Shown: piece after piece, positions 1 to 50,020 of the stretch
How positions within the stretch are numbered: position 1 is the first letter of the stretch
Layout of the letters: every line of letters starts with the position of its first letter
Origin: a virus
Lineage: Duplodnaviria; Caudoviricetes
DNA: 50,020 nucleotides
IMG/VR virus record: IMGVR_UViG_3300037781_000013
Location: 1-50,020 of that record
Direction: 5' to 3' (one strand)
Notes under the pieces: generated by a model
What the model saw: the letters and a program-made list of their open reading frames with translations, nothing else
Told to the model about the DNA's origin: nothing
Databases searched by the model: none
Position numbers and translations under genes: made by a program

Positions 1-127
1 GGAGGATGTGCCCGTTGGTTGTGTTGTTCAATATGACGATGAACTATATCTAAAGCTAGATGAACAAGCAGATGATGACGGTGATTATTACTGTGCTAAG
101 TTTGCAAGGGAAAGTCGTGGAGATCGT
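1..127. repeat. 127-bp direct repeat identical to 49894-50020 (circular assembly overlap)
   Basis: Exact sequence identity at both window ends; an ORF reads through the junction in frame. Confidence 0.9.
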
Positions 128-214
128 TTTAAATACATAAATAAAGACGATATTGTTTTTTGTAATGAAAACATAAACTTATTAGAGATAGTTAATGCAA
201 TTTGTATAGAGTAA
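2..214 (+). CDS. 3' part of a hypothetical early protein that starts at ~49865 and spans the circular junction
   Basis: Frame is continuous with MIKESGAMALEDVPVGCVVQ from 49865. Confidence 0.75.
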   Translation, partial: EDVPVGCVVQYDDELYLKLDEQADDDGDYYCAKFARESRGDRFKYINKDDIVFCNENINLLEIVNAICIE

Positions 215-215
215 T

Positions 216-230
216 TATAACAATGTTATA
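216..230. promoter_or_regulatory. 15-bp dyad TATAACAATGTTATA (perfect copy)
   Basis: Recurrent palindrome, 11 bp upstream of a -35 box. Confidence 0.8.
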
Positions 231-241
231 AGCCGTTAGGC

Positions 242-269
242 TTGACATTTACTTATTATTCTGTAGAAT
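242..269 (+). promoter_or_regulatory. sigma70 promoter
   Basis: TTGACA-N16-TAGAAT, followed by a GGAGGA RBS and ATG at 295. Confidence 0.75.
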
Positions 270-294
270 GGGAACCCTAGATGGAGGAATTGTT

Positions 295-399
295 ATGAAC
301 TTGCGCGACTTATTCTGGATGACTGTGACAATATTATTTATGATGGTTGTTATGTCTCCTTTCGTTATCGTGGGCATACAATCCACTGTTAATTATTAA
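295..399 (+). CDS. small hydrophobic (membrane) protein, 34 aa
   Basis: GGAGGA RBS; MNLRDLFWMTVTILFMMVVMSPFVIVGIQSTVNY; below the ORF-track cutoff. Confidence 0.6.
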   Translation: MNLRDLFWMTVTILFMMVVMSPFVIVGIQSTVNY

Positions 400-410
400 A
401 CACACGTACA

Positions 411-425
411 TATAACAATGTTATA
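411..425. promoter_or_regulatory. 15-bp dyad TATAACAATGTTATA (perfect copy)
   Basis: Immediately 5' of a GGGAGA RBS. Confidence 0.8.
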
Positions 426-438
426 CGGGAGAATAAAC

Positions 439-780
439 ATGATTGATTGGTATATACTGGATGACAACAACAACGTAGTTAAAGCAGCCACTTACCTAGA
501 AGGAGCTGAATGGCTGGAAAGAAATAGAGACAGGAAGCGTGTAGCGCAAGATGATGTAGTGATTGATGGGCAAACATATTGGGTTAGCACTGTGTTCCTT
601 GGTATTGATCATGGGTATGACAATAATAGTGTGCCTGTAGTATTTGAAACTATGGTTTTTGCGAAGGACAGTGGAGGAAACATAAACTACTCTGAGCTGT
701 ATATGAACAGGTATTCATACTATGATGACGCATTGGCTGGTCATGAGTATGTAGTAAGCAACTTAGAAAGTTTAATTTAA
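439..780 (+). CDS. conserved phage hypothetical protein
   Basis: VSTVFLGIDH...FETMVF motif recalled from many phage proteins; start moved to the ATG at 439 after the RBS. Confidence 0.75.
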   Translation: MIDWYILDDNNNVVKAATYLEGAEWLERNRDRKRVAQDDVVIDGQTYWVSTVFLGIDHGYDNNSVPVVFETMVFAKDSGGNINYSELYMNRYSYYDDALAGHEYVVSNLESLI

Positions 781-782
781 TT

Positions 783-797
783 TATAACATTGTTATA
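783..797. promoter_or_regulatory. 15-bp dyad TATAACATTGTTATA (perfect copy)
   Basis: Abuts an AGGAGA RBS. Confidence 0.8.
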
Positions 798-809
798 AGG
801 AGAAATATT

Positions 810-1223
810 ATGAACGAAGCGATTTTGATTTATTTGTATTTGGTTTTAGGCTCACTCATTGAAGTGATGTTGTTTGCAGGAGTGATTGGAAGTGTTGCAT
901 GGGGCTTCTTGTTCATTGGTTCTGATGGCGACCTAGTGTTTGACCAGACAGAAGAGGGAACAGGCGAATATAAAATGCAGAGAGGTTTAAATCTATTTGG
1001 TAAGCTCTCTATAATCGTGTTGATTACAGGCTCTCTACTTGCTGTACTCTACCCGGATAAAGATGATTTAAAATGGATTATTGGCGGTGCTATTGTATGG
1101 AATGGTGCTGAAACAGCATCACAGATGGAGAGTGTACAACGATTACCAGACAACCTAGTGAATGCAGCTAATCACTTCCTTGAATCTATTGAGGACACAG
1201 GAGATGAAACTACTGAAGAGTAA
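810..1223 (+). CDS. hypothetical membrane protein
   Basis: Two to three hydrophobic segments; RBS. Confidence 0.75.
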   Translation: MNEAILIYLYLVLGSLIEVMLFAGVIGSVAWGFLFIGSDGDLVFDQTEEGTGEYKMQRGLNLFGKLSIIVLITGSLLAVLYPDKDDLKWIIGGAIVWNGAETASQMESVQRLPDNLVNAANHFLESIEDTGDETTEE

Positions 1224-1341
1224 CGACCCTGATTTTAAATTAATATGGTGTGCCACTGGACAGAAGTATTTCTTGTATTACAAAAAGAGATTGTTTAAGG
1301 TGGCATATAAATATTCAGAAGTGAGGCCATACGTAGAATGA
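1204..1341 (+). CDS. small basic hypothetical protein, 45 aa
   Basis: Fills the gap; stop overlaps the next start (ATGA). Confidence 0.55.
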   Translation: MKLLKSNDPDFKLIWCATGQKYFLYYKKRLFKVAYKYSEVRPYVE

Positions 1342-1718
1342 CTAGAATTAATGTACTACCGCCTGAAGTGTTAAGCAGAGAACACTTGATAGCTGAATAC
1401 CATGAACTACCTAGAGTGTTCACTTACGTTGAAAGACACGGCGTTGCTGGCGTTCGTCCAGCAAATTATTGCATGGGTGCAGGGCATGTTAAATTCTTTA
1501 CAAACAAGCTGTTATATTTGCATAACAGATATAGCAGAATATATGAGGAAATGTTATATCGTGGGTATAGTGTGAACAAAGCTACGTACAACAAATGGGA
1601 CGTATACATGCATAAAATAATTGATGATAGCATTGTTCGTCAGGTATGCTGGACACCTAGCCCTTCCGACTGTTATACTAATATGAACAGATTAGTTGAG
1701 AGAGGATACAATGACTGA
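1338..1718 (+). CDS. denV: pyrimidine dimer DNA glycosylase (T4 endonuclease V-like)
   Basis: MTRIN N-terminus, HLIAEYHELPRVF and GHVKFF..KL.YL..RY motifs. Confidence 0.9.
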   Translation: MTRINVLPPEVLSREHLIAEYHELPRVFTYVERHGVAGVRPANYCMGAGHVKFFTNKLLYLHNRYSRIYEEMLYRGYSVNKATYNKWDVYMHKIIDDSIVRQVCWTPSPSDCYTNMNRLVERGYND

Positions 1719-2139
1719 GTTTAAAGTGGGAGACACTGTTAAGGTTGTTGATGTAGCTCCGATAAATAGAAATTCGTGGCCTACATGGAACAAGCCTATG
1801 GATAAGTACGTTGGAATGAAACTTACAGTAGACAATATTGTGAGGTATGAGGGGGATTTGTGTTACTACTTAAGTAACGGTTGGAATTACCATCCTGACT
1901 GGATTGAACCTGCCAATGCCCAATCTAATAACAATGTTATAACATCCGTTATGCCTACAGAGGGGCAATGCATAGCTATATGGGAATTTGCAGGGCACAG
2001 GTGGAGCAAGAACTTAAAGATAGAAGATGGGGTTATGTATGTCTATGATGATGTGCATGACGATGAGTGGGTAGAGGTAGACTGGAAACCCAACGAACAT
2101 CAAACAAACGTAATGTATATACTTGAAAATGAAACGTAG
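1711..2139 (+). CDS. hypothetical protein with an N-terminal FKVGDTV (KOW/SH3-like) motif
   Basis: ORF with AGAGGA RBS; contains a one-mismatch dyad copy at 1927-1941. Confidence 0.7.
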   Translation: MTEFKVGDTVKVVDVAPINRNSWPTWNKPMDKYVGMKLTVDNIVRYEGDLCYYLSNGWNYHPDWIEPANAQSNNNVITSVMPTEGQCIAIWEFAGHRWSKNLKIEDGVMYVYDDVHDDEWVEVDWKPNEHQTNVMYILENET

Positions 2140-2219
2140 AAAAGACAGGCGCATAAACATACGTGGAATTGCTACATTTGGTAGCAAGAAACATAAACCA
2201 AAGAAAGGTAAAGGAAGCT

Positions 2220-2609
2220 ATGACCGCAAGAACTGGAAGAATAGCACCTCATGAACATAGAGAAGTGCAGCTTGTACTCGGTGGACTAAAACCCTTAGCT
2301 GTTATAGAGAAACATAAAGACCCTATAGGCTATTCAATAGCTACAGCACTTTCTAAAGTAGGGCTTCTAAGTGTTTGTTTTATAAGGGAAAGTAGGGATA
2401 GTCCAGAGGGAGAGGTGGTGGTAGTTAGAAGGCATTGTGAGCATTTAATAGAGCAATACAATAGCTTGCAATCTGACGGAGTTAAGCGTCTTGGTATTAA
2501 GGAATATCATAGGCAAATGGGAAAACTTTTTGGGTATTCTGATGAAGACATTGAGAAGTTTATTCAGAATAATATTGAGTGTAATTGTTCAAAATGTAGA
2601 GGAAATTAA
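2220..2609 (+). CDS. conserved hypothetical protein
   Basis: PHE.RE..L.L.G.KPLA ... G.LFGY..EDI.KF pattern; C-terminal CxCxxC. Confidence 0.7.
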   Translation: MTARTGRIAPHEHREVQLVLGGLKPLAVIEKHKDPIGYSIATALSKVGLLSVCFIRESRDSPEGEVVVVRRHCEHLIEQYNSLQSDGVKRLGIKEYHRQMGKLFGYSDEDIEKFIQNNIECNCSKCRGN

Positions 2610-2611
2610 TT

Positions 2612-2929
2612 ATGAATGAAGAAGAAAGAAACATCTTGCGAGAAGTAGAAGATAGAAGGTGGAACACTGCCAGCAGAATGCATACCAGCGGATTCTGGTC
2701 AGGCTTGGGGATAATGGCTTCATTGTCTCTCCTGTTAAATAATGAGCCTTGGACATTCTTCTTCTGGTTTGGTGTTGTGTTCCTTCCTGTTCTGTCTTTT
2801 ATGGCATACAAGAACTGGAAGCTATCCAAGTCTTTCGATGATTTGGAGACACAAGGTATGCAACACTTGGCAGTGATGTCTCGTATTCTATCCGAAGCAC
2901 TGGAAGAGGTTGACAAATCTAAAGATTAG
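2612..2929 (+). CDS. hypothetical membrane protein
   Basis: Two hydrophobic segments; GAGGA RBS. Confidence 0.7.
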   Translation: MNEEERNILREVEDRRWNTASRMHTSGFWSGLGIMASLSLLLNNEPWTFFFWFGVVFLPVLSFMAYKNWKLSKSFDDLETQGMQHLAVMSRILSEALEEVDKSKD

Positions 2930-2937
2930 TGTATAAT
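2910..2937 (+). promoter_or_regulatory. sigma70 promoter
   Basis: Perfect TTGACA-N16-TATAAT. Confidence 0.8.
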
Positions 2938-3055
2938 AAGAATTGTATAATATACTATATACATATATTTATATAATAAATATATAATACATATTATATA
3001 TTATATATAATTCTAAATACATTATAACATTGTTATAAATACTATATACATAATA
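2938..3055. other. near-pure A/T tract containing a dyad copy (3023-3037)
   Basis: About 120 bp almost devoid of G/C. Confidence 0.8.
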
Positions 3056-3066
3056 GGAGATATATT

Positions 3067-3321
3067 ATGAATAAACTTAAATTCTACTACACCAATGGTA
3101 AAACATACAACGCATCCAGAGTGACCAGTCATATTGTAACGCCTCACTCAGTTGATTACATTCGTGATGTTGTGGTGGATAATATCCGCAAGAGTGAGTT
3201 TATATCTGTACCACTCACAGACTTGGCTTGTCTGAAAGTGAAGGACTCAAAAGATCATTCCGACACTTTTCACCGCATCAAGCCTAGTCATCCAGTGTGT
3301 GTATCTATTAACAAAGGGTAG
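3067..3321 (+). CDS. hypothetical protein
   Basis: AGGAGA RBS. Confidence 0.7.
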   Translation: MNKLKFYYTNGKTYNASRVTSHIVTPHSVDYIRDVVVDNIRKSEFISVPLTDLACLKVKDSKDHSDTFHRIKPSHPVCVSINKG

Positions 3322-3323
3322 TC

Positions 3324-3626
3324 ATGAACACCTTCTATATGCTGTATCTAGGAGAGTATCCTATATCCCCAACTCTCTCTGAAGAGATGCAGGAAGTGTT
3401 GTTTGATTTGGGTTATGGTTGGGGGTCGGCGAGAAAGACTTCATATGAGGACTTAGTGGCTAAACAAGTCACCACTGTAGTAGTTAATGATGGATATAAG
3501 AGACTAACCCATTCAACTAGAGGGTTCAGACGATTTTCTGATGGACAAAGGCCAGTGGATTATCGTCCGGGTGATGAAGTAGTGTATATAAACGTGGAGG
3601 AGATATGGGACACATTGAATACATAA
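3324..3626 (+). CDS. hypothetical protein
   Basis: ORF in operon; QEVLFDLGYGW resembles ILLNFGYTW in 11298-11534. Confidence 0.7.
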   Translation: MNTFYMLYLGEYPISPTLSEEMQEVLFDLGYGWGSARKTSYEDLVAKQVTTVVVNDGYKRLTHSTRGFRRFSDGQRPVDYRPGDEVVYINVEEIWDTLNT

Positions 3627-3817
3627 TGCTAATTGTGTCAGGCATCATAGCCTATCTAATAGGCAAGAAAGCTGGCCGTAAGGCTGGCGAACTAGATGCT
3701 GCCAAGAAGCATGAAGACGATATAGCTGCACTCAACGATCAATTCTTTGGTATTCTCCGAGAGGGAGCCAAGGAAGACGGAGAGGTGGTTATTAAAATGA
3801 CCCTTAAGGAGAAATAA
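3605..3817 (+). CDS. small membrane-anchored protein
   Basis: GGAGGAG RBS; N-terminal transmembrane segment. Confidence 0.7.
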   Translation: MGHIEYIMLIVSGIIAYLIGKKAGRKAGELDAAKKHEDDIAALNDQFFGILREGAKEDGEVVIKMTLKEK

Positions 3818-3818
3818 C

Positions 3819-3983
3819 ATGAGAAGTTTAATATTTATATTGTCTATGTTCTGTTTTATAGGTGCGACACATTTAGGATATTTTCCAGAAGATGTGTTTG
3901 AAGCCGAGTCTGTTGGTCTAGCTTTATTCTTAGGGTTGTGGGTTATTATGGACTTTATAGCCGTTTCAAAAGGTAAGTTATAA
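3819..3983 (+). CDS. small membrane protein, 54 aa
   Basis: AGGAG RBS; two hydrophobic segments; stop codon lies inside the dyad at 3979-3993. Confidence 0.6.
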   Translation: MRSLIFILSMFCFIGATHLGYFPEDVFEAESVGLALFLGLWVIMDFIAVSKGKL

Positions 3984-3993
3984 CAATGTTATA
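3979..3993. promoter_or_regulatory. 15-bp dyad TATAACAATGTTATA (perfect copy)
   Basis: Supplies the TAA stop of the upstream ORF and the ATG of the downstream ORF. Confidence 0.8.
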
Positions 3994-4096
3994 TTTTACT
4001 TATTTCTTCTCAGGCTTCCTAACAGCTATAATGGTGATGGTGGGGATTGCCTGTACATACGGCCCTAGTGACGATGATGAGGACGATGAGGAATAA
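3986..4096 (+). CDS. small membrane protein with acidic tail, 36 aa
   Basis: MLYFTYFFSGFLTAIMVMVGIACTYGPSDDDEDDEE. Confidence 0.5.
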   Translation: MLYFTYFFSGFLTAIMVMVGIACTYGPSDDDEDDEE

Positions 4097-4100
4097 AAAG

Positions 4101-4280
4101 ATGATAGCATTTAAGATCATACTTAAGCTGACAGGCTTGACAATCCTCTTCTGGTGTGTAATAATGTTCACATCCTATCTAGTAGGAATACCGGAATACT
4201 GGATGGACTTTTTCAATGGCTTTGTTACATGTTACATCTGGTTTAAAACAAAACTATCGGAGGAACTCTGGAATGAGTAG
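4101..4280 (+). CDS. small membrane protein
   Basis: GAGGA RBS; hydrophobic. Confidence 0.6.
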   Translation: MIAFKIILKLTGLTILFWCVIMFTSYLVGIPEYWMDFFNGFVTCYIWFKTKLSEELWNE

Positions 4281-4458
4281 CGATACAATAGAAACATTCA
4301 TTATTGAAGGCGAAGAGATAGCAGCACATAGCATGTATGCTGCCAAGATGGCTCACCGTGTCATTAAACAGGAACGGGAACGTAAGCAAAAAGAAAAGGC
4401 TGACCGCCTTGAACGTGACGCTTACTTGAAACGTACACAGCCGTACAACAACGGCTAA
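4273..4458 (+). CDS. hypothetical protein
   Basis: GGAGGA RBS; charged C-terminal helix. Confidence 0.6.
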   Translation: MSSDTIETFIIEGEEIAAHSMYAAKMAHRVIKQERERKQKEKADRLERDAYLKRTQPYNNG

Positions 4459-4460
4459 CA

Positions 4461-4475
4461 TATAACATTGTTATA
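4461..4475. promoter_or_regulatory. 15-bp dyad TATAACATTGTTATA (perfect copy)
   Basis: Abuts the GAGGAG RBS of the vWA gene. Confidence 0.8.
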
Positions 4476-4487
4476 AGAGGAGATGAT

Positions 4488-6176
4488 ATGAATAGTAGCT
4501 GGATGCTCCAGTCACATAGACGACTCATCAATGCTTTGGTAGATGGTAATGGTTTACGCTACAGAGAAGTTGATTGGGACGAATATGGCGAGGTGAAAGA
4601 GCGACATGGTGAGGTGGTGATGCCCCACTTTGATCCAACAATGACAGAGGAAGAGCTGGACAATTGGATGGATATGCTCATCACAAAAACTTACCAACGT
4701 AACAAAAACAACAGGAGTGATTTGGATTACATACCTGAAGGTGATGGATTGAAAAGTATTCATTCCCTTGTGTGTGATCAGAACACAAAACTAAGCCAAC
4801 ACCGCCGCCTCATAGGTGCAGATGAATATTCTGCCAGAGCCGCTGAGAAGCGATATGAGAGCGTTTTGGGTGACACTAATATCTCCCCACAGGCTAGGGC
4901 CTTAAATGCGCTTGACGCGTCTGTGAGAGCCTCTAACAGCATGGTTAATGGTGGGGTTGCGGGTAGTTTGGTGAATTCTCTGGATGGAGAGGCCAAAACT
5001 CTGTATGATAAACTAATGGACGGTGTGTTCGACGAGATGGTGGAACAACGTGAATCAGGGATTGACAATTTCAATCTGGCTAACAAGATAGCCTCAATTT
5101 TAAATGTTCAACAAGAGGAGCCGCCACAAGGCGGAGAAGGTGAAAGTGATGCAGACCAATCAGGTGATGGAGAAGATCAGCAAGGTTCACAAGAAAAGCA
5201 ACGTGGAGATGATGCATCTGCACAGGCTCAAGAGGCAGAAGGGGAAGGAGAGGAAGAACAGGATGGAGACAGTGAGAGCCAAAAGATCAAGCCTATGACA
5301 GACTTGGGGGATGGGTATTCCAGCTATGAAGTGGGAATAAACAAAGAGATGGACTTCTCTGCGTACGACCTATCCAAGCAAATAATCCCTTGGGACGTAC
5401 ATGTAATTAGTACAGCGGGGCATGAACAGTCTGGAAGTGGTGGCCGATACCAGAGCATACGCAAGGTGATGCCACAAGCCCTGTCTGCCAAGGTGAGAAA
5501 CATTCTCAAGGTGATGAGTCAGGCCCGATATGTAGGAGGGCATAAGAGAGGGAAGATTAATAAACGTGTAATTTCCTCAGTTGTTAGTGGGAATGAACGT
5601 ATATTCAGACAGAAAGAAGTTAAGGACGTACTGGACACCTCTGTTCTCCTAGTAGTGGATAGCTCAGGCAGTATGCATGGCTCTCGCTACACACATGCTT
5701 GTGCCGCAGCAGCATCTATGGTGGAATGTTTGAAGAAACTTAACATCAACCATGCAGTGTATGGCTTTAGTACAGGACACGCAGGGTGTGTTGTGTATGA
5801 GCACAAGAAATTCAATGAATCAGGAGTTGACAGCGACACCATAATCCGTAGAATGACTAGTCATAAGGTGGATATGAATGGCAATGCTGACGCTGAAGCA
5901 TTGATATACACTGTGGACAAGCTGATTAAGCAGAAACAGAAACGTAAAATCATGATTGTATTATCAGATGGACAACCAGCAGGAGGTAGCAATCCCCATG
6001 AATTTCTAAAACTAACTTGCAGAGACATTGAGAGAAATAGCCCTTGTGAACTATATGGGGTAGGCATTGAGTCAGACTGTGTTCAACATTTCTACTCAAA
6101 CAACAAGGTGCTTAACAAGCCTTCCCAACTTGAAGCAACACTACTTAATTTATTTAAAGACGCTATAATCAAATAG
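4488..6176 (+). CDS. CobT-like von Willebrand factor A domain protein
   Basis: MIDAS motif DSSGSM, LSDGQP, acidic linker; adjacent to a MoxR-type AAA+ gene. Confidence 0.85.
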   Translation: MNSSWMLQSHRRLINALVDGNGLRYREVDWDEYGEVKERHGEVVMPHFDPTMTEEELDNWMDMLITKTYQRNKNNRSDLDYIPEGDGLKSIHSLVCDQNTKLSQHRRLIGADEYSARAAEKRYESVLGDTNISPQARALNALDASVRASNSMVNGGVAGSLVNSLDGEAKTLYDKLMDGVFDEMVEQRESGIDNFNLANKIASILNVQQEEPPQGGEGESDADQSGDGEDQQGSQEKQRGDDASAQAQEAEGEGEEEQDGDSESQKIKPMTDLGDGYSSYEVGINKEMDFSAYDLSKQIIPWDVHVISTAGHEQSGSGGRYQSIRKVMPQALSAKVRNILKVMSQARYVGGHKRGKINKRVISSVVSGNERIFRQKEVKDVLDTSVLLVVDSSGSMHGSRYTHACAAAASMVECLKKLNINHAVYGFSTGHAGCVVYEHKKFNESGVDSDTIIRRMTSHKVDMNGNADAEALIYTVDKLIKQKQKRKIMIVLSDGQPAGGSNPHEFLKLTCRDIERNSPCELYGVGIESDCVQHFYSNNKVLNKPSQLEATLLNLFKDAIIK

Positions 6177-6185
6177 GAGATTATT

Positions 6186-7265
6186 ATGACTGACACTAAA
6201 GACAAACTACGCAGCGAACTTGAAGCTCGACTAGGTAAGGCACAGCCTGAACAGAAAGAGCCAGAGAAGCCTGTTGTATTCTTCAACCACAAAGCTCGAC
6301 CCAAGAAGGGCAGCCGGAGCTATAAGGATATTATTGGTGAAGATCATCCAGCGGGTGACTTCTACTTCCATCACACCTATCGTGAGGCAGATGATTGGCC
6401 TGAGAATATCCGGGGCATGATTCCAGAGGTGGACAAAAACCACAAGTTTGACCATGACTATGCCCTGCTTATCCTTATGGGCATTGAGTTCAACAAGACG
6501 GTGTTTGCCTATGGCCCTCCCGGTACTGGTAAGACAACTACGCCTGAACAGATATGTGCTCGTATCAATCGCCCCTTTGCCTTCATTGGTGGTATGGGCG
6601 GCACTGAGCCAAGTGACTACGTTGGTATGCCTTGGGTACATGAGAAGAACGGTGCTTCTGTTATGGAATGGAAGGATGCTATGGCTTCATTCTGTGTACG
6701 TAATGGTGTATACCTTCTGTATGATGAGCCATTCAAAGCCTCAGCACAGACAAACATGTGCTTCCAGTCTTTGCTGGATGACCGTAAGACATTGAAGCTG
6801 TACGGACACCCTGACCCTGTAGAGGGCAACCTCAAGGCTCACAAGGACTTCCGTATATGTCTTGCCGACAACGTGCGTGGCTTTGGTGACAATATGGACA
6901 AGTATGCTGCTGAGATACAAGATCAGAGTACTCTCAATAGGTGTGCATACAAAGTGCATGTTGACTATGTGCCTGAAGACGTAGAGATGCAAATTCTCAA
7001 GGCTAAGTACCCGGATGCAACGGACGATTTGGTTAAATGCATTGTGTCTCTTGCCAATCTGCTCCGTAACGCATGGAAGAAGGGAGAAGTTGAGGCTCCG
7101 TATTCTATACGGGATACACAGGAGTTTGTTGAGGCTGCTCTGTTCCAGAAAGACATCGGACGAGCCTTCACTCAAACGTACTATGGAGCCATCCAAGAGG
7201 ACGAGGAACGTAACGCAGTGGAGAAATGCTTCAAGATGGCATTTGGTAGCAAAGCCTCTCTATAG
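6186..7265 (+). CDS. CobS/MoxR-family AAA+ ATPase
   Basis: Walker A GPPGTGKT, Walker B LLYDE, sensor-1 N, STLNR arginine finger, SIRD sensor-2. Confidence 0.9.
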   Translation: MTDTKDKLRSELEARLGKAQPEQKEPEKPVVFFNHKARPKKGSRSYKDIIGEDHPAGDFYFHHTYREADDWPENIRGMIPEVDKNHKFDHDYALLILMGIEFNKTVFAYGPPGTGKTTTPEQICARINRPFAFIGGMGGTEPSDYVGMPWVHEKNGASVMEWKDAMASFCVRNGVYLLYDEPFKASAQTNMCFQSLLDDRKTLKLYGHPDPVEGNLKAHKDFRICLADNVRGFGDNMDKYAAEIQDQSTLNRCAYKVHVDYVPEDVEMQILKAKYPDATDDLVKCIVSLANLLRNAWKKGEVEAPYSIRDTQEFVEAALFQKDIGRAFTQTYYGAIQEDEERNAVEKCFKMAFGSKASL

Positions 7266-7275
7266 GGGCTTTGTT
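7251..7275 (+). terminator. putative intrinsic terminator or hairpin at the end of the AAA+ gene
   Basis: AAAGCCTCT-CTAT-AGGGGCTTT followed by GTT; weak U-tract. Confidence 0.5.
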
Positions 7276-7289
7276 ATAACATTGTTATA
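7275..7289. promoter_or_regulatory. 15-bp dyad TATAACATTGTTATA (perfect copy)
   Basis: Abuts an AGGAGA RBS. Confidence 0.8.
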
Positions 7290-7300
7290 AGGAGAGCGTT

Positions 7301-7522
7301 ATGGAATCTGTTTTAATTGTGTTGTCAAACTCTGAGCTACAAGACGACCCCACTAGAATTGAAATCAGTGCGAACTGTGTTGAGATGGTAGCTGATGGTG
7401 GGCATAGCTATTGTATATTTGATAACGATAGCTTAGAGGCGTGGGAAGAGATAGAGTTGAGACAAAATAAATGGATTTATAATAACAATTCATACGAGTA
7501 TTTTGATATATTATCAAACTAA
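7301..7522 (+). CDS. hypothetical protein
   Basis: RBS, ORF. Confidence 0.65.
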   Translation: MESVLIVLSNSELQDDPTRIEISANCVEMVADGGHSYCIFDNDSLEAWEEIELRQNKWIYNNNSYEYFDILSN

Positions 7523-7540
7523 ACTAAAGAGGAATCTATT

Positions 7541-7945
7541 ATGAATATTGAAGAATTTACAGAACAAATTGAAGAAGTGAAAGGTGAGCTTAAGAAGGCT
7601 CTGTTTGACAGCGAAGGTGAGAGCAGCCATTCAGCAGGAGTGCATGTTGCAGCCCTTACGGAGATGCGTATGGAAGTGTGCTGGTGTATGGCACGACATT
7701 CCTTTGAGGAAGAAGGGAACACCAATCCCACTGAAGAAGAGCTACGTGGCCGAGCCAATCAAATGATTATGGAGCTTGTTCAAGGAGAAGTGTTGTCCAT
7801 TCTTGCAGCTGAGTCAGGGCTTGAGCCTGAAGAGTTTATCAGCAAGCTCTCTGGTGAAGAACCTAAAAAGAAAACAGACGTTAAGGACTTGCTGAAAGAC
7901 AAGAAAGGCAACCTGTACGAAGTGGACTTCACTAAGAAACACTAA
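7541..7945 (+). CDS. acidic hypothetical protein
   Basis: GAGGA RBS. Confidence 0.75.
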   Translation: MNIEEFTEQIEEVKGELKKALFDSEGESSHSAGVHVAALTEMRMEVCWCMARHSFEEEGNTNPTEEELRGRANQMIMELVQGEVLSILAAESGLEPEEFISKLSGEEPKKKTDVKDLLKDKKGNLYEVDFTKKH

Positions 7946-8075
7946 TGAAATTCACATACCAAATTAAAGGTGATTTGGTTATCATTTGTAAAGAAGACAG
8001 AGGCAGTAGAATTTATATGTCTATTCCTTATGATAACCTCCACCTACTGGAAACTCTGTTAGAGGAGATTAAGAA

Positions 8076-8360
8076 ATGACTACGCATACATTTACAGCAG
8101 AGGTGGAGATAGGCGGAAGCACTATCCAATGTGATGTTGAGATAGATGAGACTGATCTTAAGGATTGGTATAGCTCCAATTGCGACTCTGACGATATACT
8201 TGAGTTGGTAGATAACTACCTAACAGCTGAAGAGATTGTTTTACGTGAGCTAGAAGCTGTTGACCCCGGAAATAGTCTTACAGCATTGGCTTCTCTATTA
8301 GGCTTAAGTGAGGAGGACGTTATACATTTGGTGAATGAACACCTAGACTTGGAGCTATAG
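8076..8360 (+). CDS. highly acidic hypothetical protein
   Basis: GAGGAG RBS; very D/E-rich. Confidence 0.7.
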   Translation: MTTHTFTAEVEIGGSTIQCDVEIDETDLKDWYSSNCDSDDILELVDNYLTAEEIVLRELEAVDPGNSLTALASLLGLSEEDVIHLVNEHLDLEL

Positions 8361-8362
8361 CT

Positions 8363-8599
8363 ATGGAAATTGTAGGAACTGATGACAAGCATATAGGTGT
8401 GTTGCTAACACAGAATGAGTTTATATATTTAGCCGCAGCTATGGGAATGTCCAGTGATGACGAGGTGGAGAGATTTCTAAATAATAAGTGCGTAGACAGT
8501 GAGAGGGCGAGGGATGTAGTTAAGCCAAGTAGAGCAGGCTTTGAACTATACCAGTCTTTCTCGTCCCCACTAAAAAGCAATGGTATATTTAAGGAGTAG
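8363..8599 (+). CDS. hypothetical protein, paralog family A (1/3)
   Basis: MEIVG...IGVLLTQNEF shared N-terminus. Confidence 0.75.
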   Translation: MEIVGTDDKHIGVLLTQNEFIYLAAAMGMSSDDEVERFLNNKCVDSERARDVVKPSRAGFELYQSFSSPLKSNGIFKE

Positions 8600-8601
8600 C
8601 T

Positions 8602-8832
8602 ATGGAAATTATATGTGATGATATAAAAGACGGTATTGGGTTGATTGTAACTAAAGAAGAGCTTATGATGATATGTGACACTGTAGGCAACACAAGTATT
8701 GATGGCCGTAGGAAAAGTTTGATGACGGTTTACAATAATTTGAGTGAGGAATATCTACACGATGTAGCTGTAACAGGTGATCATGTATATCTTGATCTCC
8801 ATGTCTTCCTTAATGAACATGGGGTTAGATAG
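8602..8832 (+). CDS. hypothetical protein, paralog family A (2/3)
   Basis: MEIIC...IGLIVTKEEL. Confidence 0.75.
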   Translation: MEIICDDIKDGIGLIVTKEELMMICDTVGNTSIDGRRKSLMTVYNNLSEEYLHDVAVTGDHVYLDLHVFLNEHGVR

Positions 8833-8834
8833 TT

Positions 8835-9107
8835 ATGGAAATAATAGGGCACAATAAAGAAGGTGACACCGCTGTAATTCTCACTAAGGAAGAGTTAATA
8901 ACTATTGCAGCGTTTATGAACTTTAATTCCTACGATGACGTTGCTGATGTTGTCACTAGGTATCTTGAACAGGAAGACACTCAAAGTTTCTTAATAGATT
9001 ATAAATACGCAGGTGAGGACGCTAAGTTATTGTGTGATGGGAAGTCAGTGAGTCCAGATCACACGCTGTTTGATTCTATAACTACGTATATTAAAGGCAA
9101 CAATTAA
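8835..9107 (+). CDS. hypothetical protein, paralog family A (3/3)
   Basis: MEIIG...TAVILTKEEL. Confidence 0.75.
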   Translation: MEIIGHNKEGDTAVILTKEELITIAAFMNFNSYDDVADVVTRYLEQEDTQSFLIDYKYAGEDAKLLCDGKSVSPDHTLFDSITTYIKGNN

Positions 9108-9937
9108 TGAATGAAAGGTTTTCCTACAAAGAGATGAAAGAACTCCTAGCTGGACATTCCCTCCAAATAGGGGACACTATAAACATATTTCATTGTAAGA
9201 AGGGCCATAACAATGACAGGCTGTTCATTACAAAGAAAGATGATTGTGTTCTCTTCTTTTGTCATCATTGTGGGAAGAAGGGCAAGCTCAACACCACTAG
9301 AGCTGCCTATAAGAAACGAACAGGACAACTAACTAATACTAAGAATAAACCAAGAATGTCCACCGCTATGCCAGCAGATGGTATTCTAGAACCTCAGAAA
9401 TGGCCCGTAGAAGCTATGAGATGGACTAGCAGGGCTGGTATGTCCCTCACAGACATAGAAGAAGCAGGAATGCAATACAGTCCTTCCTTCAATCGTGTCA
9501 TTGTGCCTGTCTCCTTTGAAGGACAATACAATGGATGGGTGGGACGTAGAGTAGGGAATGATGATAGCATTCCTAAATATTTAGCTGCCTATGTAGACAG
9601 AGGTAAGAACATATATGTATGTAGAACTAACACTGAGAAAGAGATTATATTAGTGGAGGACATACTGAGTGCTAGGAAGTTAGCCAAGGCTGGCTATAAT
9701 TCTGTAGCATTACTAGGCACTTCACTCTCAGATGAGATGTTTTATTATTTGACTGTTAGATATAATTCGTTTATAATATGGCTGGATAATGACAATGCTC
9801 AAGTGAAACTAAATCAATTGAAATTAATGAACAAGCTGTCTGTTGTTGGTAATGTGAGAATTGTCAAGAGTGATAAAGACCCGAAGGAGTACAGCTTGAA
9901 AGAGATAGAGGAGATATTAAATGCAAATACCATATAG
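9107..9937 (+). CDS. DNA primase (zinc-binding domain plus TOPRIM)
   Basis: HC...CHHCG zinc motif; LVEDILSA, ALLGT, WLDND, KDPK TOPRIM motifs. Confidence 0.85.
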   Translation: MNERFSYKEMKELLAGHSLQIGDTINIFHCKKGHNNDRLFITKKDDCVLFFCHHCGKKGKLNTTRAAYKKRTGQLTNTKNKPRMSTAMPADGILEPQKWPVEAMRWTSRAGMSLTDIEEAGMQYSPSFNRVIVPVSFEGQYNGWVGRRVGNDDSIPKYLAAYVDRGKNIYVCRTNTEKEIILVEDILSARKLAKAGYNSVALLGTSLSDEMFYYLTVRYNSFIIWLDNDNAQVKLNQLKLMNKLSVVGNVRIVKSDKDPKEYSLKEIEEILNANTI

Positions 9938-10109
9938 AGATTTGGATAACAAGAATAGTGATTACTCTATACATGTTAATTTTTATGAAGAGACTACAAG
10001 AGTTGATATATTTGTTATAGATGGTGATGGAGCCAAGCACGTAACCTTTAGGAACAAAAACCATTTATACGAATGGATGCTACATGTAGTGGAAGAATTG
10101 GAGAAATAA
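9921..10109 (+). CDS. hypothetical protein, paralog family B
   Basis: C-terminal FRNKNHLYEWML motif. Confidence 0.7.
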   Translation: MQIPYRDLDNKNSDYSIHVNFYEETTRVDIFVIDGDGAKHVTFRNKNHLYEWMLHVVEELEK

Positions 10110-10111
10110 AT

Positions 10112-10348
10112 ATGGATACATTCACGTATGACATAGTTACTGATAAGTATGACGAAACAACGGATATAATTATCGTAAACTGTGATGAGCAGGGTGGTGA
10201 AGTAGCTACTGTAAGGCTGTACCATGACGACAATAGGGTAGCTTTAATATCACGTAATAGAGATGTTGTTGATTCCAGAGAATCATTATATTGCTTGATG
10301 GAGTTGATGATAAGAGCTATAGATGAGGTGGATGATGTTAGAGTATAA
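10112..10348 (+). CDS. hypothetical protein, family B-like
   Basis: GGAG RBS; ESLYCLMEL C-terminal helix. Confidence 0.7.
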   Translation: MDTFTYDIVTDKYDETTDIIIVNCDEQGGEVATVRLYHDDNRVALISRNRDVVDSRESLYCLMELMIRAIDEVDDVRV

Positions 10349-10562
10349 TATTAAGAGCTATTCGGTACAGTTTAATAATTCGCATAGCCACAGCATTGAA
10401 TTAACTGTAGGAGATATTTATGGAGAACCTAAAGAGATTGTATTACACGTTAAGGATAGGACAGATCACGCTATATACAGATTTAAAAATGAAGAAGAGC
10501 TATATACAATGATGCAACTAATACTAGATTTTAGAGAGGGTAGATTGAATGAAAGTGACTAG
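10335..10562 (+). CDS. hypothetical protein, paralog family B
   Basis: HAIYRFKNEEELYTMM. Confidence 0.7.
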   Translation: MLEYNIKSYSVQFNNSHSHSIELTVGDIYGEPKEIVLHVKDRTDHAIYRFKNEEELYTMMQLILDFREGRLNESD

Positions 10563-10764
10563 GAGAGGTGGAGGTATATATCAAGCTGAATTGTATAATG
10601 GAACTAAGGTGAGTGTTATCCATGCTAAATCACTAGGCATCATCACTCTGTCCGTACAAGACAAAGAAGCGCACGCTATAGCACACTTCAAAGAGACGGA
10701 ACATCTATACCAATTTATGCTAGAAGCATTGGAGACTGTAGAGGAGAAAGAGAATGAAAGTTGA
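10549..10764 (+). CDS. hypothetical protein, paralog family B
   Basis: HAIAHFKETEHLYQFML. Confidence 0.7.
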   Translation: MKVTRRGGGIYQAELYNGTKVSVIHAKSLGIITLSVQDKEAHAIAHFKETEHLYQFMLEALETVEEKENES

Positions 10765-11032
10765 TATGAGGAGAGTTACTAAATCAAAGCCTAAGAAGGT
10801 GTTTAGGGATAAGTTTGGTGATTGCTATGAAGTGGTGGTGATGTGTAATGGCAAGCAAGCAGCTGATGTAGTTTTGACACATATACACACCAATCCTATA
10901 GTGTGTGTAATAACTACCCCTCCGGCCACGGGTGTTGGTTGTGAAACAGGTGCTATTGAATACATGTATGCTGTCCTCCTCCGAATATCCGAAGCTGTAG
11001 AAGAGCTTGGTGAATTAGCAAAGACGTTATAA
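10754..11032 (+). CDS. hypothetical protein, family B-like
   Basis: EYMYAVLLRISEAVEEL; stop codon lies in the dyad. Confidence 0.65.
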   Translation: MKVDMRRVTKSKPKKVFRDKFGDCYEVVVMCNGKQAADVVLTHIHTNPIVCVITTPPATGVGCETGAIEYMYAVLLRISEAVEELGELAKTL

Positions 11033-11042
11033 CATTGTTATA
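11028..11042. promoter_or_regulatory. 15-bp dyad TATAACATTGTTATA (perfect copy)
   Basis: Abuts a GGAGA RBS. Confidence 0.8.
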
Positions 11043-11053
11043 GGAGACTGGAT

Positions 11054-11311
11054 ATGATTGGTGTACAAAGAAGTAAACAACTTAACAACGGCTCCAGTGG
11101 ACAGACATTGGAACGTATTGACATCTTTACATCTAAAGGCAGACGAGCAGCTGTTATAACAAATGGGAACAGTGCAATGAGTGGTGTTACACAGAGCGTA
11201 GCCCTAACAACACATTTCATAGATGATGAAGAAGACTTCAGGATGGTGATGGAAGTGGTAATTGATGAAACAATAAAACACATGAGAGGGGAAGACAATG
11301 TATCAAGTTAG
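11054..11311 (+). CDS. hypothetical protein
   Basis: RBS, ORF; possible distant family B member. Confidence 0.65.
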   Translation: MIGVQRSKQLNNGSSGQTLERIDIFTSKGRRAAVITNGNSAMSGVTQSVALTTHFIDDEEDFRMVMEVVIDETIKHMRGEDNVSS

Positions 11312-11534
11312 AACTCCTACACCAGAGGTGTATGAAGAGGTAATTAAAATCTTATTGAACTTCGGGTATACATGGATGGCAGGGCAGACAGAGATTTTAT
11401 ACACTGAGACTTTTTACGAAGACGATGTGTGGGGTGTTTTGGTACGTGACGACTCATTGATGTTCCAAAGAGTATTAGCTAATGAACCTATAAATGATGT
11501 AGATATTGTAAACATATTTGAAGGAGAACAATAA
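11298..11534 (+). CDS. hypothetical protein
   Basis: GAGGGG RBS. Confidence 0.65.
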   Translation: MYQVRTPTPEVYEEVIKILLNFGYTWMAGQTEILYTETFYEDDVWGVLVRDDSLMFQRVLANEPINDVDIVNIFEGEQ

Positions 11535-11537
11535 CAT

Positions 11538-12794
11538 ATGAGCTTAGACCTACTATCCATTCTTTCAACTAAAGAAGCGTACGAGAGATATAATGGATTT
11601 TTAAACAAAGACATTCTATCAGCAGAGACACAAATTATTGCTGATGATTTAAAAGCCTACTATGAGGAGACAGGAGAACAAGAAGTAGATTGGGAACAAT
11701 TTGAAGAGTGGTTTAAGTATGCCAAGCATAGCGGATGGGACAGGACAAAGCACCAAGCATTCAGTGTTATATTTGAAGCCCTGTCTACACATACACCATC
11801 TAAAGTGCAGGAAGCTATTGTTGAGAGCTTTGTACTAAGAGATTACTACCAAGAGATTGCAGACGTAGCTCTACGTGGTGCTGAAGGACAAGCTGTAAGC
11901 ATGGAGAAAATCACAGAGCTTATAGAGAGCTGCAATCATAAGCTGGATAGAGTAAGTAAGCTGGACAGTTTCTTTGTTACAGACGATATTCAGGAACTTG
12001 TAGCTGACGTAGAGGGAGGCTACTCATGGCGTATGTCCTGTCTTAACAGGAGCATTGGTAGGCTACGTAGTGGTAAGCTGGTGTGCTTTGCTGCACGTCC
12101 TAATGTGGGCAAGACAACATGGCTAGCCAGTGAGATGACACACATGGCAGAGCAGATAGAAGATGATGAATGTATCCTGTGGTTTAACAATGAGGAGAGT
12201 GGCAGTGATGTTAAGCTGCGTCTCATACAAGCAGCTACAGGATGCACTGGTGCATACATTGAGGAGAATCCTGTTAATGCTATGAACAACTACCGGATGG
12301 CTATTGGTAATGTAGGAAAGATTAAGATATTGGATAAGGCAGACATATCAACAAGAGATGTTGAGGAAATTGTCAAGCGATATAAGCCTAAAATAATTGT
12401 ATTCGATCAGCTACATAAAGTGCATGGCTTTGAGAAGAGCAGCAGCACAGACACAGCTAGGCTTGGAAACATATACCAATGGGCTAGGGAAATAGCTAAG
12501 ACGTATGCTCCTGTTGTCAGTGTGCATCAAGTGAAGACAGAAGGAGAAGGGGTTGAATATCTAACTCCAGACATGCTATACCTATCTGGTACAGTGATAC
12601 AGTCGGAAGTAGATGGCCTCATACTGATGGGACGCAATCACATTGCAGGACAGAACAACAGGAGGTTTATCGCTATTGGTAAAGTGAAGGGTGCTTATGG
12701 TAAGGAAGTGAATCCAGATGAACGTGAAGGGCAGTATGAGGTGGAAATACTGCCTGACACGGCACAATTTAATGAGGAGGAACATAACAGATGA
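11538..12794 (+). CDS. replicative DNA helicase (SF4/DnaB-like)
   Basis: Walker A AARPNVGKTT, NNEE, IIVFDQL Walker B, VHQ. Confidence 0.9.
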   Translation: MSLDLLSILSTKEAYERYNGFLNKDILSAETQIIADDLKAYYEETGEQEVDWEQFEEWFKYAKHSGWDRTKHQAFSVIFEALSTHTPSKVQEAIVESFVLRDYYQEIADVALRGAEGQAVSMEKITELIESCNHKLDRVSKLDSFFVTDDIQELVADVEGGYSWRMSCLNRSIGRLRSGKLVCFAARPNVGKTTWLASEMTHMAEQIEDDECILWFNNEESGSDVKLRLIQAATGCTGAYIEENPVNAMNNYRMAIGNVGKIKILDKADISTRDVEEIVKRYKPKIIVFDQLHKVHGFEKSSSTDTARLGNIYQWAREIAKTYAPVVSVHQVKTEGEGVEYLTPDMLYLSGTVIQSEVDGLILMGRNHIAGQNNRRFIAIGKVKGAYGKEVNPDEREGQYEVEILPDTAQFNEEEHNR

Positions 12795-13057
12795 AGCTAA
12801 CAGAATGTAAGCCGGGCGACTTAGTTAGGAGTCTCCGTCCGGGTGATGAGGATGTTCTGTACTTTGCATTTGAATCTCCCAACAATCCAGACATAATAAG
12901 ATTTGCCTACCTGAATGGCGGGTCATCAGGGATTCAGACAGCAATGAATGAACACTCTTTACAGGCATTGATTGAGGACGAGAGGTATAGTGATACTCAT
13001 AATGTAGAGTTTATATGTAACCTAGCAGAGCTAGCTAGAGAGGTGTGTTTAACATGA
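12791..13057 (+). CDS. hypothetical protein, paralog family C (1/3)
   Basis: MKLTECKPGDLV...VEFICNLAEL. Confidence 0.75.
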   Translation: MKLTECKPGDLVRSLRPGDEDVLYFAFESPNNPDIIRFAYLNGGSSGIQTAMNEHSLQALIEDERYSDTHNVEFICNLAELAREVCLT

Positions 13058-13329
13058 AGCTGAAAGACTGCCAGAATGGTGACTTAGTTAAGTGGCCTCA
13101 TGAAGAGGGCTGTACAATGCTGTTTGTTAGGGGCTGTGGGATGGATGAAGACTTACGTGTTGTAGTGCTAAAGTCAGCGGAGCAAGCAAGTAAAGGAAAC
13201 CCATACGTTGATATATTTCTTCAGGATGTGCTTATTAAAGATTTTGGTGAAGACGTACACGATTGCGAAGTGGAATGGATATGTAGGCTTCCAGAATTAA
13301 TGGAGGAGGTGTTAAATGAAGATGGTTAG
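13054..13329 (+). CDS. hypothetical protein, paralog family C (2/3)
   Basis: MKLKDCQNGDLV...VEWICRLPEL. Confidence 0.75.
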   Translation: MKLKDCQNGDLVKWPHEEGCTMLFVRGCGMDEDLRVVVLKSAEQASKGNPYVDIFLQDVLIKDFGEDVHDCEVEWICRLPELMEEVLNEDG

Positions 13330-13570
13330 ATTTATGGATGCCTCACCGGGAGATTTAATTAGAAACCCGGAGTCCGGTTTAATATATTTAATGGTAGATG
13401 AGGGTAGAGAGGGGGTGATGAGACATGTTGTATTTAACAATGAAGTTTCCCTTGCCAATCTACATCCTAGAGAAGTTAGGAGGTTTGGGCTAGAAACTCA
13501 GGAAAAGGAGTTTGAATACCTTTGTAACCTTTCTGCTACATTGATGGAGATAGATAGTAATGACAGCTGA
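13316..13570 (+). CDS. hypothetical protein, paralog family C (3/3)
   Basis: RFMDASPGDLI...FEYLCNLSATL. Confidence 0.75.
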   Translation: MKMVRFMDASPGDLIRNPESGLIYLMVDEGREGVMRHVVFNNEVSLANLHPREVRRFGLETQEKEFEYLCNLSATLMEIDSNDS

Positions 13571-14729
13571 TAATAAAATATTCTTTGACCTAGAAACTTC
13601 TATTAAAAATAGAGGGGAGAAGGCCATAGGAAAGAACAAAGCCTCTCCATATTGTGTAGAGAACAACATTGTGTATGCTGGATGGAGTAGAGGAGGCTTC
13701 TATTCTGTAGGGCATGAAATACCATTTCGCTCAGGGTGTACATACATAGCACATAATATTGCTTTTGATTTGTCACATTTGATGTGTAACCACAGCCATT
13801 GGAGAGAGGCTGTATTTAAGAAGCGAATTAAAATATGGGACACAATGATTGTGGAATATCTTCTGACAGGACAACGCCTAACGTGGGCTTCTCTGGATGA
13901 CTTAGCATTCCTGTATGGAGGAACACAGAAGGACAGCAGGATTAAAGAGTATTGGGAAGCTGACATAGACACAGAAGACATTCCTGTTGAGGAGATATTG
14001 CCCTATCTGGAAGATGATGTTAAGAACCTCATTATAATTGAGAAGGGCCAGAGAGACTTGGCTGAGAAGTTAGGCATGTTGCCCCTCATTGAGAGCCAGA
14101 TGGAAGCAAGGCTAGCCACAATTATGATGGAATTTAATGGAATGTCATTTGACAAATTGCTGGCAATGCAATATGCTGTAGCTCTAGATAGGGAACTAGA
14201 TGCTGTGTATGTTGAGCAACACAAGCTAATGCAAGATGTGTTTGATTGCCTTCCAGACTGTCTCAATCCTAATTCTAATGAACAGATGAGTGTGTATTTA
14301 TTTGGAGGAGAGTTCCCCACTAAACAGTCTCTTCCCCAATTTAATCCTGATGGTAGTCCTATTATTTATAAAACAGGGCAGAAGAAAGGACTCCAGAAGC
14401 ACAAGATGGAGACGGTGATGGTGGCTCCGGGTTGGGGACATGTGATACACGACCCATTAGATCACAGCTCTGTTAAGAATAAGAAGGGGTTTTACACAGT
14501 GAATGAGGAGACACTTAAGAGTTTGAGCAACGACAACAATAATTTTGCTGACAATGCTTTGAAAATACGAGAACTAAAAAAACAAATATCTACTTATTTC
14601 AGAGGGTATAGTGACTTGGTGTGGCCTGATGGTTTGATACATGGACAACTCAATCATTGTCAAACAGCTACAGGTAGACTATCCAGCTCACAGCCTAATT
14701 TGCAGAATTTAAGTGGTAAGAAAAGCTAG
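13560..14729 (+). CDS. polA: family A DNA polymerase, N-terminal part (3'-5' exonuclease plus thumb)
   Basis: FDLET ExoI, HNIAFD ExoII, YLEDD ExoIII; ends with TATGRLSSSQPNLQN. Confidence 0.9.
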   Translation: MTADNKIFFDLETSIKNRGEKAIGKNKASPYCVENNIVYAGWSRGGFYSVGHEIPFRSGCTYIAHNIAFDLSHLMCNHSHWREAVFKKRIKIWDTMIVEYLLTGQRLTWASLDDLAFLYGGTQKDSRIKEYWEADIDTEDIPVEEILPYLEDDVKNLIIIEKGQRDLAEKLGMLPLIESQMEARLATIMMEFNGMSFDKLLAMQYAVALDRELDAVYVEQHKLMQDVFDCLPDCLNPNSNEQMSVYLFGGEFPTKQSLPQFNPDGSPIIYKTGQKKGLQKHKMETVMVAPGWGHVIHDPLDHSSVKNKKGFYTVNEETLKSLSNDNNNFADNALKIRELKKQISTYFRGYSDLVWPDGLIHGQLNHCQTATGRLSSSQPNLQNLSGKKS

Positions 14730-14737
14730 GAGGTTTT

Positions 14738-15040
14738 ATGGGAATGGTTAAGAGAAGTATGCCAGAGAGTATATCCAAGGTGGTTGATATTCTGGAAAAG
14801 AAAGGACTAACATGGGATGACCTAGTAGACGTACTAGAAGGGCTGGACGACACACCACAAGTAGGAGTGTGGATAGAAAACACTAAGGGTGTATGTCCAG
14901 TGGCTCCTCACACGCTAGTAGATGTAGAGTTCAATGGCGGGAAAATAGTAAAAGGAGTGCCAGCAGGTAACGCTGGCTGGTCAACGGGTTCCACTACGTA
15001 TCTAATAAAAGCATACAGAGTTTGTGAGGAGGGTAGCTAA
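14738..15040 (+). CDS. hypothetical protein
   Basis: GGAGG RBS; C-terminal WIEN..G.CPV...LVDV...W..I.AYR phage domain. Confidence 0.7.
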   Translation: MGMVKRSMPESISKVVDILEKKGLTWDDLVDVLEGLDDTPQVGVWIENTKGVCPVAPHTLVDVEFNGGKIVKGVPAGNAGWSTGSTTYLIKAYRVCEEGS

Positions 15041-15249
15041 TGAAATGGTATAAAGTTTCCGATAAACTTCCTGAACCATATTTAAAGGTTAGGTGCAGAG
15101 TTGAGGTGGGCAGTATGCAGCGCAGAATTATAGAACGAGATGGCTTCAGGCTTAACGATCCGTGGAAAGCTAGGTTCAGCTGTGATGGAGACTGGCAAAC
15201 TACTGTAGAATGGCGGTATTTAGAAGGGGAGGAAGTTTATGCGGTGTAG
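15040..15249 (+). CDS. DUF551-like small protein
   Basis: MKWYKVSDKLPE N-terminus and VEWRYL C-terminus. Confidence 0.65.
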   Translation: MKWYKVSDKLPEPYLKVRCRVEVGSMQRRIIERDGFRLNDPWKARFSCDGDWQTTVEWRYLEGEEVYAV

Positions 15250-15523
15250 AGCTTGTAACAATGTTATAAAGGGGAGCAGGGCTAAGATTAGTGTTGCTCC
15301 AAATGACCCAAAGCATGAGCTATATACAGGGCTTGTATTTGAGGAGGAAGAAGACCTGTGCAAAGAATGTATAGCTGATATACGTGAGAGCTATCTGGAC
15401 TATTCTTTTGACCCTGATGCTAGAGCAGAAGAACTAAGGCTGTATTTAAACAAGAATGATGATGGTGATTATTACATCATTGAAACAATATTAGAAGAAG
15501 GTAAAATAGGAGTGGAGGAATGA
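15239..15523 (+). CDS. putative zinc-finger protein
   Basis: MRCRACN...LCKEC; contains a one-mismatch dyad at 15254-15268. Confidence 0.7.
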   Translation: MRCRACNNVIKGSRAKISVAPNDPKHELYTGLVFEEEEDLCKECIADIRESYLDYSFDPDARAEELRLYLNKNDDGDYYIIETILEEGKIGVEE

Positions 15524-15732
15524 GTATGGATTATTTAACTATTTATTTTCTTATGATGATACTTTGGGCAATAGTTAGGTTGTTAAGTATGTACCCTGAT
15601 AATCCGGACAGGACAGTGATTACTCACGCTCTAGTTTGGCCTTTGGTTTTACTTATATATGTACTAAGATTTAATACTAAACTGTTGCTTTGGTTATTCA
15701 CTGATATACATAAACTAATACGAGATAAATAA
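15520..15732 (+). CDS. small membrane protein
   Basis: Two hydrophobic segments, LVWPL. Confidence 0.65.
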   Translation: MSMDYLTIYFLMMILWAIVRLLSMYPDNPDRTVITHALVWPLVLLIYVLRFNTKLLLWLFTDIHKLIRDK

Positions 15733-15734
15733 AC

Positions 15735-16622
15735 ATGGCGAATATTAAAGAATGTTTTAAGTCTAGATGGGGAGACAATGGGGTTATTGTAGAAATTGAC
15801 TTCTCTCAGCTGGAAGTTATAGGAGCTGCCACTGTATCAGGCGACCCTATGATGAAGGCTGACATTATGAATGACATTGATAGTCATAGCCAGAGTGCTA
15901 GCTGGCTGAATCCTCAGCACACATACGATGAGATTAGGGCAGGGTATGTAAACGACGACCCCTTCTTCACTGAGATGAGGAAGAAAGCAAAGGCTCCCCG
16001 CTTTGAGCTACAATACGGAGCAAGAGCACCGAGCATAGCACGTAACAACAAGATTAGCTTGGAGAAAGCACAAGGCTTTATTGATGCCTATTATGACAGG
16101 TATAAAGTGTTGAAGGCTTTCCAAGAGGATGTACAGGAGCAAGTGGAAGCTTCTATAAGGCTCTCTGACAGGAGAACAGCTTCAGGACAACCCGCAGGGG
16201 TGGGGGAATATATATCCATCACAGGAAGGCGTTATAGCTTCTATGAGCAAGATAGTCCTCAATGGCTAGCAGACAAAGGACAGCCACGTAGCATTAGTCC
16301 TACACAAATAGCCAACTACCCAATGCAGGGCTTTGCTACAGGAGACATTGTGCCAGAGGTGTTGGGAAGAGTGCATGACTACATTGCTGACCGGGATTTA
16401 TACGAACAAGTGTTGATGATTAACACTGTTCACGATAGCATCATCTTCGATGTCCACAGGGACAAGGCATATGAGATGAACAATATTGCTAAGTATATGG
16501 AAAATGTCCCGGCATTTATGAACGAAAGATTTGGAATTACTATTGACTTACCCTTTAAAGTTGATGTAGAATATGGACGCAATTGGGGAAACATGAAATC
16601 AAATTACCAAGATACATTATAA
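15735..16622 (+). CDS. polA: family A DNA polymerase, C-terminal part (palm and fingers)
   Basis: Motif A DFSQLE, motif B RKKAKAPRFELQYG, NYPMQG, motif C VHDSI. Confidence 0.9.
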   Translation: MANIKECFKSRWGDNGVIVEIDFSQLEVIGAATVSGDPMMKADIMNDIDSHSQSASWLNPQHTYDEIRAGYVNDDPFFTEMRKKAKAPRFELQYGARAPSIARNNKISLEKAQGFIDAYYDRYKVLKAFQEDVQEQVEASIRLSDRRTASGQPAGVGEYISITGRRYSFYEQDSPQWLADKGQPRSISPTQIANYPMQGFATGDIVPEVLGRVHDYIADRDLYEQVLMINTVHDSIIFDVHRDKAYEMNNIAKYMENVPAFMNERFGITIDLPFKVDVEYGRNWGNMKSNYQDTL

Positions 16623-16632
16623 GGGGTGGAGT

Positions 16633-16773
16633 ATGGATGAGAATGAAAGAGAAGCTATAATCCTAATGTTGGAAGAAGGTATTGAGGCATCAGAGGAATT
16701 AACTCTATCCCTTCGGAACATGTTAGATAGTATAGTGGATGGTGAATATCCAGAACTAGATTTGGAGGAATAA
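16633..16773 (+). CDS. small acidic protein, 46 aa
   Basis: GGGG/GGAG RBS; fills the gap. Confidence 0.55.
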   Translation: MDENEREAIILMLEEGIEASEELTLSLRNMLDSIVDGEYPELDLEE

Positions 16774-16774
16774 T

Positions 16775-16930
16775 ATGACAGCAGAAGAACAACTAGAATT
16801 CCCATTCGATGAAGCAGGGCTTGTGAAAGAACTGATATTGGACTTGAGGAATGAATATGACCTTAGCGTAGATGAATTTATTTCTGTGCTACACGATGTA
16901 ACTGAAACCGTACTAATTGAGGAGGTATGA
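16775..16930 (+). CDS. small acidic protein, 51 aa
   Basis: GGAGG RBS; fills the gap. Confidence 0.55.
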   Translation: MTAEEQLEFPFDEAGLVKELILDLRNEYDLSVDEFISVLHDVTETVLIEEV

Positions 16931-16931
16931 T

Positions 16932-17159
16932 ATGACTGATAAGAAGTATTTATTTAAGGACATCCGAACTAACGCTTTCTTTTCTTACACAGGAGAGCCA
17001 GTAGAGAAGGATGAAGATGTAGTGGAAACTCTCACGAAAGAGATTGAAGATGCAGGACACTCATTTGAAGATGTTTGTCCAGAGGGTGTTGTTTTTTATA
17101 AAGCTCTGTATGAAGTAAAGCCGCAGAAACGACCCATTGATGTTAAGGAGGTGAAATAG
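16932..17159 (+). CDS. hypothetical protein
   Basis: GGAGG RBS before the ATG at 16932. Confidence 0.65.
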   Translation: MTDKKYLFKDIRTNAFFSYTGEPVEKDEDVVETLTKEIEDAGHSFEDVCPEGVVFYKALYEVKPQKRPIDVKEVK

Positions 17160-17639
17160 ATGAACGTAAACGGTGTAGTAGAGAACATTAACAATCCAGA
17201 TAAGTTTGGTAATTGTAGTATTAATGTGAATGGGCAATGGTATAACTCCAAGCCTGAGTATGTGAAAGTGATGCCCAAGGAAGGAGACACAGTAGATTTT
17301 ATTGCCAAGGGTAAGTATTTCAATAACCTGAAAGTGGTTAGTGCTGGTGGTGGTGTTTCAGGGCAAGCTAAAGCTTCTGGCACAGCTGGAGGAGGACAAC
17401 AAACCCAAGGCTTCCTTGCTGTAGAGCTGGAACGTAATAGGGCTATTATTCGTCAGAATGCTCTGACAAGTGCTGTGAATGCCTATGCAGGGAGCTTGAT
17501 TGATGTCTCTGAAGAACAAGGGCAAATGGATGAATGTATAGATGACATCATTTACATTGCTCGTAAGTTTGAAGCATATACATCTGGTGATGCTGACATT
17601 GATGAAGTGAAAGAGTCATTGAAGAACATGAACGCCTAA
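17160..17639 (+). CDS. putative single-stranded DNA-binding protein
   Basis: OB-like N-terminus (NGQWY, EGDTV.F), glycine-rich linker, IIRQNAL C-terminal domain; replication context. Confidence 0.6.
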   Translation: MNVNGVVENINNPDKFGNCSINVNGQWYNSKPEYVKVMPKEGDTVDFIAKGKYFNNLKVVSAGGGVSGQAKASGTAGGGQQTQGFLAVELERNRAIIRQNALTSAVNAYAGSLIDVSEEQGQMDECIDDIIYIARKFEAYTSGDADIDEVKESLKNMNA

Positions 17640-17721
17640 TGGAATGGATTCCAGCTGTTGGAGGAACAGCTTATCAAAACCTCCACTTAATTTTATAACA
17701 ATGTTATAGGAGGAATCCATG
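17640..17721 (+). promoter_or_regulatory. structured leader (hairpin/pseudoknot versus RBS-sequestering helices) plus dyad at 17694-17708
   Basis: AGCTGTT-GGAGG-AACAGCT hairpin; CCTCC complementary to both the loop and the RBS; ATGGATTCC complementary to GGAATCCAT. Confidence 0.55.
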
Positions 17722-18075
17722 ACAACGAAGAATATAAAACAACGAGCAACCTTCATGTCGAAGGATTCTTCTGCAACCATTGTTAGCAATGTAGATGTGT
17801 GTACATACAGACACATAAATAATATTCTGGAAGATGAGGGTGACGAGAAAGAAACTAAAGTGGTGAGCAGTGTTGATGTAGAAGTGAGGCTTACAGATTG
17901 TAATAGAGGGATTGCATGGCATTGTTTTGGGTCTACAGAAAAGGAAGCTGTATCTCGTATTGATAAAACAATAAAAGCTTTTGAGCTTCTTAAAGAGGAC
18001 ATTCATAAGGCTTACGAAGTGAAGGCTAAAGAGGAGAGTAAGAATGATAAACGTAGAAGAAGTGACAAAAGATGA
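17719..18075 (+). CDS. hypothetical protein
   Basis: GGAGG RBS; LTDCNR.I.W.....K phage motif. Confidence 0.7.
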   Translation: MTTKNIKQRATFMSKDSSATIVSNVDVCTYRHINNILEDEGDEKETKVVSSVDVEVRLTDCNRGIAWHCFGSTEKEAVSRIDKTIKAFELLKEDIHKAYEVKAKEESKNDKRRRSDKR

Positions 18076-18610
18076 GTGGAAGGCGCTGGAGATAATCAAA
18101 GGACATTCTCTGAGTAGTGTGATTGCTGGCGGTTATATGCGTGACACCCTTCTTAATGTGCCCTTTAATGACATAGACGTATTCATACATAAGAGATATT
18201 GTAAAGAACTCACTAAATTTCTGGTGGCAGCAGGATTTGATATTAGGGCAGACGTAGAGAGAAACTACGATGACGTAATGTTTGAGAGCTGTCGTGTAGA
18301 GGGAACCAGACTAAATGTGATATTTATAGAGGGAGAGATAACACCTACTCAATTCGTAGAAAGACATTTCGATATTGGGATATGTCAAGCTGTTTACAAC
18401 CTTACTACAGAGCACCTACATACAACACCTAGATTTGATTATGATTTTGAGCACAACAAGGTGACAATCATTCACCAGAACATAAGTAAACGTGCTGGTA
18501 ATTCTCAGAGTAAGTCAGAAGGAAGAGCACACAGAATATGCAGTAAGCTTAACAGATATACAAGAAAGAAGTGGCAAGTGATAGGAGATTCAGCAAATGT
18601 CCCATTCTAA
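18044..18610 (+). CDS. nucleotidyltransferase (CCA-adding/poly(A) polymerase head-like, pol-beta fold)
   Basis: IAGGYMRD...NDIDVF and FDIGICQ motifs. Confidence 0.8.
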   Translation: MINVEEVTKDEWKALEIIKGHSLSSVIAGGYMRDTLLNVPFNDIDVFIHKRYCKELTKFLVAAGFDIRADVERNYDDVMFESCRVEGTRLNVIFIEGEITPTQFVERHFDIGICQAVYNLTTEHLHTTPRFDYDFEHNKVTIIHQNISKRAGNSQSKSEGRAHRICSKLNRYTRKKWQVIGDSANVPF

Positions 18611-19451
18611 AATAACAGCACACATTGATGCAGACATCCTCGTGTATAGGGTGGGATTTGCTTCTGATAAAAACGACGAGCCTCTTGAGTATTGTCTAGC
18701 TACAATGAAGAAGAGCATTGAGAAGATAATTAAGAATACTAAATGTGATGAGTATAAGCTGTACATTTCGGGTAAGGAGAATTTCAGGGACGAGGTGGCT
18801 ACATTCCAGCCCTACAAAGGCAACCGACTGGATGCTAAGAAGCCTAAGTATTACAATGAAATGCGGCAGTACCTTAAAGATGTTCAGATGGCAGAAGAGA
18901 CAGACGGAATAGAAGCTGATGATGCTATAGGCTTGGCTATGACCAGAGAAGGAGCAGAGAATGACATATGTGTGTCTATTGATAAAGACTTGGATATGAT
19001 TCCGGGAGTTCATTATAATTTTGTTAAGGATGAATTCTACATTGTAGATGAAGAACAGGCTGCTATTAATTTTGCTATGCAGCTGTTATCAGGAGACAGC
19101 TCTGATAATATTCCGGGACTGTATAGGCTCACAGGACAGAAAGCCACTAAGGCTATTAAGGACGAGATAAAAGACCGTTACATACACTCAGTTAAAGAGT
19201 GTATAGAGGATGATACAGACCTAAGTATAGCAAGGCACGACCTGTTAAAACATGTTAATAATACATATGTGGAGGCTTTAGCAGAAAATACGGAAGCTTT
19301 TGACTTAGAGGTACATCCCTTTGCAGGGGAAAATGTAGTATCGTCAGTGATCCTAGACGAGATTGGTACTCTGCTCTGGATACAACGAAGTGACTACGAT
19401 AGTTTTTGGGAGTACATGGCATACGCTTCACCAATACTGAGAGGAATATAA
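18597..19451 (+). CDS. 5'-3' exonuclease (T7 gp6/FEN-like)
   Basis: IDADIL, YKGNR, EADD, SIDKDL, GDSSDNIPG. Confidence 0.9.
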   Translation: MSHSKITAHIDADILVYRVGFASDKNDEPLEYCLATMKKSIEKIIKNTKCDEYKLYISGKENFRDEVATFQPYKGNRLDAKKPKYYNEMRQYLKDVQMAEETDGIEADDAIGLAMTREGAENDICVSIDKDLDMIPGVHYNFVKDEFYIVDEEQAAINFAMQLLSGDSSDNIPGLYRLTGQKATKAIKDEIKDRYIHSVKECIEDDTDLSIARHDLLKHVNNTYVEALAENTEAFDLEVHPFAGENVVSSVILDEIGTLLWIQRSDYDSFWEYMAYASPILRGI

Positions 19452-19832
19452 TTGCCTAGAAAAAAGAAAGTGGTAAAACCAAGAGTGCCTCGTACCAGAG
19501 GCAATGCAACAATGACTGAGGCTCAGTTTTGGGGGTTTGTACGTTCAGGACTAAGAAGTAAGAGTCAGAGATGGCCTCCCAAGTTTGCTGTTCTACAGGA
19601 TGCAAAGAGGACAGTGAAAGGTAAGAGACATAAGTATGAATATCAATGTGCTCTATGTAAGAAGTGGAACAAGATGACAGAGGTGAGTGTAGATCATATA
19701 GTTCCTGTAGGAACATTGAGGTGTTACAATGACCTTCCGGGATTTGTAGAACGACTATTCTGTGAGAAAGAGGGGCTTCAAGTATTATGTAGAGAGTGTC
19801 ACAACACTAAGACACAGGAGGAAAGGAAATGA
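19452..19832 (+). CDS. HNH endonuclease
   Basis: CALC...VDHIVP...LQVLCRECH; TTG start after GAGGA. Confidence 0.85.
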   Translation: MPRKKKVVKPRVPRTRGNATMTEAQFWGFVRSGLRSKSQRWPPKFAVLQDAKRTVKGKRHKYEYQCALCKKWNKMTEVSVDHIVPVGTLRCYNDLPGFVERLFCEKEGLQVLCRECHNTKTQEERK

Positions 19833-19919
19833 CTTATCTTATAATTATTTCTACTGGTGTAGCAATATATTTAGCTTATAAAGCTGGTGTATTTGATAAA
19901 GACGAATAGAGGAACCTAC

Positions 19920-20705
19920 ATGAAAATAATGGTACTACCAGACACCCAATGCAAAGAGGGACGTACAACTCACCACTTAACAGCAGCAGGTAATTATGCT
20001 GTAGATAAGAAGCCAGATGTTATTGTACATATTGGCGATCATTGGGACATGCCTTCTCTGTCTTCCTATGATGAAGGGAAGAAGAAGTTTGAGGGAAGAC
20101 AATACACCAAGGACATTGAGGCTGGTAATACAGCTATGGATGCCTTCATGGCTCCTATTATTAAGGAACAGAAACGCCTCAGACGTAACAAGAAAACTGT
20201 ATGGAAGCCTCGCCTTATATTCTGTATAGGCAACCATGAGCAGAGAATTGAGAGAGCTATAAATGATGACAGAAAGCTAGAAGGACTCATCAGCTACGAT
20301 GACTTCAATCTGGATAAGTATGGATGGGAAGTGTACGACTTCCTTGAGGTGGTGATTGTTAATGGCGTAGCCTTCTCCCACTTCTTCACCTCTGGTGTTA
20401 TGGGAAGACCCGTTAGTAATGCTGGCTTGATGTTGAGGAAGAAACATATGTCTTGTGTTATGGGGCATGTGCAAGACCGGGACATTGCTTTTGAGAAAAG
20501 AGCTGACGGAACTAGAATGACTGGCCTGTTTGTAGGCATATTCTATCCAGATGATGAGGACTACCTAACACCTCAAACTAATGACAGCTGGAGAGGCATA
20601 TGGATGTTGCATGAGGTGTGTGACGGAGAGTTTGATGAGATGGCTGTCAGCATAAACTATTTGGAGGAGCGTTATGGGACAGTCAATAAAGGAAAGCGCA
20701 CATGA
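19920..20705 (+). CDS. calcineurin-like metallophosphoesterase
   Basis: PDTQ, GDHWD, GNHE, SH and GHVQ motifs. Confidence 0.85.
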   Translation: MKIMVLPDTQCKEGRTTHHLTAAGNYAVDKKPDVIVHIGDHWDMPSLSSYDEGKKKFEGRQYTKDIEAGNTAMDAFMAPIIKEQKRLRRNKKTVWKPRLIFCIGNHEQRIERAINDDRKLEGLISYDDFNLDKYGWEVYDFLEVVIVNGVAFSHFFTSGVMGRPVSNAGLMLRKKHMSCVMGHVQDRDIAFEKRADGTRMTGLFVGIFYPDDEDYLTPQTNDSWRGIWMLHEVCDGEFDEMAVSINYLEERYGTVNKGKRT

Positions 20706-20901
20706 GACTCTGTGGAATTATGTTGTAGGATTTATAGTGTCTGTGTTGGTGTATAAATATGTTGTTCTTCCTATTGACATGCTACACCAATCTGCTATAC
20801 TCGTTACAATAATATTTACAATAACGTCCATGATTAGGACGTATGTATTAAGAAGGGTTTTTAATTACAGAGAGGAGAGAAGGCATGAAGATAGCAGTTA
20901 G
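20674..20901 (+). CDS. small membrane protein (DUF7220-like)
   Basis: QS..ES..E...N...GF...S..R.Y.LRR.FN pattern. Confidence 0.7.
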   Translation: MGQSIKESAHETLWNYVVGFIVSVLVYKYVVLPIDMLHQSAILVTIIFTITSMIRTYVLRRVFNYREERRHEDSS

Positions 20902-21244
20902 TGGAGGTAGGGATAACTACGACTACGAATTTATAGATGCTGTATTACATTCCTACAGCACCTCTTACCAAATCACTGAGATTCTTGTGGGAGATGCTTC
21001 TGGTGTAGATTCCATTGTCAAGCAGTGGTGCAGATATAATGAGATGGAATGTAAAGTTTTTGAGGCGAACTGGAAAGAGTATGGGAAATCAGCTGGCCCC
21101 ATAAGGAACTCTGAAATACTTAATGACCATCCAGATATAGTTATATTATTTGCTGGAGGAGCTGGTACAGAGAACATGAGCACTCAAGCAGCCAGCAGAA
21201 GAATTGTTACTGTAGATTATAGAGATAGAGGAGAAAATGGATGA
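20885..21244 (+). CDS. SLOG-superfamily protein (DUF2493/YspA-like)
   Basis: VSGGRD, GDASGVD, ANW..YGKSAGPIRN, F.GG.GT.NM. Confidence 0.85.
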   Translation: MKIAVSGGRDNYDYEFIDAVLHSYSTSYQITEILVGDASGVDSIVKQWCRYNEMECKVFEANWKEYGKSAGPIRNSEILNDHPDIVILFAGGAGTENMSTQAASRRIVTVDYRDRGENG

Positions 21245-21786
21245 AAATTGATAACAGACAAATATATCTTGTGAGAGAAATACAAGAACCTCCCGGAGAA
21301 TTGTTCCTAGATTGGGAAGGTAATGAGACAGGCTATGCACAGAACGCGTATTTCTTCCGACTTGAAGACGACTTGGAACAGATTAAATTGTATTCCCAAG
21401 CTATTGAATATGACATCCATGAAGTGGAGAGTGATGAGTGGTTGGGAACTACAGCAGACCTCCCTGTAGGCTCTGTAAGCCCTTATAAGGAAGAACAGAA
21501 GGAGGCAGTAGGTGGGTATGAGGAATTAGAGAACGTCCTTCAGAGAGCCTTACATCAAGCCTCAGAGGGTAAAGGGAAGGAGAGACACGCTCAAGGACTG
21601 GCGTTTGAAGACCAACCAATGCTCCAGATTAGTAGGTTTCTAGGGACAGAACAAGGAATGGCTTTCCAAGCCTGTAAGAAGATACAGGAGAGCCACCGAC
21701 TCCCTACAACGGAGAGGAAAGTGGCAGAGCTATTGGGAGCTATTAATTATATAGCTGGAATGGTGATTATGCTGGAGGAGGAATAA
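21241..21786 (+). CDS. conserved phage hypothetical protein
   Basis: C-terminal QA..GKGKERHA...QA.KK..E...ELLGAINY domain. Confidence 0.75.
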   Translation: MKIDNRQIYLVREIQEPPGELFLDWEGNETGYAQNAYFFRLEDDLEQIKLYSQAIEYDIHEVESDEWLGTTADLPVGSVSPYKEEQKEAVGGYEELENVLQRALHQASEGKGKERHAQGLAFEDQPMLQISRFLGTEQGMAFQACKKIQESHRLPTTERKVAELLGAINYIAGMVIMLEEE

Positions 21787-21948
21787 ATGAACGGTAAGAA
21801 AGCTAAGATGTTACGCAACCTCTCAGGAGGAAATACAGCACAATATTATGATGTTCATGGCACTATTGTCCTCCATCCATATTGTTCTAGAGCTGTATAC
21901 AAGAGCCTGAAGAGGTTTTATAAGGATGGGAGGCATGTGTGGGAATAA
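21787..21948 (+). CDS. small basic hypothetical protein, 53 aa
   Basis: MNGKKAKMLR...RAVYKSLKR; GGAGG RBS. Confidence 0.6.
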   Translation: MNGKKAKMLRNLSGGNTAQYYDVHGTIVLHPYCSRAVYKSLKRFYKDGRHVWE

Positions 21949-22274
21949 CCATTGGAGATTTAATCCAGCAGCCTATGCACAATAGGAAGGATGAATACGA
22001 AAGAATTAAAAAAGAACTGGAGGCTAAACAAGCTATGGCTACAGTACAATGGGGGCCAACACCAATATATTCACAGCCAGCTATGTCAGGGACAAGGACA
22101 GGACGCACAAGCTCTGCTCCAACCCCAAGGGGAGGTATGTCTGTTTCTCATATTACGGCTTATGGATTTACAGATGAAGAGCTTCTTGATTTGAGGAAGT
22201 CTTTAACAATGCTAGGACTAACAACAGAAGAATTAATTGACATATTACAGGAGATGCAATCTGATAATGAATAA
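21939..22274 (+). CDS. hypothetical protein
   Basis: GGAGG RBS before a GTG start. Confidence 0.6.
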   Translation: MGITIGDLIQQPMHNRKDEYERIKKELEAKQAMATVQWGPTPIYSQPAMSGTRTGRTSSAPTPRGGMSVSHITAYGFTDEELLDLRKSLTMLGLTTEELIDILQEMQSDNE

Positions 22275-24225
22275 CTACCAACACTACATAGCACTAAGTA
22301 GGTATGCTCGTTACATTCCTGAAGAGAATAGGAGAGAAACGTGGGAAGAAACTGTCAATAGGTATATAGAGTTCTTTGCCGAACAGCTAGGAGAAAACTG
22401 GCAGGATAGCAAAGGAATTGATGCTTCAGATGTGTTAGATACCCTAGTAGACATAGAGAAGGCTATTATAAATCTGGAAGTGATGCCTAGCATGAGATGT
22501 CTGATGACCGCTGGAAAGGCTCTGGATAGAGATAATGTAGCTGGCTATAATTGTTCCTACTTGGTGGTAGATCACCAGAGAGCCTTCGATGAGTTGATGT
22601 ATATTCTCATGTGTGGGACAGGTGTAGGGTTTTCTGTAGAAAGACAATACATCACTAAGCTTCCTGAAGTGAGTGAAGAGATGCATCCTACAGACACAAC
22701 AATTGTTGTAGCAGACAGTAAAATAGGATGGGCTAGTGCTCTACGAGAGCTTATAACATTGTTATACGCTGGTAAGATTCCCTCATGGGATGTAAGCAAA
22801 GTTAGACCGTCTGGAGCACAGCTTAAAACCTTTGGAGGAAGAGCCTCTGGCCCTGAGCCTCTGCTTGAGCTATTCCAATTCACTGTAGATGTATTCACAA
22901 AAGCAGCTGGACGTAAGCTCACTTCTCTGGAATGTCACGACCTGTGCTGTAAGATTGCAGACGTTGTTGTTGTAGGTGGTGTACGTAGAAGTGCCCTTAT
23001 TTCCCTGTCTAATGTATCAGATGACAGGATGAGGAGTGCCAAGAGTGGACAATGGTTTAATGAAAACCCACAGAGAGCCTTGGCTAACAACTCTGCTTGC
23101 TATACAGAGACACCAGACCTTAACGTATTTCTTGACGAGATGAGCAGCTTGTATGACTCTAAATCAGGAGAGAGGGGCTTCTTCTCTAGAGTGGCTAGTC
23201 AGAAACAAGCAGAAAGGAACGGACGTAGAGACAGTGAACAAGACTTCGGAACCAATCCCTGCTCTGAGATTATCTTACGCCCTAATCAGTTTTGTAATCT
23301 GACAGAAGTGGTGGTAAGACCAGAAGATACTCTGGATGACTTGAAACGTAAGGTGGAGTATGCTACAATACTAGGCACAATACAGAGTACATTGACAGAC
23401 TTCCGCTATCTACGTAAGATATGGAAGACAAACACAGAAGAGGAACGATTGCTTGGAGTGTCTTTGACAGGTATTATGGATCATCCAGTGTTAAATGGTA
23501 AGTCTGACCCTTTCTATGCAGATGTTTTGATACCGTTTGGCATGTCTAAATCCACCAGCTTGGAGAATATATTAGAAGAGCTTAGAGATGTAGCTGTAAA
23601 GACCAACAAAGAATGGGCTGCAAAATTAGGCATACCTCAAAGCACCGCCATTACGTGTGTTAAGCCTAGTGGCACTGTTTCTCAGCTTGTTGACAGTGCT
23701 AGTGGTATTCACCCTAGGTATAGCCCTTATTATATCCGTAGGGTTAGGAGTGACGTTAAAGACCCACTAACAACATGGATGATTGAGCAAGGCTTTCCTT
23801 ATGAACAGGATAGATTTAATGCCAGCAACATCATCTTTAGTTTCCCTATGAAGTCTCCTGAAGGAGCTGTACACACAGAAGATGTAGGAGCAATGGGACA
23901 ACTTAAGTTGTGGGACATATACCAGAAGCATTGGTGTGAGCATAAGCCTTCCATCACTGTGTACTACGACGACAAGGAATTTCTGGAAGCTATGTCGTGG
24001 CTCTACAGCAACTTCGATGAGGTGAGTGGTATTAGTTTTCTACCAAAGAACGATCACATATATCCTCAAGCTCCGTATGAAGAAATAACGGAAGAGCAAT
24101 ATAATGAGATGTTAAAGCTTATGCCTGACGAGGCTGTATGGGATACAATGGAGCTTCTGGAGACAGAAGATAATGTAGAAGGTGTGCAGAGTTTAGCTTG
24201 TACAGGGAACTCTTGTGAGATATAG
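22267..24225 (+). CDS. nrdJ: class II (adenosylcobalamin-dependent) ribonucleotide reductase
   Basis: RRETWEE, PSMR, YNC, GTNPCSEI, CNL, TCVKPSGT, C-terminal CxxxxC; no beta-subunit gene; perfect dyad inside at 22752-22766. Confidence 0.92.
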   Translation: MNNYQHYIALSRYARYIPEENRRETWEETVNRYIEFFAEQLGENWQDSKGIDASDVLDTLVDIEKAIINLEVMPSMRCLMTAGKALDRDNVAGYNCSYLVVDHQRAFDELMYILMCGTGVGFSVERQYITKLPEVSEEMHPTDTTIVVADSKIGWASALRELITLLYAGKIPSWDVSKVRPSGAQLKTFGGRASGPEPLLELFQFTVDVFTKAAGRKLTSLECHDLCCKIADVVVVGGVRRSALISLSNVSDDRMRSAKSGQWFNENPQRALANNSACYTETPDLNVFLDEMSSLYDSKSGERGFFSRVASQKQAERNGRRDSEQDFGTNPCSEIILRPNQFCNLTEVVVRPEDTLDDLKRKVEYATILGTIQSTLTDFRYLRKIWKTNTEEERLLGVSLTGIMDHPVLNGKSDPFYADVLIPFGMSKSTSLENILEELRDVAVKTNKEWAAKLGIPQSTAITCVKPSGTVSQLVDSASGIHPRYSPYYIRRVRSDVKDPLTTWMIEQGFPYEQDRFNASNIIFSFPMKSPEGAVHTEDVGAMGQLKLWDIYQKHWCEHKPSITVYYDDKEFLEAMSWLYSNFDEVSGISFLPKNDHIYPQAPYEEITEEQYNEMLKLMPDEAVWDTMELLETEDNVEGVQSLACTGNSCEI

Positions 24226-24231
24226 GAGGCA

Positions 24232-24447
24232 TTGATGGAGGATGATGCAATTGTAATAAAAATTAGTGATCTTTTAGCTCAGTCAGTGCAGAAGTTCCCT
24301 GTAGAGACTACATATGATATGAGGAACGAGAGGCATCTTATTAAACTAAACAAAGAGTTCTTAAGAAGTCTTCTGATGACTGTAGAGGATGATGTACTGA
24401 ATGAACTAGGAACCCTAGTGTTAAATGAACTAGATAGGAGGAAATAA
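24232..24447 (+). CDS. hypothetical protein
   Basis: GGAGG RBS. Confidence 0.6.
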   Translation: MMEDDAIVIKISDLLAQSVQKFPVETTYDMRNERHLIKLNKEFLRSLLMTVEDDVLNELGTLVLNELDRRK

Positions 24448-24449
24448 AT

Positions 24450-24686
24450 ATGAAGAAAGTACCACAATATTCATTTGAAGAGTGGGTAGATATTAGTGAA
24501 CTAGAAACCGCTAGGTGTTATCACTTCCCTGACGGTTCTACTTATGCTATTGAAAAACCAGTAAAGCTTTTGGTTAAGCCATCAGGAAGCCATAAACTTG
24601 TAGACGCAGAGGGGTATAACCATTACGTAAGGGCTGGATGGAATGCCTTCTCTTTCTCAGGTAAATGGGGGATAGATATAAAATGA
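24450..24686 (+). CDS. conserved phage hypothetical protein
   Basis: DISE.E..R.Y.F......I..P..L....SGSH...D. Confidence 0.7.
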   Translation: MKKVPQYSFEEWVDISELETARCYHFPDGSTYAIEKPVKLLVKPSGSHKLVDAEGYNHYVRAGWNAFSFSGKWGIDIK

Positions 24687-24847
24687 CTAATCAACTACAA
24701 GACCCTTTAATTGACATGCCATTGTCTGCTGTGGCACAGCACTATGTTGACCACGATCAATCAGACGAGCTGGTGTATGAAATCACTAAATATAAAAGAG
24801 CCTTAATGGAAGATGCAGCTCAGGAGGGAGAGGATGCTACCGTATGA
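24683..24847 (+). CDS. hypothetical protein
   Basis: Translationally coupled ORF. Confidence 0.55.
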   Translation: MTNQLQDPLIDMPLSAVAQHYVDHDQSDELVYEITKYKRALMEDAAQEGEDATV

Positions 24848-25046
24848 CACTACATTACAAGACATACTAGATAAACCAACTAGTATTGATAACGTGCATG
24901 AATCTTGCTATAGATGTTACAGTGTGTTAGGTAGAGTAGAAGAGATGGCAGCAAGGGGAATATCTCCTAGTGAGATACATAGCTTTATTCAAGACATACA
25001 CTCCCTAAACTCTAACGGAGAATTTCTCCACAGGGAGAGGCAATAA
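24834..25046 (+). CDS. hypothetical protein
   Basis: RBS, coupled ORF. Confidence 0.55.
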   Translation: MLPYDTTLQDILDKPTSIDNVHESCYRCYSVLGRVEEMAARGISPSEIHSFIQDIHSLNSNGEFLHRERQ

Positions 25047-25261
25047 TGATGAATAAATATGAAATGCAAGACAATACAAACAAAGACTCTGATTACTATA
25101 GAGTTATTGTTAGGCATGAGGAAGACATACTAGAATTCCAAGAACACGTAGCAGAGTATGTAGCTACAGGATGGAAGTGTGTAGGAGGGGTGTCTGTGAG
25201 AACTGGTGCTGTCAGAGGTGCTTACCTGATACAAGCTGTAAGCAAACATCCAGATGATTAA
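25046..25261 (+). CDS. DUF1737-like protein
   Basis: V..Y...GW...GGVSV.......QAV. Confidence 0.6.
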   Translation: MMNKYEMQDNTNKDSDYYRVIVRHEEDILEFQEHVAEYVATGWKCVGGVSVRTGAVRGAYLIQAVSKHPDD

Positions 25262-25490
25262 GAGTGTCTTACTAATTGTTGTATGCGTTGTTGCTATAGC
25301 TTGCTCTACTAATGTAGGGAAGCAGAAAGTAGTGACACGTACATTGGAAAATGGAAATACAATGATTGAGGTGCACTATGGCAGATACATCTATCTATAT
25401 CAAATAGAAGGCTACCACAACAATCTAACAGAAGAAGAGAAAATAGAGCATTTAGTTTCTCTTAAGAAGTACGTGGAGGATAATCTATGA
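25254..25490 (+). CDS. putative lipoprotein
   Basis: Signal-like N-terminus ending in the lipobox AIAC. Confidence 0.55.
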   Translation: MIKSVLLIVVCVVAIACSTNVGKQKVVTRTLENGNTMIEVHYGRYIYLYQIEGYHNNLTEEEKIEHLVSLKKYVEDNL

Positions 25491-25651
25491 ATGAGACAGA
25501 GTTAGAACGACTTAACAAAACAACCAACATGCTTCATCAGTATATAGAAGCTATGAACAAAATTGAAGACTACTTTGAATACCGAAACGAGTCACAGAAA
25601 GACAAAGATTATGTTATGGATGTCATTGATCGTTTGGGAGACAGCTTATGA
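25487..25651 (+). CDS. hypothetical protein, 54 aa
   Basis: GGAGGA RBS; ATGA overlaps at both ends. Confidence 0.6.
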   Translation: MNETELERLNKTTNMLHQYIEAMNKIEDYFEYRNESQKDKDYVMDVIDRLGDSL

Positions 25652-25785
25652 GAATGCCAATCGCTGGTGCTGTGTCAATTATATGTGCTGTAGGAGCTAT
25701 TATATTTGCTTTCTTAGGCTTATTTTCTACAGCACTCCTTCTAGGAATAGGCTCCGCGCTGTTTCTTTTTCTTTCTGACCTCTAG
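25648..25785 (+). CDS. small membrane protein, 45 aa; last gene of the + arm
   Basis: GGGAG RBS; two hydrophobic segments; stop overlaps the stop of the - arm gene. Confidence 0.55.
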   Translation: MRMPIAGAVSIICAVGAIIFAFLGLFSTALLLGIGSALFLFLSDL

Positions 25786-25997
25786 CTAGTACGTAGAACG
25801 CAGATATTAGGGAGAGGACTCCTATACTTAACCTCTCCTTGTGCTATGTAAGACAAACAGCCATCTTTATCAAAGATTAATTGCGGTGGTTTCTCTGGAG
25901 TGGGGGAAGGTTTTATCTCCTCCCTTCTCTCCTTCAGGGAAGCCAACCACAATCCCATCACCACTAATAACAATGTTATAAGAAACAGCTTTCTCAT
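25782..25997 (-). CDS. small membrane-anchored protein (possible lysis accessory)
   Basis: N-terminal TM segment; end of lysis cluster; one-mismatch dyad at 25966-25980. Confidence 0.6.
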   Translation of the reverse strand: MRKLFLITLLLVVMGLWLASLKERREEIKPSPTPEKPPQLIFDKDGCLSYIAQGEVKYRSPLPNICVLRTS

Positions 25998-26284
25998 CGT
26001 TTCTTCTTTCTCCCACCAGTGCCTCTATTGTCTGCTCTATTAGCAGACCTACTCCTTACACGCAAATTAGACTTAGAATTGTTTAGGTTCCCTTTCTTGG
26101 AGCCCTTCTTCTTATGATCTATGTCCTTACCGTCTCCCTTCCTCACTTGCCCTGAACGCTCTGCTCTACGCCTAGCTGTATTACGCTGTGCTCTGCGCTT
26201 CTTCTGAGCAGGAGAGGAATTGTATTTACGCTGCTCTTTAGAGCGAGGCTTTGCATTAGATTTATATTCACCTTTCTTAGCCAT
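25994..26284 (-). CDS. basic HNH-like protein
   Basis: R..RN.ARR...KGDGKDIDH...N...NLRV.....NR. Confidence 0.7.
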   Translation of the reverse strand: MAKKGEYKSNAKPRSKEQRKYNSSPAQKKRRAQRNTARRRAERSGQVRKGDGKDIDHKKKGSKKGNLNNSKSNLRVRSRSANRADNRGTGGRKKKR

Positions 26285-26685
26285 TACTTCTCTCTCGCTA
26301 CTCTCTTGTATTTCTCAAAGGAACGCATACCACCTAAGCCAAGCATACCCAACAACACTTGAAGGGTGATGTTTGTATCTATCTGAGGGAACTCTCCACT
26401 GTAACCTGCTACGGTGGCTATAAGCCGTATGAAAGGCTCAAGCAAAGATACGTACAGCAAGGCTATAGCACACACCCACCCTACGAATGGCCTCCAGCCA
26501 GCAACAAACAAACTCTTGCTAGCTGCTTCCACCTTATTAACTTCAATCTGTCCCATGTTAATTTCATGAGAATGGTCTTCAGCCATTGTAGTTATTTCAT
26601 GTGCAAGCTCTCTGGCCTTATCCTTATCTGGTATTACCTTATCCAATATAGATGTAATTGGAGATATTAAAGCTGTCCAACCCAT
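26284..26685 (-). CDS. holin (3TM, GTA-holin-like)
   Basis: ILDKVIPD, N..EA.S.S.FVAGWRP.VGW, LLGMLG.G.MRS.EK. Confidence 0.8.
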   Translation of the reverse strand: MGWTALISPITSILDKVIPDKDKARELAHEITTMAEDHSHEINMGQIEVNKVEAASKSLFVAGWRPFVGWVCAIALLYVSLLEPFIRLIATVAGYSGEFPQIDTNITLQVLLGMLGLGGMRSFEKYKRVAREK

Positions 26686-26912
26686 TACTTTTTATCCTCT
26701 CTGTCTTGCTTTCTCTTACTGTTGTACACACTAACGCCAAGATACACTAGGAATGTACCAACAGCACACATAGCACCAATGCCAGCACTATTGGCATTGA
26801 AATAATCCATTATCACTGTAGCTACGCCACTCACGCCACTCACTCCCATTGCTCCCCTTTCTAACATATCCATAGTTTGCTGAGGAGGCGGCGTATTTAC
26901 TGGTAAACCCAC
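26685..26912 (-). CDS. small membrane protein (holin-like)
   Basis: Two hydrophobic segments and a basic C-terminus, next to the endolysin. Confidence 0.6.
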   Translation of the reverse strand: MGLPVNTPPPQQTMDMLERGAMGVSGVSGVATVIMDYFNANSAGIGAMCAVGTFLVYLGVSVYNSKRKQDREDKK

Positions 26913-27247
26913 ATTACCTCCTCTGGTTTTTCTTCGTCCATATCAACATGCACAAATGTTTTGGCTACACCAATTCTATTAAATCCAACCGAGAGCAACG
27001 CTTCTACTATACGGTGTCTCGCATGACTGTTAGCTGCTGAAATATCTACAGCCAACCCCTTAAGGTGGCTAGAGGTATTGCTACCTCCCACCTTCTCATT
27101 ATGCTCCTTACAACGCCAGCCTGAATTAATAATGAAGGGGACGTTAGCTACACTCCTAGCTTCATCAAGCTTCTCAAGGAACGAATGATTCATATGCTGT
27201 TCCCCACAGCAAGGACATTCAAACTCATCTAAAGTAAAGTTATTCAT
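26897..27247 (-). CDS. endolysin, peptidase M15A family
   Basis: EF.CPCCG, INSG.RC..HN..VGG...S.H..G.AVD, FVHVD. Confidence 0.9.
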   Translation of the reverse strand: MNNFTLDEFECPCCGEQHMNHSFLEKLDEARSVANVPFIINSGWRCKEHNEKVGGSNTSSHLKGLAVDISAANSHARHRIVEALLSVGFNRIGVAKTFVHVDMDEEKPEEVMWVYQ

Positions 27248-29111
27248 TGTTATTGTTTTCCTCCACTACTTCTTCAAGATCAAGAAAGTCATATACAGGG
27301 CTTCCAGCAAGAACACGATCAAGCAGAGTGCGTTTGTCAATGCCTGTCATTTTATTCATAGCTGTTAGAGCCTGATTAACAGGATTGATATATCGCTTGT
27401 TAATAGAAGATACATTGTCCCTAATCTTCTGCTCCTGTGATTTACCATATATAGGAACTCCCTGTTCAGTAGCAGCTACTTTAGGTATAGCTCCATCTTT
27501 CACATTAACAATAACGCCTCGTTTGTCATCCCACTCAAAGTCTACGGCCATCTGGTTTTTATATTCCATATAGTCGTAGCCTCTATACTGCCTGACAGTA
27601 GGAGTACCTCTAGCACTAAACAGGTTGTCATACTGTGCTCCTCTGAGAGCATTAACCATTGTTTGCCCCAAGTTACCTAAATGCACAGCCATAGCTTCTT
27701 GAAGAGCTGGTATAGCCTCTGGAGCAGCATCAAAGATGGGCTTGAAGCTATTAGGATTTGTATTGAGCTGTTTTATAAACTCATTATACACCTCTGGCTT
27801 AATCTCTTCACCGTCTGCTAGCGTTTGAGCTATACGTGTGATTGACTGTGAACTCAAGGGATCAACGCCTTCTCCACCCCTCTCTTCATTCAGCTCCTCC
27901 AGCTGTAGAACAACGTCTCTCATAACTGCTTGCATAGACTCAGCGTTTAGCTGAGCCTGAGACTTAGGAGGTATTGCTCTATACTCATCACTAGTCAGCA
28001 TGGTATTAACGAGGTCTTTGTTCCCTTTCAAGAACTCGGTCTGAAGAGAGTCAGATATTGCTACACCCCTGTCTGATAAAACATCAATAGTTATTGACGT
28101 AGCATCATCTAGGTTCTCCCTATTAACCATAGCTATACGAAGTCTCCTCTGAGCTTCCACAGCCTCAATGCTGGCTTCCCCTGTCATTACCCTCAGTGCT
28201 TGATCTATTTCTCTAAACCTAGGCTCAATGTAAGTGTTACGCTCGCTCTCAGTCATTCCCACTGTTTCAGAAAGAATGTCGTTCTTACGTTGATCAGCCC
28301 ACTCTTCTACAATAGAGTCAATCTGTTGGAACCTCTCAGGGAATTGATTACGTAACTGTAATATGTCCTCTGTTTTCCAGTTACCTACTACGTCCCCAAG
28401 CTCTTCTTGCATAACTATATTAATGGTTTCTACAGTTTCATCTGAATCTGCTACAGCGTCACGTCTTAAGTTAGCCATACGTAAAGCGAACACGTCCTCG
28501 TCTTCAGCTAAGGCTTTAGCAGCTTCCCTTTCTGCCAGAGTTTCCCTGCGGTTCCTTCTGAATTTGTACTTCTCACGTCCCTCAGGGGTACGTAGTTCAT
28601 CAGGAAGAACACCAAGAGAGTTAGCATCATTCTCAATAGCTAGTCTATAGCGTTCAGCTTCATCCATTTGCTCTTGCTGTTGAGCCATCAGAGTTCCTAT
28701 ATTACTTCCTCCAATAACACTCTCAGCACGTTGTCTAAACTGCTGTGCTAGTCCGGGAGTGCGTGAGATGTGCTCCTTAACCAAAGCTCTAGCTCTAGCT
28801 TCAAACTCAGCCCTTCGTCCAGTGGCAGTGGCCATTTGGTCAAACTTCCTAAGACGCTCACCCAAGTCATCAATCTGAGCAACCTCATTTGCTGTGAGTT
28901 GCTGCTCATTAATTAGGGCTTGTTCTTCTTGTTGCACCATCTCATTAACGTCTTTAAACAAAGAGCGTTCAGCACCTATTTGATAAGCAGCTGCTCCCAC
29001 ATTCCCAAGGAAACTAACAGCATTGCCCACGCTATTATCCACAACACCTCCTGTGGAGCCTAGACCTCTTGTGTTAGGTTCTGGAACATTCTGTGGCAAT
29101 AGATTAGCCAT
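27240..29111 (-). CDS. internal virion (ejection) protein
   Basis: Helical 623-aa protein in the ejection-protein slot. Confidence 0.6.
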   Translation of the reverse strand: MANLLPQNVPEPNTRGLGSTGGVVDNSVGNAVSFLGNVGAAAYQIGAERSLFKDVNEMVQQEEQALINEQQLTANEVAQIDDLGERLRKFDQMATATGRRAEFEARARALVKEHISRTPGLAQQFRQRAESVIGGSNIGTLMAQQQEQMDEAERYRLAIENDANSLGVLPDELRTPEGREKYKFRRNRRETLAEREAAKALAEDEDVFALRMANLRRDAVADSDETVETINIVMQEELGDVVGNWKTEDILQLRNQFPERFQQIDSIVEEWADQRKNDILSETVGMTESERNTYIEPRFREIDQALRVMTGEASIEAVEAQRRLRIAMVNRENLDDATSITIDVLSDRGVAISDSLQTEFLKGNKDLVNTMLTSDEYRAIPPKSQAQLNAESMQAVMRDVVLQLEELNEERGGEGVDPLSSQSITRIAQTLADGEEIKPEVYNEFIKQLNTNPNSFKPIFDAAPEAIPALQEAMAVHLGNLGQTMVNALRGAQYDNLFSARGTPTVRQYRGYDYMEYKNQMAVDFEWDDKRGVIVNVKDGAIPKVAATEQGVPIYGKSQEQKIRDNVSSINKRYINPVNQALTAMNKMTGIDKRTLLDRVLAGSPVYDFLDLEEVVEENNNNE

Positions 29112-32100
29112 TATTCATCTTCTCCGAAAATAGAAGTAGTAAGTTTTTCATCCAACAACATCTGAGCATGTTCCTCAGACAGTCCCATGTCCATCATGGA
29201 CTTAATGATGTCCTCGTATCCATAAGTGTTATCAAGGTAGAACCTAGAGGCTCTATCCATCAAGCTGTCCTGTGTACCAGCTCGTTGATTAACAATCTGG
29301 TTATAACGCATCAACACTTGATCCCAATCTTGAGGAGCAAGAGACGCTTTATATACATTAAACACTGTAGTAGCTTCTGACAAAAGAATAAGCTCTGCTT
29401 CTCTTCCCACTTCAGGGAGAGACGCTTGATCAACTTCCCTAAGGATAGCGTCATACATCTCAGCAGCGGTGTCATCCACCCATTTAGCTTTCTCTTCAAT
29501 GGTTTCCCACACTTCAAAAGCAGCTTGTTGCTTGTAGCCCTGAACACCTGTAAGCATAGCTACTGCTTGCTCCGTAGTGTTGGAAGGTATACCTAGATGT
29601 TGTCCATGCCTGTCAAGCCATTGTTTCATCTTCATGCCTTCCATACCTCTCAGGAGGTTGGTGGCACCAGAAGTGATACGAGGGAAAGCTAATGCAATCT
29701 CTCTAGCTTGCTCTGGTGTAAGCTCAACATCATCATTAACCATCACACCCTTAAGTGTAGCTATGGTGTTTACAGCTTGTCCTACACGGCTATTAGCCCA
29801 TCCATCCTTGTTATATACAAGAGTAGCAGTGGGGCCAAGGAACATTTCAATAACGCTCTTATCAGCTCCACCAAGCTCTGTGAAGAGCCTAGTGATTGTG
29901 TCTGTCCACCCACTACCAGCAGCAATGCTGTTAGCAGCAGCCAAGTCTGTCTCTTCTCCTGTAATAGCTTGGAGAGCAGCATTAAATGTTAAATCATAAA
30001 GCCCACCGTACAGCATGTGTTTTTGGGTTTCATCTGTTATAACAATGTTATTATCTGCTAGGATGTTATTAACCACCTCAGCAATACCCCAACCACTTGT
30101 ACCATATAGCAGGGCTTGTCCCATGAATATACGTCTGCTCTCAGCAATAGTGAGGGCTTTATTACCAATTTTATCTCCACCTACCCATGTCATCCACCGT
30201 ACACCAGAAGCCCAAGCTTTATGTTGGATGGACAAGAACTGTGTAGCAAGAGACAGCACACCACGTTGATAGCCATACGCACCGACTTGAGTCATACCTA
30301 AAGCCAGCTGTCTAGCTCTCTCATGTATCTCTGCCTTAGCAGCTTTTGTGGTGGCATCCCTGCCTTTGTTAGCAAGCTTCCATTCTCTATAAGCAAAGGC
30401 ATAAGAAGACACAATGTTAAATCTCTCCCCTGCATCAAAACCCATACCTTTAACAAAGCCAGCTGTCTTACTGAAGCCGTTATGTACTTTCTGTCCTAAC
30501 CAACCAGCACCTTGTTTGTACTCTCTCTGAATACTAAACATAGCGTCCATACCTAGCAAGTGACTATCTACACCTTCCACTAGCCCACTCTCTTCTAGAG
30601 CCTCGACCATACGTACAAACTCATCCTCAGGTAAACCAGCAGCTTTAGCTAGTCCTGACATAGAAACATCCTTACCTTCAGCTCTAGCTGTCTTAGCCAT
30701 GATCATCCAAGGAGCTTGGCGAATTGAGGCTGCTACACCTGTAGGAGATATACCACTAAGAAACAATATCTGTTGGCTCTGTACAAACAACTGCCTGAAA
30801 GGATTGAAAGCAATAGTGGCTAGGAACGTAGTACCACGCATCCAGCTGAGAGGATCACGTCCACGGGATTTAGTTCTTAAGTAGTGTCCTACAGCAGCGT
30901 TGCCTGTGCTATCCTCTACCCATTCACCAAACCGGAATGCGCTCTTCTTCCACCATTCAGCATTAATACCACTCCTACGAGCCATGTTCATATAGTCCCA
31001 AGCAGCTCTAGCCTTCTGTACTTCATCTGTAACACCCTTAGTCGGGTGTACAATGCCCTTGGCTTCAGTGGGAATCTGGTGCTTAGTGAGGTGTCCCCAA
31101 CGCTCTACAAAGCGTCTCTCCATTAGATTGAGGACAGGCTCAAAATCAATGCGCCTAGCTACATCACCAGCAACCTTCAATATACCACTAACAACATCGT
31201 TAGTGTCTGCTAGCTCATGAATACCATTCCTGAAGTCTTGTAATTGTTCTCCTCGTTTAGAGAAATACAACCCACCATTAGTGTGCTCAATATCAAGCTC
31301 CATGTACTTCCTGTCTACAGCTGAAAGCTCTCTAGCCAATTGATAGTCCACTTCCAAGTCTGGATATTGCTTCTGCACTTCAGCTATGGCCTCATCCAAA
31401 TCGCTCTTGTTCCTTACAGCCATTCTAGCTGTGATGGGCATAGAATCTTTAGACAAAGACTTCCCATCCATAGAGAAGCTAGTTGGTCTGGTTACAATGA
31501 AGTAGTCTGTTTCATATTGCCGGGGAACATAGCCCTCAATACGATTTAGCACCTGCTCTGGCCTAGCCTTAAGGGCAGCCTTGCTGTCCACCATAACCAC
31601 TTTAGTTCCCTGATCACCTGCCTTAACAACACTACGAGCCTCAACAAACTGTGTATTGTTCTCTAGGTGTCGGGCTATATCCTCAGGAGAAAGCCTCTCC
31701 ACAGCCTTTGTGGTAGGATTGTAAGCATGTGTAATATTAGATATGTCCTCATCAGACATAGTTTTAACAAAGTCTACAACCTCTCCTGCACCGTCTTCTA
31801 CGACCTTGGTGAAACCATCGGCATCTAGCCTAGCTGCAAAAGCCCTGTTGTTCAGTACGAACGTGGAATCAAATAAGTTACGTACAGAGATGTAGCCTTC
31901 TACAACCTGCTGAATATCTGTGTCTGTGAGCTTTCCAGAGATGCTGTCCAGCTCTCCAATAATCTCATCCACTGTGAATGTCTTACCATCAGACGCACCC
32001 TTACCTCTTCCTTTCTCAAGGAGAGCTACAGCTAAGTCTCTGTTCTTGCTCTTGGCTCTAATAAAAGGCTGTATCATATCAATCATAGCCTTCTTGCTTC

Positions 32101-33940
32101 CACCAACTACGTCAAAAGCACGATAGAATTGTCCAGAGAGTTCCTTGCTAAATCCAGCACTAATATCACCAATATACTTAGCTTTAGTTCCTGTCAGCAT
32201 TACATCATCAGGATTGAATACAGTGTGTGTTCCTGCTTTATAATCATCCACAAACCTAACGTCCACAAAGTATTCAGTGAACCTTGGAGTAGGATTCTCT
32301 GCCTCATCCTTTATATACTTGGGTAGGTTTTTATACAGAGGTGGCTTCTTACCAGCGGGTAGGGTTTGTCTCCACTTATCGTACTTCTTAGGAGACTCCA
32401 GAGGAATGTCATCAACGTCCTCTACATCTACTTTATACCTCTCCATAAACCTAGTTTTAACGGGCTGTAGATTGCCCCCACTTACCTCTGAAGGATCAAT
32501 AACAGTGCCATCGTAGTCTCTTGCTACCACTCTCACCTGAGCATTAGCTGGAACATCTGCTTTGATTCTCTCTGCTGCTTGTACAGCTTCAAGGGATGTA
32601 TAACCCTCTTCACTGCTCTTACCAAAGCGTGAATTAATAATTACACCATCTTCTGTGTGTATCACTTCAGAAGCATTATCCCATCTAACCCCTTTACCAA
32701 GGCGTTCCATGCTTGCAATTCTGTTATTAACCTGTGCTACCTTCTCTGTCTCTGTGAGGTAGGTGGACAAATCAACACGCTTGTTAGCTATAATGTCAGC
32801 TGTACGCATTTGACGTTCATAGAACTTCTTGCTCATAAAGGGCATAGAGCTACGAGCACCAATCTCGGACAATATAGCCTCTTGTACGGCATCTTCTTTC
32901 TTAATGCCAGCCTTAGCAGCAGCCACTCCTGAATCGTCCATAATCACTTCTGAGCGAGCCTGAGCACCCGCCTTAGGATCAATCCTATCTAGCTGAGATA
33001 CATTGGATTCTTTAGACGCATCCTTAACCCCATACTTAAGTGTCTTACCTAGATTGGCTGTGTTTCTCACCACCTGTCCTAGAGCTACGACATCAAGCAC
33101 AGAGATGACATTACGCAAGTCGTTACCATCAAAACCTTCTTCTACCACAGGCTCCATAGTACGGGACAGGGTGTCATGGATAATACCAACCCTAATCCAA
33201 TCGTTGTCTGTGAGAATGCCTGAATTCTCTTGAGCCTTTTCTACCACCCACTTAGCAACTTGGCGTTGCTCCTGTGGAGGCAAGTCCTCAATCCATCGTG
33301 CCATGTTGTCCAGCACAGTACCGGGAGCAAAGAAACTCTTCACACCACTACCAAAGTCCTGTCCTGTAGCTTCCTCCATAGACTTCTCAAACTTAGCTAC
33401 AGAAGCAGCGTCTACGAAAGGAACAACACCCTCAATGAATTCAAGGATTAAGCTTCCAGCATTGTCATCAAGCTCAAGGCTCTCATAGTATTCGTCCTTA
33501 GCCTTGCCTACTAGAGCTTTCTCCTTCTCCATCATTTCAAATATAGACTCTTCATCCACAAGCTTGTCTGGATGACGTGCTGCTATATATTGATAGAGAG
33601 AGGCTTCATTGAGAAGCTCTATATCATCACTGTCAGTTTTTCGTTTCTCTAACACTTCAACAGCCGTAGGAGCATCTAAAGTGGAAGCCACTTCGCCTGC
33701 AATAGCTGTTTTATGGTGCTTATCTTCTTGCCTCAGCCTTGATACGGTGTTATGTAGTTCCTCACTCTGTCCTAAGGCATACAAGTCAGCACTAACCTTT
33801 TCGCTAGAAGCCTCCCCACCAGAAGCTATAGCTAGCTTAGTGCCTGTGCTTTCAGCGGCTTCACGGCTCCAAGGAGCACGTTCTACGTCTTTTTCTTCTA
33901 AGTCGGCTTCGTCGTAGCCTTTATAAACATCGTATGGCAT
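29111..33940 (-). CDS. large internal virion (ejection) protein
   Basis: 1609 aa; position and size like T7 gp16 analogues; one-mismatch dyad at 30038-30052. Confidence 0.65.
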   Translation of the reverse strand: MPYDVYKGYDEADLEEKDVERAPWSREAAESTGTKLAIASGGEASSEKVSADLYALGQSEELHNTVSRLRQEDKHHKTAIAGEVASTLDAPTAVEVLEKRKTDSDDIELLNEASLYQYIAARHPDKLVDEESIFEMMEKEKALVGKAKDEYYESLELDDNAGSLILEFIEGVVPFVDAASVAKFEKSMEEATGQDFGSGVKSFFAPGTVLDNMARWIEDLPPQEQRQVAKWVVEKAQENSGILTDNDWIRVGIIHDTLSRTMEPVVEEGFDGNDLRNVISVLDVVALGQVVRNTANLGKTLKYGVKDASKESNVSQLDRIDPKAGAQARSEVIMDDSGVAAAKAGIKKEDAVQEAILSEIGARSSMPFMSKKFYERQMRTADIIANKRVDLSTYLTETEKVAQVNNRIASMERLGKGVRWDNASEVIHTEDGVIINSRFGKSSEEGYTSLEAVQAAERIKADVPANAQVRVVARDYDGTVIDPSEVSGGNLQPVKTRFMERYKVDVEDVDDIPLESPKKYDKWRQTLPAGKKPPLYKNLPKYIKDEAENPTPRFTEYFVDVRFVDDYKAGTHTVFNPDDVMLTGTKAKYIGDISAGFSKELSGQFYRAFDVVGGSKKAMIDMIQPFIRAKSKNRDLAVALLEKGRGKGASDGKTFTVDEIIGELDSISGKLTDTDIQQVVEGYISVRNLFDSTFVLNNRAFAARLDADGFTKVVEDGAGEVVDFVKTMSDEDISNITHAYNPTTKAVERLSPEDIARHLENNTQFVEARSVVKAGDQGTKVVMVDSKAALKARPEQVLNRIEGYVPRQYETDYFIVTRPTSFSMDGKSLSKDSMPITARMAVRNKSDLDEAIAEVQKQYPDLEVDYQLARELSAVDRKYMELDIEHTNGGLYFSKRGEQLQDFRNGIHELADTNDVVSGILKVAGDVARRIDFEPVLNLMERRFVERWGHLTKHQIPTEAKGIVHPTKGVTDEVQKARAAWDYMNMARRSGINAEWWKKSAFRFGEWVEDSTGNAAVGHYLRTKSRGRDPLSWMRGTTFLATIAFNPFRQLFVQSQQILFLSGISPTGVAASIRQAPWMIMAKTARAEGKDVSMSGLAKAAGLPEDEFVRMVEALEESGLVEGVDSHLLGMDAMFSIQREYKQGAGWLGQKVHNGFSKTAGFVKGMGFDAGERFNIVSSYAFAYREWKLANKGRDATTKAAKAEIHERARQLALGMTQVGAYGYQRGVLSLATQFLSIQHKAWASGVRWMTWVGGDKIGNKALTIAESRRIFMGQALLYGTSGWGIAEVVNNILADNNIVITDETQKHMLYGGLYDLTFNAALQAITGEETDLAAANSIAAGSGWTDTITRLFTELGGADKSVIEMFLGPTATLVYNKDGWANSRVGQAVNTIATLKGVMVNDDVELTPEQAREIALAFPRITSGATNLLRGMEGMKMKQWLDRHGQHLGIPSNTTEQAVAMLTGVQGYKQQAAFEVWETIEEKAKWVDDTAAEMYDAILREVDQASLPEVGREAELILLSEATTVFNVYKASLAPQDWDQVLMRYNQIVNQRAGTQDSLMDRASRFYLDNTYGYEDIIKSMMDMGLSEEHAQMLLDEKLTTSIFGEDE

Positions 33941-33943
33941 TAA

Positions 33944-34390
33944 TTACTCTGTAATTAGTGAATCACCCCACAAGCTCAAACCACGCTGGCCAATTTCACC
34001 AACGGCACTAGCTGTATTAGCTTGAGATGTGTATTTAGCTGCTTGACCTCTAGCACCACTAATAGTGGTGTTATAAGCGTTAAGTGTGTTTAAATAGCCT
34101 AAATTACTGGCTACAGTGGAGGTTAGGCCGCCTCTTGCTCCTTCCAACCCACTACTATCCAGTATACCTGCCTGTTGAGCATTAGCTGTCTGGACAGCAC
34201 GTAACCGTATGGCTTCAGCTGCTTGCTTACGCCTCTCCCTGTTCATCTTAATTTGTTGTATCTTTTCCTGCGCTCTGCTGGCTTTACGTTGCTGCTTATA
34301 AGCTTTACGTTGCTTATAAATACCAACGCCTGTGCCAACGGCTGTGGCTCCAGCAGATATATAGGCCAGTGTTGTTGCTTCTAATCCCAT
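33944..34390 (-). CDS. internal virion protein (T7 gp14-like)
   Basis: Hydrophobic Ala/Gly N-terminus followed by a Gln/Arg-rich helix. Confidence 0.65.
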   Translation of the reverse strand: MGLEATTLAYISAGATAVGTGVGIYKQRKAYKQQRKASRAQEKIQQIKMNRERRKQAAEAIRLRAVQTANAQQAGILDSSGLEGARGGLTSTVASNLGYLNTLNAYNTTISGARGQAAKYTSQANTASAVGEIGQRGLSLWGDSLITE

Positions 34391-34687
34391 TTATAGCTCC
34401 TGTCTATAAACAATAGCATTACTAATTTTCAATATAGCATAAAATCCAAAACTTTGTGACAGCTTGTGCACAGCAATAGGTTCCTCTGTAGCTATAATTG
34501 CAAACACTTCGTTGTGTCCTTTGTCTTTCAGTATGTCCTTCACTCTATCCCACACCCATTTCCACTCTTTATACTGAGAAAGCGTTAGTGTGTTATCTCC
34601 TACGTTAAGGTGTACTAAACAATGTCCTGTATCGTTCTGTTCCAGTTCCAGCTGGCAATTATCATCCTGAGCCACTACATATCTCAT
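34391..34687 (-). CDS. putative GNAT-like protein (T7 gp13 position)
   Basis: Synteny; KL.Q.FGF motif. Confidence 0.5.
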   Translation of the reverse strand: MRYVVAQDDNCQLELEQNDTGHCLVHLNVGDNTLTLSQYKEWKWVWDRVKDILKDKGHNEVFAIIATEEPIAVHKLSQSFGFYAILKISNAIVYRQEL

Positions 34688-37600
34688 GGGTTGTCCTCCA
34701 CTTCTACTAGGTAGGCCCATCCAAGTATTTGCATATCTTTACCAGCCTCGCTATCCATTCTGAGAGCTAATGCTTTACCACTCCCTCTCACTCTGTTCTG
34801 TGTTGTTACAACATCAAACCCATAAGAATAAGGGTCTGTGTCTGTATCGGGGATGAAAGCATTGCGGAGCCTGTAGGCTTGCTTCTGCTCACTCCATTTG
34901 CCTCTGTCTGAGGAATTAGCCCATCCCCATCTACCTCTTAGCAAGCAGCCTGATTGGTTCTCAAACCCACTAGCTGTTGTGTACGAAGTTTCTGTAGGAA
35001 CAAAGTGCATGAATATTTGACCTAAACGCTTCTGCCTTTGTGTGTCTCCATACGTGCTAGCTCCTGTAACAATATAAGCTGCTGCATCATTATCACTCCA
35101 GTCTTGGAAGTCTGTGTTGTAATAGTGACCAAAACTTATTCCGTAGTTACTTCCAACAGCGTTAGGCTTCACTACTAAGTATTTAGTTTGTGTAGTACCC
35201 GATGTCCTAGCTGCTTCAGTTAATAGTACATCACGGTCAACTGTAGAGATGACATCCCCCGGCTGTAGTAAGTCCCACGCCAGCGCACTACTAGAAGCAC
35301 CACTAGTGTCTCTGTTATAATACAGGATAGGCATTTGGATAGGCTGATCCTTCTCCACCAAGAAGGCTTTGTGTATCCTTGATGTTGTAAATGGAACAAT
35401 ACCTGAACTAAAATCTGTACCTTCTATAGTGCCTGTAGGTGAAGTAAGATTGTCTATCCATGCTGTGTCATACTGTGATCCAGCTGATTCAAACACTATC
35501 CTAGAGTCGGCCTCATCATCTTCGTTGCCGGGATCAAAAGCTATTTCTTCTGGAGCCGACACATTCATTTCAGTGAACCAAGACCCATCGTCTACCCACT
35601 GACTATCTGTAATGCTTAAGTCACTTACATCAAAGATTTCTACAGCATATCTACTAGTGCCATTACGTGTGTCCAACAACACTACTAACTTACCGTCTAC
35701 TACTCCACACTTCTCTGCCAGAGCTACAGACGTGTAATCCAGCCCTGATGTATCAGCGAAGTCTGTATTAACTTCTTGTCTTTCTAGCACCAAATCACCA
35801 GTGCTCATATTATACTTCTGTATAGTTATGTAATGTGATTGGTTCCCTGAACCAAATAGAAATACGTAAAAGAATCCGTCTTTCTGACAAGCAATGAAGT
35901 AATTAGTAGCACTTCCATATATATTAGCTAAGTTAGAAGCATCATCAAACACTTTATCTGTTTGGTGGCAATTAGTAAGAGCTTCATTAACTAATGTGTC
36001 TGGAGAACCCCCACCACTACCGTCTGGATAAACAAGAACGTATTTAGATACTATTTCAGAAGAATCTTCTCGTAGTAACCTGTAACAAAAAGCCCCTTTA
36101 TCTGATACAAATGCTCTACAAGGCTCAAAGTAATAGCTATATCCTATATTACCCTGATACCAGCTCCCTTGACCAGTGACACCCTCAGGTATGATACCTC
36201 CGGGAAGTCCACCATCAACGTCAGTGGTAATAGTAGAGATGTAGGTTGGTGTAGTTGCTGGCTTTTTCATTTGCCAGTGTTCTACATCAATGTCAGGGGG
36301 ATTCCAAGAGCCACCATTCAGAGTGGAACCTTCATCCCATATATACATCCCATCACCAGCACTAGCTCCTGTAGCTACCCAAGGGCCAGAGTCGTAAGAC
36401 TGTGAACTGCCTGAGGGGAAAGTGCTAGAGGACTCTTCCCAATCTTCTGCTGCTATGCTCTCGTAACTATAGTCATCAGGCAACTTTACTATAACCTGAA
36501 TGTCTGAAGACTCTACTAGGTTATTTACAGTGGTGGTTGTGAAGCCTTCTGTTTGAGAATAACCTGAGAGAAACGGACTATCGCTGTCTGCATCTACAAT
36601 GTCATTTACATACCAAGCACTTAACACTGTGTCAAGTATTAACTCTTTATTATAAGAATAAGGCAGTGTAACCCCATCATAATCAGAGTCGTTGTTGTAC
36701 AACCACTTAACTTTTCTTTCCAGTTTGTCGTAAAAACCTGTGGCAGTGGTACGAGCTATACTATTAATATCCTCATAAAGAGTTTGTATAACATTTTCAG
36801 TTATGTTTTGTGCATTTAGAGTTCCGCTGATTTGGTCTGGAGTTAAGGCATAAATACCTCCCTCAGCCCAATACATAATACCTGACTCTACATTAACAAT
36901 ACTCTGCTTACCTACAACACCTACATCTGAGATTTTAGTGATTCTGTAGTCATCTGCCCTAAAGCCACCATCTGTACCTGAGATGCTCCACACACCATTC
37001 TCAGACAGCACTACTAACTGGTTGCCAATTACACGTAAGTCAACAATAAAACCTGCTTCTGGTATCCTAACAGTCCCACCGTCTGTCGCTACAAGCTCTG
37101 AGAAGTCCTCTGAAGTAGGATCAGCTTCTTGATAACATTTCTCAAATGCATCATCATTCTCTATAATCTGTGTAAAGAAGAGCATACCAGAATAGCTAGG
37201 GCTTCTGTCGTCTCCTCCTGATATAACAGACAGTACACCTGAATACCAGATGCGTCCTGAGTAGGATTCTACAACACTTATTTTACCTAGTTCTGCGTCA
37301 GCTGGAATTGATCCTGCGACATCTGATTCTGTCTTTCTACTTCCACTTCTACTAAAAGCGTCTATAATAAACTTACCTTTAGCAGCAGGAGTTGTGCCTA
37401 GCAGCTGACGCTCTAAGTTAAATGGCCAGTAGGATCGAAGTACATGTGCTTCATCTGCTGTTTCAGTTAAATTAGCCCATATAATATCAGCATTACTTGG
37501 GAACCAACCAAACCTACCGTTAGTGTAGTTTACGGGATCAGTCTCAGTAGTTTCCGTAAATGTCGAGTTGTCTCTCCCTGCTGTATTAATAGTGAAAGTG

Positions 37601-38190
37601 TGAGGCCAGCCTTGGTTACGCAAATTGTAATCATGAGCAACTGACAAAGTAGTGGGACGTTCATCTACAGCTAGTCCATCATCTATTCCCCATATATCCC
37701 TCACTTTAATATTTATCTGTTCCTGAGAGAAACTGGTTCCATCCCAACTAATACGAACTGGTGCTGACATATTTAAAGCTGCTACTACCAAGTCACCTTG
37801 TATATAAGCAAAGCTCATCAAGTCTGCGTCAGAAGCACCAGTAACCGTAATACTTCCAGTTAGGTTATCAGAGATTGTGTCTGCCAAGCCATCAAAGAAA
37901 TATAGCTTCCTCCCCACCTGAACAACCATGAACGCTGTAGTAGCTTCATTACCAGCATTCTTCCACTTATAGGTACGAACAGCTGTATTAGTTAAGCTAC
38001 TTAAACTAGTGGATGTGTAGCTGCCTCCACTTTCTACATCCATACCAAACCGTCGAGACAAACTACCGTCCCGGTTTAGTTCCATATTAGATATGGCGGA
38101 AGCTGTGCCCTCAGGGAATGTTAGAGGGGATGCTTCTGTTACCAACCCCTTTACAAAGGAATTGTTTTCTACAGCTGCTTTTCTAGGCAT
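34684..38190 (-). CDS. tail nozzle / tail tubular protein B-like
   Basis: F.KGL.TEASPL.FP N-terminus, RR.G, RIWYSG, CYQ..DPTS, RG.G.AL.L...GKD..ILGW C-terminus. Confidence 0.75.
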   Translation of the reverse strand: MPRKAAVENNSFVKGLVTEASPLTFPEGTASAISNMELNRDGSLSRRFGMDVESGGSYTSTSLSSLTNTAVRTYKWKNAGNEATTAFMVVQVGRKLYFFDGLADTISDNLTGSITVTGASDADLMSFAYIQGDLVVAALNMSAPVRISWDGTSFSQEQINIKVRDIWGIDDGLAVDERPTTLSVAHDYNLRNQGWPHTFTINTAGRDNSTFTETTETDPVNYTNGRFGWFPSNADIIWANLTETADEAHVLRSYWPFNLERQLLGTTPAAKGKFIIDAFSRSGSRKTESDVAGSIPADAELGKISVVESYSGRIWYSGVLSVISGGDDRSPSYSGMLFFTQIIENDDAFEKCYQEADPTSEDFSELVATDGGTVRIPEAGFIVDLRVIGNQLVVLSENGVWSISGTDGGFRADDYRITKISDVGVVGKQSIVNVESGIMYWAEGGIYALTPDQISGTLNAQNITENVIQTLYEDINSIARTTATGFYDKLERKVKWLYNNDSDYDGVTLPYSYNKELILDTVLSAWYVNDIVDADSDSPFLSGYSQTEGFTTTTVNNLVESSDIQVIVKLPDDYSYESIAAEDWEESSSTFPSGSSQSYDSGPWVATGASAGDGMYIWDEGSTLNGGSWNPPDIDVEHWQMKKPATTPTYISTITTDVDGGLPGGIIPEGVTGQGSWYQGNIGYSYYFEPCRAFVSDKGAFCYRLLREDSSEIVSKYVLVYPDGSGGGSPDTLVNEALTNCHQTDKVFDDASNLANIYGSATNYFIACQKDGFFYVFLFGSGNQSHYITIQKYNMSTGDLVLERQEVNTDFADTSGLDYTSVALAEKCGVVDGKLVVLLDTRNGTSRYAVEIFDVSDLSITDSQWVDDGSWFTEMNVSAPEEIAFDPGNEDDEADSRIVFESAGSQYDTAWIDNLTSPTGTIEGTDFSSGIVPFTTSRIHKAFLVEKDQPIQMPILYYNRDTSGASSSALAWDLLQPGDVISTVDRDVLLTEAARTSGTTQTKYLVVKPNAVGSNYGISFGHYYNTDFQDWSDNDAAAYIVTGASTYGDTQRQKRLGQIFMHFVPTETSYTTASGFENQSGCLLRGRWGWANSSDRGKWSEQKQAYRLRNAFIPDTDTDPYSYGFDVVTTQNRVRGSGKALALRMDSEAGKDMQILGWAYLVEVEDNP

Positions 38191-38193
38191 TAA

Positions 38194-38391
38194 TTAGTCT
38201 TCTGAGGAGGTGGATACTTTTCTTTCAGCTTTAATTTTTCTGTTTTGCTCGTAAATATCTATAGCTCGCTGTGCATCCATAGTGGAAGTGAACAAGCCTT
38301 GAAGTTCTTTAGGTAGTTGACCACCGCCTTCCCACTTAATGGAGACACAATGGCCTTCAAATTGGATTTTATAGTTTTTCTTATCTGCCAT
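38194..38391 (-). CDS. hypothetical protein
   Basis: GG.LPKEL.G.FTS...A..AI. Confidence 0.65.
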   Translation of the reverse strand: MADKKNYKIQFEGHCVSIKWEGGGQLPKELQGLFTSTMDAQRAIDIYEQNRKIKAERKVSTSSED

Positions 38392-38393
38392 AA

Positions 38394-39149
38394 TTAATTA
38401 CCTCGTCTGCCATAATTTGGGCCTCGTAAGCCTCCCTCAGCTCTACCTGCTTTAGCGGCGAGCCACGTCATGCCTCGTTTAGATTGTTGCTCTGCCTTCC
38501 TATCCAGTACGTCCTTAAGACGTAAGAAACACGTTGACTTAGCCTCTGCAAGTAATGTAGGGAACATCTCACTAGGCATGTCAGGCGTATGTGCATCTGT
38601 CATACTCCATGAAGGCTCTACAAAAGCTGATGTTTGTGTCTTGGCCGTAGCCAAATATGTTTCTACATCACTGTCGTAAGAGTTAAATACAATGTATTCA
38701 TCATCAAAGCTAGTCCAATATGTAGGCGCAACATCATTCTTAATGTTAAATATAACACCAGAAGGATCAGTGATGGTGTCTACATTACTGTTGTCATCAT
38801 TATAGTTGTTGACAGTTGCTAAAAACTTATCTGGAGGAAGATATTTAATTGTAGTGAACTTAGTTCTTGTTTCTCCACTCTTAGCTACATCATACTTAAC
38901 CCATTCAATCTCTTTAGTGAGAGCTGGAATAGTCATGTGTGTGGGCGTGTCTGTATCCGCCACCTCTGTCAATGTTTGCAATGTTCTGAGATGAGGCCAA
39001 TTACGTCTGCCCATAAGCTCAAAGTAGGTGGACTTAATTATCTGAGCAACCTGCAAACTCTCTATAGTGTCGTCTATAGAGGTGACATCATCATCTGACA
39101 TATCAGACATGATGTCCTGTGTCATTTCCAAAAGAGTGAGTTTAGCCAT
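38394..39149 (-). CDS. head-tail adaptor / tail tubular protein A-like
   Basis: TLLE.TQDI.SDM..D.V.SI.DT.ES.QVA, PTYWTSFDD, YGR C-terminus. Confidence 0.75.
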   Translation of the reverse strand: MAKLTLLEMTQDIMSDMSDDDVTSIDDTIESLQVAQIIKSTYFELMGRRNWPHLRTLQTLTEVADTDTPTHMTIPALTKEIEWVKYDVAKSGETRTKFTTIKYLPPDKFLATVNNYNDDNSNVDTITDPSGVIFNIKNDVAPTYWTSFDDEYIVFNSYDSDVETYLATAKTQTSAFVEPSWSMTDAHTPDMPSEMFPTLLAEAKSTCFLRLKDVLDRKAEQQSKRGMTWLAAKAGRAEGGLRGPNYGRRGN

Positions 39150-39608
39150 TTATGATCTCTCTACAATCACTGTAACGTAGCATTTAGAAGCTGTGGTACT
39201 ACCCCCGTCTGTTTCTACAGTGATATAGTCATTATTAGTTACTGTGCTATTACTAGCCGGGGTTAATGTATCTACGTCTCCAGCTGCACTACCAGAATAC
39301 TCTACTGTAATATCACCCATAGAATTTCCTGAGCTATCCTTAGGAGTTACTGTAGCATCTGCGGCACTGATGGCAGTATCAATAACAGTTATAACACGTA
39401 CAACTTCTCCTGCGTAAGCGATAGGTATGTAAATAGTTTCTGCTGTGCTTATATCTGCTATTACACCAGAATAACTATCTGTTCTGTTGTTTTCCCAATC
39501 ACCGGAGCCAGTACCATCAGATACATACACTTCTCCAGAAGAAGAAGCTTCTATTCCTTTAGGCTCATGCCTCTGTGCAGATGGTATATCTTTATGTTCT
39601 ATTGTCAT
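39150..39608 (-). CDS. virion structural protein
   Basis: H..I....RHEPKG...A..G.VY..DG.GSG.W motif. Confidence 0.65.
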   Translation of the reverse strand: MTIEHKDIPSAQRHEPKGIEASSSGEVYVSDGTGSGDWENNRTDSYSGVIADISTAETIYIPIAYAGEVVRVITVIDTAISAADATVTPKDSSGNSMGDITVEYSGSAAGDVDTLTPASNSTVTNNDYITVETDGGSTTASKCYVTVIVERS

Positions 39609-39624
39609 ACTTAATTATCCAATA

Positions 39625-41553
39625 TTAAGAAGCCATTAACACACACGGAACTAGATATGAACCGTCTGAGTAAGTTTCAATGACCTCAGTAGATGTAATT
39701 TTGGCAACCGTACTGGCCTTCACTGTGTAATCACGGGTCATCATGCTTTTCTGCACACGGCCTGTACCATCACCAGCACTTTCGATTAAATCACCGTTTT
39801 TGAGTTTAACGTCCTTACCAATACGGATAACGAAATCGCCCACCTGCGCGACATAGAAATCATAGGGCGCATAAACATCGTCTTTGTCGTAATCCTGAAA
39901 CACACCGGCCACGGATTTATCACCGACAACCGAACTGATCAGGGTTTTATTAAGCTGCTCATTGGCTTCCTGAACGATTGTGGCTTTTACCACTTCGCCG
40001 GATTCTGCGGTGTAGTCAATAACGTCTCCCACTTCGCCGGGGCCATCGTATAGTTCGTGATGCTTCACTACCTGCTCCGGTGTGCGCTCAACTTCCTCAA
40101 CATAATCGACAATTCGCCGAGTGAAGTATTTCTGAACCTGAACTATTTCGAAAACCGGGTTACCTTCGTCATCTTTAACTTGCTCGCCATCTTCCATAAT
40201 AGGAACTTTCTCAGGCTCAGTAACAGGGTTTCCTAGCTCATCATAGATGGGAAAGGTTTCTTTCTGGACTTCATCGACGGTAATTTCCTCAACCGTCTGC
40301 ACTGCCTTGCCATCAACAACTTCATGGGTAATTTTCTTCTTCTTAACGGGCTTGGTTTTGTAGTGAGTGACCTTTTCAACCTCTGCCGGAACTACTTCTT
40401 CCCATTCAACTGCAAGCCATACGCACATTTCGTCGGTATTAGAAAGAATAGTTCCGCGATAAACTTCTGGCGGTTCAGCATGAGGCCCATCAGCCCATTG
40501 TGACCATCGAGATAAGTGAGCACCGTTGTAAGAGACAGTCGTACCAGATACAGAAATAGAGCCTTCTTGCGTTGTATCTTGACGAAGGGATATTAGTATT
40601 CCGTCACTGGTTAATCTGTTAAACGTAGCAACATCACCGTCAGATAACGTTGCCCTAAATCTACCACTCGGAGCGATTTCAACACCTTCGGATGATGTAT
40701 CTTGACCAGTTTTCCCCCATAACTGAGATCGCGTAGAATCAATTCTTGTTGCCTCAACACCGTTTATGTCAAATTTTAGTGCCGATGACGCGCCTGCTCT
40801 TAAGTTGAGATCGTATTTTGTGAATAAAAAGCCGTTCGCGCCGCTGGTGGTCAGCGTCAGCTGGTCTTCTGTTGCTGCCGTATCTCGAATTACAATATCA
40901 CCGGCAGATTGGTTTAGGGCGATAGTGCCTCCGGCTGTTATACCATCAACAATATCTAGGCCGTTGCTGTCTAGCTTCATTTTATTTACATTTAAAAGCC
41001 GCCATTCTTGATCTTCAGCCCCTGAAGCAGATTTCCGAATGATATAATCGGAAGCTACAAACGCACCCCCATCATCAAGAGTTTGAAAAACCGTATCGTC
41101 CAAGGCTTGCACAAGCCTTGTTTTATTGTGCGTGGATGTACCATCAGACTCCGACAAGATAACTTGCGGCGTTCCATTTTCTATCTCAAGATTCCCGGTT
41201 AAACCAAGAGACGTAAAACTCGCCGCCCCACCGTTCAGCGGAACATCGCCCGGATCGGTGCCTGTGTCTTTGTCGTATACACTACCAAGACCAAGAATAG
41301 TTCTTACCTGCGAAGCACCCAATACCTCTGGTTCACCGTCTCCTGCTGTGTCTCTTCCTAGGATAGAGTCGGTGGCTATATCTTCTATATTTGTTAAAGA
41401 TACAGACAAGCCACTCTCTAGTTCAGAGAGGGTTATTTTCTTGCCCGTACCGCTAGCCGAATCTGTTGTGTCGTCAACGTCAACAACGTAAAACACATCA
41501 GCTGCGTCTATTTCATTCCCTAATAGGGTGTTTTGATCTGTTACTTTAGCCAT
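39625..41553 (-). CDS. tail fibre/spike with a C-terminal chaperone-like domain
   Basis: Thr/Gly/Asp-rich beta repeats; G.I..SGTT.SY; VG...IR.....NGDL..S..DG.G..Q...TVAK...VPC.L. Confidence 0.75.
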   Translation of the reverse strand: MAKVTDQNTLLGNEIDAADVFYVVDVDDTTDSASGTGKKITLSELESGLSVSLTNIEDIATDSILGRDTAGDGEPEVLGASQVRTILGLGSVYDKDTGTDPGDVPLNGGAASFTSLGLTGNLEIENGTPQVILSESDGTSTHNKTRLVQALDDTVFQTLDDGGAFVASDYIIRKSASGAEDQEWRLLNVNKMKLDSNGLDIVDGITAGGTIALNQSAGDIVIRDTAATEDQLTLTTSGANGFLFTKYDLNLRAGASSALKFDINGVEATRIDSTRSQLWGKTGQDTSSEGVEIAPSGRFRATLSDGDVATFNRLTSDGILISLRQDTTQEGSISVSGTTVSYNGAHLSRWSQWADGPHAEPPEVYRGTILSNTDEMCVWLAVEWEEVVPAEVEKVTHYKTKPVKKKKITHEVVDGKAVQTVEEITVDEVQKETFPIYDELGNPVTEPEKVPIMEDGEQVKDDEGNPVFEIVQVQKYFTRRIVDYVEEVERTPEQVVKHHELYDGPGEVGDVIDYTAESGEVVKATIVQEANEQLNKTLISSVVGDKSVAGVFQDYDKDDVYAPYDFYVAQVGDFVIRIGKDVKLKNGDLIESAGDGTGRVQKSMMTRDYTVKASTVAKITSTEVIETYSDGSYLVPCVLMAS

Positions 41554-41867
41554 TAATTAAGTAGGGGAGTAGTCCCATCCTCTTCGTAGAGCAATATTCC
41601 ATTCTCTTCCAATAGTGATTCTCCTAGAGCAAACAAAGAAATAATTGATAACATGTCTGCAACACTAGTGTAGGATTGAGTAATAGCTGCACTAAGCAGC
41701 CTGTCTGGTGTAGAGTCTCCTACATACCCTAAGTCCCCTAGATAGTCAAACAGCATGTCAGACGTAGAGCCTTGATACCCTTGATCTTCTAGGTATTTAA
41801 AAACCATATCACTCAAGGCTTGTCGATAGCCTAGGGAGTATAAAAGCTGATAATCTAATGGACTCAT
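41553..41867 (-). CDS. hypothetical virion protein
   Basis: Internal repeats (YL..LGY.G...D..). Confidence 0.6.
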   Translation of the reverse strand: MSPLDYQLLYSLGYRQALSDMVFKYLEDQGYQGSTSDMLFDYLGDLGYVGDSTPDRLLSAAITQSYTSVADMLSIISLFALGESLLEENGILLYEEDGTTPLLN

Positions 41868-41878
41868 ATAGTTTTAGA

Positions 41879-41902
41879 GTAAAGGAGGGGCCGAAGCCCC
41901 TC
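41879..41902 (-). terminator. intrinsic terminator after the capsid/decoration genes
   Basis: GAGGGGC-TTCG-GCCCCTC then CTTT on the minus strand (UUCG tetraloop). Confidence 0.75.
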
Positions 41903-41907
41903 ACAGT

Positions 41908-42396
41908 TTAGATTTTGCGATAACGAATCACAATCTTAACTTTACCACCATCTACAGAAGTGATGGTGCCTCCACCTGCTACCAGAGAAACGCCAATAGC
42001 AGTTTCAGCAGCAAGGGCAGCTGCCCAAGTACCTGCACCACTAGAGTCTACCTCAGTAGTTGTGGAAATAGATGTAGCCGCATCAGAAATGCTAAAGCCA
42101 TTAGTACCTTCACTACCGTTAGTACCTACGTTCAAAGTGAGAGACGTAGTACCACCAGTTTGTGTAATAGCTTCTTCTACATCGAAGGTTGCGTCAATAG
42201 GAATAGCTCCTGCTGGCAAAGAACGCTGAGTATCAAAAGTTTCGTCGCTGCCAAAGTCAGTGTCTTTGACATAAACAACTACCTCTTGAATAGAGCCTTT
42301 ACCGGGAAGTTCGCCACCACCTAGAACGCCATCTTCAGTTTCGCGTGGGCCATAGTGCGTAAAAACATTCAGACCCGCTGTATCTTCATAACTCAT
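41908..42396 (-). CDS. capsid decoration / minor capsid protein
   Basis: Follows the MCP; GGAGG RBS; G..V..HYGPR N-terminus; beta-rich. Confidence 0.65.
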   Translation of the reverse strand: MSYEDTAGLNVFTHYGPRETEDGVLGGGELPGKGSIQEVVVYVKDTDFGSDETFDTQRSLPAGAIPIDATFDVEEAITQTGGTTSLTLNVGTNGSEGTNGFSISDAATSISTTTEVDSSGAGTWAAALAAETAIGVSLVAGGGTITSVDGGKVKIVIRYRKI

Positions 42397-42407
42397 GATA
42401 TACCTCC

Positions 42408-43391
42408 TTATGAAGTAGCAGTTGCGGAAGTGACAACAACACCAAGAGTGTCGAGTCGCTGCACACCATCTGCCCAACGCACAGTCTCCACAAAGTGGTC
42501 ACGTTGTTTAGTGATGTTACGCTCAGTTTCCACTTTAGGTGGCTGACGCATAGCCATCATGCCCGGTTTCAGCTGATCGCTGGCAACAGACATAAACAGG
42601 TTACACACACCAGAGGTGGAGCCTGAACCACTCGCATCAAATTCTGCGAGAGTTTCACCACTAATTACTGGCAGCTTATTGGAAGTGAAGATTTTCCAAC
42701 CGTAAAGGCTGGTTACAAATTCATGGTCTTCCATAAAGCCATCTTTAACCAACTTAACCATAGTGGGGTCGCTGGCATCCAGATTAGAGGTGAGAGTTGA
42801 TGCAAGGCTGAAAGTAGCAGCAACAACAGGATCAACGATAGCGATACGACCACCCATAGGTACATTAGCCTTGTTAAATGCAAGTTGCATATTAATCAAG
42901 TCTGAAATAGCCATAGTGTCGTTAGAGCCAGCGCCACGGAAGCGGCGAGGCATACCATTCACTGCGTTGTTGTTAGATGCTGTCTGACCAGCTTGCAGGG
43001 TATTGAAGAAACGAGTTTCCATAGTTTCCCGAATAGCCACAGAAGCTTCTTCAGCGCGAGCTTGCAACAGTGCTTGAATCTGGTGAGCATCCTGCCGCAT
43101 TGGGTCTGTGATGTAATATCCATCTCCAATGTAGTTGTTCACTGACAGGGTGATTGTACCTGATTCGATTGGGTTGAAGGTAATGTCTTCGTTTTCAGTT
43201 ACTTCCTGAATGGTTACACTACCGATTGTTTTGATATTAAGCTGATCCCCATGCTGGAAGTCTGTGACATTCCGATAGAACGTGTTGGGGAACGGCTTTT
43301 CTTTGAGAGTTCGTAGGATGTAGGAACTCTCTACCTCCGCCTCTATAAACGCAGGGTTTGTAGACGAAGGGTTAGATGCCGAAATAGACAT
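42408..43391 (-). CDS. major capsid protein
   Basis: 327 aa after the scaffold; RNV.DF..GD.LNI.TIG, F.KANVP..GRIAIVDP, G..R.DTLGV. Confidence 0.85.
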   Translation of the reverse strand: MSISASNPSSTNPAFIEAEVESSYILRTLKEKPFPNTFYRNVTDFQHGDQLNIKTIGSVTIQEVTENEDITFNPIESGTITLSVNNYIGDGYYITDPMRQDAHQIQALLQARAEEASVAIRETMETRFFNTLQAGQTASNNNAVNGMPRRFRGAGSNDTMAISDLINMQLAFNKANVPMGGRIAIVDPVVAATFSLASTLTSNLDASDPTMVKLVKDGFMEDHEFVTSLYGWKIFTSNKLPVISGETLAEFDASGSGSTSGVCNLFMSVASDQLKPGMMAMRQPPKVETERNITKQRDHFVETVRWADGVQRLDTLGVVVTSATATS

Positions 43392-43407
43392 ACTATACTC
43401 CTATAAA

Positions 43408-44193
43408 TTAAACAGAATATTTTTTAACGACAGCTTCGTAAGTTTCCCTAAACTTAGCTGCACTTTCAGAGCTATCTGGAGACATGAAGGTACGGCGCAA
43501 CTCTTCCAAGTCTAGCCCTTTTTCGTTGTCTTTCAGTGCTCCTGTGTTTACAGTGCTTACGGATTCTCCCGAAGGCTTGTCTTCCTTTTTAGCGAAATGC
43601 TCCACTACAAGCTTGGGATGCGTACCAGCGAGAGTTGTCAATTCTGCAACACTCATCTCTAGCTCCTGAGCTTTAGCTTTAAACATTTCTTCCGCTTTGT
43701 CTCCGAATTGAGACTCCAAAGTAGTTTTAACATTATCTCGGTTCGTTTTAATACGAGCTTCCTGCTCGCGTTTAGAAACAAGATTTTCCACTACCTTTTC
43801 AATTGAAGCTTCGTCATATTCTGCGGCTGGTGTCGCCCCATTATTTTTCTGCGCTTCTTCTTTAATATGCTCGTACATAGATTCTAAGCCCTCATATTGT
43901 GCCAGTTGTTGTTTAAGCTCATTAACTTCATCAGTCAACTCTTTGATATGCTTATCAGCATACGGAATACTGGCTAGAGCTTTATCTACAGAGTCATATT
44001 TAGTTCGCCCATCTTCCGCCTTAATCTCTGCTAGCTGGTCTGCAAACAGGCTGTTCGGATCAATAGACTCAGGCTTTTCCTGTGCGGAGGCATCCTGTGT
44101 GCCTTTTTCAGCTTCCGGGGTAGGTTGCTGAGAATTCTCGTTCTCACCAGCACCACCTTCGTCGGGGTTTCCATTGAAGAGGTCGTCGGTCAT
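43408..44193 (-). CDS. capsid scaffolding protein
   Basis: Acidic, coiled-coil; KY..V..AL......HI..L; between portal and MCP. Confidence 0.8.
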   Translation of the reverse strand: MTDDLFNGNPDEGGAGENENSQQPTPEAEKGTQDASAQEKPESIDPNSLFADQLAEIKAEDGRTKYDSVDKALASIPYADKHIKELTDEVNELKQQLAQYEGLESMYEHIKEEAQKNNGATPAAEYDEASIEKVVENLVSKREQEARIKTNRDNVKTTLESQFGDKAEEMFKAKAQELEMSVAELTTLAGTHPKLVVEHFAKKEDKPSGESVSTVNTGALKDNEKGLDLEELRRTFMSPDSSESAAKFRETYEAVVKKYSV

Positions 44194-44195
44194 TA

Positions 44196-44453
44196 TTAGT
44201 CACCTTTTAGTGTGTTAATTAAAGATCGCAGAGTTTTCTGCTCTGCTATTTTACTAGCTTGGTATTCACTCCAAGCTGGCATGAAATAGTTGTCTTTCTT
44301 TGACATTTCAGTGTAAGAGGCTTCAAGCTCTTTCTCCAGAACACGTACCAATTGAGTGCGTACAGGATGTGATGCTGCCCATATCGCCTTCATATCAGCA
44401 CGTTCTTGTTCGTTTCTACACTGATCTAGTAGTCGTTTATCCAAGGGGGTCAT
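44196..44453 (-). CDS. hypothetical protein
   Basis: Typical slot after the portal gene; Y..PAW...QA..I. Confidence 0.7.
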   Translation of the reverse strand: MTPLDKRLLDQCRNEQERADMKAIWAASHPVRTQLVRVLEKELEASYTEMSKKDNYFMPAWSEYQASKIAEQKTLRSLINTLKGD

Positions 44454-46218
44454 CCTCCTCTAGAGGTGTTGCTTGTTGTACTTGTGTGTCCTCTGCTGCT
44501 TGGTTTGCCAAACGCTGAGACTCCTCCCGTTCAAACACAGCAGCGTCCTTCCTGACAATAGAGAAGCGTTGCAGTTGCAGAGTTTCTTCCAGCAGCCTTG
44601 CAATCTCAATGTCAGAGAAGTGACGTTCCACTTTAGGCCACATTTGAGAATTGGTGATGCCTACTAAGTTCTGTAAGAGCTGCGCTCTCTGAGCAAAGTG
44701 TCTAGCACCAATAGGACGCAGCTTACCTTTAGCTGTGATGTCCTCTTTAGTAATGGTGAGGAAGTCGGCTACAGCCAAATCATCATCCATCACACGTATA
44801 ACATCAGCTCCAGTCATGTTACGTACAGCTGTTTCTAACATGTTATTAAGGAGAGGCTCAAGAACATCAATTTCAAATTGTGTAATCTTTTCTTGGAAGA
44901 TGCGTCCAGCAGCATTCTCTAGTGCTTGTACTTCAAACGCTGTTTTCTCACCGGGAGTACGAATACCCATAGCTTCCCTTGGTGCTCCTGCAAACTCTTC
45001 CATCAGCTGCATGAGAATAGCAATCTCGTTATTCACTGCTAGCGCCTCTGTAGGCTTCGTGAGAGGCTCTATATCGCCATCTTCACCACACACTACCTCC
45101 CCATTAGGGTAGAACTCAAAATCCTGTACATCCCCCTTACGCTTCCACATAGGGGTGATGATTAAATCCCAAGCATCAGCTTTAGCATTTTCCAAATGAT
45201 CCAGTCGGTATTGCATACCAACAAGGTTGGCTAGTGGCCCCATTCCATACAGATTGTCAGGCCGCTTACGCCACGCTGTATGCACTTTATATCCGTTACG
45301 TTTCCATGCAGGGATAGGCTCTTTACGTACAATCTTACATCTGTCCATTACAGTGATGATGTAATCGTCTAGCAGCTCTCCTGTCTGTGGATCGTAGGCT
45401 GTCCCTTCAAACTCTAGAAGCTCTACATACCCACTAGAGTAGTAGTTGTACAAATCACCAAAACCATCTACATCATAGCCTGAGGCTTTCCTAACCTCAT
45501 CCACTGTGTATCCAGAGCCACTAATTAGTCCACGTACACGCTGACCATGCTCGATTGCAGACTTTATCCACTTATCGGGACGTGCCTCCTGCATCTTAAC
45601 CAGCTCACCTATCCTAACAATCTTACGTGTAATCTTAGGACTAGCTTCAAATGAGATGGCTGTAGGGTCAAACACAATATCGTGTATACCAACCCGTATT
45701 GCTTTTGGCCCAATATATCCGGGAATCTTTTCTCCAGTTTCCTTATCTGTCTTGGTTTCATTCACCCAAATAACATCAGCAAAGGCATTACCTGTGTCAA
45801 TGTAGTCGTAAAGAAGCTGGCTCACTGTGTCCCTAAAACCACTAATGCGCGTCTTATTAGACATGTACGCCTGTATAGCTTCTCTCTTGCCTTTTGAATC
45901 ATCCTCTTCTGTATACCCTTCCCACTGCATCCAGTTGTCATTAGGGAATAAGGAGGCGATATAGTTGGCGTGTAGGTTGTCTCTAATCTGGCATAGCTTA
46001 GGGACTGTAGTGCGGTTGTGCCAAGGTAGTTGTTCCTGTGACTGTGCTCCTAGTGTATGGAGAGTGTCTGTAGCAAACACAAAGTTTCGCTGTTCTTCCA
46101 GCTCATCCATCATACCGGAACGCTGATCACGCCAGTCTGTCCAGTTGTAAACAATAGAGTCTGCAAGCCCATCCGGGCTGAAAAGGCTCTCAAGTTCCTT
46201 CACTGCATATTCATTCAT
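44437..46218 (-). CDS. portal protein
   Basis: 593 aa after TerL; PKLCQIRDNL, WR.RPDNLYGMGPL, GIRTPGEKTAFEV. Confidence 0.88.
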   Translation of the reverse strand: MNEYAVKELESLFSPDGLADSIVYNWTDWRDQRSGMMDELEEQRNFVFATDTLHTLGAQSQEQLPWHNRTTVPKLCQIRDNLHANYIASLFPNDNWMQWEGYTEEDDSKGKREAIQAYMSNKTRISGFRDTVSQLLYDYIDTGNAFADVIWVNETKTDKETGEKIPGYIGPKAIRVGIHDIVFDPTAISFEASPKITRKIVRIGELVKMQEARPDKWIKSAIEHGQRVRGLISGSGYTVDEVRKASGYDVDGFGDLYNYYSSGYVELLEFEGTAYDPQTGELLDDYIITVMDRCKIVRKEPIPAWKRNGYKVHTAWRKRPDNLYGMGPLANLVGMQYRLDHLENAKADAWDLIITPMWKRKGDVQDFEFYPNGEVVCGEDGDIEPLTKPTEALAVNNEIAILMQLMEEFAGAPREAMGIRTPGEKTAFEVQALENAAGRIFQEKITQFEIDVLEPLLNNMLETAVRNMTGADVIRVMDDDLAVADFLTITKEDITAKGKLRPIGARHFAQRAQLLQNLVGITNSQMWPKVERHFSDIEIARLLEETLQLQRFSIVRKDAAVFEREESQRLANQAAEDTQVQQATPLEEDDPLG

Positions 46219-47747
46219 TAAATTCGTTGCACTCCGCCAAATCGTTTATTAAATCCAATCTTACGTTTTTCTGTATTTAGGTATTTACTAACCAAAGGAG
46301 GAGTGGCTACGCTAACAGCACAAGCCAAACAATCCTTAATATCGTCATGGCGCGGTCGCGCCAAAACCAACTCTTCTTCCAAGGCTGGTGTGTGTCCACC
46401 CTTGAAATGATACATCTTTAAGTCGTTATATCGGGGTTCCAGAGCAGCTGCAATACGCTCCTCTTTAGTCCCCTCATTCCTAGTTGGTCGATAGGCATCA
46501 ATCTTCAAAGGCACTTTAATTCTATTCTTAATGTCCTTTACAATAACATCAGCACCTACGTTTACTTCAGCCCTGAGGACAGGGAATTGCCACCTAATGT
46601 GCATCTTCTCTAGATGCTCAATATACTCTGCCATCTTATCTGTCCTAAACCTGTCTATATCTAAGACGTAGATGTTCTCTTCTGCGTCCATTCCTATAAC
46701 TACAATGGACGTAAAGTCAGCAGACTTCTTGGTAGAGAAGGCAAAGTCCATAGCAGCAAACAGCTTAAGCTTTTTGTCTCCATAATGCCAGAAGCCGTTT
46801 ACATTCCTAATCTTGCCCTCATCGTAATACTGAAACCTCGTATCATCCATTCTGTTACTTTCAGGATCGTTCGGGTCATTGTAATACTGAGCATAGAATT
46901 GTGTTCTGTCTGTGTACATCGTAGAGATGGTGGCTAGGGTGCGAGCATCAAACCCAAATGCTTTCCCATCGTCTCTTACAGACCGAGGCCATAAAAACTT
47001 CCCATTAACCTCCACAACTTCTTCCATGATGTCCCATAGAGGCTCGTTGCCTGTGCATTCCCCATCATCATCAAATGTCAACACCATCTGATCTTTCCAG
47101 ACATTGTATTGATCGTCTGGATGGTAGCGTGTACCGCAAGCCTTAATCATTCCTCCTGCATTCAGAATGGAGGCCATCTGAGACATTGCAGCAGCACACT
47201 TACGCCTTCCTTCTGCTGTGTAGGCATTATCAGGAACTACAACGTCATCTGCTACAATCACATCTGCGTGAAGTCCTGTAGTGTTTGTTGTCAAACCTGC
47301 GGCTGTAACGGTCATGTCCCGTACACCTTCTTTCCTACGTACAGGATGGTCTACAGCAATAGCTGTGGTGCTCCACTTAGCTCGTTTGCCTTCCTCTGGA
47401 TGCACCATGTCAGGCCAATATTCTTTATACTTCTTGCTTGTTAAGATGTTCTTGATTGCGTACAGCTGGCTCTCTGCCAGCGTAGAGGTTGCAGACACAT
47501 ATAGAATTGTAGTGTCTGGATGTTTAGTAATCCACCACGCACACCATACAGCAATACAATGGCTCTTCATATGTCCACGGGGGAGAAGCAAAAGACAATT
47601 AGGGTTTTCCGTATTCTGGAGGAACCTAAAGGCTTCTCTGTGAATATCCCCATACATCCTTTCTGGATGTGTTAGGACAGCAAAGCTCCAGAGGTCATCC
47701 TCTGCAAGCTGTCTAATCTCGTCTAGGTGTTCATTAAGTCTGGACAT
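46218..47747 (-). CDS. terL: terminase large subunit
   Basis: PRGHMKS Walker A, IVADD Walker B, GTRYH, AMDFA..D nuclease, HDD..D. Confidence 0.92.
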   Translation of the reverse strand: MSRLNEHLDEIRQLAEDDLWSFAVLTHPERMYGDIHREAFRFLQNTENPNCLLLLPRGHMKSHCIAVWCAWWITKHPDTTILYVSATSTLAESQLYAIKNILTSKKYKEYWPDMVHPEEGKRAKWSTTAIAVDHPVRRKEGVRDMTVTAAGLTTNTTGLHADVIVADDVVVPDNAYTAEGRRKCAAAMSQMASILNAGGMIKACGTRYHPDDQYNVWKDQMVLTFDDDGECTGNEPLWDIMEEVVEVNGKFLWPRSVRDDGKAFGFDARTLATISTMYTDRTQFYAQYYNDPNDPESNRMDDTRFQYYDEGKIRNVNGFWHYGDKKLKLFAAMDFAFSTKKSADFTSIVVIGMDAEENIYVLDIDRFRTDKMAEYIEHLEKMHIRWQFPVLRAEVNVGADVIVKDIKNRIKVPLKIDAYRPTRNEGTKEERIAAALEPRYNDLKMYHFKGGHTPALEEELVLARPRHDDIKDCLACAVSVATPPLVSKYLNTEKRKIGFNKRFGGVQRI

Positions 47748-48028
47748 TAATATCCTTCACCGGGGGTATGAAATCGAAGCTCTACGTGAGCATCCATAAC
47801 ATCCCTTTTCATACACTCAATCTCACCAAGCATAACAGCAGGACGTTGCACTACAAACGCATTCCCTGTGTTATAATTATTATACTCAAGAATAATACCA
47901 CAACCACCAATCTCTCCGTCTTTGGCTAGCTGTAGTACAGTTTCCAGCATTTCAATGATGTGCTCATTAGGCTTATCTTTAGCTGGAGGGGAGAGAGACA
48001 CAATCTTATTATTCTTATCGCTTGGCAA
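47747..48028 (-). CDS. hypothetical protein
   Basis: LE..L..AK.GEI domain. Confidence 0.65.
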   Translation of the reverse strand: MPSDKNNKIVSLSPPAKDKPNEHIIEMLETVLQLAKDGEIGGCGIILEYNNYNTGNAFVVQRPAVMLGEIECMKRDVMDAHVELRFHTPGEGY

Positions 48029-48530
48029 GGATACGCTCCTTATCTGTTGTGATGGTTTTTGTTCTAGAGTCTACTCCCTGTAGGTATTTCCTTTTTTCTT
48101 CTTTAGAGGGCTTTCCTCTCTCTGTCCTTTTCTCCCATCCCTTCTCAACAATCCACTTAGCAGCTGAGAAGTTATCAGGGGCCATCTTCCTAATGTTCTG
48201 GATGCATTCACTCACAAGTTTGGCATCCCTCTCCTCTCTCCAATCTTCTATGTGTTCTGCTAGACAGTCAGTGTCTTGTATTCTTTGCCAGTGTTGCCAT
48301 CCACCCAAATGTTTATTAGCAAACTCATATTCCTTAGGATCATCACAGCTAAGAAACAATTTCTTTAAGCTGGCATACACCACTTCATTACCATGCTTAT
48401 CTGTCTCTACAATATCCTCATCCTTCAATGTAAAGAGAGCAAGCTCTCGTCCCTTGGCATATGTATGCTCATAAAACAAAGACTTTGTAATCCACTGTCC
48501 ACTTGAGTTTTTAAACTTATTATCTGGCAT
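48015..48530 (-). CDS. putative terminase small subunit
   Basis: First gene of the late arm, near TerL; LF.E, Y.S...L....D..EY.FA...LG.W.HW. Confidence 0.6.
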   Translation of the reverse strand: MPDNKFKNSSGQWITKSLFYEHTYAKGRELALFTLKDEDIVETDKHGNEVVYASLKKLFLSCDDPKEYEFANKHLGGWQHWQRIQDTDCLAEHIEDWREERDAKLVSECIQNIRKMAPDNFSAAKWIVEKGWEKRTERGKPSKEEKRKYLQGVDSRTKTITTDKERILAKR

Positions 48531-48551
48531 ATACTATTCTGTAGACAACTT

Positions 48552-48669
48552 ATGTATTTAATATATTATTTATATAATTATTATATAATATTTTTCTATA
48601 GGAAAAATATAAACATGTATATAAATATATTATAATTAATATATAATTTAATACTTACTATACAATAGT
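48552..48669. other. near-pure A/T tract (leader of the late arm)
   Basis: About 115 bp with very few G/C. Confidence 0.75.
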
Positions 48670-48699
48670 ATTATAACATGTATTCTATCTATCTGTCAA
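48670..48699 (-). promoter_or_regulatory. sigma70 promoter for the late (structural) arm
   Basis: Minus strand TTGACA-N18-TATAAT with extended -10 TGn. Confidence 0.75.
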
Positions 48700-48854
48700 C
48701 AACTATTTCCAATATTTTATTTTATTGCAGAAATTATTTAGTTGCATTAATAACAATAATCAGACAGTTAACCCCCTTCCCTACCCCTTTTCCAGCCTTT
48801 TTGTCCTATATTATTTTTTGTTAGTTACAATTAATTTAGGTTAGCATTATGTTA

Positions 48855-48866
48855 GTGAGTGCTTAC
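48855..48866. promoter_or_regulatory. SlmA-binding-site-like dyad GTGAGTGCTTAC
   Basis: 10/12 match to the E. coli SBS consensus GTGAGTACTCAC. Confidence 0.5.
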
Positions 48867-48947
48867 ATATAATTTAATGGAATAAGTAAGAGTTGCAATA
48901 ATCAACTAACAACATTCACACTCAATACGCCTTATATATTTGCAACA

Positions 48948-48960
48948 TAAGTTGTTGATT
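48948..48960 (-). promoter_or_regulatory. IHF binding site
   Basis: AATCAACAACTTA fits WATCAANNNNTTR exactly. Confidence 0.55.
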
Positions 48961-49165
48961 TTGCTGGGGTTTGTGTATTTATATTAATTGCTCGCTATCG
49001 CTCGCTTTCTTGCTACTATATATAGGCAATACATAATACATGTTTAGTTATATTGAATGGTGTTTTTATTCCTATTTGTTATATGCCTCTCTAGCTTCCT
49101 GTAAGCCGTTCTAAGCGCGTTTTGTGTTTAGTGGTAGGTTGGTATTAGATTAAAATAATTCGACT

Positions 49166-49184
49166 AATGAGAATAATTCTCGCA
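49166..49184. promoter_or_regulatory. Fur-box-like site
   Basis: AATGAGAAT-A-ATTCTCGCA, 7-1-7 TGAGAATnATTCTC. Confidence 0.6.
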
Positions 49185-49187
49185 ATG

Positions 49188-49204
49188 TTGGCATGGCATT
49201 TGCT
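49188..49204 (+). promoter_or_regulatory. sigma54 (-24/-12) site
   Basis: TTGGCATGGCATTTGCT with GG-N10-GC spacing. Confidence 0.55.
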
Positions 49205-49227
49205 ATGCATTCTTGCTCAGTAGTGGC

Positions 49228-49242
49228 TATAACAATGTTATA
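49228..49242. promoter_or_regulatory. 15-bp dyad TATAACAATGTTATA (perfect copy)
   Basis: Upstream of the UP element of the first early promoter. Confidence 0.8.
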
Positions 49243-49273
49243 AGGAATTAATAAAAATAATTTAAAAAAGTGT

Positions 49274-49301
49274 TTGACACCACCTTTTAGATGTGCATAA
49301 T
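49274..49301 (+). promoter_or_regulatory. strong sigma70 early promoter
   Basis: A/T-rich UP element, TTGACA-N16-CATAAT. Confidence 0.75.
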
Positions 49302-49493
49302 GACTAGCCATAGAGCTATGGAAGTGTACTGCAACTTCCCGGAGAAGGACTCAATAGCTCGCTGACCGAAATGCCAGCCGCACCCGATAGGCGTAAAGCG
49401 ATACACACTTACTTATGACTTAGCTATAAATATTCAACAAAGGGCTGTTAGATTGACAGTCCTTGATTGAGTGTTTATCCTGACACTCTCGCT

Positions 49494-49508
49494 TATAACA
49501 ATGTTATA
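49494..49508. promoter_or_regulatory. 15-bp dyad TATAACAATGTTATA (perfect copy)
   Basis: Directly 5' of the terminator. Confidence 0.8.
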
Positions 49509-49514
49509 AGACTG

Positions 49515-49540
49515 GAGGGCGCATTGCGCCCTCTCTTTTT
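49515..49540 (+). terminator. intrinsic terminator
   Basis: GAGGGCGC-ATT-GCGCCCTC-TCTTTTT. Confidence 0.8.
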
Positions 49541-49584
49541 GCTCAAATGATGATAGCATTTTAGGTGCAACGAGGTGCAACGAG

Positions 49585-49872
49585 ATGAGATTGAAGAATG
49601 CAAAAGTATGTAAAGCTAGTGAAGTGGAAATAGGTGGTATATATGGTCATCCAAACTATGAAGGAGATGACACTACTAGTATGCTGTTTATGAGAGTAAA
49701 CAAAGATGATGGTGGTGGTTATTTTAGTGCATTTCTGGTTGCTTGTGATGGTAGTAGAGCTAATGTGCTGGATGGGACAATGAGTCATACGCCCTTTGAT
49801 TCTACCGTATTGTACAATCCAGACATTAATATAATTAATTTGTTTATTGATACGGTGGTGGAACATGATTAA
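49585..49872 (+). CDS. first early hypothetical protein
   Basis: GAGG RBS inside an AGGTGCAACG tandem duplication. Confidence 0.7.
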   Translation: MRLKNAKVCKASEVEIGGIYGHPNYEGDDTTSMLFMRVNKDDGGGYFSAFLVACDGSRANVLDGTMSHTPFDSTVLYNPDINIINLFIDTVVEHD

Positions 49873-50020
49873 AGAGAGTGGAGCTATGGCACTGGAGGAT
49901 GTGCCCGTTGGTTGTGTTGTTCAATATGACGATGAACTATATCTAAAGCTAGATGAACAAGCAGATGATGACGGTGATTATTACTGTGCTAAGTTTGCAA
50001 GGGAAAGTCGTGGAGATCGT
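49865..50020 (+). CDS. 5' part of a hypothetical protein continuing to 214
   Basis: Open frame across the circular junction. Confidence 0.7.
   Translation, partial: MIKESGAMALEDVPVGCVVQYDDELYLKLDEQADDDGDYYCAKFARESRGDR

Follow-up and report, generated by a model that had tools for sequence, protein, structure and literature searches.

The window, i.e., the whole 50,020-nt stretch of DNA analysed here, represents a complete 50-kb podovirus genome of the ICP2/VpV262 type that is enriched in the 15-bp dyad TATAACAWTGTTATA, with 12 exact copies and four copies carrying one mismatch. With about even confidence we propose, on the basis of sequence analysis, that this dyad serves as a dispersed double-stranded-DNA operator for a dimeric protein gating early/middle transcription.

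Enrichment, symmetry and conservation of the dyad

All copies listed in the preliminary description were recovered at their positions, and the comparison with a random expectation that it had suggested was carried out. The exact 15-mer is found 12 times versus 0 expected, and none of 100 dinucleotide-preserving shuffles contained it. Allowing up to two mismatches results in 16 matches versus 0.23 expected, the largest count in a shuffle being 3. The four extra copies (1927, 15254, 25966 and 30038) contain one mismatch each, copies with two mismatches do not occur, and only three matches with three mismatches are present, all of them composed of A and T only. The genome ends overlap by 138 bp (1–138 being identical to 49883–50020); since this overlap does not contain a dyad, the counts of 12 and 16 are not inflated. 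Using our own CDS calls, which were made from ORFs and Shine-Dalgarno sequences, 11 of the 12 exact copies overlap coding sequences by no more than five bases, and just 4.3% of the genome positions qualify for such a placement (binomial P = 1e-12 for at least 10 of 12 exact copies being non-coding). The sole exact copy in coding DNA is located within the ribonucleotide reductase gene (22752–22766). Three of the four one-mismatch copies lie inside genes, namely within ORF 1711–2139, where the copy encodes NNNVIT (1927–1941), within the minus-strand ORF 25782–25997 (25966–25980) and within the gene of a 1609-aa internal virion protein (30038–30052). The fourth (15254–15268) follows a stop codon at 15249 by 4 nt and is carried by the 1-kb insert interrupting the DNA polymerase gene.

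The identical dyad recurs in a distant relative (G004; 5 exact and 8 one-mismatch copies), in a second podovirus group and in an unrelated pelagiphage-like group (group B). The dyad-bearing phages comprise at least three lineages with G+C contents of 30–42%. The majority of the other relatives looked at are devoid of it, and it is absent from ICP2, MEP402 and Venkman and from 49 of 52 TerL-related loci, many of which are partial. Across 24 sites from eight sources, oriented by gene direction, the symmetry extends beyond the 15-mer to the 17-mer T-TATAACA-W-TGTTATA-A, as 20 of the sites have a T at position -1 and 21 have an A at position +15. No upstream position exceeds 0.41 bits, i.e., the flanks are not conserved, and with 15 sites carrying A and 9 carrying T as the central base, the centre is not oriented with the strand. 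In the group A relatives the 15-mer is identical in every aligned sequence at three orthologous sites amid diverged flanks, and the flanking T and A are also kept at two of them. Moreover, one of these conserved sites is located within a 243-aa ORF in which the neighbouring third codon positions vary. Judged from these alignments, purifying selection acts on the dyad at the DNA level.

It had been suggested earlier that the dyads might be recombination anchors flanking exchangeable gene cassettes and that relatives should be inspected for changes in gene content at these positions. Such changes were found. As an example, locus L119 carries an insert of ~270 bp between two copies of a 50-bp double-dyad unit, of which L082 has just one, and L082 and G005 contain non-homologous genes bounded on both sides by dyads. 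This part of the suggestion thus gained real support; however, dyad-bounded indels and swaps are equally expected from any dispersed repeat, and we take the recombination for a by-product. A selfish or recombinogenic repeat, acting as crossover point for cassettes without any regulatory binder, would also agree with the occurrence of the identical dyad in phage lineages lacking early genes in common and with the multi-copy presence of the same palindrome in some Bacteroidales MAGs, often between convergent genes. The same kind of repeat-mediated indel is described for Cluster O mycobacteriophages (PMC4351075). We consider such a repeat quite unlikely, however. The orthologous copies are unchanged, even at synonymous positions within a gene, while their surroundings have diverged, which speaks for selection acting on the sequence and against a recent spread. 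Furthermore, decayed copies are missing, genes for a transposase or a RAYT-like protein were not seen in the window, and mosaic joints at gene boundaries are found in any phage. For an operator, inter-copy recombination shuffling cassettes in relatives would be a side effect.

Placement relative to promoters, ribosome-binding sites and terminator

A 700-bp non-coding region separates the divergent late and early promoters. The late promoter, a perfect consensus TTGACA-18-TATAAT with an upstream TG (48670–48699, minus strand), faces the structural-gene operon and is not followed by any dyad downstream; the structural operon itself does not contain an exact dyad. On the plus strand, an early sigma70-type promoter TTGACA-16-CATAAT (49274–49301) is bracketed by two dyads. 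The first of these (49228–49242) is located in the non-coding region 31 nt before the -35 box, and the second (49494–49508) at the 3′ end of a leader of ~230 nt, 5 nt ahead of a terminator hairpin of nine pairs followed by a T-run (49514–49534). Copy 49228 has a consensus promoter pointing away from it on each side, and ORFs of at least 50 aa are absent from 48531–49149; this copy is therefore probably not transcribed, making a role as RNA unlikely at this site. The next early promoter, TTGACA-16-TAGAAT (242–269, plus strand), is likewise bracketed by dyads. The copy at 216–230 (centre A) starts 1 nt past the stop of an ORF ending at 214 and precedes the -35 box by 11 nt, and the copy at 411–425 is positioned at about +135 from the inferred start.

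The six copies that had been described as sitting directly 5′ of a Shine-Dalgarno sequence do so, each 10–13 nt from the start codon, and the assignments of two copies upstream of sigma70 -35 boxes and of one copy before a terminator hold as well. These six are the copy at 411 (abutting GGGAG, 13 nt to ATG 439), 783–797 (2 nt past stop 780, abutting AGGAG, ATG 810), 4461–4475 (2 nt past stop 4458, 12 nt to ATG 4488 of a CobT-like gene), 7275–7289 (9 nt past the stop of a CobS-like gene, 11 nt to ATG 7301), 11028–11042 (overlapping the stop of ORF 10754–11032, 11 nt to ATG 11054) and 17694–17708 (54 nt past stop 17639, abutting GGAGG, ATG 17719). The last one hugs its Shine-Dalgarno sequence despite 54 nt of free spacer upstream. 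Including these, seven copies abut a ribosome-binding site. The copy at 3023–3037 is located ~80 nt downstream of a perfect consensus promoter TTGACA-16-TATAAT (2910–2937, plus strand) and 29 nt from ATG 3067, and the one at 3979–3993 overlaps the stop codon of ORF 3819–3983. A promoter-like site (10874–10902) lies ~120 nt upstream of copy 11028. In total, a dyad follows four strong promoters by ~80–190 nt, and besides the copies bracketing the two leftmost early promoters others are found at module boundaries of the plus-strand early/replication operon, where they mark the starts of functional modules (e.g., CobT/CobS; primase; helicase with polymerase).

As the dyads bracket early promoters, mark module boundaries and trail four promoters, their occupancy would block or loop transcription segment-wise. 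In the proposed mechanism, a dimeric sequence-specific protein would bind the symmetric 17-mer, the bound dyads would block or loop transcription of the early/middle genes one segment after another, and the structural operon, having its own promoter and no exact dyad, would stay free.

The copies abutting ribosome-binding sites would also fit a role in the start of transcription or in the RNA. If the dyad were a middle promoter without a -35 box, with TATAAC as -10-like element for host RNA polymerase that a phage factor has re-programmed, transcription would start near dyad position 13 and the message would begin at its ribosome-binding site. This would suit the six copies ending 10–13 nt before a start codon, the position at module starts, which T7 promoters mark likewise, and the two G004 dyads that end 0 and 6 nt ahead of an ATG without an intervening Shine-Dalgarno sequence, as expected for near-leaderless messages. 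Similarly, each of 8–9 early genes of a sister lineage is preceded by a different 15-bp dyad, TGATAACNGTTATCA. However, a promoter does not have to be a perfect palindrome, the centre is not oriented with transcription, and a conserved upstream element is missing. The T at the last position of the -10 hexamer is important, and it is missing from the right-half hexamer in 11 of the 12 exact copies and from the left-half TATAAC in all 12. Moreover, six plus-strand consensus sigma70 sites (11–12 of 12 matches in 1–20000; none on the minus strand) already serve the operon, copies are also found ahead of a terminator (49494) and within genes, namely at 22752 and at the intragenic site conserved in group A, and genes for a sigma-like factor or an RNA polymerase were not seen in the window. 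We regard a middle promoter as unlikely.

Alternatively, the dyad might act as an RNA hairpin 5′ of the ribosome-binding site, either as target of a translational regulator or as processing or stability signal. The seven copies adjoining such sites would agree with this, as would a G004 dyad between AAAGG and ATG, whose hairpin could bring both together, and copy 49494, which forms a hairpin beside the terminator at the end of a strongly structured leader (z -4.78). The dyad hairpin itself is marginal (~-3 kcal/mol), however: for three Shine-Dalgarno-adjacent copies it reaches -2.5 to -4.7 kcal/mol (z -0.4 to -1.3), no better than shuffled sequence. In addition, there is no covariation between the arms, both being invariant, and the loop base shows no orientation relative to transcription. 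Copy 49228 is probably not transcribed, the window has no match to Rfam families, and group B copies overlap promoter elements, the dyad following directly after TTGACA with a second copy 3 bp further. We consider a function as RNA very unlikely.

Candidates for the proposed binding protein

Among the roles raised previously, a site for a dimeric binder is best supported, though indirectly, by the symmetry, the unoriented centre, the probably untranscribed copy and the operator-like placement in another phage group and in bacteria; the idea of a parS2-like partition site gained no support in the tests run. The statement that no cognate regulator is recognisable was confirmed. With a cutoff of E ≤ 0.01, none of 65 small ORFs of the window gave an HTH-clan Pfam hit, relaxing the cutoff to E ≤ 10 for 10 chosen ORFs resulted in a single match to NirdL-like_HTH (E 0.16), and six-frame searches of the window for Fur, TetR_N and HTH_3 yielded no match. 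Two Atlas look-ups were negative, neither a repressor nor an integrase was found in the window, and TetR_N is absent from five other dyad-bearing phage records. By phmmer and jackhmmer, no small protein is common to all dyad-bearing lineages; two ORFs, neither of which looks DNA-binding, are common to the window and G004 and none is common with group B. The lack of a DNA-binding protein in the window counts against an operator, and the lack of a shared small protein is odd if one phage protein reads the identical 17-mer everywhere. The binder may be a phage protein of an unrecognised fold or a host repressor.

For a conserved host repressor, the half-sites point to a Zur- or Fur-type candidate, and phages might borrow its operator to couple early transcription to host physiology or to titrate the repressor with the growing number of genome copies. 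This would explain the identical 15–17-mer in lineages sharing no small protein, and it is consistent with the low numbers in bacteria, as five whole bacterial genomes searched contain just 1–2 exact dyads each versus 12–16 in the phage. The dyad of the sister lineage also counts in its favour, as in each half-site a single base separates it from the Fur 7-1-7 box. The capsids of group B resemble pelagiphage capsids. The likeness to Zur boxes noted before is upheld in one respect: the exact 15-mer is present in the divergent znuA/znuCB-fur region of six Pelagibacteraceae genomes. In SAR11 this region reads TGTTATA-n-TATAACA-n-TGTTATA-n-TATAACA, and half-sites in the phage-type order are seen only where two canonical boxes meet. 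Against the likeness, the six dyad-bearing phage genomes examined contain no instance of the canonical order TGTTATA-N-TATAACA. When the SAR11 operator was compared with E. coli genomes by blastn, only an unrelated mobile region matched. Dyad pairs were also found next to four genes of the TetR family and next to an XRE gene accompanied by an integrase; however, the TetR subfamily concerned was detected in only 1 out of 300 genomes from its class and is thus too rare for a general host factor. Furthermore, G004 and group B encode HTH proteins of their own near dyads, i.e., a generic-HTH gene of 100 aa ~230 bp from one dyad in G004 and, in G001 as well as in two relatives, a 78-aa HTH_3 gene whose start lies on top of a degenerate dyad. 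A host repressor is likewise unlikely.

Comparison with known dispersed sites

The consensus of the gammaproteobacterial Zur box is composed of the same heptamers as the dyad in the opposite order. TetR-family operators offer the very same 15-bp palindrome, since in four unrelated bacteria it lies in pairs, 21–28 bp centre to centre, in the promoter regions of TetR genes, and the 7-1-7 geometry with its CA-N-TG core resembles tetO. The bacterial sites are local, with 1–2 per genome, unlike those of the phage. The CIRs of the Streptomyces phage phiC31, which is temperate and has a known repressor gene, are inverted repeats of ~17 bp at many intergenic sites that are bound by this repressor. Stoperators, as in the repressor-stoperator system of the actinophage L5, are asymmetric, oriented with transcription and found in temperate phages with known repressor and integrase; the dyad differs in being a perfect palindrome in a genome with neither protein found. 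Similar to the dyad, the stoperator is reused at the early promoter and at many intergenic places, and a protein bound there would block elongating RNA polymerase. A repressor-stoperator system is also described for the temperate actinophage R4 (PMC10276819).

The nearest described analogue is the unexplained 17-bp dyad TGTTCGG-N3-CCGAACA of Cluster O mycobacteriophages, for which dimeric regulators are proposed and the function is given as unknown (Cresawn et al., 2015; PMC4351075). Both repeats occur as dozens of invariant inverted repeats genome-wide, many of them in short gaps between genes or near gene starts, with an unoriented centre, similar positions across relatives and indels arising by inter-copy recombination. 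Three DNA-binding proteins are predicted for the Cluster O phages, compared to none recognisable in the window. Moreover, the Cluster O repeats are G+C-rich, have 7-3-7 geometry, belong to Mycobacterium siphoviruses and are described with about one third of the copies inside genes, whereas the present dyad is of 7-1-7 type (8-1-8 with flanks), belongs to a podovirus, is non-coding in 11 of 12 exact copies and recurs with identical sequence in unrelated phage lineages.

Genome organization and placement of the dyads

Matches to PHROG families place an early and replication operon on the plus strand at 0.3–25.8 kb, encoding CobT-like and CobS-like proteins, a primase, a DnaB-like helicase, a two-piece family A DNA polymerase, an exonuclease, a metallophosphoesterase and a ribonucleotide reductase. 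The minus strand at 25.8–48.5 kb carries a T7-like structural module with terminase, portal/adaptor, major head protein, tail proteins and internal virion protein, and its large terminase shares 60% identity with the one of Vibrio phage ICP2 (Zobellviridae). Families of RNA polymerases, integrases and repressors were absent from the PHROG and Pfam matches listed for the 20 large and 65 small ORFs. Sigma70-type consensus promoters were located at 49274, 242 and 2910, further strong sites of this type at 4137, 5827, 9749 and 10874, all directed rightward, and a perfect consensus promoter on the minus strand (48699–48670) faces the structural operon. The 50,020-bp IMG/VR record has a terminal overlap of 138 bp, so that the dyad copies at 49228, 49494, 216 and 411 form one continuous control region. 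A megablast search of positions 1–12000 against phage records gave no match, and a 76-nt query containing a double dyad returned chance-level matches only (34–39 bits). Among the sequencing runs listed as containing positions 1–8000 there was no RNA run; three were DNA runs from pond metagenomes, one of them perhaps the source.

The preliminary description had listed 12 exact copies of the dyad and considered their enrichment beyond doubt. All 12 were recovered by a pattern search with TATAACAWTGTTATA, starting at 216, 411, 783, 3023, 3979, 4461, 7275, 11028, 17694, 22752, 49228 and 49494, and counted against chance these 12 compare to 0 expected, as no exact match occurred in 100 dinucleotide-preserving shuffles. 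If up to two mismatches are allowed, 16 matches are found versus 0.23 expected; the four additional copies (1927, 15254, 25966 and 30038) carry one mismatch each and there is no copy with two.

By our own gene calls, which assign 95.4% of the genome to coding sequence, 11 of the 12 exact copies are non-coding, though only 4.3% of the positions qualify (the probability for at least 10 of 12 is approximately 1e-12). Six copies (411, 783, 4461, 7275, 11028 and 17694) end 10–13 nt 5' of a start codon with the Shine-Dalgarno sequence immediately following the dyad, a seventh (3023) ends 29 nt 5' of a start codon, and in two cases the dyad shares bases with the stop codon before it. Of the two leading early promoters, one has a dyad 11 nt and the other 31 nt upstream of its −35 box, and a strong terminator begins 5 nt after copy 49494. 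The six Shine-Dalgarno-adjacent copies, the two copies upstream of −35 boxes and the copy preceding a terminator had been described before, and all of them hold with these distances. Moreover, both leading early promoters lie between two dyads (49228 and 49494; 216 and 411), and four strong promoters have a dyad approximately 80–190 nt downstream. The copies delimit a CobT-CobS block, a primase block, a block of helicase and polymerase N-terminal piece, and a polymerase C-terminal block; the structural operon contains no exact copy. The bracketing dyads are 266 bp and 195 bp apart (centre to centre); neither distance is an integral number of helical turns, and hence phasing is not used as an argument for looping.

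Our preferred reading, held at about even confidence, is that the dyad is a dispersed operator. A dimeric protein would bind the 17-bp unit defined below at the early promoters and at the module boundaries of the plus-strand operon and would block or loop transcription there, leaving the structural operon free of this block. The enrichment, placement, symmetry and selection of the sites are demonstrated here, and binding with its effect is what we infer.

Symmetry of the site and the RNA and promoter readings

To define the unit, exact sites of the window were pooled with those of seven related sources, giving 46 non-redundant sites, of which 24 could be oriented by the downstream gene. The oriented sites have symmetric flanks: 20 of the 24 carry T at −1 and 21 carry A at +15, showing that the true unit extends to 17 bp. 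At the centre, 15 sites have A and nine have T, so that this base is unoriented with respect to transcription, and no upstream position exceeds 0.41 bits.

As RNA, the dyad hairpin of three Shine-Dalgarno-adjacent copies has a folding energy of −2.5 to −4.7 kcal/mol (z −0.4 to −1.3), which is not better than shuffled sequences. A stable RNA hairpin or intrinsic terminator was rejected because of this weak fold and since AGGAG instead of a U-run comes after the dyad. Copy 49228 lies in between the divergent late and early promoters, and there is no ORF of at least 50 aa within 48531–49149, suggesting that this copy is probably not transcribed. That the dyad acts as an RNA element is therefore considered highly unlikely. 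Rfam families and tRNAs were not found in the window. Separately, an ORF-free leader of approximately 230 nt on the plus strand (49308–49545), located between the first early promoter and the strong terminator, forms a fold far more stable than those of shuffled sequences, with an MFE of −77.4 kcal/mol (z −4.78), and has dyad 49494 at its end. Its strong fold and the lack of a match to any Rfam family make it a candidate for an early non-coding RNA.

The TATA-containing half-sites resemble −10 hexamers, and the dyad might be a promoter lacking a −35 box. However, the left-half hexamer TATAAC has no final T in 12 of 12 copies, and the right-half hexamers (TATAAG in six copies, TATAGG and TATACG in two each, TATAAA and TATATT in one each) are without a final T in 11 of 12. 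An extended −10 sigma70 promoter (TGnTATAAT, or a −35 box at 16–18 bp) was excluded by these hexamers and by the lack of a conserved upstream element, and the −35-less promoter is regarded as unlikely.

Selection on the site is visible in a set of eight related loci with 42% G+C, here called group A (G005, L007, L048, L059, L074, L078, L082 and L119). Across the alignments of three sets of orthologous sites, no sequence departs from the 15-mer while the flanks have diverged, and one of the conserved sites is located inside a 243-aa ORF in which third codon positions nearby vary. The symmetry of the element, the weak hairpin, the probably untranscribed copy and the conserved orthologous sites together favor a symmetric element under purifying selection at the DNA level. 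The dyad is real, strongly selected and operator-like.

Dyads in other phages and in bacteria

Several IMG/VR contigs were found by a scan to carry more than one exact copy of the dyad. The phage contig G004 (43.4 kb, 36% G+C), with replication proteins approximately 35% identical to those of the window, carries five exact and eight one-mismatch copies, which are placed directly 5' of ribosome-binding sites or start codons, including those of two structural genes. Group A encodes a ribonucleotide reductase 65% identical to that of the window, together with different early genes and a T7-type primase-helicase; up to seven exact copies occur in 18.6 kb, dyad pairs are spaced 33 bp centre to centre, and one copy lies 7 nt upstream of a TTGACT-17-TAAGAT promoter. 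In group B (G001–G003; 30–32% G+C), the capsid shares approximately 43% identity with the capsids of Pelagibacter phage HTVC106P and Methylophilales phage Venkman. In this group TTGACA is directly followed by a dyad and, 3 bp further, by a second one, an arrangement with the classic look of operators placed over a promoter. As a side observation, one exact dyad of group B lies approximately 55 nt upstream of a 346-aa ORF that by eye resembles a tyrosine recombinase, the putative integrase of this group (region G001 23386–24497, with equivalents in G002 and G003). The conserved stretch gttcttgaccaaaccagaacattca adjoins this dyad, and the region may be an attachment site.

The dyad of the window is absent from ICP2, MEP402 and Venkman and was found in 0 of 52 loci retrieved by their terminase, many of which are partial. 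A sister podovirus lineage (L274, L275 and L276; terminase 48% identical) has eight to nine copies of a different 15-bp dyad, TGATAACNGTTATCA, each preceding the ribosome-binding site of an early gene by a few to 30 nt (e.g., L276 988–4903). Both dyads have the ATAAC/GTTAT core in common and differ in the spacer between the cores, which is 1 bp in the sister lineage and 3 bp in the window. A sigma70 scan of the early region of this lineage gave 16 sites compared to 15.6 expected from shuffles. In L276 the approximately 4 kb from the early genes to the terminase region (~5400–9400) show no convincing early-strand ORF except a holin-like one at 7740–8117. Venkman (L124) has 12 copies of TGTTT-AAACA, in the form of the 12-mers AGCGTTTAAACA and CATGTTTAAACA with six each, which looks like a dispersed dyad of its own.

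The dyads had also been proposed as anchors flanking exchangeable gene cassettes, and gene content in relatives does change at them. Within group A, L119 has, relative to L082, an insert of approximately 270 bp with a 50-bp double-dyad unit duplicated on its two sides, and L082 differs from G005 in a gene-sized non-homologous stretch with a dyad on one side and a double dyad on the other. Several homology blocks start exactly at a dyad and others stop approximately 130 bp from one. The dyads thus also mark sites of past gene-cassette exchange. Set beside the unchanged orthologous 15-mers, a selfish or recombinogenic repeat is a quite improbable explanation of the dyad itself.

In bacteria, species-representative genomes were scanned for two dyads within 30 bp, resulting in 104 loci. 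TetR-family genes with such a pair in their promoter region were seen in Herbaspirillum, Sporomusa, Kordiimonas and an uncultured gammaproteobacterium, and in a Bdellovibrionaceae MAG a pair adjoins an XRE gene with an integrase. Counted over the whole genome, five of the bacteria with dyad loci have one to two exact copies each. Adjacency to a cognate TetR gene was seen only at the four bacterial loci, TetR_N was not found in six frames of the window or of the phage loci G001–G005, and TetR as a general host factor was discarded since, within its class, the subfamily was found in only one of 300 genomes. The exact 15-mer is located, in six Pelagibacteraceae genomes, between znuA and a divergent operon of ABC transporter, permease and FUR-family genes, as the junction in a chain TGTTATA-n-TATAACA-n-TGTTATA-n-TATAACA. 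This divergent region (L156, L158, L194, L198, L200 and L203) contains four to five alternating heptamers with 1-bp spacers and probably is the SAR11 Zur operator. Queried by blastn against E. coli genomes, the SAR11 operator matched only a mobile region unrelated to it, in six of 5426 genomes. In some Bacteroidales/Rikenellaceae MAGs (among L135–L214) the dyad is extended to GTTATAACAWTGTTATAAC and in most copies doubled with a 3–4 bp spacer; individual MAGs carry these palindromes on numerous contigs, often where genes converge, and the element looks like a REP-type repeat.

The preliminary description had equated the half-sites with those of the Zur box in swapped order. This stands insofar as the heptamers of the window dyad are those of the SAR11 zinc-uptake operator, with the order swapped; the Zur-type order itself, TGTTATA-N-TATAACA in 7-1-7 or 6-1-6 form, has 0 occurrences in six dyad-bearing phage genomes. 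The dyad might be a borrowed host-repressor site, which keeps the operator reading but assigns the protein to the host. Several unrelated phage lineages with 30–42% G+C and no early genes in common would have adopted, by convergence, the operator of a single conserved host repressor and scattered it genome-wide, which we judge improbable. A Fur/Zur-type metal regulator would be indicated by the heptamers in common with the znu operator of SAR11 and by the sister-lineage dyad, which is close to a Fur box. If true, the early program might sense the state of the host; alternatively, the multiplying genome copies might titrate the repressor and thereby derepress a host regulon. The TetR, XRE and znu contexts, the low bacterial copy numbers, the rarity of the TetR subfamily and the lack of the Zur order in the phages suggest that the dyad can be used by several repressor families and that its sequence alone is insufficient to name the binder.

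Search for a binding protein and comparison with described systems

For the dispersed-operator reading a dimeric binder would be expected, and the statement that the genome has no recognizable cognate regulator was borne out by small-ORF Pfam and PHROG scans and by six-frame searches. HTH-clan families were not matched at E ≤ 0.01 by the 65 small ORFs of the window (Pfam), no regulator was present among the PHROG matches listed for the small ORFs (25 of 40 families), 10 chosen ORFs gave no useful match at E ≤ 10, and FUR, TetR_N and HTH_3 were not detected in six frames. Atlas look-ups of 17719–18075 and 3067–3321 gave no DNA-binding lead, the best feature scores being 0.88 and 0.87 at a bar of 0.9. 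General PHROG and Pfam scans of the window ORFs listed no ParB-like family, and the dyad differs at two of six specified bases per half-site from what we take to be the parS2 consensus of Vibrio chromosome II.

Comparison of the window ORFs with all dyad-bearing loci by tblastn, phmmer and jackhmmer yielded no shared regulator, and no small protein is common to all dyad-bearing lineages. Beyond replication and structural genes, the window and G004 have only a 75-aa membrane-like and a 54-aa acidic ORF in common, and L276 and group B share only a holin. Candidate binders are encoded in two of the other lineages. A 100-aa protein of G004 matches 24 HTH-clan families (best HTH_23, 24.8 bits), and its gene lies approximately 230 bp from a one-mismatch dyad in the G004 control region; group B encodes a 78-aa HTH_3 protein, with a degenerate dyad overlapping the start codon in G001, L303 and L304. 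The two proteins are unlike each other and both are without a counterpart in the window, where the top tblastn hit of the G004 protein (E 0.15, a charged helix) was judged spurious. In IMG/VR the G004 protein has no close relative outside its own contig. The window region syntenic to its gene (48531–49228) has no ORF in its place (at least 50 aa, 48531–49149) and consists of 700 bp of AT-rich sequence between the divergent late and early promoters. Among 81 group A ORFs, a Pfam scan gave a single weak match to HTH_30 (E 3.4e-4).

The L5 stoperators and the phiC31 CIRs may serve as functional analogues of the window dyad. However, stoperators are asymmetric and oriented by transcription, whereas the window dyad is a perfect palindrome with an unoriented centre, and they go along with the repressor and integrase of a temperate phage, whereas the 20 large and 65 small ORFs of the window have no HTH-clan or integrase match. 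A repressor-stoperator system was ruled out by the palindromic unoriented site and by the lack of a detected repressor or integrase. Another functional analogue is the stoperator system described for actinophage R4 (PMC10276819).

Among described systems, the Cluster O mycobacteriophages with their 17-bp dyad come closest; reported for it are 34 invariant copies with an unoriented centre, many of them intergenic, as well as repeat-mediated indels, and a function given as unknown by the authors (PMC4351075). Similarly, the window dyad is an invariant inverted repeat present in many copies far above chance, clustering in short gaps between genes and at the starts of genes, with an unoriented centre and symmetric flanks; moreover, orthologous dyads are kept in group A and L119 has an indel at a duplicated dyad unit. 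Unusual here are the identical site in unrelated phages with no common regulator found, the spacing variant of the sister lineage and the lack of a recognizable binder in the window. The motif was not found in any relevant paper by literature searches; one of these, on palindromic intergenic repeats in Zobellviridae, was too broad to be exhaustive and gave nothing relevant among the papers listed.

T7-like podoviruses of the VpV262/ICP2/Zobellviridae type, which have no RNA polymerase of their own, are common in water, and we know of no description of the timing of gene expression in them. One site of 17 bp shared by promoters and module boundaries would give compact access to the expression program and be a ready target for pull-down of its regulator. 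Furthermore, the identical sites in unrelated phages and the sister spacing variant form a natural comparative series, which could help to explain the dispersed phage palindromes that have been unexplained since the description of Cluster O.

Two further features of the operon were observed. The family A DNA polymerase is split into plus-strand ORFs at 13560–14729 and 15735–16622, and the approximately 1 kb in between holds four small ORFs and the one-mismatch dyad 15254; the ICP2 polymerase is annotated as joined across an HNH gene, and MEP402 likewise has two polymerase CDSs. Three tandem plus-strand arrays of small acidic ORFs, paralogue-like by eye, are located at 8363–9107 (three ORFs starting MEI...), 10112–11032 (four of approximately 71–92 aa) and 12791–13570 (three starting MKL..C..GDLV).

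What the first reader, a model, noticed from the sequence alone, without database searches (positions are those of the whole stretch)
48770..49301. Gene-free presumed genome end packed with host DNA-binding-protein sites (a possible 'landing pad')
Seen: within ~530 bp of non-coding DNA between the two divergent arms lie, in order, two overlapping KOPS-like GGGNAGGG on the - strand (48774-48786), an ArcA-like GTTA-N7-GTTA (48840-48854), a SlmA-like GTGAGTGCTTAC (48855-48866), an exact IHF consensus (48948-48960), a Fur-like box (49166-49184), a correctly spaced sigma54 -24/-12 site (49188-49204), the phage dyad (49228-49242) and a sigma70 promoter (49274-49301). Established: these are gammaproteobacterial consensus sites, and related two-armed podoviruses have their termini between the terminase and early genes. 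Inference: the Fur, sigma54, SlmA and IHF sites do not overlap either sigma70 promoter and belong to unrelated regulons, so ordinary gene regulation is an unlikely explanation. They may instead recruit abundant host proteins to the first-entering DNA, to ratchet ejection, shield the end from nucleases, or titrate host regulators.
Basis: partly seen in the sequence, partly recalled or inferred. Interest (0 to 1): 0.85.

Follow-up and report, generated by a model that had tools for sequence, protein, structure and literature searches.

The report
Phage genome-end and early-control region
This gene-free stretch is most likely the packaging end and early-promoter region of a T7-supergroup podovirus; of the proposed host-protein sites, only the IHF site and a C-rich tract recur in related phages, and the C-rich tract belongs to the phage's own end signal.

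Summary
The window is a whole 49.9-kb circularly assembled Zobellviridae-like podovirus genome. All eight motif strings are present. The Fur box aligns best 3 nt to the left, at 14/19. As a fixed panel, the six host-factor motifs give 7 hits in 532 bp against 0.2 in shuffles. The panel was chosen after reading the sequence, however, and it fails replication. In the homologous gene-free regions of 9 relatives (11.6 kb), ArcA, SlmA, Fur and sigma54 motifs occur at or below expectation (1, 1, 0, 0).

Two elements do replicate. The "KOPS-like" C tract is the end of a conserved ~70-nt module found in 18 other phages. In Pseudomonas phage O4, the record's 74-bp terminal repeat starts inside this module. 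The IHF consensus recurs 6 times in relatives, all in one orientation, against 0.7 expected, and lies 127-394 nt inside the predicted end.

Verdict: "genome end" is supported by homology (predicted near 48743). "Landing pad" is not supported, apart from a plausible IHF site. The closest analogue is the gene-free left end of T7.

The parts
48531..49584 (.). Gene-free divergent region (1054 bp) between the structural arm (- strand, first gene 48015-48530) and the early arm (+ strand, first ORF 49585-49872)
   Evidence: ORF lists. None of the 3 small ORFs tested inside it has a PHROG match. Homologous gene-free regions exist in ICP2 (1753 bp), CW02 (1091), DMTU_1 (1653), Klyazma (1507), GX1 (1473), L088 (1681), L090 (1582) and CVT22 (1054).
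48670..48699 (-). Leftward sigma70-type promoter (TTGACA-N18-TATAAT with TG) facing the structural arm
   Evidence: 12 of 12 positions match. It lies about 20 nt from the conserved end module.
48719..48787 (+). Conserved 'end module': an A/T box (..AGAAAT..), TGCA, then C tracts. It is the predicted terminase recognition and cut region and the start of the terminal repeat
   Evidence: Alignment. The nhmmer profile finds it in 20 distinct sequences, always in the same orientation upstream of the structural arm. Profiles built without the window give a single hit in the 100-kb search space, at 48722-48786 and 48721-48748, each with E = 0.07.
48743..48746 (+). TGCA aligned with the first bases of the 74-bp terminal repeat of phage O4. 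This is the predicted physical left end (inference)
   Evidence: O4 record positions 1-74 equal 50436-50509. In window orientation the repeat starts at the TGCA of the module.
48772..48787 (+).
   Evidence: There are 15 C in 25 nt, and 0 of 300 shuffles reach that. The tract is 18/20 identical to DMTU_1 at the same offset. CW02 carries the identical CCCCCTTCCCTACC. It lies inside the O4 terminal repeat.
48840..48866 (+). ArcA-like GTTA-N7-GTTA and SlmA-like 12-mer; judged to be chance matches
   Evidence: Shuffle chance in 532 bp is 0.049 and 0.005. Nine relatives give 1 hit (expected 0.93) and 1 hit (expected 0.42).
48948..48960 (-). Exact IHF consensus, 205 nt inside the predicted end; plausibly a real IHF site
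   Evidence: Relatives have 6 hits in 11,574 bp, all in this orientation, against 0.71 expected, and 0 of 1000 shuffles reach 6. The background rate is 0.05 per kb over 599 kb. Offsets from TGCA are +141 to +394, and +127 and +276 in GX1.
49163..49181 (+). Fur-like 14/19 match whose core is the palindrome GAGAATAATTCTC (49169-49181); judged to be chance or an unknown operator
   Evidence: Chance in shuffles is 0.043. Nine relatives have 0 hits against 0.61 expected.
49189..49208 (+). Sigma54-like TGGCA-N6-TTGC (49189-49203) overlapping a hairpin at 49191-49208; judged to be chance
   Evidence: It is the only such match in the genome, and chance in shuffles is 0.013. The hairpin is listed. Nine relatives have 0 hits.
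49228..49242 (.). Phage dyad TATAACAATGTTATA, with a second copy at 49494-49508
   Evidence: Sixteen sites genome-wide (12 exact, 4 with one mismatch). The search allowing up to 3 mismatches on both strands gave 35 matches against 3.4 expected in shuffles.
49274..49301 (+). Rightward early sigma70-type promoter
   Evidence: 11 of 12 positions match.
49306..49545 (+). Structured, untranslated early leader or small RNA ending in an intrinsic terminator (49514-49534 plus a T run)
   Evidence: Fold z-score is -4.5, and 0 of 200 shuffles fold as well. The terminator is listed. Rfam gives no match.
49548..49563 (+). 16-nt AATGATGATAGCATTT, also present in Klyazma; function unknown
   Evidence: (E = 3e-4). 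A second Klyazma copy spans that phage's mapped repeat boundary.

Best explanation
The stretch is the terminal and early-control region of a T7-supergroup (Zobellviridae-like) podovirus that uses the host RNA polymerase. Three parts can be told apart.

1. At its left edge (48719-48787) lies a conserved end module: an A/T box, TGCA, and C tracts. The terminase most likely recognises and cuts concatemers here. The mature DNA is predicted to begin near 48743 with a direct terminal repeat of unknown length running rightward.

2. About 200 nt inside the end is an oriented IHF consensus. It is plausibly used to bend the DNA, either for terminase assembly, as at lambda cosB, or for early-promoter architecture.

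3. Further right lies the early transcription unit: the dyad, a strong sigma70 promoter, a structured leader, a second dyad and a terminator. After ejection, host RNA polymerase would act on this end first, as at the T7 left end.

The ArcA-, SlmA-, Fur- and sigma54-like strings are chance matches found by scanning AT-rich DNA against a large remembered motif library.

Shown: the motifs, the promoters, the conserved module, IHF enrichment in relatives, and terminal repeats in relatives. Inferred: the cut position, the existence of a repeat in this phage, IHF binding, and which end enters first.
For: - The window is the whole genome, with a 127-nt assembler overlap.
- TerL is 54-63% identical to Zobellviridae phages.
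- Gene-free divergent regions of 1-1.75 kb occur in 8 of the 10 relatives examined for this. L095 and L110 have 413 and 421 bp.
- Klyazma has a 711-bp repeat mapped by PhageTerm and Sanger sequencing that lies in this region. The same paper states that other family members have 74-138-bp repeats (features).
- The O4 record has a 74-bp exact repeat containing the C tracts and starting at the module's TGCA.
- The module is found in 18 distinct sequences by a profile built without the window. That profile's only hit in the window is at the expected place and strand, with E = 0.07 for 100 kb.
- Five of 15 metagenomic contigs carrying the module end 115-329 nt beyond it. The PS32B.1 record ends 44 nt after it.
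- The IHF consensus gives 6 hits against 0.71 expected in 9 relatives, all in one orientation, and 0 of 1000 shuffles reach 6.
- ArcA, SlmA, Fur and sigma54 motifs are not enriched in relatives.
- The first 925 bp of T7 are likewise gene-free, with a repeat, the leftward promoter A0 and the early promoters A1-A3.
Against:
- The module's score in this window is marginal (8-9 bits, E = 0.07), and its spacer differs from that of relatives.
- Klyazma's mapped repeat starts about 80 nt beyond the TGCA, not at it. The TC6 and PS32B.1 records show no repeat. One 'DTR' contig has a 127-nt repeat, which is typical of assembler overlap.
- The A/T half of the module sits where an UP element of the leftward promoter would lie, so it could be regulatory rather than a packaging signal.
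- The exact IHF consensus is present in only 5 of 13 phages with at least 300 nt available downstream of the module. In this window the flanking A/T tract is weak.
- As a fixed panel, the six motifs are far above the shuffle expectation. The look-elsewhere argument rests on an assumed library size.
- The host is unknown. The source is a pond metagenome.
Confidence: 0.68

Rival explanations
1. One reading: the gene-free end has evolved as a collection of sites for unrelated abundant host proteins (FtsK, ArcA, SlmA, IHF, Fur, sigma54). These would ratchet in, shield, or be titrated by the first-entering DNA.
For: There are 7 hits against 0.2 expected for the fixed panel, and 0 of 3000 shuffles hit more than 2 motif types. 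Seven of the 20 genome-wide hits lie here. The region is probably at the physical end. The IHF consensus is conserved in relatives.
Against: - The panel was chosen after the fact. Decoy motifs hit at 0.055 each.
- In 9 relatives the ArcA, SlmA, Fur and sigma54 motifs give 1, 1, 0 and 0 hits against 0.93, 0.42, 0.61 and 0.07 expected. Eight of the 9 relatives have at most 1 motif type, and one (L088) has 3.
- The KOPS-like tract is part of a conserved phage module.
- The SlmA match breaks the palindrome, and the Fur match is 14/19.
- The sigma54 match overlaps a hairpin.
- The host is unknown.
Confidence: 0.04
2. The region is only a divergent promoter and regulatory region, and no physical end lies here. 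Packaging is headful or starts elsewhere. The conserved module is an UP element or activator site of the structural-arm promoter.
For: - Two near-consensus divergent sigma70 promoters are present.
- The module's A/T half lies about 20 nt upstream of the -35 box, both here and in Klyazma.
- The ICP2 and CW02 records are not opened at this region.
- The TC6 and PS32B.1 records have no repeat.
Against: - Klyazma's repeat was mapped experimentally in this region.
- The O4 repeat lies inside the module.
- Five of 15 contigs and several records end next to the module.
- According to PMC9960094 (passage), family TerL groups with T7- and T1-like packagers. I did not see that paper's supplementary tree.
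Confidence: 0.15
3. The AT-rich, repeat-bearing segment with its IHF site (about 48540-49010) is a replication origin, possibly in addition to being the genome end.
For: - GC content is 32%.
- There is a tandem 10-nt repeat, ATTGCTCGCT/ATCGCTCGCT, at 48987-49006.
- An IHF consensus is present.
- T7 carries the promoter phiOL in its left end. That phiOL marks a secondary origin is recalled, not shown by a call.
Against: Only two iteron-like copies exist. No DnaA-box search was run. Apart from the module and the IHF site, I found no conservation of this segment in relatives. The GC-skew switch here simply follows the direction of transcription.
Confidence: 0.1

Closest known systems
Left end of phage T7 (160-bp direct terminal repeat, leftward promoter A0, early promoters A1-A3, first gene at 925)
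   Same: Both have a gene-free stretch of about 0.9-1 kb at the early end. Both have host sigma70 promoters reading into the early genes plus one leftward promoter. A C tract lies near the end: DMTU_1 matches T7 positions 16-30 at 14/15. Relatives share a 13-15-nt boxA-like string with T7 positions 811-825.
   Different: This phage has two divergent arms and no phage RNA polymerase was noted. It has one strong early promoter rather than three. It has no exact boxA string. Its repeat is not mapped. The T7 similarity is short (E = 3 in the pairwise search), so it is only suggestive.
Terminal repeats of Zobellviridae phages: Klebsiella phage vB_KpnP_Klyazma (711 bp, PhageTerm plus Sanger) and Pseudomonas phage O4 (74 bp in the record)
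   Same: They have the same two-arm layout, with the repeat lying in the gene-free region between the TerL-side arm and the early arm. They share the end module.
   Different: TerL is only about 53-54% identical. Repeat length and exact boundary differ between the two relatives and are unknown here. Neither relative has an exact IHF consensus in the regions examined.
Lambda cos (cosN-cosB with IHF site I1)
   Same: Both have a terminase cut site with an oriented IHF consensus a short distance inside the end. This is an analogy based on recalled knowledge. The data here are the offsets of +127 to +394.
   Different: Lambda has cohesive ends and a different terminase lineage. No R-site-like repeats were identified here, and binding was not tested.

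Membership tests
Direct-terminal-repeat genome end of T7-supergroup / Zobellviridae podoviruses | The same sequence is present at both physical ends of virion DNA | not testable with these tools
The 127-nt overlap of the record is an assembly overlap inside an ORF.
Direct-terminal-repeat genome end of T7-supergroup / Zobellviridae podoviruses | Large terminase related to phages with mapped terminal repeats | tested here: met
   TerL (46218-47747, - strand) is 53.9% identical to Klyazma and 53.0% to O4 over 99-100% of its length.
Direct-terminal-repeat genome end of T7-supergroup / Zobellviridae podoviruses | Conserved end module (A/T box, TGCA, C tracts) upstream of the structural arm, in the family orientation | tested here: met
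   Profiles built without the window give one hit in 100 kb, at 48721-48786 on the + strand, E = 0.07. The score is marginal, but the place and strand are as predicted.
Direct-terminal-repeat genome end of T7-supergroup / Zobellviridae podoviruses | Gene-free region with host-type early promoters reading into the early genes | tested here: met
IHF binding site | Match to WATCAANNNNTTR (consensus recalled) | tested here: met
   Exact match at 48948-48960 on the - strand. The motif is enriched and orientation-biased in relatives.
IHF binding site | Flanking A/T-rich tract, and actual binding or bending | tested here: inconclusive
   The flank here is TTTTGCTGG, which is weak. ICP2, L088 and L090 have TATATA-type flanks. 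Binding cannot be tested with these tools.
Sigma54 promoter | GG and GC elements with canonical spacing | tested here: met
   TGGCAT-N5-TTGCT at 49189-49203.
Sigma54 promoter | Functional context: conservation, an upstream activator site, and a gene to drive | tested here: not met
   Nine relatives have 0 hits. The site overlaps a hairpin. It reads into the dyad and the sigma70 promoter, not into a gene. No activator site was sought.
Fur box | Close match to the 19-bp consensus (recalled) | tested here: inconclusive
Chance is 0.043 per 532 bp. Relatives have 0 hits.
KOPS (FtsK-orienting polar sequences) | GGGNAGGG occurring repeatedly along a replichore with strand polarity | tested here: not met
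   The genome has 5 matches, 2 of them the overlapping pair here. The tract aligns with C tracts of the conserved end module.
SlmA binding site | Palindromic 12-mer (recalled consensus) | tested here: not met
   10/12, with the mismatches breaking the symmetry. Relatives have 1 hit against 0.42 expected.
ArcA box | Direct repeats at 11-bp spacing matching the full repeat unit | tested here: inconclusive
   Only the GTTA cores match. Chance is 0.049. Relatives have 1 hit against 0.93 expected.

The most novel reading that the evidence does not exclude
Zobellviridae-type podoviruses share a previously undescribed genome-end signal: an A/T box, a TGCA cut site and C tracts, about 70 nt in all. 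In about half of them an oriented host IHF site follows 130-400 nt inside the end. If so, IHF-assisted end recognition, known from lambda cos, would also operate in the packaging or entry of terminal-repeat podoviruses of the T7 supergroup.
Probability: 0.3. Interest if true: 0.5.

Novelty: new member of a known kind. Interest (0 to 1): 0.3.

Why it matters
The striking part of the claim was an evolved pad of unrelated host-protein sites on the first-entering DNA. That part does not survive comparison with relatives, and this is a useful caution about motif-spotting in AT-rich non-coding DNA.

Two things remain. First, there is a practical annotation result. The physical end of this uncultured phage, and of many unoriented Zobellviridae records and contigs, can be predicted from a conserved 70-nt module.

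Second, there is a testable lead. An oriented IHF site sits about 200 bp inside the end in several family members. That could link host nucleoid proteins to packaging, or to early events, in T7-supergroup phages that lack their own RNA polymerase.

Tried and rejected
- **Mapping termini.** The look-up of sequencing runs listed two pond-metagenome DNA runs held as contigs. X1 is the possible source and X2 holds 0.47 of the words.
- **Close relatives for footprinting.** blastn of 48400-49700 against the phage collection found nothing. TerL searches in IMG/VR and metagenomes mostly gave 64% identity or less; one partial hit (L053/L122) reached 71% in its best segment. In the phage collection the maximum was 63%. 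The neighbouring 171-aa protein had no relative in IMG/VR by pattern search, and its next-best match in the 5.8-billion-protein set is 49%. Base-by-base conservation of the region could therefore not be tested.
- **RNA families.** Rfam and tRNA searches found nothing.
- **Klyazma boundary motif.** I tried to read repeat boundaries from the Klyazma boundary motif (GATA|GC) and from the shared 16-mer. I rejected this because the motif is inverted relative to the arms in this phage and no inverted partner exists.
- **Module regex.** My first regular expression for the module was too strict. I replaced it with an nhmmer profile.
- **IMG/VR 'direct terminal repeats' label.** The label on the L094 contig reflects a 127-nt repeat, the usual assembler overlap, so I did not count it as evidence. 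The L110 contig is classed as linear.
- **Literature.** The 'Zobellviridae' + 'terminal repeats' search listed 5 papers; I read passages and part 1 of the reference list of PMC9960094 only. The ICP2 termini search was a listing only. The IHF / terminal repeat / podovirus search was a listing with nothing relevant. The boxA / T7 search was a listing, and the passages of PMC5725501 did not show the boxA sequence, so the boxA consensus is recalled. Passages of PMC6209634 say nothing about termini.
- **Earlier scan notes.** The search of earlier findings by sequence found nothing.
- **Not done.** There was no DnaA-box or full position-weight-matrix scan against a curated transcription-factor library, because none was available offline. 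No host prediction was made.
Full report
**What the window is.** The window is the entire genome held for this record, a single contig of 50,020 bases. Its first 127 nt repeat its last 127 nt, and the junction lies inside a + strand ORF. The record is therefore a circular assembly opened at an arbitrary point, and its ends say nothing about the virion ends.

Genes run on the + strand from 1 to about 25,990 (CobT-like protein, DnaB-like helicase, DNA polymerase, ribonucleotide reductase). They run on the - strand from 25,994 to 48,530 (major head protein, portal-like protein, large terminase at 46218-47747). TerL is 54-63% identical to Zobellviridae podoviruses such as ICP2, CW02, Klyazma, O4 and oyster-metagenome phages. 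Apart from one partial IMG/VR hit at 71% in its best segment, nothing closer exists in IMG/VR, the JGI metagenomes or the 5.8-billion-protein set. Both sequencing runs that hold the stretch are pond metagenomes, and the host is unknown.

**Checking the observation.** The non-coding gap is 48531-49584, 1054 bp at 32% GC. ORFs of 20-53 aa inside it look like translated AT-rich DNA. The 3 tested have no PHROG match. The best register of the Fur-like match is 49163-49181 at 14/19, not 49166-49184, and its core is a 13-nt palindrome. The stretch is bracketed by a perfect leftward sigma70-type promoter (48699..48670) and an 11/12 rightward one (49274-49301).

- They give 7 hits in 48770-49301. Dinucleotide-preserving shuffles give 0.2, and 0 of 3000 shuffles hit more than two motif types.
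- Genome-wide there are only 20 hits, so a third of them fall in 1% of the genome.

Taken at face value this is very strong. However, the panel was assembled after reading the sequence, so the test is circular.
- Column-permuted decoys of the same motifs hit the real region with a mean chance of 0.055. A reader holding about 110 motif variants would then expect six hits.
- With 50 variants, the Poisson chance of six or more is about 0.06 (my arithmetic).

Statistics on this window alone cannot settle the question, so an independent replication was needed.

**Replication in relatives.** The same two-arm layout, with a long gene-free divergent region, is present in eight relatives:
- ICP2: 1753 bp, with three annotated sigma70 promoters
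- CW02: 1091 bp
- Pseudomonas phage DMTU_1: 1653 bp
- Klyazma: 1507 bp
- GX1: 1473 bp
- CVT22: 1054 bp
- two IMG/VR contigs: 1681 and 1582 bp

In nine such regions totalling 11,574 bp, with the window excluded, observed against expected hits were as follows:
- KOPS 3 against 0.76
- ArcA 1 against 0.93
- SlmA 1 against 0.42
- IHF 6 against 0.75
- Fur 0 against 0.61
- sigma54 0 against 0.07

Eight of the nine relatives carry at most one of the six types, and one (L088) carries three. The collection is therefore not a family feature. Four of the six sites behave as chance matches.

**What the KOPS-like tract really is.** I oriented all regions like the window and aligned them. The C tract then falls in a conserved module of about 70 nt: an A/T box (TAATTTnnGnnAGAAAT), AGGGTnAATGCAC, then two or three C runs.
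- CW02 even carries the identical CCCCCTTCCCTACC. DMTU_1 is 18/20 identical at the same offset from the first structural-arm gene.
- An nhmmer profile finds the module in 20 distinct sequences, always on the same strand relative to TerL.
- Profiles built without the window give exactly one hit in the window's 100-kb search space, at 48721-48786 on the + strand. One profile used 7 sequences and the other 18. The score is marginal (E = 0.07), but the hit falls where homology predicts.
- The C richness here (15 of 25 nt) was reached by 0 of 300 shuffles.

**Link to the physical end.** Several lines tie the module to the genome end.
- PMC9960094 (passages) reports a 711-bp terminal repeat for Klyazma, found by PhageTerm and Sanger sequencing. 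It also reports 74-138-bp repeats for other described family members. In the record, the repeat lies inside the gene-free divergent region.
- The Pseudomonas phage O4 record carries an exact 74-bp repeat at both ends. In window orientation it starts at the TGCA of the module and contains the C tracts.
- Five of 15 metagenomic contigs that contain the module end 115-329 nt beyond it. The PS32B.1 record ends 44 nt after it, and the TC6 record starts inside it.

By homology, the mature DNA of this phage should begin near 48743 and carry a repeat running rightward through 48772-48787. It remains an inference for four reasons: Klyazma's boundary is about 80 nt further in, some records show no repeat, one "DTR" contig shows only a 127-nt assembler overlap, and I could not lay reads.

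**The IHF site.** This is the one host-factor site that replicates.
- The six consensus matches in relatives are all in the orientation seen here, with none in the other. Shuffles expect 0.37 and 0.34 for the two orientations, and 0 of 1000 shuffles reach six.
- The rate in 599 kb of related phage DNA is 0.05 per kb, against 0.52 per kb in these regions.
- Anchored on the module's TGCA, same-orientation sites lie at +205 (window), +209 (ICP2), +183 (L090), +141 (L088) and +394 (L109). That is 5 of the 13 phages with at least 300 nt available downstream. One site in the opposite orientation lies at +154 (L099). GX1 has two sites, at about +127 and +276.
- Several sites have the A/T-rich flank typical of strong IHF sites, but the flank here is weak.

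The motif could be a phage-specific element that only resembles the IHF consensus, and binding is untested.

**The right-hand part of the region.** From about 49220 onward, the sequence is early-transcription control. It holds a dyad that occurs at 16 sites in the genome, the strong promoter, a 240-nt structured leader (z = -4.5; no Rfam match), a second dyad and an intrinsic terminator. Relatives carry tandem early promoters, each followed by a 13-nt string, GCTCTTTAACAAT. The same string is found in T7 between promoter A3 and gene 0.3. I recall that this string is the rrn-type boxA. This phage lacks it. These features belong to other notes on this genome. They show that the sigma54-like and Fur-like strings sit in ordinary promoter-proximal DNA. 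The sigma54-like string also overlaps a hairpin.

**Mechanism.** The best-supported reading is a T7-like end.
- Shown: the first 925 bp of T7 are gene-free and contain the repeat, a leftward promoter and the early promoters.
- Inferred: terminase recognises and cuts at the module, and a terminal repeat includes the C tracts.
- Inferred: IHF may bend the DNA about 200 bp inside the end, either for terminase assembly, as at lambda cosB (recalled), or for promoter architecture.
- Inferred: after ejection, host RNA polymerase engages the early promoter.

A host machine acting on the first-entering DNA is therefore a known principle for T7 (recalled). A pad of unrelated regulator sites is not needed and is not supported.

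**Verdict.** The feature is a new member of a known kind. Interest is modest. It comes from the conserved end module, which I did not see described in the passages I read, and from the oriented IHF site.

Noticed in passing
window 1-127 and 49894-50020: The first and last 127 nt are identical and lie inside a + strand ORF. This is an assembler overlap of a circular assembly, so the true genome length is 49,893 bp.
   Followed up: yes
window 49306-49545: A transcript of about 240 nt runs from the strong early promoter to an intrinsic terminator. It folds far better than shuffles (z = -4.5), has no Rfam match and contains no plausible ORF. It could be a small RNA or an attenuated leader.
   Followed up: partly
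L083 (ICP2), L084 (CW02), L085 (DMTU_1), L079 (Klyazma), L090; T7 L087 811-825: Relatives carry GCTCTTTAACAAT, which I recall as the rrn-type boxA, downstream of their tandem early promoters. In CW02 each copy is preceded by a small hairpin. T7 has the same string between A3 and gene 0.3. This window lacks it, but both local dyad copies read GCT(A/TA)TAACAATGT and so share the TAACAATGT core.
   Followed up: partly
window 49548-49563; L080 2628-2643 and 3082-3094: The 16-nt AATGATGATAGCATTT is shared exactly with Klyazma (E = 3e-4). A second Klyazma copy spans that phage's mapped repeat boundary. On the opposite strand it reads as an extended -10 element (TGCTATCAT). Its orientation relative to the arms is inverted between the two phages. 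Unexplained.
   Followed up: partly
L079/L080 (Klyazma record 1, 711/712, 49587/49588): Both boundaries of Klyazma's mapped 711-bp repeat carry GATA|GC on opposite strands, cut at the same position. This may be a nicking motif.
   Followed up: no
L084 4264-4332 (CW02 record about 41263-41331): The conserved non-coding end module overlaps the 5' part of the annotated CW02 gp57 ORF. The ORF or its start may be mis-annotated.
   Followed up: no
window 49563-49582: An exact tandem repeat AGGTGCAACG x2 lies immediately upstream of the first early ORF (ATG at 49585).
   Followed up: no
L085 3785-3799 against L087 (T7) 16-30: The start of the terminal module in Pseudomonas phage DMTU_1 (ACCTAAAGTACCCCC) matches the T7 left end at 14 of 15 positions. 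In both phages the string lies a few nt from the real or predicted end. The match is too short to be significant on its own.
   Followed up: partly
window 4100-4112: A second exact copy of GATGATAGCATTT forms the start of an unlisted 58-aa hydrophobic ORF (ATG at 4101) in the 3818-4215 gap. A small membrane protein gene may be present there.
   Followed up: no

Follow-up and report, generated by a model that had tools for sequence, protein, structure and literature searches.

A predicted non-coding leader between a strong promoter and a strong terminator ahead of the early genes of an uncultured Zobellviridae-like phage

Why would a phage place a near-consensus promoter and a strong intrinsic terminator in front of its first early gene with no recognizable gene between them? 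The question is raised by IMG/VR record IMGVR_UViG_3300037781_000013, which is one complete virus genome of 50,020 bases (42% GC overall); the window analysed here is this entire stretch of DNA, at its full length of 50,020 bases. The first 127 bases of the record are identical to the last 127, which is taken to be a circular assembly overlap. The genome is that of an uncultured Zobellviridae-like podophage from a pond, and its large terminase shares 60-63% identity with the enzymes of Vibrio phage ICP2 and of oyster-associated Zobellviridae. Comparison with PHROGs identified packaging and virion genes (terminase, head-tail adaptor, major head protein, internal virion protein and tail appendage) and genes of metabolism and replication (ribonucleotide reductase, primase, helicase, DNA polymerase, cobT-like and porphyrin-type ATPase genes), while most early ORFs had no match among the 60 proteins scanned. 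The DNA polymerase is encoded in two ORFs (13560-14729 and 15735-16622) with four small ORFs without assignment in between, and an HNH endonuclease gene is found at 19452-19832.

The genes form two arms. Early and replication genes lie on the + strand, from 49585 across the junction to approximately 25.8 kb, and packaging and virion genes lie on the - strand, from 48530 down to 25782; the leader region sits inside the 1,055-bp gene-free spacer that separates the two diverging arms. Where the arms converge, positions 25881-25950 (+) carry the most stable local fold of the genome (z -5.9, 25 pairs), which adjoins a one-mismatch copy, at 25966, of the palindrome discussed below and is probably a terminator separating the two gene arms. 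On the far side of the spacer, a perfect sigma-70 consensus (TTGACA-18-TATAAT with an upstream TG) occupies 48670-48699 (-), 140 nt before the small-terminase-like gene, in surroundings of 6-21% GC with many AT palindromes (48550-48650). This perfect consensus suggests that the virion-gene arm, too, is started from a host-type promoter.

The promoter-to-terminator unit

The signals that delimit the leader, and the ORF that follows it, are listed here.

49243-49273, + strand: A/T-rich tract (29-36% GC) immediately 5' of the -35 hexamer
49274-49301, + strand: sigma-70-type promoter, TTGACA-16-CATAAT, 11 of 12 consensus matches
49453-49481, + strand: second promoter-like site, TTGACA-17-TATCCT, 10 of 12 consensus matches, within the long hairpin
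49514-49541, + strand: intrinsic terminator (stem 49514-49534), 9-bp stem with 7 G-C pairs, 3-nt loop, then CTTTTTG
49585-49872, + strand: first early ORF, 95 aa, GAGG Shine-Dalgarno, no family match

Sites that match at least 11 of the 12 consensus positions number nine in the genome, compared with 1.6 +- 1.1 in 100 shuffles (largest count 5), and all nine are co-oriented with the surrounding genes. By its letters the promoter at 49274-49301 is a credible one, and transcription would start at about 49306-49310; the A/T-rich tract in front of it resembles an UP element. Use of the promoter and of the terminator is predicted from consensus. Two other promoters of the early arm may be noted. The first, a second strong promoter (TTGACA-16-TAGAAT, region 242-400), precedes a 34-codon hydrophobic ORF (296-400) that has a GGAGG ribosome-binding site and is missed by default ORF lists. 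The other, a 12/12 promoter in the region 2910-3066, is followed by a leader of TATA-type inverted repeats (~6% GC), and a copy of the palindrome, at 3023, comes after this AT-rich leader and precedes the gene at 3067.

The terminator at 49514-49541 is the strongest terminator-like site in the genome, coming top in all three whole-genome scans. It is one-directional, with no T-run on the opposite strand, and its U-tract holds a run of five U (six U in seven positions). Since a terminator with five U need not be completely (100%) efficient, read-through requires no special device. Some 50 nt separate the terminator from the ORF at 49585, and no promoter-like site was found in this interval; this ORF and the next therefore need read-through transcription. 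A tandem 10-nt repeat (GGTGCAACGA, twice) at 49564-49584 forms the ribosome-binding region of the first early ORF.

Within the leader, the + strand 3' of the start offers two 15-codon frames and one 27-codon frame with a TTG start; no Shine-Dalgarno sequence precedes any of them, and none exceeds 27 aa. A scan was defined for units in which a promoter with at least 10 of 12 matches is followed by 60-400 nt without an ORF of at least 35 aa and then by a strong terminator. It returned exactly one unit in the window, from the promoter at 49274 to the terminator at 49541, and none in 68 related loci (575,936 bases). These results support in silico what the initial annotation had read from the letters, namely that the leader is a discrete ORF-free unit on the + strand, running from a strong promoter to a terminator ahead of the first early ORF. 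PHROGs families of phage RNA polymerases, antiterminators and transcription regulators were absent among the 60 proteins scanned; given the absence of a phage polymerase or antiterminator family, transcription probably relies on the host polymerase, an enzyme that such terminators stop.

The stretch is present in only two DNA runs, both pond metagenomes, and in none recorded as RNA, which says nothing on expression. Matching contigs amount to four identical pieces from one run, without variants and with none spanning 49258-49492. The leader unit is a prediction from sequence.

Predicted folding of the leader RNA

The leader was folded as a whole and in segments, each compared with 200 shuffles.

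49307-49405, + strand: 5' domain; z -1.03, 27 of 200 shuffles as good
49313-49360, + strand: predicted three-way junction, in the minimum-free-energy fold; folded as 49307-49362, z -1.79, 13 of 200
49361-49400, + strand: short GC stems; folded as 49361-49420, z -0.43, 69 of 200
49418-49485, + strand: segment folded for the interrupted hairpin; z -6.62, 0 of 200
49418-49485, - strand: the same segment; z -1.20, 23 of 200
49469-49488, + strand: alternative 7-bp stem, GAGTGTT / GACACTC, which competes with the 3' arm of the long hairpin
49488-49545, + strand: segment folded for the dyad and terminator; z -5.23, 0 of 200

On the + strand, the 239 nt from 49307 reached -78.1 kcal/mol (z -4.78, with none of 200 dinucleotide shuffles as good); the same 239 nt on the - strand gave z -2.78, with 1 of 200 shuffles as good. 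The minimum-free-energy fold reproduces every stem of the initial annotation, whose coordinates are all correct: GAGCTAT (49313-19) pairs with ATAGCTC (49354-60) and encloses GGAAGT/ACTTCC and GAG/CTC, the arms of the long hairpin are where they had been placed, and the alternative GAGTGT/ACACTC stem, the dyad at 49494-49508 and the terminator stem at 49514-49534 are present both in the sequence and in the fold. The z-scores of the segments indicate that the fold signal comes from the long hairpin and from the dyad and terminator, not from the 5' domain. Of the proposed structured RNA of ~230 nt, the 3' ~125 nt thus stand, and structure beyond chance is found only there; the claim is not confirmed for the 5' domain. 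This 5' part (49300-49399) has 53% GC within a spacer of 6-37% GC and folds no better than shuffles, and these GC-rich 100 nt could be what is left of foreign DNA or of a stretch that was once coding.

The same 5' stems had been proposed as a put-like antitermination leader. HK022 put consists of two independent stem-loops; the HK022 record carries no feature annotated as put. A cis-acting processive antitermination RNA of this kind would let polymerase pass 49514 and later terminators, and the leader is like put in that a structured RNA directly follows an early promoter, with stems that start 6 nt after the expected start of transcription, and terminators lie downstream; the lack of an antiterminator protein family among the 60 proteins scanned would also fit. 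However, the stems that this explanation needs are at chance level, the predicted fold is a closed three-way junction instead of two separate stem-loops, and the sequence is not conserved in relatives. An RNA that defeats its own terminator would, moreover, make the terminator pointless. Nothing in the leader is specific for put, and we regard this explanation as extremely improbable. A riboswitch-like switch was also considered and is not indicated, as inspection by eye found no upstream segment that pairs with the 5' arm of the terminator.

The interrupted hairpin (49426-49478) has 23 bp in two stretches, of 12 and 11 bp, which are separated by a 2x2 internal loop and capped by a GAU loop. 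Its arms are ATAAATATTCAA (49426-37) and TTGAGTGTTTAT (49467-78), with inner arms AAGGGCTGTTA and TGACAGTCCTT; 19 pairs are Watson-Crick and four are G-U, and four further outer pairs extend it to 49420-49483. On the + strand the four imperfect positions are all G-U wobbles, each of which would become an A-C mismatch if the opposite strand were transcribed, and it is because these pairs work on the + strand only that the hairpin is strand-specific, as had been claimed for it. In composition-corrected windows of 70 nt across the genome, only 4 of 19,958 fold better than the hairpin window, the adjacent dyad/terminator window ranks second among distinct places, and the 240-nt window from 49401 (+) ranks 4 of 2,496. 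The hairpin is the sole part of the leader with evidence of selection at the RNA level. Its likeness in shape to an RNase III site, also pointed out at the outset, is supported in silico, by the predicted fold.

From these signals we infer how the leader would be transcribed, how far its transcripts would terminate, how they would be processed and what the short RNA would do. We lean towards the view that the region is the non-coding, promoter-proximal leader of the first early operon, which gives a short RNA and keeps the first two early ORFs at a reduced level; the hairpin is likely to be a double-stranded RNA element for processing or stability. Host sigma-70 RNA polymerase would initiate at ~49307, and most, or at least a large share, of the transcripts would end at 49514-49541 to give an RNA of ~235 nt. 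The fraction that reads through would carry the 95-aa ORF and the next ORF, and because these lack a promoter of their own, the terminator would set their expression low, beneath the level that the promoter by itself would allow. The 23-bp hairpin would act as RNA, most likely as an RNase III-type (double-strand-specific) processing or stability element; its cleavage would part the 5' segment from a 3' fragment free to adopt the alternative stem along with the dyad hairpin and terminator. The palindrome copy beside the terminator would be a member of a genome-wide set of 16 sites bound by a putative factor.

The palindrome set and relatives of the locus

The dyad next to the terminator is a copy of a 15-bp palindrome, TATAACAWTGTTATA, that recurs throughout the window.

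49228-49242, no strand assigned: upstream copy; the 17 nt 49228-49244 are identical to 49494-49510
49493-49511, + strand: second copy; its RNA would fold into a stem of 8 bp closed by a 3-nt loop and separated by 2 nt from the terminator stem
216, 411, 783, 3023, 3979, 4461, 7275, 11028, 17694, 22752, 49228 and 49494: perfect copies
1927, 15254, 25966 and 30038: copies with one mismatch

The window holds 16 copies (12 perfect and four with one mismatch), and when up to three mismatches are allowed and both strands are counted there are 35 matches, against 3.4 +- 2.2 expected. Most copies are intergenic and belong to the early/middle arm; in six or seven cases, 0-2 nt separate the end of the copy from a Shine-Dalgarno sequence. 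The centre is always A or T (A in 10 copies, T in six). Multiple copies also occur in seven other IMG/VR contigs: L067, L111 and L126 have replication genes in common with the window (tblastx), at the 50-75% amino-acid identity of such contigs, and L059, L100, L134 and L171 are linked to it solely through the same palindrome spacing. Terminator-like hairpins lie within 90 nt of only 3 of 62 palindrome copies, and the palindrome does not contain the conserved last T of a -10 hexamer. No mention of TATAACAWTGTTATA was found in the searchable literature. Candidate roles for it are those of a roadblock or operator site, of a hairpin that serves as a translational operator, and of a linker for recombination; as a genome-wide element it may be a more rewarding lead than the leader itself.

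The leader unit is flanked by two identical 17-nt copies of the palindrome, and this bears on the possibility that the locus works at the DNA level only, through protein-binding or cruciform sites of the terminase-early spacer (an origin, a packaging site or operators), with any RNA incidental. The unit does lie in a gene-free spacer adjoining the packaging genes, its flanking palindromes carry A or T centres in either orientation (10 versus 6), as for a symmetric DNA-binding dimer, and a perfect -35 hexamer falls within the hairpin. Yet G-U pairing at the four imperfect positions of the hairpin is a property of the + strand; in DNA form, or read from the - strand, the repeat is much weaker (z -1.20), and the terminator works one way only. 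We consider an explanation by DNA elements very unlikely.

Relatives of the leader were sought among RNA families and among phage loci. An Rfam search, which had been proposed as a check, recovered no family: at the gathering thresholds the whole window gave no match (DicF, C4 antisense RNA, phi29 pRNA and riboswitches included), and a permissive search of 48500-50020 with Rfam 15 gave four matches, all with E values of at least 2.8 and scores of 18-21 bits against gathering thresholds of 50-79. ARAGORN detected no tRNA or tmRNA gene in the window. No homolog of the leader was found among 50,697 phage records by blastn 'distant', nor among 52 terminase-related IMG/VR loci by nhmmer and blastn; among 170 loci, matches by the same two programs were confined to the palindrome and the sequence beside it. 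In exact-pattern scans the hairpin had no match among contigs of the viral, metagenome and genome collections, and the 5' junction had none among genome contigs. A looser 5' pattern matched one viral contig, inside a coding region, and was judged a chance match. The neighbouring proteins are similarly isolated, with no relative of the small-terminase-like protein in viral or metagenome contigs and none of the 95-aa ORF protein in viral contigs.

Loci compared by position do not contain the unit. L059 and L171 span the same junction, with a spacer of 565-576 bp, one palindrome, a leader of ~95 nt and the first early gene, and neither has a promoter-to-terminator unit there. G001 (94% complete; TerL 50% identical) has the palindrome, and no terminator at the corresponding position; in ICP2 and an oyster phage the gene order is different. 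Loci that have a terS relative and 500 nt or more of sequence number 21. Promoters with at least 10 of 12 matches are absent from all of them, a weak negative because promoters of another type may serve in these phages; terminators are present in one (L048). As no homolog was found and the relatives lack the unit, it appears specific to this phage among everything available. Its position between identical palindrome copies, together with its absence from relatives, suggests rather than demonstrates insertion by palindrome recombination.

An isolated sequence of this kind might have no function, the promoter, hairpin and terminator being left over from recombination or from a decayed gene and tolerated in the spacer. 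That the sequence is an orphan missing from relatives, and that its 5' half has no significant fold, is consistent with this. What such a remnant would not lead one to expect is a near-consensus promoter, the strongest terminator of the genome and a local fold among the top three, in the right order and on one strand; we give this explanation as little credence as the one by DNA elements.

The unit could instead encode a stand-alone immediate-early small RNA that acts in trans, as a regulator of host or phage mRNAs or as a decoy or sponge, for example one that titrates the palindrome-binding factor, in which case the terminator defines the gene. Its promoter-to-terminator architecture is moron-like, the identical flanking 17-nt palindromes and the absence from relatives fit insertion of a cassette, and the 5' domain differs in composition from the spacer. 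StxS, as described in its report, offers a precedent for a promoter-proximally terminated short RNA that is active in trans (PMC7547250). Against this, apart from the palindrome nothing else in the phage genome is complementary to the leader, other 11-mer matches being at chance level, there is neither an Rfam relative nor conservation, and read-through is needed in any case because the downstream ORFs have no other promoter. The more specific suggestion of an anti-defence decoy or antitoxin mimic has no support, as the leader contains no tandem repeats and shows none of the family matches or complementarity that might back it. For the motif GCTCGCT, 6 sites against an expected 3.0 +- 1.7 do not amount to enrichment. 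Overall, a trans-acting RNA is possible, though doubtful.

A bolder form of this idea, which we think distinctly unlikely, is that of an RNA-only moron. The unit would then be an immediate-early gene complete in itself, encoding a regulatory or decoy RNA of ~235 nt and inserted between palindrome copies by recombination. Its 3' palindrome hairpin, which has an A centre, could titrate the putative palindrome-binding factor, and perfect pairing would also be possible with the U-centred copies directly beside the ribosome-binding sites of the genes at 810, 4488, 7301 and 11054. If this were true, the timing of the 16-site regulon would be tied to the first transcript.

Comparison with known phage leaders

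For the reading that we favour, a leader with a double-stranded RNA element and a leaky terminator, the closest likeness for the hairpin is with the early intergenic hairpins of T7, for example between promoter A3 and gene 0.3, which we take to be RNase III sites. As in T7, a hairpin of upper stem, internal loop and lower stem lies between host-type early promoters and the first early gene, and its predicted fold has approximately two turns of double-stranded RNA with an internal loop (12 + 11 bp). When the T7 intergenic regions were folded for comparison, their predicted upper stems were of 9-13 bp and their lower stems irregular, whereas the hairpin of the present phage is longer and more regular. 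It is also a single site, in contrast to one per gene junction in T7, and it is followed by a terminator, which T7 lacks at that place.

The lambda 6S RNA and StxS are described as short transcripts from the late promoter PR' that end at tR' (PMC7547250). They are like the leader RNA in having a strong promoter with a terminator immediately 3', so that a short RNA is the default product. In that description, however, these units head late operons and are opened by the Q antiterminator, whereas the present unit heads early genes, and no Q-like PHROGs family was found among the 60 proteins. The PeSLs of T4-type phages are reported as composite terminator/promoter motifs that lie between early genes and bound insertions and deletions (PMC4122927). 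The leader resembles such cassettes, as that report presents them, in that a repeated motif, the identical palindrome copies, bounds a unit absent from relatives; here, the motif contains neither a terminator nor a promoter.

The best match for the unit as a whole is found in lytic Pseudomonas phages, for which 42 terminators inside 5'UTRs have been reported, 34 of them giving read-through and long transcripts or a predominant short RNA of <250 nt, along with 29 candidate non-coding RNAs whose function is given as not known (10.1101/2023.10.13.562163). The present leader is of the same form as these 5'UTR RNAs in that account: in a lytic phage, upstream of the first gene, a promoter (49274-49301) is followed within 250 nt by a terminator (49514-49541), with a structured RNA of ~235 nt predicted between them and the ORF at 49585 beyond. 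The Pseudomonas phages belong to unrelated families with other hosts and have no sequence similarity to this one, and their RNAs have been mapped, with long-read RNA sequencing and northern blots; the leader RNA here is predicted. The mapping of such short-RNA units is recent and covers a few Pseudomonas phages, and none of the units is known to have a function. If the leader is transcribed as predicted, it would add another lytic phage in which a leaky terminator and a short non-coding RNA, not a protein, come first in infection. The leader adjoins a 16-copy palindrome regulon in a Zobellviridae-like phage in which no polymerase of its own was detected, so that the two can be studied jointly. 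A phage layout of promoter, hairpin and terminator without a gene is real and unusually well marked here, yet fairly ordinary: other lytic phages are already known to share this layout, of which the unit is an orphan representative.
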